This document shows, piece after piece, positions 1-45,121 of a stretch of DNA of 45,121 nucleotides. A program made the translations under genes and the position numbers. Positions within the stretch are counted from its first letter, which is position 1, and each line of letters opens with the position of its first letter. The notes beneath the pieces are model-generated. The model did not search any database. It saw nothing but the letters and a program-made list of their open reading frames with translations, and was not told where the DNA came from. The DNA is from Seison nebaliae. Taxonomy: Eukaryota. The stretch covers positions 1-45,121 of the forward strand of contig JALJEE010000040.1 of NCBI GenBank assembly GCA_023231475.1. Reading direction: 5' to 3'.

Positions 1-3000
1 TTGTCCTGGAGCAGGTGTAGTTTTCATTAATGTGAAAGTTCCTACGTCTGAAAATGTTTAGTTATTTGGAAATATATTTGCAATTTTAAACTTGCAGTTG
101 GTTGACTAAATTGCATTGTAGGTTGAGCGAAACTGGTTGATTCAGAAGCACTCGGCAATAAACTAAATTCCATTGTTGGATGAACCTCTTGTTGGATAAT
201 TGGTTGAATTATCGATTCTACTCCACCACACTTACTTTTTGAGGTTTAAAAAAGAAAGTTATAGAAAGGTAAGAAATTGAAAACCATTTAGGACAAAGAC
301 GATCGTTCTCGCATTTACAATCTGAAATACAGGAATCTGAAATTTCGTCAAATTTTGTTCCTTCTGGACAATAACAACCCTCCAAACATTCTATCAAAAA
401 GTAGCGTCGAAATATTTTAAAAAACCAAACCTGATTTGTCGCAGGAATTGCTACAGTTTTTGTTTCCGCATGTGTAATATGAAAATCCTTTAGAACAATG
501 AAAAGGACAAAAATCTTTTGATCTGTAGTCAATAATCATATTAAATTTTTTTCGACATACATTGAACAATTCTTCCATCACATCACACATTGCAGAACAA
601 GATGTTGCTTCGCTACATTGACAAGATTCTTTCACACATATTTCATAGTAATATAATTGTTCTTCCTTTGATAACTTATTTAAACAACTTCTAAACGTTG
701 AAGAACTAGACTGTTTTTGTAGCAGTTTGCAACGATCTAGTGCCCAATTCTTACGCAGGGTATTATCTATACAACAAGAAGTTACATCCATTCGTTTCAT
801 TCTTTCTATATTGTTACATTTTCCTCGTTGATATTGTCTTATATAATCTATTGTCGAGGAAACTATCTTCCCGTTTTTAGATCTAGTTCAATAAATTTCA
901 ATTACAGTCCACTTTAAAAAAATTTTAATACTTCACATCATTTTCCGATTTGCCATCATTATCTCCACATATGCCATTTATATTCCGTAAGGTCTCGTTG
1001 ATGTCAATTGAAATTCTCATTCCTATCAGAAAAGATGAAATAACGATACTTTAGAAATAATACCATAGTTCCAAGTTAGTTTAAATTGTTCAGTTATCAC
1101 CATTAACGAAATGGTATTTTGTTCGAAAACTATATTGTTGATAGACTTTTTTCCTAATTTTGGTAACTTATATTCTCTCCCGTTTAATATTGGATCTTTA
1201 CCATTTAACAATCGAATGTTATCTCCATTATAATGAATTATTATGTTTTTTGTGCAAGTTTTCCCCTGAGTACCACAAGCAACATTCTCAAAAGATATAC
1301 GAAAAGGATTTTCTTTTTCGAACGATTCAATTAATGTAAATTGACATTCAGATATATGTTCCGTGATCTGTTGAGTTGGTATACTTTCAATATTAAGAGA
1401 ACGACCATCAAAAGTTCTGAAATGAGCATCTCCAAATATTTCACAGCTTGATGCACAATTTTCTGTTTTATTGCATTTCCATTGACCTTTCTGACATGTG
1501 CTAATATTGAAGAGTGTAATATTATTATAAAATAAATTTAATCAACTTACCATTTCGAACATTTTTGTTCGACAATTTCGTTTTTTTCGTAAATTTTATT
1601 GATATATTGACAAGGACATTCTTCAATTTCAATACAATTTCCATCCTAATTAATTAAAATTATCAGGTTACATCAAAACGGAAGGAAAGTTAACATATTT
1701 TAAAACGAAATTATCGGGACAACCACAGCCACTTTCGTATATTCCACAATCTGTCCAAATATCTTTATTTTCACAAGTTTTTTCGATGCAATTCGATGAA
1801 TCGAAGGCAATTCGATCTTTCTTCCATATCTTGATTCAAATAGAAGAGATCATTCAAACGTTTATGAAGTCAAAGAACTTGATTTTTTGGACATTCTCTC
1901 TTTCCTCCCTCTAGCGACCTTTTCTTAAAGGATGATTGAAATTTAATTTTGTATCCCGAATTTTCCACACTAATACCGTTGTCGTTATCACATTCTGGAT
2001 TTTCACAAATCCAATTTCCACTTTCAATACATTTACTAATTTTGTTATTAGAATTATTCATTAGTAGTTTATAGTTGTTATTACCACAATTGAACTAACC
2101 ATTTACCACAATTTGACAAGTGAAACTCTTGAGATATTTCGTAATATCTACTGCTTACATAACAAGGACATTCTTTGAAATGGAGACATCGTTTCTGTGA
2201 TTCATCATACAACATTCGAGAAGGACATGCACAACCGGACAAACAGATATCTTGTGCATCATCTGTGCATTTATAATCCTTTTCATTGGGACGACATGTT
2301 TTTAATCCACAATTGTCAATACAATGTTGCCATTCCATATTTCCAGTGCATTTATGATAATTCGATTGATTGTTAAATTTCTGAAAATATTCCGATTTTT
2401 GGACAAGATCATTTGGAATATAAATTCCAGAATGTTCACACATAGTCAAATAATAAATAATTAAAGATTTTAATTTATCTTCATTGTTTTGGTTTTGTAT
2501 ACATGCATGTATCATTTCATCTGGTTCAATTAATTCGTTACATTCTCTAAAAAGATGAGAAGTGAACATTTTCTGACATTTAGTCGATCTTATTGAAGAC
2601 TCAAATCCGTCTTCCTCTTCCATCTCATAATCTCCATTTTCGATTTCTTTTAAAAAATCGATTTCGTTATCATCATCCAACGAACGATGAATACGGTTTA
2701 GTTTAGATGTCTTTTGGTAACTTTGTATAAAATTGTCAGTGTTCAATTCAACTATTCCGCTCGATGTCAACATTTCGTCATTTGATTTATCGTTCAATGT
2801 TCCACATAAACCGAAAACGTTATCAAAATATAATGTGGTATTCAAATAAACATGAATTAATCCAAATTGACTAGATGTTATTCTCCATGTTTCTCCATCA
2901 ATTGACAGGAAATCTGTGGTTATCCATTCAATTTTTATCAAATTATTTTGGTAAGGAAACTCTTCAATAATTGCATGATTGAGATCTGCTCTCACCTCAT

Positions 3001-5144
3001 ATGGATAAGAATGTTTGAATTCCACAGAATAACGGATATAATCGTTCATATATAAATTTAGTCGATGAAAATCGTCAGTTAAAATTAAGGATATTTGAAG
3101 ATATTCCAAAAAATGTACTGTGGGTTTCAATTCGACTAATACGAATTCCTCTTGACTTGCAAATTGTTCATTCATATAAAAATATCCGTCAAATGTTCGA
3201 ATATTATTCGTTGGTAAAATGGAACAATGTCGTTTACAAGAATTCTCTGTACAATTCCAAGTTCCTTTCTGACAAATACTTTTTAAAGTTATATAAGATT
3301 GAGTTTTTTATAAGTTATATTATTAGAATTGCGATGAATTAATAAAATTATACAAACCACCGATTACAATCGATATCGATTTCTTCTTTGTTCAAATAAG
3401 TCTCTCTTCCATATTCACATCCACATTCTCTCATTTTCTCACATTTACCATTATCCATTCGTTTATATCCATCTTTACATTGACATCCAGAAACACAATT
3501 CTCATGGCATGAAATTATATCATTCTTTTTACAAGGATCTTCACGACAATTGGTAGCACATTCCACAAATATTTCATTTCTACCACAATCGATTTCTATT
3601 ATTCAACGTAAGAATCAAAGTGAAACGATATTCAATACTAACGACATAATTTCAATTGATTTCTCCAGTCAACATGAATGTTATTTTGGAAGCACATTCT
3701 TGAAAGAACATATCCAACAGAACATATTGTCTCCTGAAAATTCTCGTTACAAGAATCTTCATTACATAAATTGATAAATCTTTCGAACTATAAGGAATTT
3801 TTCTAAATTGTTCAGTTTTGAGACTAGATAAAAAAAACTTCGATTATTTTGTCAGTGGAAAGTTTCGAATAACATTCTCTAAATATGCTATGTTTATCCA
3901 AATATTTTTTACATTTCTTTTCAAATTTGAACGTACAATCATTTTTCCAATAACTAATCTGTTTCTTAACAAAATAATAATTATACCCGTTAAATTTTTT
4001 AAGAGATTGAATTCTAACTTCATCCATGTGAAAATGTTTCATGGAATATTTTTCCATTTGATCTAAATTATCATCTGAAAATTAAATTGAAGTTTTATCG
4101 AATAAAATTTAATATTTTCAATGAACCATTCTCAGCACCATTGTAATTGCCGCATAATCCTTTAATTTTTCCTTTATGATTGTCAGAAATATAAAGAATA
4201 TACAATCCGTGCTTATTCCATTGAAAAGTAAATTCATTGGCAAATATAATTTGTGTCCAATATTCGTTCATTCTTTCGATTGTAATACCTTTTTAATGAA
4301 TTTATTTAAACATAATTATTAGTTTTCTAATTTTAACCATCTTTATAATACGTTCCGTTTATGATTGTCCTTCCATCGATCGATATTTCATTCATCATAT
4401 TTAAACGAACATGAACATGATTTAGTAGAAGATTGACAGTCTTCAAAAAATGAATGAATTAATATAAAATGGTTTTCAAGAAAATGAAGATTTATGTGAA
4501 ACTTTTAAAACTGAAATATTTGTTTGTATATCTTTCAAATTAATATCGATGCTCCATGACCCGATCATATTCACTGATGCCAATTGATATTTTATTCTGT
4601 ATAGAAAATTTCCAAATGATAAAATTCTGGAAAAATATGAAAAATTCAACAATTTTTTTATTTGAAATATTTTCCCATCGAATGTCCGAATATTTCTTGT
4701 ACCAAACAGTAGACAATGTTCTGCTGCATCAGCAGTTGACCAATGGTCTAAATCATTTGATTTCTCATTTTTCTTTATGTTGCATCGACTACCTGTCCAT
4801 TGGGGACAACAAACATCTTTCTCTTGAACGAATGGACATGAATCGTTACTGACGCGCATTCTCATCAACAATTTTCTTAATTGTTTCAAATTTTTTCTAG
4901 ATCTTCTCTGAAATTCAGTACCTTGTAAATTGCGTATGTCTAATTTCCATGTGAATTCTTCATCATCCTTATATTGGTAATCAGACGGACATGGTTTGTG
5001 AGTTCGATTTGTAATCTGTTTACACCAATGTCCATCTTCTGAATTAGCATTGTGACTGTATGTCGACGTAACATTGACCAACACCAGGAAGAGAAAGACA
5101 ACAATCGATACCATTTGAACAATAGACATATCGACCAAATTCAT
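1..5144 (-). CDS. SCO-spondin-like / von Willebrand factor-mucin family secreted glycoprotein (signal peptide, EMI-like domain, D1-D2-D'-D3 assemblies of VWD-C8-TIL); runs off the window at the 3' end, about 1438 codons seen
   Basis: Reconstructed exons (minus strand): 5144-4651, 4596-4503, 4440-4338, 4288-4127, 4074-3839, 3787-3643, 3595-3358, 3278-2100, 2035-1879, 1829-1695, 1645-1551, 1500-1064, 1022-932, 882-431, 390-285, 234-92, 47-<1; all introns are GT-AG and phase-consistent. The N-terminus is a hydrophobic signal. GHWC...WKLDI...CPF...CCPQWTGSRC resembles the SCO-spondin N-terminal EMI region as I recall it. Three VWD starts (RTFDG x3) pair with GLCGNYNG, GLCGTLND and GICGDNDG. TIL repeats include CVSGCQC, CLSGCACP and CLEGCYCPEG, and FENVACGTQGKTCTK is typical of D3. 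The true start could be M1, M6 or M11. Confidence 0.88.
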
Positions 5145-5207
5145 CGATCCATATGATTTCTGTTTGTCATCTAATTTATTTGAAAATTTAAATTAGTTTT
5201 TCTTAAA

Positions 5208-5612
5208 TTAATATAAACTGGTTTTGTTGATTAACGCATCCTTATTTGTTGGTTTTAACTCAACATTCGAGTTATCATCATCATCGTTCTTCAAAGACAT
5301 CAAGAATGATTTCAATTTTGAATTTTCTTTTTCAGTCTTTGAACACAATTTTGAATGACCGGATGGATCATTATCATCGATATCTCCAATGTTAGCATCA
5401 GTCTGCACATTATTCACAATGTTCATTAATGAATCCTTCTCTTTGGGATTCTCTACTTTGTTGTCACTTGTACATTGTCCGTTAATAGTCAAATGTTTTA
5501 TATCGGGAATGTCCACCGCATTACTTCGTCTTAATGCTTTTCGACGTAATAATAGCGATGATTGGATGTCATCTAAATTGGCAAGAATAAAAGTTTTACC
5601 TTTTCTCCCCAT
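5208..5612 (-). CDS. Hypothetical 134-aa hydrophilic protein (orphan)
   Basis: Single ATG-initiated 405-nt ORF with protein-like composition (basic N-terminus RRKALRRSNA, acidic/polar C-terminus) in very AT-rich DNA; AATAAA at 5180-5175 downstream. No recognised domain. Confidence 0.55.
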   Translation of the reverse strand: MGRKGKTFILANLDDIQSSLLLRRKALRRSNAVDIPDIKHLTINGQCTSDNKVENPKEKDSLMNIVNNVQTDANIGDIDDNDPSGHSKLCSKTEKENSKLKSFLMSLKNDDDDNSNVELKPTNKDALINKTSLY

Positions 5613-6331
5613 AAATCATAGAAGACGATTCAAATATTTTTCGAAAATTCTAAAAGATCTTTTCCAAAATTTTATTAAATCTGTTCAACGAAAATTCCTT
5701 GTGTTTATATGCGTCCAAATTTTTATGAGTCACTCAATGGCATATTGGATTTCACTAACTATACGCCCACATCATATTATTAAAACGTAATATAAAACCG
5801 TCGTAAAATAGTTTTTAAGTGTTTGGTACCTTTAAAGATTTCATGGAAATATTTTACGATTTTCGTTTGTTTTAATTTATTAGTTACCAAAGAAGATGTT
5901 CATGTTATACAATACGAATCTCGGAATAAAACTTTCAATTGAAATGCTGAACTAAATAAATTTATTTATATGATCTCTATTATATTTTTAACGACACTTA
6001 CATAAGAGGTTGGAACAATAATTTGAAAAAAAACGAAGGTTCTGAAATAAAGTGAGAAATAGAATTAAGTAAGAAATTTATATCCATATAGGATTCAGAG
6101 AAATGAAATTATTTAAAATATCAGAAGCGTTTGGATGAGTAGATGTTTTATTTATGCATATAAAAGAGGATTAAATTAAGAACTCCCTTGTCAGATTTAA
6201 CCGTGAAGAACTTTATATTCTTTTAAGTTTAATATACACGAATAACATGCAATATAGCATCGTATTATAAGAATGTAAGGAATTTCTATCTGAGGGATGA
6301 CTATTTTTATTTTATTTAAAATTTTTTATAA

Positions 6332-6705
6332 TCAGTTCTGGTTTTTCTTTCCTTTTAATATTTCTTCAGGTTCATTGAAATTGCCTAGATAATTCGAATC
6401 CTTCATCATGAAAATTGTATAAGAAACTGGAAATGAGAAACAAATATTAACAGGATTGGAATTATTAAAAAATAAGTGGAAAAAAAGGAACATATGAGAA
6501 TAATCGAAACTGATAATCCAATTCCCAGACGTCGATTCTTCTTCAGAGAATTTTGCACTTGTTCACCTCTATTCCTATTGATGTTCGACGCTTTCTTCAT
6601 AAACATTTTCTCCGTTTTCGACAAGGAATTCATATCGATATTATCAGATAAATTCCTTCTTTGAGAAAAATTAGGAGACAATCGTCTCAATAATGAATTC
6701 ATCAT
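6332..6705 (-). CDS. COA3: Cytochrome c oxidase assembly factor 3 (COA3/CCDC56), 102 aa
   Basis: Exons 6705-6492 and 6426-6332 with a 65-nt GTTCCT...CAG intron. The spliced product reads ...KKNRRLGIGLSVSIILIFSYTIFMMKDSNYLGNFNEPEEILKGKKNQN*, fitting the COA3 pattern (basic-N-x-x-x-G, one TM helix, Y-T/S-I-F, then L-x-x-F-x-E-P). Confidence 0.8.
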
Positions 6706-7142
6706 TGAAAACGAATGATATTTTCTTTCCTTTTACAATATTATTATAAAAAACTTTATAAAAATTATTTCACAGACAACGCTCCGAATTGAACTAAAAA
6801 TAAATTTGAAAATTTTTCTTTGAAATTTTTTCAAAATTGTATTCACTTATATTCCGTATTTTTTTTATTTGTTTATCTCGGAAACTGAAGATTCTTGATA
6901 TAGCTCGTTAAGTTCGTAACGTGGAAACTTATTAATTTAATTAAGATAATATATAAGTTGATCTGTTAGAAATAGAGGAAAATTGAAATAAGTTTATTTC
7001 AGAATTTATTTTTAACAAAAATATTTCTTTCTTTCAAGCTGCATTGTATTGATATAAAAGTTCAATAACGTTTAGCGCGAAAAATCTTAAATGAAATTCT
7101 AATATTTATAATTATTGCTTTATAATCGTTTTTTCGTTCCAG

Positions 7143-8502
7143 ATGAATAGATTTAATAAGATTACTTTTAATTTACCCAAATTATTGCCATGTCAACATT
7201 CGTATTCGACATCAGCAACAACGTTCAAGAATCAAAGAATAAATGTTGAGAATTCGGTCGTTGAGATGGATGGTGATGAGATGACAAGAATTATTTGGGA
7301 GAAGATTAAAGAACAATTGATCTTTCCTTATTTAAAGATGGATATCAAATATTATGATCTTGGACTACCACATCGAGATAATACGAATGATCAAGTTACA
7401 GTTGATTGTGCTGATGCGATTAAGAAGTATAATGTTGGAATAAAATGTGCGACGATTACACCTGACGAAGCAAGAGTAGAAGAGTTCAATCTCAAATCGA
7501 TGTGGCCATCACCAAACGGAACGATTAGAAACATTCTTAATGGAACTGTATTTCGTGAACCAATTTTATGTAAAACTGTACCTCGTATTGTGTCAGGTTG
7601 GACGAAACCGATTATTATCGGTCGTCATGCTCATGGCGATCAATATAAAGCAACAGATTTTGTAACGAATCATGCAGGAAAATTGAAGCTGGTTTTCGAA
7701 CCATCAGACCCTAAACAACCCACGAAATCGATTCCAGTATTCAACTTTACTGAATGTGGCGGAGTTGGCTTAGCCATGTACAATACCGATGAGAGTATTG
7801 AAGGTTTCGCTCGCAGTTGTATGGAATATTCATTACTGAAGAAAATACCGTTGTATATGAGTACGAAAAATACAATCTTGAAAAAATATGATGGTCGATT
7901 TAAAGACATTTTCCAACATATCTATGACAAGTTTTTCTTTTGAATACTTTTCTAATTCTTTTCTGAAATTTAGAGAATATCGTGAAAAATATAACGAGAA
8001 GAAGATTTGGTATGAACATCGTTTGATTGATGATATGGTTGCACAGACGTTAAAATCAAGTGGAGATTTCGTTTGGGCTTGCAAGAATTACGATGGAGAC
8101 GTACAAAGTGATTTGGTGGCTCAAGGATACGGATCGTTGGGACTGATGACTTCAGTCTTAGTATGTCCTGATGGAAAAACTATCGAATCAGAAGCAGCTC
8201 ATGGAACGGTAACTAGACATTATCGAGAGCATCAGAAAGGAAATGAAACTAGCACCAACCCAATAGCTTCCATTTACGCATGGACAAGAGGTCTTCTTCA
8301 TCGAGCAACTTTGGATGGAAATGAACAATTGACACATTTCGCAGAATGTTTGGAAAAATCTTGCGTACAAACAGTTGATTCAGGAATCATGACAAAAGAT
8401 TTGGCACTCTGTATTCATGGAAAACAATTAGAGAGGAAACATTATGTTACTACAACCGATTATATTACTGCTGTTGAGAAACGGTTAAAGGAAATGTTAT
8501 AA
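7143..8502 (+). CDS. IDH2: NADP-dependent isocitrate dehydrogenase, mitochondrial, 438 aa
   Basis: Exons 7143-7930 and 7974-8502 with a 43-nt GTTTTT...TAG phase-2 intron. Motifs: [81 protein letters not shown]. The basic, Ser/Thr-rich N-terminal extension fits a mitochondrial transit peptide. Confidence 0.96.
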
Positions 8503-9094
8503 TCAAATTACCATCAGAACGAACATGGCAAATAAGAAAAATGATATTAAATATTAGTTTCAGATAATCAATTTAAAATTCTAAATAATTATCCAAAAAT
8601 TTAACAACCATTTCACAAACAGATTGACAATCAATCCTCAATTCTGAATTGCACTTAATTTAATTTAAATTCTCCCCAAACCTTTCTAGTATTAAACCAT
8701 AATATTTTGAATATTGATGACTAATAAATTTGCAGATGATTCATTCTTCGAAGAATTTGTTTATTCCCTTTTTCACATTTTGCACGAGGCATAACCAAAC
8801 ATATAATCTTGAAACTGAGGAAGTGCATGAAAAATAAACTTTAGGAAAAAGAATGATTAATTGTCGTTATCATGGTAATAATGAATCATTTGGGAATAGT
8901 TCATATTTCTCTATTTTATACATTAATTTTTATAATACTAACAGTAAAATGGATTTGTTCAATAATTTTAACTATATAAATTTTAGGCTGGATAATTCTC
9001 TTGAATTTTATCAGATAATTTAACATAAATATGGAGAAGTAATTGACGTGAGTAAATTTGCAAAAGAACGAGAGAATAAACATTTAAAAAGAGA

Positions 9095-10391
9095 ATGGCC
9101 ATTATAAATTTGAAAGAACGTTATCGTACGACTAATAACTGGATTACTAAAACATCGTCAGATGGTGAAGGAAATGATGGAACTGATTCGGAGATTATTA
9201 CGACAGAACTTTATTCGAAAGGAAAAGTTTCGATCGATATTGAACAGAATCCAATTCCGAAAAGTCTTCATTTTCCTTCAATTGAAATTGCATCAATTCT
9301 CTAAAAGATAGAAAAATCAATGCATTCATGTCAAAAGAATGGAATCAGTTGTTCGATAAAGTCAATCTGATATTGGAGATGCAATATCAATTCCAAAGCG
9401 ATCTTCGAACATTATCATCGAATTATAATGAATTATTTCAACAAACATCTTCTGGTAATTTAAAAGAAACCGAAAAAGTTTCATTTTTCCATCATTTTCT
9501 TTTTCATTATACCATTCATGTTTATAGAATATTAGTATTAGTAATGGGAAATTATTGAAAACGTTGAGATCATTAAAAAATCAATTGTCGGATATTCATG
9601 ACGAGAAACAAAAAGTTGAACAAATTCCTGATGGTCTTCAAATTTCTTCAATTTATTCCAATAAATTTCCATAAAATTTTAGATGATGCTGATAAAGCAT
9701 TGATTAGAGCTTATGCGATGCAATATACAGGATTGTCGGATATGATGGAGGAATTGGTAGAACAATTCTATGTGATGCAAGCGAAACATAAGACGAAGAA
9801 AGACGAATTTCTTGTACGAACATACAAAATTAACAATCCAACTGTCTCTTATGAAGATTCTGTCGATTATGTACAGAAAGCGATAGCTGAAGCTATTGAT
9901 CAGGATGGTTCACCTCAATTCATTTGTTATTTATTATGAAAATTAATTTTTATTAGGTAATGAATCAGCTGCAATTACGAGAATCATTCCACAAGCTCGA
10001 GTACTCACTGCGATAAATGATGAAAGGAGAAAGTTGACAGATGTGCAGGAACGATATTCAAATTTTCAAAAGATCGAACAAGGATTGGTTGAAGTGAGAG
10101 ATTTATTCTTTCAAGTTTGCTTTCATTCTTCTTCAAAAGATGAATTCATCTGATTTCTGATAGACAGAAATGATGGTGAAGGAACAAGGAGATATATTGA
10201 CGAGTATATCGGGAACGGTGTTATCTGCTGGCGATTATGTCGATAAAGCGAAAGACGAATTCAAAGAAGCAGTCAAATATCAGAAATCTGCTCGACGAAA
10301 AAAAGTGATTTGCTCTATCATCGCCGTTGTTGTTATAGCAATAATTATTGGAATTATTATCGCTGTAGAAGTTGGAAAGAAGAAAAAATGA
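9095..10391 (+). CDS. Syntaxin-1-family (Qa) t-SNARE, divergent, 351 aa
   Basis: Exons 9095-9263, 9308-9477, 9528-9633, 9683-9907, 9957-10114, 10164-10391 (introns 44, 50, 49, 49, 49 nt). The SNARE motif QERYSNFQKIEQGLVEVRDLFFQTEMMVKEQGDIL...DYVDKAKDEFKEAVKYQKSARRKK has the zero-layer Gln and is followed by a C-terminal TM anchor. Confidence 0.9.
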
Positions 10392-13300
10392 GAAATGAGA
10401 ATCGAGTTGAAATTATCATTCGAATGATTCCACATTAATCCATCCGATTATCTGATTATTTCGGAGGGGGGAAGAAATGTGTTGTTGAAATGAAATGAAA
10501 TGATGTTGAAAAAAGATAATCATCTTTGTAAAAAAATTCATGAACAACAAAAACAAATTCGCCTTAAACTTCCCTAATGGTTTCCGATTTTGTTCTATTC
10601 CTTGCATTATTACTATTGACACATTTTCATTCTACAATCCAATAAATTATCTATTTTTCCATAATGTTCATTGACAGAAAGTTATGGTGAATGAATAGAT
10701 GATAATTAATTTAATCTAATTCGTTTTACTTCAACTGTTGTCCAATCTTTTTTCGAGTATGGACAAAACACTCGCTTTTTTCATCATACGGAAATTTGTT
10801 ATTTATTGATGATGTAGGAGAATAGTAATGAGGAAAGAATAATTTTCTTTTCTGGCTGTTAATCAATAACATTTCTTTTTCTCATTTCTATCGTGTGAAC
10901 GAATGTAGAAACGATTTGAGTGATATCGTATAATTATGACGGGACGGAAGATAGGCAATGCACAAGTTGTATATGTTGACACCTGATCAATCAACTGACA
11001 ATTATCAAATTAGTAATATGATAGAATTTAATACAGTGTTAAGTAGTGTAGAAAAGGAAACCAGGGAAAACATTCTTGTGAAGAATGAACATCACAAATT
11101 ATATTTTTATGAATATATATCGTATGATAATCATGACGATGATATGCAGTCGTTGGAGCTGTTATGTCTCATCTCATGGTTGTATTGGAACTTTATGTCA
11201 TGATAATAATGTTGATGTTAAGGAAGATAAACGATTAGAAGTCGTTTCTAATAAAAAAAGAAGGATGATGATATAGTTTTATTATAAGAATGAAGAGTAA
11301 TTAGTAATAGAATAATCAATGATGTCGCAATAGTTGTTATAAGTTGATGAAAATAAATGGAAATTTTCGTTTTCAACCTAATGGTAATAAAGGAATGAAA
11401 GGAAGTGGAGGAGGAAGATGTAAAATAATTTGAAAATTAATCGTTATATCCTCCAAAGTTCTCTTATCAATCATTATGAGTGTTCTCAACTGAGAACTTA
11501 TCGTTAATGTTGCTACCATTGTTTTGTTGATAGTAATGATCATCACATTCAACGAAATTTTTAGAGGATGTTCTTTAATATTTTACGGAATATCTTTTAG
11601 TAATATCTCCATTACATAGATTGAATGGATTTAATATTATCATTCTACTTTCTATCATTCTTATTATTCTTCTCATCAGAATATAAAAGGATGATTAGTA
11701 TCATCATCATCATCATCTTTCTTACTATTCTTTCCAATCTCATATTCTTATGGACCCATGTAAAATATTTTCCTGGTTCTCATTATTCTTTAAATGAAGT
11801 ACTCCCATAGTATTGCATACCAAACGTGTATAGTTCTATGTTGAGAACTGAGAAGAAAAAGGAAAGTTTAGAAGAAGAATTCACTCATGTAATAATAATG
11901 GATACTATAAATATATGTAAAATGTCTACTGCTGATATGTACATATGCACACCAATTTGGAGTAATCATGGATGGAAAAAAATATATATATGGAAGAAAT
12001 ATTTATAAAAGAACAATAAGAAAAACAGAGTGAAATTGATTATAATAATTATGATATTACTTGTGATGATGATAGTATAAACGATTTTCCTTCCAAAATT
12101 TTAAAGTAGACAACTGAAAGAAAAGAATGAGGAGTGAAGAATATTCAAAGAGCATCATATAGAAACAACAAGATAAAATGTACATATATCCTAATATTTA
12201 TATAACATTAGCTTATTACTTATGAGAAAGAAAGAGTTGTTTATAAAATGATTTAGCTTCCTTTGATGCCATTATACTCATCTTCCCATTTTTCTTTTTT
12301 ATTTCTCATTTTACCATTCACATTTTGTCCGATATCATTGAAAAAGATTTAACAATATAAGCATTCACCAAAAGCATTCCCATCCAATGCTACAAGTCGA
12401 CAGATTCGTCTGTATTTATATTGATGTTTGGAGTAGTTGCTGGTTCCTTTTTACTCCGAGCTGATACATTCGCAACTACTCATACGAATTCACTATCAAT
12501 ACATTCACCACTACAAGACTGATAATCATCCAACAAATTCTTTTGCATATGTATCCTTAAATTACTGTTTGTATTTGATTAATTTCAATCGACATTGTCG
12601 ATTCGACATCGTATAATCAACTGGATGATGACTGAATTATATTCTCGTTCATCAATTACATTCTTCGCTTTCAAATATCCTCGTCCGAATTGGAAGTGAT
12701 ATCACAACTAACGATCTTTCATTGATATATCACATAATTAAACTTCGTTGCTACATGAGTGAGCCATGTTCAAATAAAAAATTGGTCATTCCCATTTCAT
12801 TCAGATTTTATTTTTTCATAACAATGCGAATTATCGTCTTTTCGAGCAATGTTTATCATTCTTACAAAGAAAATTTATTAGTTAAATTTCTTTTATTTTT
12901 TTCCATAAATTATGAAGAAAAATCTTATGAGATTCATAAGATTGAACTTCCAGATGATGAAAATAGTTAATAAGTTCCATCGATTTAAGATTATTTTGAA
13001 TTTAGTAATCAAATCAAAAATTAACTTAAATTGCCAATTAGTTAAATCCATACTGGTTCATTAATAAAATAGTGAAATGAATAAATAATGCAAAAAAGTT
13101 GCAAGAAGGATAATATATAAAAATTACCAATACTTTTAATGGCAATTCAATTTGAATGACTCCTTAACATTTTTCAAATAAAATATGGAATAAAATAGAT
13201 CTATGAAAAATTCCAAATTTCGTTCATCCGTTTTCCGTGAGAAGATCACATTCCGTTGATTTAATAGAAGAGAAATCATATTAAATCGTAACACATTCCT

Positions 13301-16300
13301 GATGGAAAGATATTATCGATTTGCGAATAGACAAATAAGAAAAAAAATAAAAATTATTAGAAGGATGAAGGTCATATTGATTATTATTCTTCTCGTTCTT
13401 TTTTGTTGTCCCATCGTATCGATGAACGAACGGAATGCTTTTATTATCATACTAATCATATAATCATGTTTGCTTTAATCAGTTAGAGAATGAACGTAAG
13501 TATACATGTGATTTTAATAAATTCATTTTCCTCTTATTTACGATGTTCGCTTATAAATGAGTTGCAGATACGAGTCTTGTTCATTGGATGTCACTTTAAT
13601 GTAAATCTTTAACAGATATTCTTCAGACTATTGTAATATTGGTTTAGTTAATCGATGAAAGATTTCTTCCTCTTGTAACGTAAAGAAGAATATTTATTTA
13701 GCATTTCTTTCTTCGGCTCAATTCCCATATTTTTCTTTTCAACAATCGATATGTCTTTGATATTAAAAAATTACCCAAACAGTTTTTTGTTCTTCAAAAG
13801 ATTATTCTTTCTCTTGTCGAAAGAAAGGAAGAATAAAAGAATTGTTTCTTTAATAGAATAGAAAACGGAAATTTCTAGGATCCGATCACAAAGCACATAA
13901 AGTTCTGTGATCGACCTTTTCATTCACATTGTGTATTTCAGTCTAATTAAAAAAAAAGATTATGTATTTCTCTTAATAAGTATATAGATGAGTAGATGAA
14001 TTGTGCCACATAAAGAGAAATTGAATCAATTACATAACTTTTCATGTAGTCCCAGACATTTTCATATTTCCTTCCTGCCGTTATTTCCGTAAATCTTCCA
14101 CTCATCATAGCAACCACCAGATATTATTCATCATACCTGCTCGCTTTTCCATTATTTCCATATGCATATAATTCGATTTCTATAAAACTTCTTTCTAATC
14201 TAATCCAGTCATCTTTGGTTCACCTTTCATTATTGGAGCAAGCATTCGATCTTCTTTCATTTATTAACATTCCAAAAAGAATGAGTTTTCCCATTTTTAG
14301 TCATTTTTTAATTTATTACGGACATGCAAAAATTAGAAAACTCATTCACTTCTTCAACTTCGTAGAAATATCCAGATACTTCGTTTAAAGACAGTTATTG
14401 GAACATCTTCAAATGAATATCTAGAATGAAATATAATCCCTTAAAATATTATTGTTATCAAATATTGAATAATATTTTGTATTCTCAGTCCGAAGAAATA
14501 AGCGTTAGTTAAACTTTTCAACACTTTCAAAATTGAATTCAACTGAAATTGAACATTAATTTATATCTGAATTCAGATATCTTCAAATAATTCGTTTACT
14601 AAACATAATTTACAGATTCCGTATATTTTGTAGATTTCAATAAGAATTTTATAAGGATTATTATAAGACCGTCGATCTAAATAAGTTGATTTCCTCTAAT
14701 GTCAACCATGATTATTCTTTTTTTATTTATTTCATTAATTACTATTTCAATATATCGATTGGAATTTACTTAATTTTTGAATAAAATTTTATACATCATT
14801 TTAGCAGAATTATAAATTATGAATGTGAATCGATGTAAATTTGTTTTAAGAAATGAAGATTTAATTTATTTTATGTATAAAAAAAAGTAGATTCAAATAC
14901 AAGTTCAATTTTAGACCGGTTGCTCGTCCATGAATAACTCATTGTTATGTGTAATCACATAATTATGGAAGTATGCCTAATTTCGGGATAGTATGAGTAA
15001 AGTACGTCATCAAAAAAATATTTATGATGATCAATAAACTTCAGTGTGAATAGTAAAAGATTATTTGAGAGTAGTTAACGAGAATGGAAAGTACGTGGGA
15101 AAATGTGCGCATACTCATTTGAATATAGGGCGATTGTTGCTCGGTTATTAGTTAATATTTGGTTAACTTTTGTTCAGCGGAGCATTGTCATCAAATATTG
15201 GAATTGGAAAACAAAATTTCTTTATTCCATTCTCATCATAATTTGATGTGATTCTTTGAGAGAAAAACATGCAAAATGCAAACAAATCACCATTCATATT
15301 GTTATGTGAATAAATTAACTTTCCAGAAGATCCATTTCACTTATATGGTGAGAAAAGCAGATTATTTAATGAAACTCTTTTTGAGCAGTATAACAATGTT
15401 GGATCATATTATGGGAGGGAAAGTGGGGGGAAAATGAATGGATGGATGGAAGGATTAAAAAGATGATTTGAACATATCATCCAAACTCTTCAATTGGAAA
15501 AGCAATTGTTGCGAACCCTAGGGAGGATAGAAATAACAGTTATTGTGATGAAAAGGAAAATGGATATAATAAATAAAAAAAGTTTCCGTTCAAGTCATTT
15601 TAATCTTCATCTTCTATATTATTTCTTCCGTTTCTACTTTATGCGTCATCAACATATTTCGTCAATCTTTGTTGGATTGCATAATATTTATTGTTGTTGT
15701 TCAACTTCTAACGATATCCATCTATCAATCATTCATCCCTAAAAATTAAACGATTTTGTAGCCGCCCGTCATATCGTATGAACTTATAAATATCTATTAT
15801 TCTCAATTTCTTCCTCAAGACGAATTGGTTAATTAGTTTAAGTATCTTTTTTCCTTCTTTTCACCCACTACATTAACTAATATCTTGGCGTTTTGTTCTA
15901 TTTCTAATATCTCCGATTTTGATAAACATATAGACTGAAGATAAATCAGATATTATTTAACAAAGATGAGCAAATCAAGTAAATTAAGAATAAGAACAAC
16001 GATGGAAATGGTAGGGAACTGAAAGCATACATAAATCTTATTCGAATAGTTCATTCTCATTCCATTAAACATTCGCCACACTACTCTAGTGTCAATCGCT
16101 ATTAGGGTTGATATATTCGTTTTAATATGTTTAGATGGGACCACTCTATTTATTCTTACTTAAAATATTTGATGTTAATAAAATTTTCGAGTTATTTTGA
16201 CATATCTTCTTTCGATTTTCAATGAAGACATCCTCGTACTCTCCATAATTACAAAAAACACCTTGCTAACTGACACCACATGTATCACACAATTGAAGCA

Positions 16301-18049
16301 TAATTGCCGATATATATAATTTGATATAGAACTGTGATTGCTGAGTAAAGTCTAATTACTTCCAGAAATTACTACACAAGTCTCTCAGAAGAATGTTTAA
16401 TTTTTTTCCAATTCTATTTTCATTTATTTTACAGCGATCCATTTGTTAACTAAACTCATGTTAAACTATTTTGCGGCCAACAGAAAGTTTAATTGTTGAA
16501 GAAATTGGAAGAAACAAAATACTTCTCTTATTCGACAGCGCAAACTGAGGATGTGAGTGCAAACATAAATCTGAAACATTTATGAGACATTTTGAGAAAT
16601 ATAAAGAGAGAAATAAATGTGTTAAAATATTAAATCTATTTTTGTGATATTCAGAATAGGAAGATATTCTTTATTGAGATATCATCCAGATATTGCTAAG
16701 TTGATCGAATTCGAATAGGTAATTCCTGCAATAATATCAGTTTATGTAATTTTATTATAAATATTTATTCTTAATTATTAGGTATTGACGATAAATTAAA
16801 TGAAATGAATGGTTGAATAGTAAAATTAGTGTAATATAATCATACATATAAGTAAGATTGTTCAATTGGTTAAAAGTAATTAGGATGTAATTCGCCTAAT
16901 GAAAGACCACATTACTTATAAATTGTCCGTCATACGAACGTCATCAGTTTAATCTTTCTTCAGCTACTTAAAGATTAAAAGGTTAATAGCTAACTCCAAG
17001 GAGAGTTCGTCCAAAAACGTGACCTTTGACATTTCATAAACTTAATGATCATAATATATTATTATTAAACGAATATCTTCGTTTGTAAAAACAGAACATT
17101 ATTGGAATGCTTTTTCAAATTAACATTATTTTTCCGCTCACATTCCATTTATTTCGATTAAACATAACGGAAATAATAATGATTGTTATTGATTCTCCTC
17201 AAAATTCATCGTACATTCTAAGTTTGCGTTTTCGACGTTGTCCTTCAGTCGTATTCCATGGGATAAATTTCGTATTAGTTGCATCTCATATCGGTATAAT
17301 GCTTCGCTCTCCAATATGACAGGAAACAAAGAAATCAAACTAATGAAACGTTCGATGCATTTTCTAAACTTTATATTGATTGTTTACTCAATTCTCTAAA
17401 TTCTGTCAAACGTATATTCATATTGTAGACATGAAGATATATGTAGTGAATTTATTGTGAATTTAATAAATAATGGCAATGCATCTTTTATGCACAAAAC
17501 GAATAATAATTTTAAATGGAAAACTAACGAGTTTTCCTCACAGTTATAGTGTTCAAGTGCATGTGTATTTACATTTTTTCTCGTTATGAGGATGAGATAT
17601 GATAAAAGTAAGCAAGAACAATCATAACATCAGTAACAGCGGTCGCCATATTATACTCTTTTTAGTTTTTTATGCGTGAATCTGTTATAAATAATTTCAT
17701 AAGGGGAAATTTAACAATAATTTTTATTCTCTAAGATGAAGAGATGTTTCTTTCATCACTACTAATACTCAAGTTCTTGTACGTATTTGTTTTATGGAGA
17801 AAAAAATGAACCATATTTTTACTTTTCCTATTATTTATGGTGCTCCTCTTTTACGATAAAATTATTTAATGATCGTATTTTCCGTTTCCATATTTTCTTA
17901 GAATGATAATTGATAATCTGTTATTCATTTTGATCAATAATTCCCATTAACTCATGAGAAGAATGTAAATTAAAAGGATGAAGGATCGATAAGAAGCATC
18001 CTCTTTGGAAGATTAAACGATCATATTAAACGAAAAAATACGAGGGAAA

Positions 18050-19139
18050 ATGAAACGTCGAAAAATCAAACTGATGGATTGGCTTTATTATTTGGATACA
18101 ATAATTGAACGATTTTCTTTTACAACTTTCTTCCTAGCCATATTTCTCAATTTCCAGGGAATTCTTATGATAAATTCGAACGACCCAAATTTAAGGAAGA
18201 CAGGACCAAAACGAGGCTTTACCCCAAATATTCATCCTTTTTATAATTTGACGGTTTTAAGGAATCTTAACAAATATCGTTATATGTTAAACGAATCGAA
18301 TGAAGAATATGAGAAGCGGAAATATTTTGTGAATAATTTGAAGACTTTAGAAGAATCGAGTACAGCCAAAGTTCGTGAAATGATAACAAACGAACAATTT
18401 AAGCAATGTGCTACGTACTATTTCATACATTGTTACCAATGTGATTCACGCATCGAGCCGTTATGTCGCGATCCATTCAATGCTAACTTTACCGTTCAAC
18501 CATATTCGCTTCCTAACGGAACTCTCTATTTACCTGTGACGAATGATAATCCTGATGACATACCAATAACACCATCGACAACATCAAAAGCATATGAAGA
18601 TCGGAAAAATGGACGACGTAAATCTGGTGTGAATAAAAGAAGTTAGAACTTTTTCTTCTTCCATTATCATTCCATATTTCCATTCAGATGTCAACAATCC
18701 AAACTTATTGGAAATGATGAAAGCCGAAGTTGGCCAAATTATTCAAACAACGTATTCCGCTTTGCCAACTTATCTTTTATTACCTTCGATGAAGAAAAGG
18801 GAGAAAGACGAATCTGAACATCAAATTCATAAAAGAGAAACGCAAAAAATTGATACGATGAGAAGATTAGAGAATATTCGATTGTGCAAAGCGACTTGGT
18901 GCGTCAAATGGACAAGATATGATAAAGAATTGGACGAAGAATATATTGTTCGAGATTGCGCAACTGCGTACGATATTAAAATAAAGAAGCATAGCCGTTG
19001 CTTCTACCACAAGAGATATCATAATCAGTTATTCTGTCTATGTGATACGGATTATTGCAATATGGGAAGGAAAATATTATTGTCCAAACATTTCATAGTC
19101 ATTCTCACTTTTCTTCATTTCTTACTGCAATTATCTTAA
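18050..19139 (+). CDS. Quiver/Sleepless-like Ly6 three-finger protein, predicted GPI-anchored, 347 aa
   Basis: Exons 18050-18641 and 18688-19139 with a 46-nt GTTAGA...CAG intron. Ten-Cys pattern: IHCYQCDS...LCRDPF ... LCKATWCVKW...IVRDC...RC...FCLCDTDYCN. It also has an N-terminal hydrophobic segment and a hydrophobic C-terminal tail. Confidence 0.85.
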
Positions 19140-22100
19140 TAATCGACCATACAAAGTTTGATGGTCAAATTTGGTTGAACTTTCTTCATTTCCTTACCTC
19201 AAAGTTATCTTCGTTATCTTTTTTTTGTTCTTTTCCCACAAAATTTATTCGCATCTCTATCATTTATCAGAGTATCTTGATAGAAGTTTATCGTAATAAT
19301 CGATTAATGAACACCCGAAATATATCCGTTACTCTAATATTAAGATACGCATCTCAATCTAAATTTCCGGGTATGACTTTATTGAACACCGAAAATTTGT
19401 TATTTCTACCTTTTGTAATATTTAACGAATGTTTGATAAATATGCACAGTACCCATTGACAGGAACAACGAATATTTATTTCCTCAAAGATAAGTTTCCT
19501 TAATAGTTTATTCAATTTCTTTTCAAATGATGATTGTAATTAATCCCCGTGATTTCATATAATAAAGTTTTTTAATTAGATCTTTCACGTTTATATAAAA
19601 ATCTCTTCATTTAAATTATCAGCATAATAGATTCAGAGATGTAATACAATTCAAAAATTCCTCCGGGAATTATTGTTTTAAACGAATGTACAAATTGATA
19701 TTGAAAAACAATTGATCTCAATTCAATTGATTTATTTTTTATATTTCTATATTAAATTAATTTCATCATAGTTTTATTTTCGTAAGTAAACTAAATGAAT
19801 TAATTTTATTCAATTTAACTTTAAACAATATGTCGAATCGGTAGCAAACTGGAAAGTTCATTGGAAAAATAATTAATCACTTATTGACGCTGTAAATATT
19901 TATTCGTAGTTTATTCAATCAAGAAATTCATCGAAAAAATTGGGAAATTATGCTTACATTAGATAAAAATAAATTCAATAAGAAATCGGAATGAGAAATT
20001 TTTAAATGATATATCACTATTTCTTGAATGATAAATGATTCATGCACATTAGTATCATAAATTGTCATTATTGGATAACTAAACGTATAAGAATATGACT
20101 GATTCAACCGATATTTCTATGTGCTCTATTGTCTTATATATGATATGAGAAATGGCTATTGGTGAGAATGGTTAATGGATTGCACAATAATTATTGTACT
20201 TTTTTATCTAGATTAGAAGCTTTAATTATGTTTTGACCCTACTCTTAACTGGTTTCAGTTAGATGATGAGAAACCACTTGCGCATCATTTATTCCTACTT
20301 GATCTATAAAGTATTCTAAAAATTATTGTAAGTTGAAATGATTTTCCAGAATGGCATAATAAATTAATTGAGTACTATAATTACTGGAGATTATGATTAT
20401 CACATCACAACTAGGAATAAGAGAAAATGTCTCCCTAAAGAAATTTTGATTCTTGCAAATGGGTCAGCTAATATGTCTAAATGAAATTTGTTTCGTGCTG
20501 TTCGTTGATAGTGAACCTCTAGTAAATCAACATTAATTTATTCGATTTCATTTCTGACAATATTTTAATATATTGAGGAAATCTCAATAGAATGTATTAA
20601 TGTAACATGTTTTGTCGAATTTTCATACGAAAATTAAGTAATTGGTGTTGGGAGATAATCTTTTTCGAAATTATCTCATGACAATTATATAATGAAATTG
20701 CACGTTGAGGAATGTAGAGACCCCTTAACTGTCCATTGTTCTATTGCTAGGTGATGGTGAATCATATTGACGGGGGAGTTTGGATAATAAGTTGGGGAAT
20801 TTGAAAAAAAATTGAAGTATTACATGATTTCTCTACAGAGAATGTTCACACAATTACATCTTATATTTACAATGACTTTTTTTTAATCATTGTCTTACCA
20901 GTTCATGGGCAGTTCAGATATTAATCATATAGTGTGCACAACAATAGATTATTCATTATTCATAAGCATAATCTTTTATATTTACACTTCTCGAATTCTT
21001 ATTATATTTTTATTGTTCTTACATTACTGCCAACTTCGTAGTCAAATATAATTTTTTGATCGTATATTTGTAATACGAATATCATTCTCATCTTATGGGA
21101 GACTTTCATCACATATTTTTCTTGTTGTCCAAGAAAATAATATTTTTATTAACAGAGTAAGAACAAAATTCATCTTTTCAATTTCTGAATCTTAATTTTA
21201 AAAAATTAAGTGGCACAAATTAAAATTAAATTCAAATAATGTCAAATAAAATGAGAATAACAATTTTATTTTTTATTAACAAATCTAATCCTCTCGAAGC
21301 AGATTAAAGAGACAACAAGATAACTAACTCTACAAGTTATCAGTAAACAATTTGGTTTCAATAACTAATTTCATCTCATATATAATCGAGAATATAAGAA
21401 GTAATATGGAGAGCTTCATCAAAAGAATGAGGAACTTCAATCAAACCGTATACGCTACCAATAAAACTAGAACAAAAAGAATTAAAGAGAGCGAAAGAAT
21501 TATTACATTGTGTAAAATTTCTTCTTTTTGTTTTTATTTGCAGAAAGTATTTATGAATTTTATAAAAATTTTTATTTTAGACGAACATCTGATTATATGT
21601 AATCAAATTATAAATCAAGACTTTAGTAAATTAAATTATGTCACATTCATGTGTACTATATAATATTATCCTACTAAATCTACAATATACTGTTCATACA
21701 TATAATAATTGAAAGAAACTATAGTATATCTCTTAATAAAGTCGTAATCATAATATCATAATAATATCAAAATAAAACTAAATTTTACGTATTATTATTA
21801 TTACCATAATTATATAATTTTTACATAATATTCGAAGAAGTTATGAAATCTATAACGAGAAATGTGAAATTAAAATTACTTTACGATAAGTCTCGAAGAC
21901 ACACCTTTGAATCTTTTGAAACTACCAGGGGTTGCAATCTGGTATTACACCCAGTGCTTCCATTAATCCTCATTTTTTTTTCGGAGAGAAATTCATTCTG
22001 CTTTTTAGATTTTCGAGGGAACGCCCTACATAGAGAGCAATAGGAAAGGAATTCACTCATTCTTTTAGATGCCGAAAACGACATAATTAAGTACAACCAA

Positions 22101-25100
22101 ATTTCCTTTTCGAAAACCTCAGACTAGGTGAATTCTTATCCGAAGAAAAAATGAAGAGCGAATAAGAAAGAAAAATGAATTGTGCTATTTCAGTGAATTC
22201 TTCCCCGATAACGAAAAATAAACTGAATTCTTTTATAAAGTGAATTCCCCTTCGGAATTCAATTATCGCAGGATATGGTTGCCGATAGTAGAGTATATAT
22301 ACTTCTTCGTATCATTTCTCATTTCTTTCCGAATATAACAAAAGTCGCAGACACTTTAAACAACTCTAATTTCCATTATCATTTGTTCACTCTTTATTTA
22401 CCCAATCGAAGATTAAATAATCGTAATTACTATTATATTCCATACGCTTAATCTAACGTAAGTTCGGCGGCATGCTGGAGAAAAGTTAAATCAAGGAAAT
22501 TCAATGACTTTCTTTTTGCTTCCTAATTATATTTAGGGAGTGGTCAAACTTTTGCAAAATCTACGTAAAGTGACGACTATTTTTTATTATTCAACTCAAA
22601 TTCCAGTTTAGGTAATCCTAAAAAGAAGATCAAATTTCAACTTTGAAGGAATTAGGTCAATGTTTAGTTGGAAGTTAATACAAAAAACTTTACTTAAATG
22701 CTTATTATGGGAATAATTTTACCTTAAATAAAGCATATTCATTATTTAATTAATCAAAGTAGATTCTTTAAATTAATTTTAATAATTAAAAAACAACTAT
22801 AACATTAACTGTAATTATTAACAATTACTGACATATTTTTTTATTAGTTTTTTTTAAATTTATTTATTTATATATTGAAATATTTAAAATATTTATTCTT
22901 ACATTTGTTAGACATTTATTTGAGATAAGCAATCATTTTGGAGTAAGTTTTTCCTACCGTCTACCAAGTCTATATTATTGTAACATTGCACTTAAATAAA
23001 ATGAATTCCATTTTGAATAATATAAAACCTGTTTCGAACATCATGCTATATATCTTTTTTTTATGAGAAAGATCATTAGAATAATTTGAAATTATTATTA
23101 TTCAATAAGAAGAATAATAAAAATATATTTTTCATTAGATTCGGATATTCTTAGGAAAATTCGATAATAAAACTATCTTTTGGTCAATGCATGACTTATA
23201 ATAATAATCAGTCATATATTCCTGTTGTTGGAAAAAATAGTTATTATTTCATTTCGATTACCAGAGAACCATATTACGTAATTGTTTTGATAAGAATTTT
23301 TTCCCAATGATCTATGATATTCATGATAGTGTTAGTTTTAATATGTTATGCATACAGTAAAATATGGAAATTCGATTTTTGTGAAAATTGTTCGTAAATG
23401 ATCGAAAGGTAGGAAAAGGTGTAGCCTTTAGGTTTAATTGTAAATTTCTCATAATTTGATTGACAGTATATAAACCTGTCAAACTTTACACAATGAATCT
23501 TATCACGTAACAGAATGAGTGTTCAATTTCGTTTACTCAAAAAATGAATAGTTTTCCTTATTTTTCATTTTTTGTGCTTGTTACTAGTAGCTATTAGCAC
23601 TAGGGAACCTTTAGAATATTTCTCGGATGTTTTCCAGCTTATCTTCCTTTTTCCATCGTCATATTTGTAAATAATCGTAATTATCCTAAAAACCAATATT
23701 AGACATCCTTTTCATTTTAGTTTTCTCTATATAAATAGATCGAGATAATTATAGACTCTATTAAAATTCGAATAATTAACAAAATTGGCAAAATATCCCC
23801 AAATTAAAATTCTTCTCAATTAAAGTTTATTATTTCCTTTCATTTACAGAACATGGCACATTTCCCATAAAATACAATTCGATTGCCATATCACCAAGAA
23901 ACAAAAAACAATTTTTCAAATTTTCAGAAGAAGAAAAACCTGCCAAAATTTCTTATGTCCATTTACAGTCAATAAAGTTTATTTTTTTTCTCTTTAAAAA
24001 ATTATTAATTTCATTAATTCTAACACAATATGATGTACTTCACTCATATTCCCCACACCAAACAACATAGGAAATAGTTGAAAACTTAATAAGAAGCATT
24101 ATGAAGAGCTTAAACGGAGATGTAAGATTGTTGAGATTGGAGATAACATATGTACTTCGAGCGATAAAAGTAATGTTTTTAACGATTTTTGGTTGAATAA
24201 TAGAACATTTGAATATTGAATGTTTCTTATAAATTTTTCACATAGCGCATGTAAATTTCATATTATATTCAAGCGGTTTCCTAAACAACCATTTAATAAA
24301 AGCGTTACATAATCGAAATAAAGAAGGAATTATCATATATATATATGATCACGGTATAATTATATCAAAAATGATTCGTAATACATTATGTAATTATCAT
24401 TATTTTAGATAATGTTATGATGGTCCTTTTGTTTAAATATCTGAGATAAGTCTAATATCCATAACGAAGAATCACCAGCTGTCATATTAGGAAAGTCTTG
24501 GATCGTTAACTGCAATTTCAAGACCGTCTAATTAATGTGGTGTTAAAGAATCGTTAACATTCCTACTAAATACTACTAAAATGGAACCAAATTCCCAATC
24601 AGTTCCACTTTTTAGTATTATTCTTCGGAAAACACTAGTTTTCCAAAGTAAACGTTTGTTCCAAAATCAACAGATTCTCAAAAATAATATTTATCCATGA
24701 AGTTCATACTGACCAACAAATTGGAGAGACCTTGCTCCCACACAAAAATTAAGTTTATTTCACCCACCCATTGCTATTCGTTTCCGATTTGCATAAAATT
24801 AAGTGATGATTTTTCTCAATTATTTCTGCCTTCGCCAAAACTTCATCACCATTTATCCTAACTCCCAACGAAATTGTTATTAATTACTAACCGGTAATCA
24901 TAAGGGAAGAACTTTCTTCCATAATTTCTTCCGATCAATAAACCAGAGAAAATTACTCATCTGTAAATAACTATCTATCTATGTTATTCTATTATTTAGA
25001 AAAAGAAAATTTTTAAATAATAACATTAGAAATTCGTGGATATTAGTCGAACTTGAAGGGTTTATGGAAGTTCGTGGGAATCACTAATAACTTTTCCTTA

Positions 25101-27442
25101 GGTATATTACCTCGTTTTCAAATAACCATATATTTCCTGGAGATATTTACCTCATCATATTTATCAATTAGAAATTAAAACGGAAAAAACCGTCATATGA
25201 GTGGTTGTATTAATGTCCAATACCCTGAAATATCATAATATCAAAGTTAGATCATTCTTTTATTTTATTGATTTACCGTTGTTTATTGATTTATTGTTTT
25301 TCTTGACTTATTGATCATTTAAAGATAAAATCTGTTAAGTTTGCTTTCCTACGGGAATAAGTTATCTCTCGATTATTGTGTATTGAATAAGTTATCTGTG
25401 GATTGTAACAAGGGAATTGTGTGTTACGTTATGAATTAGATGACAAGTGAAATTGAAAGACTTTCATTTTTCATTTAAGTTTCCTCTATAGCCTCTGTAG
25501 GAAATTGTGGGATGAGCAAATAGAAGAATTTCGTTGTTGGTTCATTGACGGACGTCATACTCCTATCATTTATCTCGGATATGCGAATAAGAATGCATAA
25601 AATACAAAGGTTTATTTAGGAAAACGGTTGAATTGCAACATTTCACGCAATATGTTTCGATTCATAATGAATGATGATTCTATCGATTTTTTATAACAAA
25701 CAAATATATTAAACTATCAAGGTGTAAAATTTTCATAACAATTCATGATTTAATATTTCATTGCTTATTATTTTCATCATCTAATAATGGAATATTCTCA
25801 AATCCATTATGTCTAACTTTCACTTAGTTTATGCACAATTTCATGTATTGTCATAATTGATATGTATGATTCACGCTAACTTCTCAATTAGTTATTTTAT
25901 TAGTTAACATGAAATTGCATGCGATTAATATGATCTTCATAAGATGATAGTATAATTTTTTAAAATTTTCAATGATAACGATTCATAAAATATGAATAAT
26001 AATAGAGTTAGTGGTTGGATATTAAATTCCTAATTATTTTTATGCTACCCACTCAAATAATTCTGTACCGAATTACGGTAAGACACGATCCACTTCACTA
26101 TTATTACTATTATTACCTCCTTATTTAGTTCTTCTTACATGAGACGTTCTTTCTTATAGTTAAAAATAAATTTTGAAAACCTTCTTATCGACGATTTCAC
26201 CTTCTCCTTCGCAACCTAATTTCCACATTGGTAATGGCCACAATGCAATTTTTCACTTCTTATTTCCGCTATTTTTCCGAAGTATTTCAAATGGATCAAA
26301 TAATGAATAATAAGGAATGATCTTTATTGATCATCATCCTTCATTCATCTCATTCGACTAATATACGTATTCTTAGCACATTAACAGATCGACCTTTGGG
26401 GAAATTCTACTTTCTAATTCAAATAATACCATCTGGATTCATTTGAATGATGTGTAATAATCTTTCCAAAATATATTCTTCGAAAATTCTAGGGAGGCGG
26501 GAACACATTCATTCATAAATTATCTCGATCCGTACAAAACGACAGATATTATTCAGATTTAATTCCATAAATGTGAAAAAATAATTTATGATGAAAATTA
26601 TCAATTAATCATGATTAACTAACTATTTCATTGACTATTTTGTTAAGATTTCATAACCATATATTATAGGTCCCATGATTTCCAGTAGACCAAATTAAAG
26701 TGTTATTGTCGTATAACACCATCTAGACCATTTATGTTGGAATATATAAATATATTAATCTTAAATAAAATTTTCATCTTATTCTTCAGCATTAGTCTCA
26801 TGTTGATTGATAATAGAATTTAATTGAATTATAACGTCTATGTTCCATGCAGAGGAAAGTCCAATAACAGGCTAAATATCAAGATTACTTGGAATGTATA
26901 ATGTAATATATTATATTTGATATTATTTGATTCATTGATTCAGGTTAATATATGTATGACCACCAAAGATTCAAAGACATTTGTCATAATTTCACTGTTT
27001 TAGGAACACAGTATGCCATTAGGGACAACAGAATTGTAAAAATTGATAATTCCTGAACCAAGTATCTTTGGTTAAATACATCCTTTAAAATTCAGTTGAG
27101 TAAAAGGAGAATTTTCCCAAATTCCTTTCTATGATAATGTAACAGGTTCTACATAAATTTAAATACACACTCGTTACGAATAAACAATTATTCAAATGGA
27201 TTTTAGGTAGTATCATGTGAATTCGCAAATAAGTTTATTCGATCATAAGAATGATCTCTTAATTTACTATAATAATCCGTTTATCATTTACTTTCACTAA
27301 AAATTACTTGTACTTAAAATTATACTAGTCGGACAATTTTATAATTCTCTAATAATAAATATTATAAAAGTTATTCTCAGAAATTTTGAACATCTTAGTG
27401 AGGAAGGATCATTTATTTTATTCTCATTACATCTTTACAAGT

Positions 27443-28638
27443 ATGATACATGGTTCTCATTCAATTCATTTAGTGAATTATCTTGATGAGCCACTTGGAA
27501 CGACATTAACAATATTTTTGATAATTGAATCAATTGTCGGTTTAATAGGTTGCAATCATTTCCTTTTCTTCTTTTTACTATTATTTCTAGGTAATGGTTT
27601 GGTTATTGGTGCGGTGTTCATTTCAAAAGATCTCAGAAATACTGGAATTGGAGCAATAGTTAATATCGCAATATGTGATTCAATTATTTGTATAATTGTT
27701 AATCCATCAATTATTTTTGGTTAGTTCATTTTGTTGATTTATTTATGGAAATATTATTCAATCTTTAATAAGGTGTCTATATGCCGGCTACTTACTTTTC
27801 AAGGCATGAAATCTTTTGCGACATTTTGGGGAGCATATGTGTGACCGGATGCATCTGCAATGTTCTAAATGTCGTTGTTATCTGCATAGCAAGGTTAGAA
27901 ATTTGTCATTCTTAATATTCCTTCTATCATTATCCTGATTTTCTTTTATTTTGATTACCAAACAGATATGCCCATTTAATGAATAAGAAAATGTTTAACA
28001 AGTTCTTCAATAGTCACGTCAAAGAAATTCTATTAAGCGCTACTACTTGGCTCATTGCATTCGTATGCGATGTTCCTAATTTTTTACAGTGGGGCAAACA
28101 CATATTCGATCATAAAACGCGAATGTGTCATTGGGATCGAACAGGTAAGAGGGAGATATATGCTATCATATTCTCTTGCATATCTTGCTTCTTACCATTA
28201 TGTGTCCTATTTATATTTTATTCGTTAATGTTCCTTCACATAAGAAAATCGAAACTTCGCATTTTCAACAATGCGTCCGAAATGCATCTCAGTGAACGTA
28301 GTCATGATACAAGTACGCTGAATGTTCGTCATGTTAATAAACGGAAACAATTATTCAAGAAGTCCTTACGCATGGCTAAAACACTGTTTTTAATAGTAAT
28401 GGTTTTTGTGATATGCTGGTTGCCATATGGAATTATTACTGTTTTGGATAGGAAAGATTTATTTCCGGCCTGGGTTCATATTTTCGCAATACAGACAGCT
28501 CATTTTAGTATCATACTCAATCCCTTGATATATGGTCTTGCTAACCGAAATTTTCGACGGGCGTATATTCAGCTATTAAGTTTCAACAAATTTTCGTATG
28601 TACGACAAAAGATATTATTAACATGTCCGACCGGTTAG
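27443..28638 (+). CDS. Rhodopsin-family (class A) GPCR, melatonin-receptor-like, paralog 1, about 342 aa
   Basis: Exons 27443-27548, 27591-27719, 27773-27893, 27966-28638 (introns 42, 53, 72 nt). Motifs: TM1 GN, TM2 NIAICD, TM3 IARY, ECL2 FDHKTRMCHW, TM6 FVICWLPY, TM7 LNPLIYGLANRNFRRAY. The extreme C-terminus is uncertain because of a possible extra small intron from GTATGT at 28596. Confidence 0.88.
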
Positions 28639-29438
28639 CAGAATTTTTGTATGAATGCTGCGAAGCCAAGCTGAATGAAATAAATATTTTCCTCTTGGTA
28701 CAAAAGTTGCAAATGATCGAAAACAATGAATCAGAAATATTTTATGTACATTCCAATTTATCTATATTTTTGTTAAATTTGATCGTTACTCACCGAGGAA
28801 ATTTGTATATATTTATTTAAAATAAATGATATTCTCTTATTTAATCCGGTATTTGACTTACTAAAATTGAAAGGTAATATCAAATAAATTTCTGTTTGAC
28901 TTAATTCTATAAAGTGTTTAGTAGAAATATAGAATTTATATTACTAATACTGCATTTACACTACACTACTGGCTCTCCTTCGTACTATCGCTCTAATTTA
29001 CAAAAATTATTATATTCTTCAGATGAGAGAAGAATAATGAATATTTGAATTGATTATTGGTCTTTATTCTTCAGCAAATTCTATTCGTCAATTCAATGCC
29101 CTCCCATATTCAAACGTTTTCTTATCTACTAATTATACAATAGATTGCAAGTCATCAAAATAAAGAAATTAATAGAAGATGATACTAATATATAATAATC
29201 TTTTTCGAAAATTATACCTCCAATCTATTTTTCATCTAAAATATCAGAGATGATTCGCATCATCCTTCCAACATTTAAATATAATTTGTCCGAATACATG
29301 TTCTATTCTATCTCTCCGAAAATTCTTTGTCATTAACAATCCTTTAGATATATTTTGTGCAACCCAAAAAACCATTTACCTAAATTTGTACCAATTCTAA
29401 ATTACCGCTATTTAGTTTTACAGATTTTCTTATTGAGA

Positions 29439-30507
29439 ATGTCGAAAGAAGAATTTATTCCTAGTCATTCATCTTATATCTTGACCGTTTATTTGGTCAT
29501 CGCTTCAATTCTCGGTTTCTTTGGGAATTTATTGATCATTGGCGCTATCATCGTCTCTAAAGAACTCAAACGATCGGGCAATGGCAGTGTTATCAATATC
29601 GCAATAACGGATATTGTGGTGGCAACAATCGTTAATCCGATTACGATTCTTGGTTAGAAATTTCAGTTTCCATTTAAACAAACTTTTCCTAAAGGCATTT
29701 ATATGCCGACTAGTTTCTTTTATAAACATAAATGGATTTGTGAAGTAGCAGGTTGTATTTGTGTAACCGGATGTATCTGCAACATTTTCAATATTGTATT
29801 CATATGTATCACTCGGTTCATTTTCATTAATTACTTCAACTAATTAATTTTTATTCAACAGATATATTCACATGGCTCGAGGGAAATTATATCGTAAATT
29901 GTTTTCACCCGCTTACAAGGAATTAATCATAAGTATAATTATCTGGATTTTAGCATTCTTCTGCGATCTACCCAATTTCCTTGGAGTCGGTGGTCACATT
30001 TTTGATCATAAAACTCGAATGTGCCATTGGGATCGATTGAGTAAAGATGGAAACGTTTACGCTATATTATTCGCATGCATAGCTTGCTTCTTACCAATGT
30101 TAACTCTTTCAATTTTCTATTTACTTATTTTCGCTCATGTTCGTGAATCGAAGAGAAAGGTTGAATGCAAAGATCCGAATTTAAAGAAGAATTCTGGCAG
30201 TTTAAAGAAAAATAAATCGATGAAATCTTCAATACGATTAGCTAAAACATTATTTCTCATTGTTCTCGTATTCATCATTTGCTGGTTGCCTTATGGTATG
30301 GTGACAATCATTGATCGGTTTGACGAATGGCCACATTGGGTACATATATGTTCCATACAATTGGCTCATGCCGGTGTCATTCTCAATTTCTTCATTTATG
30401 GATTAGCCAACAGAAATTTTCGCATAGCCTATTGTCGTATATTGGGCTTGGGTAAATATTTCCCAGAAATCAATTTGGAAACGACAATGGCGTCCACCGC
30501 AAAATAA
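29439..30507 (+). CDS. Rhodopsin-family (class A) GPCR, melatonin-receptor-like, paralog 2, 326 aa
   Basis: Exons 29439-29652, 29695-29815, 29862-30507 (introns 42, 46 nt). Motifs: TM1 GN, NIAITD, ITRY, HIFDHKTRMCHWDR (identical to paralog 1), FIICWLPY, LNFFIYGLANRNFR. It shares a 121-nt TM3 exon with paralog 1. Confidence 0.9.
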
Positions 30508-30703
30508 TTTTTACACTTCTCTTTTAAAACGAATTTCAACACTAATTTAATTGAGGTGTATTTAATTAACAATTTTCTTTTAATTTTTTCTTAATAAAAC
30601 CGACGGTGGTGAAATTGACAAATAGAATTTATAAATTTTATAAACAAGTTCCAATTGTAGGTAATAATAAGATAATATGATCGAAAAGTGGGGATAAATG
30701 TGT

Positions 30704-30846
30704 GGGGGGGGGGACAATTTGAAAAATAGAATTCAGCATTTAAAAATTTCAAAGGAAATTTCTCTAATGAAATCATGTACAATGTATAAGATTGTAAAAT
30801 TGGTGAAGAGAGATAAAAGTGAGAGAGAGATAGAGATAGAGAGAGA
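30704..30846. repeat. G homopolymer and imperfect (GA)n microsatellite between the convergent GPCR2 and MRCK 3' ends
   Basis: G10 run at about 30704-30713; gagagagagatagagatagagagaga at about 30821-30846. Confidence 0.75.
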
Positions 30847-30969
30847 TTAGTATATAGGGAATGTTTTAGAGTTTGTTCGTTAAACATTCGGAAAACTTTA
30901 AATATCAACTAATCAACTAATCGGGTAATGATATGTCATACAAATAAATTGTGTAATTTAAGATAAATA

Positions 30970-33900
30970 TTATGACGCTGATGATGAAGTGGTGGATGAT
31001 GGGAGATAAATTTGTGTATCATTGTATAATTCATAGGAAGGACGTATTGTATCTGTGTTGGAATCAGAGAACTGATTATTCTTCATCGCCAGAGAATTGA
31101 TCTGTTCGATATAATAGTTTGAGGAAGTTGTCGATTGCTTTCTAATCTCATTCTGTTTCATCGTACTAATATTATTGTCATTTGTGTTGATGTGATTATT
31201 ATTAGAAGTAAATCGAAGTTGATTATTTGGTTCTATTACGAATGAAGAAGCATTATTTAATTTCATTTCAGTTTCCATCAAATCGATTTTAGATGTATTG
31301 ATTGAAGAAGAAGAGGAATCAAGAGAAGAATCATTCTCTTTTGTTGCCGTTGTAGTTTTAGAAGGAGAAGAGGAAGATACAGACGAAGAAGTGGAAGCAC
31401 GGTTAATGAATGAATGACCCTTTGACTGATTATTCTCAAGACGACAGCAAGAATAATCGGGTAAGATTAACGTGTAATTGTCGGTGGTAATTTGGAAGTT
31501 GAGAGGCGATAAAGATTTCTTATCTACTCTTGATCTATCAATCTTATTCTCAATTGGACTACATGTCCTTCGATTATATAACTGACTACGAGATAAATGA
31601 TCAGCCGGTTTCTGATGAGAATAAAAGAAGGATAGATTATTTAATTGATCGAACGGATTCTTTGAAACAATTGGCGATTGTTGTAAAGCTAACATCGATT
31701 TACTATAAGCTGAATTGTCTTGATATTTCGAAATATTAACATTATTATTATTATTATTGTTATGATTTAAAATAGATAATCGATTCTTACGAATGTCTTT
31801 ATTATTCGTCTTCTTATTATTATTATTCATATTTATATTATTATTATTATTATTATTATTACTGTTCTTTCTGTTGTTCTTGTTGTTGTTACGCTCGTTA
31901 TTGTTATTATTGTTATTGTTTAAAGAGAATAGAGATGTTGATGATTGTGTTGGTTCAACAATATTCTCTTGAATTGAATCAATTTGATACGACATTGGAC
32001 GGAAAATATTAGATGAGGAATCTTTTGTAGAATTAGTAATTAATTCATTCGTCTTCCGTCGTTCATTCTTCTTGTGTGATAGTTTTATGATTTTCTTATT
32101 GGAACTCTCTCCATTTTTTTCATTCTTATTCATTTCACTCGTGGAGACTAATTCATGCAAATGCTCATTACTCCAATGTGTCAAATGAGAGAAGTCGAGT
32201 GGACGCGATATCAATTTGGATTGACTTTTCGAAAATTGTCCTTTCATCACATTCTTATTAACATTCACCGATTGTGTATTCGAATAAATCGAATTTAATA
32301 TTAAATTATTCTTTTTTCCTCCACTAAACAACTGAGAGAATTTTCGATGATTCGATTCATTATTCTCATTATTCGTTTCGTTACTTGTCGTTGACGTCAG
32401 ATAGAAAGCATTCATCCCATCAATATGTGTTGGTTGTTTACCAACTGTCTTATTATTCCGTTGTTCTGTCAACGAGTCAAGCGATGATAATGATTCTTTT
32501 ATTTCGTTCATATTCTGATTATTCACATTCTGCAACAAAGACGATGACGATGATTTCGCATCAATCGTTGAAATTGCCATTTCACAAACCGATAATTTTG
32601 ATGTTGTTGTTGTCATTATTGTGGTATTAGTAGTATTGACAGAAGTATAATAACTTGAAAATTTTCCCGTTCTATTTCCAACATATTTCTGTAAATAACT
32701 TTTAGCCACTTGAAATTTAGATGATGTGCAATTTGATGAAACAGTTGTCGATTGTAAAATTGGAGCTGGAATAAGAGTTAGCAAGTCATCTGATTGTCTC
32801 ACATTAAACAACGAAGATTCGGAATTGTTCTTCAGTTTATTCTCTTTCATCATTTGATTATCATTGATCATTTGCAGGAATTTATTCTGATCTATCGGTG
32901 CGATCTCGGACATGAATGGATTGAGTTTTCTATTTATTTCTTCTGGTGATGAGTTTGTTGTTTGTCTAAAGAAAAAGAAAAAATTAAATTTCCATAATAT
33001 ATTTTTATCATTTCCATTGAAACTGAATGGAATTAGTAGGCGATCAATCGATTAAATATTAAAGAAAGCGGAAATCATAAAAATCGAAGAATTTTTTTTG
33101 GAAGTAATCGATCAAAGCAAAAAACAAACAAAAAAAATGAAGCAAGAAGAACACGAAAAGAAGATGTTCACCTTTATCCAGACAATTTATATCTGAAATT
33201 GAATAAAGATGTTTCGTTTTTCCTGTCATTCGATAAATGACAAAATTCCTTTTTCCCATAATAAGGAAAAGTGAAATAGAAAAGAAACAATTATTAGAAT
33301 TCCCATTAAATTTCCAAACAGTTTTCTTGAAAATTCAAGAAAAAATAATTCCAAAAACAAAAAAAAATTTTCGGAAAAATTTTGATAATAAAGAAATTTC
33401 TAATTTGTTTTTTATGGAGAAGAACACAATAAATATATATGGATATTTATATATTTCTTTTTAGATAATCAAACAATTTTAAATAATTTCTACAGATAAA
33501 TTTGAAAATTACCCAAAAGGAGAAGGAAATAGATGAATCAAATTGTCGATAATAAAATTAATTACATTGATGATGTTTCCGTCGCAAGATTGGTGGTGGT
33601 GAACGTAAATTGGCTGAAATTATCAGATTATTATTATTATTCTCATTCTTATTTAATTTTCTTTGAAATAAATTTTTGGGTTTCTCTTTATTCCATTGTC
33701 CATTTTTCTTCAACGACTTTTCATCAGTTGTCGTTGATTTTTCTAGAATTGATTTCGAATGTTTCATGTTGAGTTTCTTCGTTTTAGTTTCCATTGATAG
33801 AATATAATCTAATGCCGAATTGGATATCGATTCCGTTAACATAAATATATCATCATTCTGATTCAAATCATCTGCCAATGATGGAGTACTGAGAGATGTG

Positions 33901-36900
33901 ACATTACTCGTTTGTGGTTCATGTCCAAGGATCGTAACAGATTTGGAACTAATTTTGGGTGAATCAGTAACATCAGAATCGTTTTTCTTTAGAAAATTCT
34001 CGTCAGTATATTTGCGATTTTGAAACCGTTTCTTATTATTTGATGGCTTCGACGATTTCATATTGTTTGAAAAACATTCATCATTCTCGGTAACTTTGAA
34101 TGAATGAGATTTGAGAAATGCTCTCGTGGAACTTAATTGAGTTGAAGCAGCAACTTCCGGATCTTCCGATGATGACGATGATAATTGAGTTGGTCGATGA
34201 AATTTCTCATTCCATAAAATTCTCGCTTTCAATTTATTCTTTTTATCATATAATGTCGTTCCACAATTGTCGATGATATTTTTCACTTTATTTTCATTTT
34301 TCATTAAATTACTTAATGTGAGAATTGTTGAAGAATCTTTCATTCTTTTCCGAATATTCTCCGCTGATGACTCTCGACAATTCTTTGACGATTTCTGTCT
34401 CAATGACATAAATGAGAATTTTGGTTTATCAGGCAATTTCGTTAAAGTTGCGCTTTTCATCTGATTCGAATTAGCAAATGTATCCGAATTCGTTTTGATG
34501 ACAGCTAATCTGGAAGATAACTGTGAACTATATTCTTCAATTTGACGTTCGAACGGTAAATAATCATCCTCGTCTTTGACAAATCTCTCATTATTAGATT
34601 TGTGATCGTCTGATTTTTGATCAGGATTCTGAGACGAAAATGAGAAATCATCCGTCTGAAATTGATTGATCGATGTGATTTCCATTGAATCGGAAACAAT
34701 TTCATTTTTATCTTCCTGATGATGTAAGGTATGAACATCTTTCAACTTTCTAGAATTTTCATTGTGAACAATATTGGTGGTATTATTATCATAATCACTT
34801 GGTATGGTTAGAGAGTAGACGGGTTCATTCGTCCAATCGGAATCATTAAACGTTTCAGAAGAAGTTGATTGTACTTTTTCAAGTTTAGTTAATTTTTTAT
34901 GATCACTTGAATTCGATGATATATGATGAAATTAAAGAAGAATTATTTCAAATATCTTTCTTTCTCTCAAATAATCTACCGATAATTATCGATATTCTAT
35001 AACAATATCAATTTCTCCAGGAATTAAATTTCCTTCAATAAATTTTTTCATGATAATCACATCATAATCCTTAATTACATAACTTCACACTTCATCCATC
35101 ACAAATATATATATATATTATATTAGAAAGATTATGTTTCTCTGTTTATTTTTACCATATGAATAATTTGTTACGAAAGGAGATAAAGTGAAAAGTTCAT
35201 ATTCATCCTCATCTGGAAGAACGTGCCATTCCTCATCATCATGAAGGATGATGGGCGTCATAATTAATAATTCATAAGAATAAGTTACAATAATAAAAAG
35301 ATTGGAGAGAAAAGAGGATGATAATGATGATGATGATGAGACGAGACGAGACGGATTATGATATTATTTAGATTAAAGTTTATAAAATTGGACGAGAATA
35401 TAGATAGAAAGTAAAGAAAGAAGCAAATAATGACAGTTATCGGAACACAACCTTTGGATTTTTTGCATTTTCTCATTCGATTCTTTCGTTGACCGATATT
35501 CGGAGTTCTTCGATGTGAGAGGAATATTGGCGATATGAGACACATTCGTCAAATTGTCATTGACATTCGACAACGTCGAACTTCCTGTTGAAGCGACATG
35601 TGTCAAATGAGTGAAGTTTGTTGGAGCACTAATCAATGCTTTACGATTACTAAAAAGAGAAATTATTGAGGAAAACAATTTGAAAAAATTAACTTTCTCC
35701 GACGTAATTCTGCTTCTTGTTCATCACTTAATATGGCTGATGGTTTTCCACCGTTTTTTGTCATGAAAGAAAATCCTTTTTTCCCTATCTTCATTGACTT
35801 CATTCGATGATCTGTTTCCATAAGACGATTAATAAAATATAATAGAGAATAAAATTTAACCATATTTTTTTGAAAAATTCGTTGTCAATAATTTTTTATC
35901 GAGATAATCATGAGCAGTGATTACTATTAGAATGAATGATGGAAATATATAAAGGAAATATTTAAAGGTTAAACGTTCGAATTCTATTGAATTGTCTAAA
36001 TTAAATTGTGATTCTGACGTGGCAGTTAAGGTTGGGGAAATGTATAATAATTTTGTACTTTTATCGAAGTCTTCAAGTACTGCAGTATAAATGCTGGATC
36101 CGTTGAGACAATTTAACTGAAGGAAAGAAGGAAATGAATATAAAATGAGAGAATAAATGGAAACTTTTTGTAAATGAACAGTTTGTGTCCAATCACCTTC
36201 AGAGAGATTATAAACTAGTGTCAATTTCGAGAAATGATTAAAGATGAGTAGACAATTTGAATTTTTAATGTAGTTGATGTTAGTCGAGTTATGGATAGTG
36301 AAGGGCCAAGATAAATGATAATTTCTTGAGAAATTGCCATTAGTATCGAGGAATAAGGCGAAGTGGTTTGTTATGAGAATCAGTTCCTTGTCAGAGAGTC
36401 GATGAATAGAAAGGATACGTACAGTCTCTTTCCACGACGTATCAATTGATTGAACTTGATTATTATGTTGAAATGGATTTGTTGAATAGATATGGAGATT
36501 GAATAAGATTTGACAATGATCTTTGTTACATTCGATTCGATGAAGGAAATCGAATGGTCGAAATCGATAGACAATTCCTTTTTCTGTTAACAGAATCAAT
36601 TCATTACAATTGATTTGAATATGGTCGATATTGAATGGAAGATGAAGTTCATTGATACGTCGATATCTCGGCTTATTTTGTATCAATTCATAAATGGTGC
36701 ATTCACTTCGACGGAAATAAATGACAATCAATAAAGTTTGCTCATTATTTCTCATAAGTAGAAGTTGAATAGGAATTCGATTGTCAATGATTTTGAAATA
36801 ATCAATTTTCTGTTGCTGATCTGAAGATGACTTGATCAACGGATATCGATTGCCATCACCCTCATCAATAGCAACATCATTTTTCGATATTAGTTCATTT

Positions 36901-39900
36901 GTTGCTACAGGTACGAATGTCATTGATGGTTGCATTGTCATTGATGTAGTAATCGTTCCCAATGTTTTCGACGGTGATGATAATGATGAATGATTTTGTG
37001 ATGTTGGAGAAGTGATATTATCGAGTGTTATTGATGAAGATGGCGCGATTGTCGTAATGATTTTTGATGAGGATGATGATGATCCTGATAATGTGGTGAT
37101 TGTTGAAGGGGAAGTAGATATTGTTGAAATATTATCATTTTGCAATTGTTGTTGTTGTTTATTCGTATTAGTAGTAAATTGTTGGGATTGTTGTTGCTGT
37201 TGTTGTTGAAGACGATGTAATGACGCAGTTTTAATACGATTAGTTACAAAAGAGAAAGAGAATAATCGAATGATCGTTTGCATTTTGTTTGATTCGCGAT
37301 TAGTTAAACGATTCTTCATCGTTGCTAAACAAATAATCAATTGTTCGTCGTGACTGATGATAATTTGGTGGACCTTCTTCTCTGATAATTTTAAAGAATA
37401 TCCAGTTCCAATACTCATGACGAAAATTCCGTCATCACAACCATAAAGAAGATGTTCCGGATTGAAGATGGCCGCACAATTGATACTCTTCAATTCGACA
37501 TGCATTGATGAATCAGTTATTTCATAAATGTTGATCATCCGATGTCGTTTCTCCAACCGATTAGTTACATCATTAATTTGATCGATCCATTCATCTCTCA
37601 ATGATTCTGATTGTGCTGTCAATAATAATGAGAATTCATGAAATGGGTTGTGTATCCTCGTCATTGATAATCGTAACATCAATGACAAATCTTTCTTGGC
37701 TGCATGTAATGCTTCTGCTGTTGTTGCTTTCGTCGCTTCAAATCGATCATCCATCAAATCCAAACAACATACCAATCGATTAATTGGAGAATCGATTTTA
37801 CAATCAATTTTCATCTCATAGAACAATAAATGTTCTTTCGTCAATATGGAGAAGAGGCGAATATATGAATGTCTCATATGTTTCTTCCCTAACAACAATA
37901 TACCACCATAGAAATGTTGAGTTAATTGTCGATTATTATCCAAATGTTCCAATGAAATGGGAGATAAATTGCAATTATAATTCTCAATATTCATCTCATC
38001 GAAACATTTCTGATGGAGTTTCATTCCACAATTGCAGCATTGAATGGACGAGAAAATTATACCAATGATAACTTCGTGACAAATGCTACAAGATATTAAT
38101 GGCGATGATTCATGAACAGTAATATATTGGAATGAATGTTCCATTAATTTCTCTTCGTTTTTTCTCTGCTTTTCAGATGATGCAAATTTGATGGAAACAT
38201 TTGGTGAAGCAATTTCTTTCTGATCTTCATCAAACTGATGTTGTTGATCGAATACTAAATCTGATGGTATTTTTGTAAATTCAAAATTATCAGAATCATT
38301 CAAATGATTATTCTCTTGAATATCATTCGTTTTCTTCTTTTGATTCATTAATAATTCTTCGATTTCTTTATTTTTCTTTTTTAAAACTTCTTCTAATTCG
38401 TTAAATTTTATTTTCAAATCATTCTCATGTTGTTTCTTTTCTTCAACGACATTGATTAGTTTGATATGATCATTTTTAATCTCATTCACTTCATCATCTT
38501 TCTTTGTCATTTGAATTTTTATATCGATAACGTCGTCATATAAATTATCATATTTCTGTTGTAATGAATTTTTCGCTTCGATTTCCATTTGGAGATTCGA
38601 TTGAAGAACTTGAATTTCCATTTTGTCCATTCGAATTGATCGTCTGTTCTTCCACGACGGCCGATTAACTTCTGAAGTCGAATCATTTAAACCATTTCTC
38701 TCCAATAACATGGCGGGATAAGATAGACCTTCTTTCACGTCACGTTCTGACGATTTATCTCCGAATGAATCATGTGAAATGGTATAACGATCATCAATAC
38801 TCTGGTTACTTTGGAAGAGATTAGGAAGTTTCATTTGATTTCCATTATTCACTTCCGCCAATTTGAATGGTTGCCTCAACAATTCTTGAATATTTTCATC
38901 ATTCATAAACTTTCCTTCATCCATCAATTGTTGTAAGAGATATTGGAATATTAATTCGTTCGTAATTATTGAAGATTGTTGTGTCGATGTTAACGATGAT
39001 GTAGATCGTTGTTGTTGTTGTTGATTTATATTCTGTTCATTCTTTTTAAGAAATGTTGTTAACTTAATAAAATTCTCATGAGATATTTTATCGTCGATAA
39101 TTGACAAATTGATATTGTCGCCCTTACTATTTAATTCGTTATCTGATTTCTTTTTCAATTTATCCATTTCCATTAACAATTCTTCACAACGATCTTCTTT
39201 CTCTATTAGGAGATCTTCTTGATTTTTTAAAACAATTGCCATTTGTCTCAAATCATTCGAATACATGTCTTTTTCTTTCTCAAAATTCAAATTCATTTCC
39301 TTCATTTTTATATCCATCTGATCAATAATCTTCTTCCATCGATTATCTTCAAATTGATTATTATTATCCATCTTATTCATTACTTCATTCTCAATCATTC
39401 GTTTCTCAACCTTCTTATTCGTCAAATTGCCCATGTCACCGGGAATTGGTTGTTCGAAATATAATTGATTCATTCGACAGAGATCATTCAACGAACTAAT
39501 AGACGAAAAAGTAAAACCAACGAACGGCGCAACTAATTCACTCTCTTCTTTTGTCGTGAAATTCAATTGTTCACTCTCCGACCAACAATGCTCGTCACAT
39601 AACGAGAATTGAGTATCGTATAAACCATCAACTTCCGGTTGATATGGAGCAAATGTTTCATGAAGATGTGTCCAATCGATTGATTTAAAGAATACATGTA
39701 TACGAAATTCATCGATTCCATTCTTTCCCAATCGAACCGTATCACTACAAATCAATGACATCATCAACTTTCTGGCGGATGAACTAACAATTGCCATTTC
39801 GTCAACTTCATCCAATTCATCTTCATGATCTTTAGGAAATGAATTCATTTTACAATTCTTTACTCCATCATATAATGCTCCTGTCTCTTTATCGAAATGT

Positions 39901-41039
39901 GGAGGAAAGAAAAATTGAGAATCATGATTCATTATCTTACCATAAGTGTCAATAAGATTCTCAGCATAAAACGGTGTCTCACCAAATAATAACTCATACA
40001 TAATAATACCGACACTCCACCAGTCTACTTCCTCTCCATAAACGCCATGATTATCTTCCATAGATAAAAGAATTTCAGGAGAAATATAATCAGGTGTTCC
40101 AACCGCTTGTCTCGAATGAACTTTTCCATCTTTATTCATTTTGAGGCAAGAACCAAAATCTGCCAATTTCAAATGACCATGAATATCAATGAGACAATTA
40201 TCTGGTTTGACATCTCGATGAACATAACCGAGTTGATGGATTGAATCTAATGCGAGAATTAATTCAGCCATATAGAAACGACAGACATCTTCCGTAATAA
40301 TTTCTCTCGTTGAAAATGAGAGTAAATCGCCACCACAATAATAATCCATAACGAAATAAAGACACTGGTCGTCTTGAAAAGCGAAATGAAGTTTCGTTAT
40401 CCATCGATGATCTCCATGTACGAGAACATTTCTCTCTTCCATATAACAGGCAGTGCCTTCTCGTTTCAATATCTTCTCCTTATACATTCGTTTCATGGCA
40501 TAAATCGGTTCGTTCTCCTCATCCGACGAATTCCTTCCAAAATTCTCCTTATGATTTCCATTTTCATTATCTGAATTCTCTCTTTTACCTTCTCCCAATT
40601 CTCTCTTGTTCAATGAAGTTTGTCTTAGTCTCACCAATGCTACTTCTCCAAATGCTCCACGACCAATAATTGAAATTAAACGGAAATCATTTAATTTCAA
40701 TCGCAATAATCCAATTTCATGAACTGCTGATTGTAATCGATGACAAATGGATTCTTCATTATTATTCAATCTCTTCTCGTTCTGTCGATAGAATGCAATG
40801 AGTGCATCAAATAATGTTTCCATTGAAATGAATCCATCACATAATTCATTATTCTTATGGATGGAGCAAATCATCTCCTGCAACTTACATCTCTCACATT
40901 CCTTCAATTCATTTGTCGAATGATTATCCGAACACAAATCACGGAATCGATCGGAGAACTTTTTAGCATCAGATGCAGTCGTTGTATAAATTTCGTCTAA
41001 CCGTCTCAAACGTTCCACCACATTCTGCGGCAAATTCAT
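30970..41039 (-). CDS. CDC42BP: Myotonic dystrophy kinase-related Cdc42-binding kinase (MRCK/Genghis khan family), about 2463 aa with the distal terminal exon
   Basis: Exons 41039-36165, 36116-35975, 35923-35861, 35811-35694, 35649-35452, then 32965-30970 (and/or 34905-33558). AGC kinase motifs: IGRGAFGEV, YAMK, HRDVKPDN, DFG, AVGTPDYISPE, hydrophobic motif PFVGFTF. These are followed by a coiled coil with the DMPK coil (LQSNLQMEIEAK), a C1 zinc finger, PH, CNH and CRIB (ISAPTNFTHLTHV). Family identity is firm; the 3' exon structure is inferred. Confidence 0.9.
31741..31921 (-). repeat. (AAT/AAC)n trinucleotide repeats encoding poly-Asn tracts in the MRCK distal exon
   Basis: Plus strand (att)n/(gtt)n runs; translation NNNNNNNNERNNNKNNRKNSNNNNNNNNINMNNNN...HNNNNNNN. 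Confidence 0.9.
33558..34905 (-). CDS. Large low-complexity coding exon of MRCK (candidate proximal alternative terminal exon; about 2247-aa isoform)
   Basis: 1348-nt open frame with no convincing ATG start of its own. The acceptor ...AATTCAAG at 34906 is phase 2, matching the donor at 35451. Ser/Asn/Lys-rich and ends in TAA at 33558. Confidence 0.6.
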
Positions 41040-41609
41040 CTTTTCTTCTGACGGTTCTTCTGTATTGGATTATGATGAGAAATTACATTGACTCTATTCA
41101 ATCCGATTCGATTGACTCCTTCAGAAATCAATCAATAAATTCCCAATAATATTACACTCCTAATCAAATTCGTTATTCAAGATCTATTCACATTTGATCG
41201 GTGGTTTTATTGTCATACGAAAATTTATTTTATTCTTTCCAATATCATTTGCAGTCGCTTTCTCTCGTCCAAATACTAAACAACTAATACACCCTGTTCA
41301 GAAGGAAATTTTGAGAACTTTAATTAATTTTAAATTATTTTCTTTAAATGAAAATAAAATTAAATTAAAATATATTTATTTCTCCATCATCATCAACCGT
41401 ACGAAGAGAGAAATAAATAAAAGGAAATTATTAAATAAAATAATTATTCTTACTTTTTGATTTATTAAGAAATTAACTAAAATACAAATTATTTATCGAT
41501 TAATTAGAAGAAAAAAAATTATTTTTATTCGAAAACTTCTCCAAATCTTTCTATTATCTTCTGTTCATCTTCTTTTGAACAATGATCCGTTAATTCCTAC
41601 TCAATACAA

Positions 41610-41970
41610 AACTTCCCTTTCTTTCTCTCTCTTTCCATCTCCATCTCTCTCGTTCATTAATGAAAAAGAAGAAAACAATTAATCTCTTTAACATGAGAAC
41701 GTGTGGGTCTGTCCGTCTTATGTGTTTGGTGTTCGCCGGTGAAAATTCTCCATCTTCTCTTCTTTATCACCACAACTCTATCTTACCCCCTCCATCATTA
41801 TTACTTTATTATCATCATTATCATCTTTATCAATATATTTCTGAAAAAAAATTTGTTCTTTTATTTTCAAGAATATATCTCATAGAAGAACTTCAATTAC
41901 CTTTTCCCTTAATTTCTCTCTGTTCTTCTCTCAGTCTCTCTCTCCCTTAATTTCTCTCTCGATCATTCTC
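41610..41970. repeat. CT/GA-rich low-complexity tracts upstream of MRCK
   Basis: Several (tc)n runs, e.g. ctttctttctctctctttccatctccatctctct (about 41617-41650) and tctctcagtctctctctccc (about 41927-41946). Confidence 0.55.
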
Positions 41971-44292
41971 TTGATGTATTCGAATATTTCCGTGAGAATT
42001 CTCTATCCTGTTGATATGTTACTAATAAATTACCTTCATATCTCTTCATATCAAGTTGAACGTTCGATTCATTCGTTTTATTTAATAATTATAATAATCA
42101 TCAATATTATTTCGGCTTTCTGAAATCCCACTCTCAAAACAGCCGAAAGAGATGGAAACGTATTCGTTGAAATGCAAAGAAGTTTCACAAAACTCATTTC
42201 TTGTGTTATTAGAAAGTTTATTTATTTATTTTCTTTTAGTTCACCATCTAATGCTAACCGTCACCTACTATTCTGATATGGGCTAAATATTCCAATTCAT
42301 TTTTCTCGCAACAAATCAATGAGGAAGTCTCATTTCACTTCCCTCGTTCAAAAGCACCACCATCCTAATTTAGGATTCCTAACACATTAATGATATGTGC
42401 CTCATTCTCTTTTAGCAAGTTTTATGGGGAAGGAGAATGAATGTATACAAATCTAAATATACTTATCCACCACTTTATCGAATGAAATCGTTTCCGAGGA
42501 GACTAATATACTTGACATGTTAGTTCTAAACCGTTTCCTTCATCGCATCGATCTAATGTGTTTCCGAAAAGAAAATAATATAAGAACATTAGTATAAGAA
42601 ATGCATGAGTAAAAAAAGATATTAAGGAATTGAAGCTTGACTTGAATACGAAAATCCATCTCATCAGTGTTTAATGAGAATCATTTTTCATTCGATTTTA
42701 TCTTCCGATTTCGAATTGAATACGAAAAAAATTTCACCTTCTTTACTTACATAACTTGATATGTTCATTAACATGAAATTGGAAGGAATACAAATGGAAG
42801 GAAACTGCCATTAATATGTTCGAAAGAAAATTCACTTTGAACTATGATAATTGAAAATGAAGAAGTTAACAAAGAGGTCTTCCATAACAAAAAATCAATT
42901 TAGCCATAAACTTCTTTTTAAGGAAAACGAATGTTCCTCTGTTTTTCCTGGAGAAAACTTAATTAAAAGAAAATTTTCATCTTCATTCTCCCACATCTTT
43001 TTAATGGAGATGGAGGTATTTTTTAAGAAAATAATCGATTAAAGTAATTGGATGAGATATGCTTTTGTGATGAGTGAACATAAAACAAATAGGTACTCAC
43101 ATGCGATGGAACGATAGATAAATATGTAGAAGAAATTATTATTATTCAAGAGAAATAGATATAATAGTTGTGGATTAATTGATTTGTTAAAGATCTACAA
43201 TCTCATTCTGTAATCATTACCATTCTGATTGTGTAAATTTCGCCTCAAACATCTACTTCAACTAGATATGTAGGTAATTTATATATATGTGTATAGGATG
43301 GAATAGGAGAATGTTATTACCATGACCAAGGAACTTTGAACAATAAAAATTGTGGACTTAAAAATTATCCTCATTTGGTTCAACATTTCAATGAGAATTA
43401 ATCTATAGAAAATCAATTTCTATTAGAACGGATGGAAATTGTGCAAAAAGAACTCTTATCATGTTTCAATAATTTCATATCACAAGTATTTAGTAATTTG
43501 ACTTCAACATTTCATATGTGGTTTCATATCATAATATGCGTACTATTACAATCACTGTACTATGTTTAATTTTCTTCAATTTAAAACACTCATAGATTCT
43601 TTTAACGCCAATTTAGTTTTAGCTTCTGAAGAAAAATCATTCTTTTATTTTGCGGTTTTCATATTTTAACTTTATATTTTTGATTAATAGTTCTTTTGTC
43701 ATTTATGGCATTTTTGTCCTAAATCCGTTATATGGATAAGAAATGGAAAAATGGTGGGTAATGATGAAAGTAAGGATAAAATTATGAGAATAATAATTTT
43801 TCTCCCTAAGGTTTCCTTTCATTATTTTTATTCGTTTTTACATACACAAAGTTTGTTTATCAATCGACGAAAATATGTGAAGTGAATGAAATAAAATGTT
43901 GAACGTTTATTATTAGCGAACAAATAATGTGAAGAAGACGTCAAAGAATCCAAATGCGTTTGCAATTTTATTGTCTTATTGAGAGAGAGAAGGAGGAGTG
44001 TAATCTTATCAATCCAACGAAAATTATAAAATATATGTGAATCAAATCTCCTACTGATGTTACCGGACGTATTTCATAAAAGAAAATTTCTGCAATACTT
44101 CATCAAAGTTTTATCAACGGTTCATCGGAACTATTATTTTATCATTGGAAAGATCCCATCTGTGATTGAAAGACACTTTGGCTATGTTCAATTATAATAG
44201 TCAATATGACAGGGATTTTATGCTGCTTTAAAATGCATATAGTTTATATAGACATAAATTTATTTATACATATATATATTAATACATATATC

Positions 44293-44994
44293 TGTAAGAG
44301 GTCTAAACATAACCTAGACAATGGCAAGACGAAAGGACAGTTAAGGTCATAAAGAAATATAGAAAATATTAATAATAATTAAAAAAGTCGCTCGCGCCGA
44401 AATGTCTAACTCATCGTTCGTTTGATCTTTGCTCCCTCGACCTCGACTTTGCTTAACGGAAGAAACGTGGCAAAGAACATAATGCAAGCATTGGAGAAAA
44501 CCAAAGTAAAGGAGCAGGCCCCTGAAATAATTGGAGAAATCAGGGAAGAAATCATGAAGGAATTGTCAAGAGCGAATTCAATGCTGGAGGAACCAAAGTT
44601 CGATATGGCATACCAATTAAAGAAATACTTCTCGGACATTGACAAACTGACTACGGATACTAATATTCCAGAATGGCTCAAATTTTTGGACGAGAAATTA
44701 GAAAATCTAAAATACTCCGAAGAACAAAAACAAGACATCTTAACGAGCCTTATAGATTCAAATCTGAAAATGGTAATTAAATGTAATGGCCAATCGAATT
44801 ATGCCGACATAAGAAAATTTTTAAGGAAACTCAACAGAAAACGGTCTAAAGAGGAAACCGAGTTTCAAAAATTATTAGCAATTCTCAAGCAGTCACGGTC
44901 CTTGTATACCAAATACATGCTTTTAAAAGGAAGGATAACAAGCGACGTGGGAAGAACTCGGAGCATAATGGCGAGGGATAACATTTCTTCCTAG
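44293..44994 (+). mobile_element. Degenerate retroelement fragment with a truncated gag/capsid-like ORF (44422-44994)
   Basis: Intronless 190-codon frame, visibly more GC-rich than its flanks. The helical pattern F-SDIDKL...NIPEWLKFLDEKLENLKYSEEQKQDILTSL...NYADIRKFL resembles LTR-retrotransposon Gag capsid. It begins with TGTAAG right after an (AT)n tract. No pol domains or second LTR are seen. Confidence 0.45.
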
Positions 44995-45121
44995 AAAAAT
45001 CAAAAAAAATCGATTTTTCGAAAAATTGTAAATTCAAACCTAAATACATGGTCTTTATATTTCTATATTGATATTGATCTTATATTTTGATTTTTCTAGG
45101 AAGAAATGTCCCATATTTTAA

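Follow-up and report, generated by a model that had tools for sequence, protein, structure and literature searches.

Most of the introns that we reconstructed in a contig of Seison nebaliae, a minute crustacean-dwelling relative of the rotifers, are short GT-AG introns starting with GTT, in place of the usual animal donor consensus with a purine at position +3 (GTA or GTG). The GTT donors, first noticed in a first-pass annotation of the same 45-kb stretch (the window, 45,121 nucleotides), are hereby confirmed at the DNA level. The splicing machinery of Seison is likely to read intron starts in an altered way, and the explanation that we favour, tentatively, is that U1 snRNA carries A in place of U at the base opposite +3.

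The analysis covers 35 introns across eight genes, rebuilt from the DNA by six-frame reading (table 1). Thirty-four were placed by hand (17 in a VWF-like gene, one in a small gene at 6.4 kb, one in IDH, five in a syntaxin-like gene, one in a quiver-like gene, three and two in two GPCRs, and four in MRCK), while the 35th (35451, GTT) was taken from the public MRCK model. Hand placement was not blind, because 15 coordinates had been supplied in advance by the first-pass annotation; all 15 donors that it cited match the DNA in position and hexamer, and its tally for 34 introns (29 GTT, two GTC and three GTA) was reproduced by this rebuild. All 35 introns have GT...AG ends by construction, and the reading frames of the eight genes are open after splicing and match stored proteins or homologues. 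The mapping of three stored proteins is exact to the letter and gives 29 introns, whose +3 base is T in 23, A in three, C in two and G in one. The stored models of the VWF-like, syntaxin-like and MRCK genes share 25 of the 26 introns placed there by hand, models that may themselves be ab initio and follow the same frame logic. A sixth intron in the stored syntaxin model P0243 (10305, GTG) was omitted since its removal deletes the predicted membrane anchor; its inclusion would give T at +3 in 30 of 36. Six introns (donors at 4650, 4018, 91, 18642, 35693 and 35451) were classed as ambiguous, a GT-purine donor or retention being possible, and the remaining 29 form the anchored set.

Table 1. Genes and introns of the window, with donor hexamers and the basis for each placement.
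Feature	Position	Strand	Donor	Basis and remarks
VWF/mucin-like gene (VWD, C8, TIL domains), 17 introns	1..5144	(-)		Pfam; stored protein P0391 maps exactly; gene runs off window
VWF-like gene start in public model	5612	(-)		public model; further upstream
VWF-like intron	4597..4650	(-)	GTTGAA	ambiguous: in frame; public model has 4627-4707, also GTT
VWF-like intron	4441..4502	(-)	GTTTCA	shared with stored model; AAG acceptor
VWF-like intron	4289..4337	(-)	GTTAAA	shared with stored model; AAG acceptor
VWF-like intron	4075..4126	(-)	GTTCAT	shared with stored model
VWF-like intron	3965..4018	(-)	GTTAGA	shared with stored model; ambiguous, frame kept if retained
VWF-like intron	3788..3838	(-)	GTTTTT	shared with stored model
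VWF-like intron	3596..3642	(-)	GTTAGT	shared with stored model
VWF-like intron	3279..3357	(-)	GTTTGT	stored model; required for CNRC-IC cysteine
VWF-like intron	2036..2099	(-)	GTTAGT	stored model; CGKC-KC kept
VWF-like intron	1830..1878	(-)	GTTCTT	shared with stored model
VWF-like intron	1646..1694	(-)	GTTAAC	shared with stored model
VWF-like intron	1501..1550	(-)	GTAAGT	canonical; shared with stored model
VWF-like intron	1023..1063	(-)	GTATTA	shared with stored model
VWF-like intron	883..931	(-)	GTATTA	shared with stored model
VWF-like intron	391..430	(-)	GTTTGG	shared with stored model
VWF-like intron	235..284	(-)	GTTTTC	shared with stored model
VWF-like intron	48..91	(-)	GTTTAA	stored model; ambiguous, low-complexity region
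Small-gene intron	6427..6491	(-)	GTTCCT	gene about 6331-6705; every frame-compatible donor is GTY
Isocitrate dehydrogenase (IDH) gene	7143-8502	(+)		
IDH intron	7931..7973	(+)	GTTTTT	54 bits above sole alternative, 50-homologue HMM
Syntaxin-like gene	9095-10391	(+)		stored model P0243
Syntaxin-like intron	9264..9307	(+)	GTCTTC	shared with stored model
Syntaxin-like intron	9478..9527	(+)	GTTTCA	stored model; sole frame-compatible pair
Syntaxin-like intron	9634..9682	(+)	GTCTTC	shared with stored model
Syntaxin-like intron	9908..9956	(+)	GTTCAC	stored model; alternative donor also GTT, higher on HMM
Syntaxin-like intron	10115..10163	(+)	GTTTGC	stored model; 25 bits above GTG alternative
Quiver/Ly6-like gene	18050-19139	(+)		
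Quiver-like intron	18642..18687	(+)	GTTAGA	ambiguous: GTA, GTG donors 24, 15 nt upstream hold frame
Rhodopsin-family GPCR 1 gene	27443-28638	(+)		
GPCR 1 intron	27549..27590	(+)	GTTGCA	best by 10 bits against paralogue
GPCR 1 intron	27720..27772	(+)	GTTAGT	best by 27 bits
GPCR 1 intron	27894..27965	(+)	GTTAGA	best by 44 bits
GPCR 2 gene	29439-30507	(+)		
GPCR 2 intron	29653..29694	(+)	GTTAGA	best by 15 bits
GPCR 2 intron	29816..29861	(+)	GTTCAT	best by 33 bits
MRCK kinase gene	33558-41039	(-)		
MRCK intron	36117..36164	(-)	GTTTCC	public model; best by 11 bits; frame kept if retained
MRCK intron	35924..35974	(-)	GTTTAA	public model; sole GT-AG pair; frame kept if retained
MRCK intron	35812..35860	(-)	GTTAAA	public model; sole frame-compatible donor
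MRCK intron	35650..35693	(-)	GTTAAT	public model; ambiguous, GTG alternatives up to 9 bits higher on HMM
MRCK intron, 546 nt	34906..35451	(-)	GTTGTG	public model only; ambiguous

The introns are T-rich and G-poor, with lengths of 40-79 nt in 34 of 35 and 40-53 nt in 28. No Pfam family matched the small gene, which may resemble COA3, and a search with the IDH protein returned neither the window's own protein nor a close relative (best match 74%). At the IDH intron, a diverged contig from run X3 is short by 43 letters. Contigs from four sequencing runs over positions 1-19500 run through the introns without a splice joint, and two runs guessed to be RNA gave no match at 80% likeness; neither result says anything about expression. 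Assembly error in 1-19500 was rejected, since the run contigs differ there in only three letters, all in a repeat before position 150.

The third base of the donor is T in 30 introns, A in three, C in two and G in none, and the bias is present on both strands. Relative to other animals the position is inverted, with purines in 3/35 introns against 30/41 (and T in 6/41) in a control set built from 78 metagenome loci aligned on MRCK, of which 26 were inspected and 17 used; these gave 42 placed junctions, and 41 from 15 loci were retained. This control is uninformative for short AT-rich introns because its introns are longer and come from GC-richer DNA; one locus, L004, has a single GTAAGT intron at 30% GC and groups only with two proteins. 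A rotifer comparator was sought among the inspected MRCK loci and none was assignable to Syndermata, Seison itself forming a very long branch. At 3357, where a GTG lies 3 nt upstream, GTT is required, since the GTG would delete the second cysteine, as the first-pass annotation had argued.

We weighed these counts against the highly unlikely reading that +3 is not specially read at all, the donors having decayed to GT followed by intron background and the excess reflecting a small sample, local composition or placement bias. There are only 35 introns, 17 of them in one gene and all placed from DNA alone; within the introns, 18 of the 30 GT words have T as their next base, and setting all six ambiguous introns to GT-purine leaves T in 24/35, modestly above background (p 0.014 to 0.039; 2e-6 against the control). 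However, in the anchored set GTT accounts for 24/29, above the 49-52% intronic T background of this contig (p 2e-4 to 7e-4; precisely, 1.6e-4 at 0.487 and 6.7e-4 at 0.524) and still so at 0.60 (p 0.008). Purines are depleted at +3 compared with the 36.5% of the intron interior (p 2e-4), the seven genes other than the VWF-like one have GTY in 18/18 (T 16, C 2), and GT words that lie close to real donors but go unused have T next in only 27/64. Pure decay to background would still be unusual beside the control. T is thus picked at +3 above its local background, and purines are avoided. U-richness alone is insufficient, because purines are depleted and T at +3 exceeds that at +4 to +8 (74/175, p 2e-6). 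That something positively reads +3 is supported indirectly.

The rest of the ancestral donor signal persists weakly and in register. The first-pass annotation had described +4 to +6 as nearly unconstrained, which holds for +4 (T 15/35 and A 12/35, A p 0.72) and +6 (G 2/35), both at background, but not for +5, where G occurs in 11/35 against 5.2% (p 1e-6), more weakly than in the control (32/41). G at +5 goes with A at +4 (p 0.002; eight +5G donors have +4A and three have +4T), and GTTAG, in 7/35, is a true in-register donor subclass. G at -1 is likewise enriched (17/35, p 6e-6; control 35/41). We rejected donors in a shifted register, with U1 pairing one base out of step (GTT-N-AG), a scarcely credible reading: +5A with +6G occurs in 0/35, +6 G is rare, an exonic G precedes 14/30 GTT donors and consensus matches drop from 4.3 to 3.4 on shifting.

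Elsewhere the splice sites are loose. There are 23 distinct donor hexamers among 35 introns, and the exonic dinucleotide before the donor is AG in 4/35, AA in 13 and TG in 12. At acceptor position -3 the base is T in 16, A in 10 (AAG 10/35) and C in nine, with GAG in 0/35, and the YAG share is not above background (p 0.38). In yeast the pyrimidine at -3 is read by a glutamine of the Prp8 alpha-finger, Q1594 (PMC12262433). No polypyrimidine tract stands out in the 35 introns (pyrimidines 64% at -15..-5 vs 63% in the interior), and five of six branch-motif patterns are at chance, the sixth being CTGA (5/34 where 1.0 is expected; uncorrected p 0.002). U12-type introns, marked by a GTATCC donor and a CCTTRAC branch box, were rejected, each mark occurring in 0/35; the introns are probably U2-type and would be processed by the major spliceosome. 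Their two ends carry so little information that length and base composition probably contribute to intron definition.

The change that we favour, U to A in U1 opposite +3, would allow pairing with GUU instead of GUA; the predicted Seison U1 would read ACUAAC rather than the standard ACUUAC and would pair fully to GUUAGU. C is under-used at +3 (2/32 pyrimidines vs 23% expected, p 0.012), which an A-U pair fits better than pairing to G, and the +4A/+5G association involves two positions still readable by U1 with a single-base change. With the one-base variant, each site has on average 6.1 in-register Watson-Crick pairs instead of 5.3, and the mean energy of the duplex is -3.7 rather than -2.8 kcal/mol, while control introns worsen; this gain derives from the +3 counts and so is no independent test. 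Against the model, pairing with the variant is still weak beside that of control introns with standard U1 (-7.1 kcal/mol), and the donors are diverse, with 23 hexamers in 35 introns. An Rfam scan of the window found no snRNA gene (0 matches at gathering score and one weak miRNA match, E 0.13). According to the available text of bioRxiv 10.1101/2022.06.08.495308, most of the lineages whose donors are atypical keep standard U1 (Saccharomycotina, Giardia, Trichomonas, Thecamonas and Micromonas), but there it is +4 that changes.

The retention of standard U1 in many odd-donor lineages also suits a distinctly unlikely alternative. Here the snRNAs would be unchanged, the U-rich start of the intron would be bound by altered U1-C, Luc7 or TIA1-type proteins, and intron length would fix the site. 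The tight intron sizes and a T share of 52% at +7 to +16 are consistent with this, and human LUC7 paralogues shift donor preference. Yet the T excess is far more pronounced at +3 than in the sequence that follows. No entry matching 'LUC7' or 'U1 small' turned up in the BUSCO table considered below.

Pairing of +3 U with U6 G44 after loss of METTL16 is also unlikely as the cause, though several observations fit it. METTL16 is scored 'Missing' only in Seison among 25 syndermatan genomes in a published BUSCO table (supplement of PMC12256650). In the available text of the review PMC11732430, +3, commonly A or G, contacts U6 G44 weakly and m6A43 caps that helix; we infer the G44-U wobble step ourselves. 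A at +4 is no longer enriched, as expected without m6A from the portions available of PMC10581693 and PMC11347140. The same portions, however, tie METTL16 loss to +4 U and a stronger AG before the cut, whereas +4 T is at background here and exonic AG is rare; +5G sites favour +4A over +4T, and G44 should prefer C to U, yet C is under-used. BUSCO misses are also frequent (36.5% in one assembly), LSm2 and U5-40K being likewise 'Missing'. Under the U1 model, loss of U6 methylation may have loosened +4 and is unnecessary for the change at +3.

The nearest parallel, and a precedent for a changed U1, is Entamoeba, whose donors, in the available text of bioRxiv 10.1101/2022.06.08.495308, are GUUUGU(U), two departures from GUAAGU, with a matching U1 (ACAAAC). 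Both are AT-rich, host-associated organisms with reduced genomes, and both have U at +3 in most introns and keep GT-AG ends. As far as that text goes, the Entamoeba donor is a single near-invariant one, its intron density is low and motifs resembling branch points are present, whereas Seison, an animal, has degenerate donors, keeps a +4A/+5G subclass and shows no clear branch motif; an Entamoeba-type fixed hexamer was rejected (GTTTGT in 1/35). With standard GURAG donors Seison shares GT-AG ends and enrichment of G at -1 and +5, but +3 R is replaced by U (GUUAG); since exonic AG is also rare, most sites fit neither standard donor class. Species without METTL16/SNRNP27K have +4 U donors (available text of PMC10581693), a shift possibly linked, as in Seison, to loss of U6 m6A, but there it falls at +4 and in Seison at +3.

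No description of a GTT donor bias was found in the literature for Seison or any animal, the genomes' annotation paper, which could mention splice sites, lying outside the search. No donor consensus was found in the available text of five papers on rotifer genes (PMC3464624, PMC13161344, PMC10125929, PMC11347168 and PMC10599564), the first of which mentions, in that text, only a 'GGT motif' for bdelloid tubulin introns. Genome and RNA-seq data exist for Seison nebaliae (PMC8351084), and relatives have been sequenced.

In Seison, gene-prediction programs trained on other animals will put donors in the wrong place. A multi-intron animal with the +3 purine swapped for U is a natural test of what fixes that base, be it U1, U6 or a protein, and also informs how thousands of sites and one snRNA can change together. 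It is possible, if somewhat unlikely in full, that Seison has recoded its donors genome-wide to GUU(AG), with U1 changed opposite +3 and U6 without its m6A writer, while its relatives keep METTL16. If true, this would be a rewritten donor code within Metazoa, beside relatives that have retained METTL16.

All 15 donors quoted in the first-pass annotation were located where it had put them, and six-frame reading reproduced its tally of 34 introns in eight genes (29 GTT, two GTC and three GTA donors) in a window of about 30% GC content. This hand placement was non-blind, and the intron list was fixed before three public protein models were mapped onto the window: P0391 (VWF-like gene) and P0121 (MRCK), both entered under Seison nebaliae and matched at 100% identity in protein searches, and P0243 (syntaxin-like gene, an unnamed protein). 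The models, which may not rest on RNA, fit the window letter for letter and give 29 introns, with a donor third base of T in 23, A in three, C in two and G in one. They share 25 of the 26 hand-placed introns of these genes; the sole mismatch, the first VWF intron, is GTT either way. Extra introns in the models, named like all others by donor coordinate, are 35451 (GTT), accepted as the 35th of our set, 5218 (GTT) and the anchor-deleting 10305 (GTG), which was excluded. DNA contigs from four sequencing runs, representing no more than two samples, cover positions 1-19500 and differ from the window solely in the repeat before position 150, so the donors in this stretch are not assembly errors.

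For each intron, all nearby frame-keeping GT-AG pairs were scored, blind to donor sequence, against HMMs built from homologues (50 for IDH, 67 for the syntaxin-like gene and 20 for MRCK), with the paralogue serving as the reference for each GPCR. At the IDH intron, the five GPCR introns, syntaxin 10115 and MRCK 36164, the chosen pair was best by 10 to 54 bits, and at several further introns GTY was the sole frame-keeping option. A protein search returned no homologue of the VWF-like gene, so its donors were judged on cysteine spacing, a criterion drawn in part from the gene's own internal repeats. By this spacing, the GT-purine alternative at 3357 deletes a conserved cysteine, as had been claimed from the sequence, and those at 1694, 430, 284 and 3642 likewise cost conserved cysteines. 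Counting against the GTT reading, GTG alternatives at 35693 score up to 9 bits above the GTT choice with the MRCK HMM, and a purine donor or retention is possible at 18642, 4018, 4650, 91 and 35451. Removing these six ambiguous introns leaves GTT at 24/29 (the anchored set); taking all six as purine gives 24/35 (the worst case).

Base composition inside the introns is 48.7% T, 31.3% A, 14.7% C and 5.2% G. Against this composition, T at +3 (30/35) stands above the intronic background, with p ~1e-5 at a background of 0.50 and 1e-3 at 0.60; the corresponding ranges are 2e-4 to 8e-3 for the anchored set and 0.014 to 0.039 for the worst case. Purines occupy +3 in 3/35 introns versus 36.5% of interior positions (p = 2e-4). 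That +3 carries no special reading, having decayed to background or reflecting small-sample, local or placement bias, seems quite improbable. As a control, 42 junctions were placed by a like method in MRCK-family loci of metagenome animals, and 41 were kept from 15 loci. Their third base is A in 20, G in 10, T in six and C in five (three are GC donors), so that +3 in Seison is inverted relative to usual animal donors (Fisher p = 3e-10 for all introns, 2e-6 for the worst case); the control introns, longer, GC-richer and partly mutual orthologues, show the usual animal pattern and are not a control for short AT-rich introns.

The rest of the splice signal was described over the same 35 introns, 34 of them 40-79 nt long (mode 49). 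Exons end mostly in AA (13) or TG (12) rather than AG (four), with A or T at -2 in 34/35 (p = 6e-5) and G at -1 in 17/35. Positions +4 to +6 had been called nearly unconstrained; +4 and +6 are indeed at background, but +5 is G in 11/35 (p = 1e-6). Because this G is enriched and associated with A at +4 (p = 0.002), and GTTAG occurs seven times versus 0.5 expected, the ancestral GURAG partly persists as GUUAG, in register. U1 pairing in a shifted register was rejected on the 35 introns. Acceptors are TAG (16), AAG (10) and CAG (nine), AAG being commoner than in the control (1/41; p = 0.002); the yeast residue Prp8 Q1594 recognizes the pyrimidine at -3 (PMC12262433). Neither a pyrimidine tract above background before the acceptor nor a clear branch motif was found in these introns.

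Position +3 avoids purines and shows a peak of T that does not extend into the bases behind it, so something appears to read U there. In the first pairing step, +3 lies opposite the second U of U1 ACUUAC. One U-to-A substitution there would make U preferred, and we tentatively favour such a single change as the cause, giving it slightly less than an even chance. A changed U1 would explain why U is favoured over C (2/32 of +3 pyrimidines; p = 0.012) and why +4A/+5G is retained. ACUUAC is the standard U1 hexamer, and Entamoeba offers a precedent that such a change can evolve (bioRxiv 10.1101/2022.06.08.495308, accessible text). Protein-guided donor choice with standard snRNAs is rather unlikely. 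Position +3 later lies opposite U6 G44 (PMC11732430, in part), and pairing of U with G44 after METTL16 loss is also unlikely, if slightly less so. In the supplement of PMC12256650, as far as accessible, METTL16 is 'Missing' in Seison alone among 25 syndermatan genomes. A false absence is plausible, however, because U5-40K, LSm2, LSm1, USB1 and ZMAT5 are also 'Missing' among the splicing-related rows listed, of which at least 20 are 'Complete', and one Seison assembly lacks 36.5% of the BUSCO genes. The 35 introns show neither +4 U nor strengthened exonic AG, the METTL16-loss signature given in the accessible parts of PMC10581693, PMC11347140 and PMC11732430.

MRCK has undergone heavy intron loss, alongside an intron-rich VWF gene; its homologous loci in other animals have many introns in the kinase domain.

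Features of individual genes and models
Position (strand)	Feature	Observation
1-180	High-copy repeat	Contig depth in thousands in three runs; encodes a Ser/Thr/Pro-rich mucin-like stretch
978-1102, 2042-2157, 4291-4373	Example contig breaks, sequencing run X3	Diverged contigs over 1-19500, ~4-5x depth, aligned in exons, broken across several introns
4597-4707 (-)	Public VWF model	Removes TFDG motif of first VWD domain
4597-4650 (-)	In-frame intron	Retains TFDG; looks the better model
5171-5612 (-)	Public VWF model	Upstream ORF joined via 48-nt GTT intron, making likely signal peptide internal; may fuse two genes
10305-10368 (+)	P0243 intron, GTG donor	Deletes C-terminal hydrophobic syntaxin membrane anchor; mis-prediction or soluble isoform
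27443-30507 (+)	Tandem rhodopsin-family GPCR paralogues	Two shared intron positions; first has an additional 42-nt in-frame intron within first membrane helix
30970-33334 (-)	Low-complexity ORF, 693 aa	CRIB-like stretch by eye; no hit in Pfam search
~33150-33260	Candidate upstream exon of the 693-aa ORF	Connects through GTT donors only (frame reading); left out of intron counts
34906-35451 (-)	546-nt intron, public MRCK model	Stop-free stretches of 60-70 codons, which could be unmodelled exons
36117-41039 (-)	MRCK	Intron-free over first 4.8 kb
44410-44994 (+)	194-aa ORF near window end	No hit in Pfam search

Full-text literature, largely outside subscription journals, yielded neither a described donor consensus for Seison or for rotifers nor an animal in which most donors are GTT; the accessible text of the Seison genome paper uses 'intron' twice, regarding gene compactness, and 'snRNA' not at all. 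A GTT-type donor in an animal is apparently undescribed so far, and the 35 predicted introns of this contig point to a real variant of the major-intron donor.
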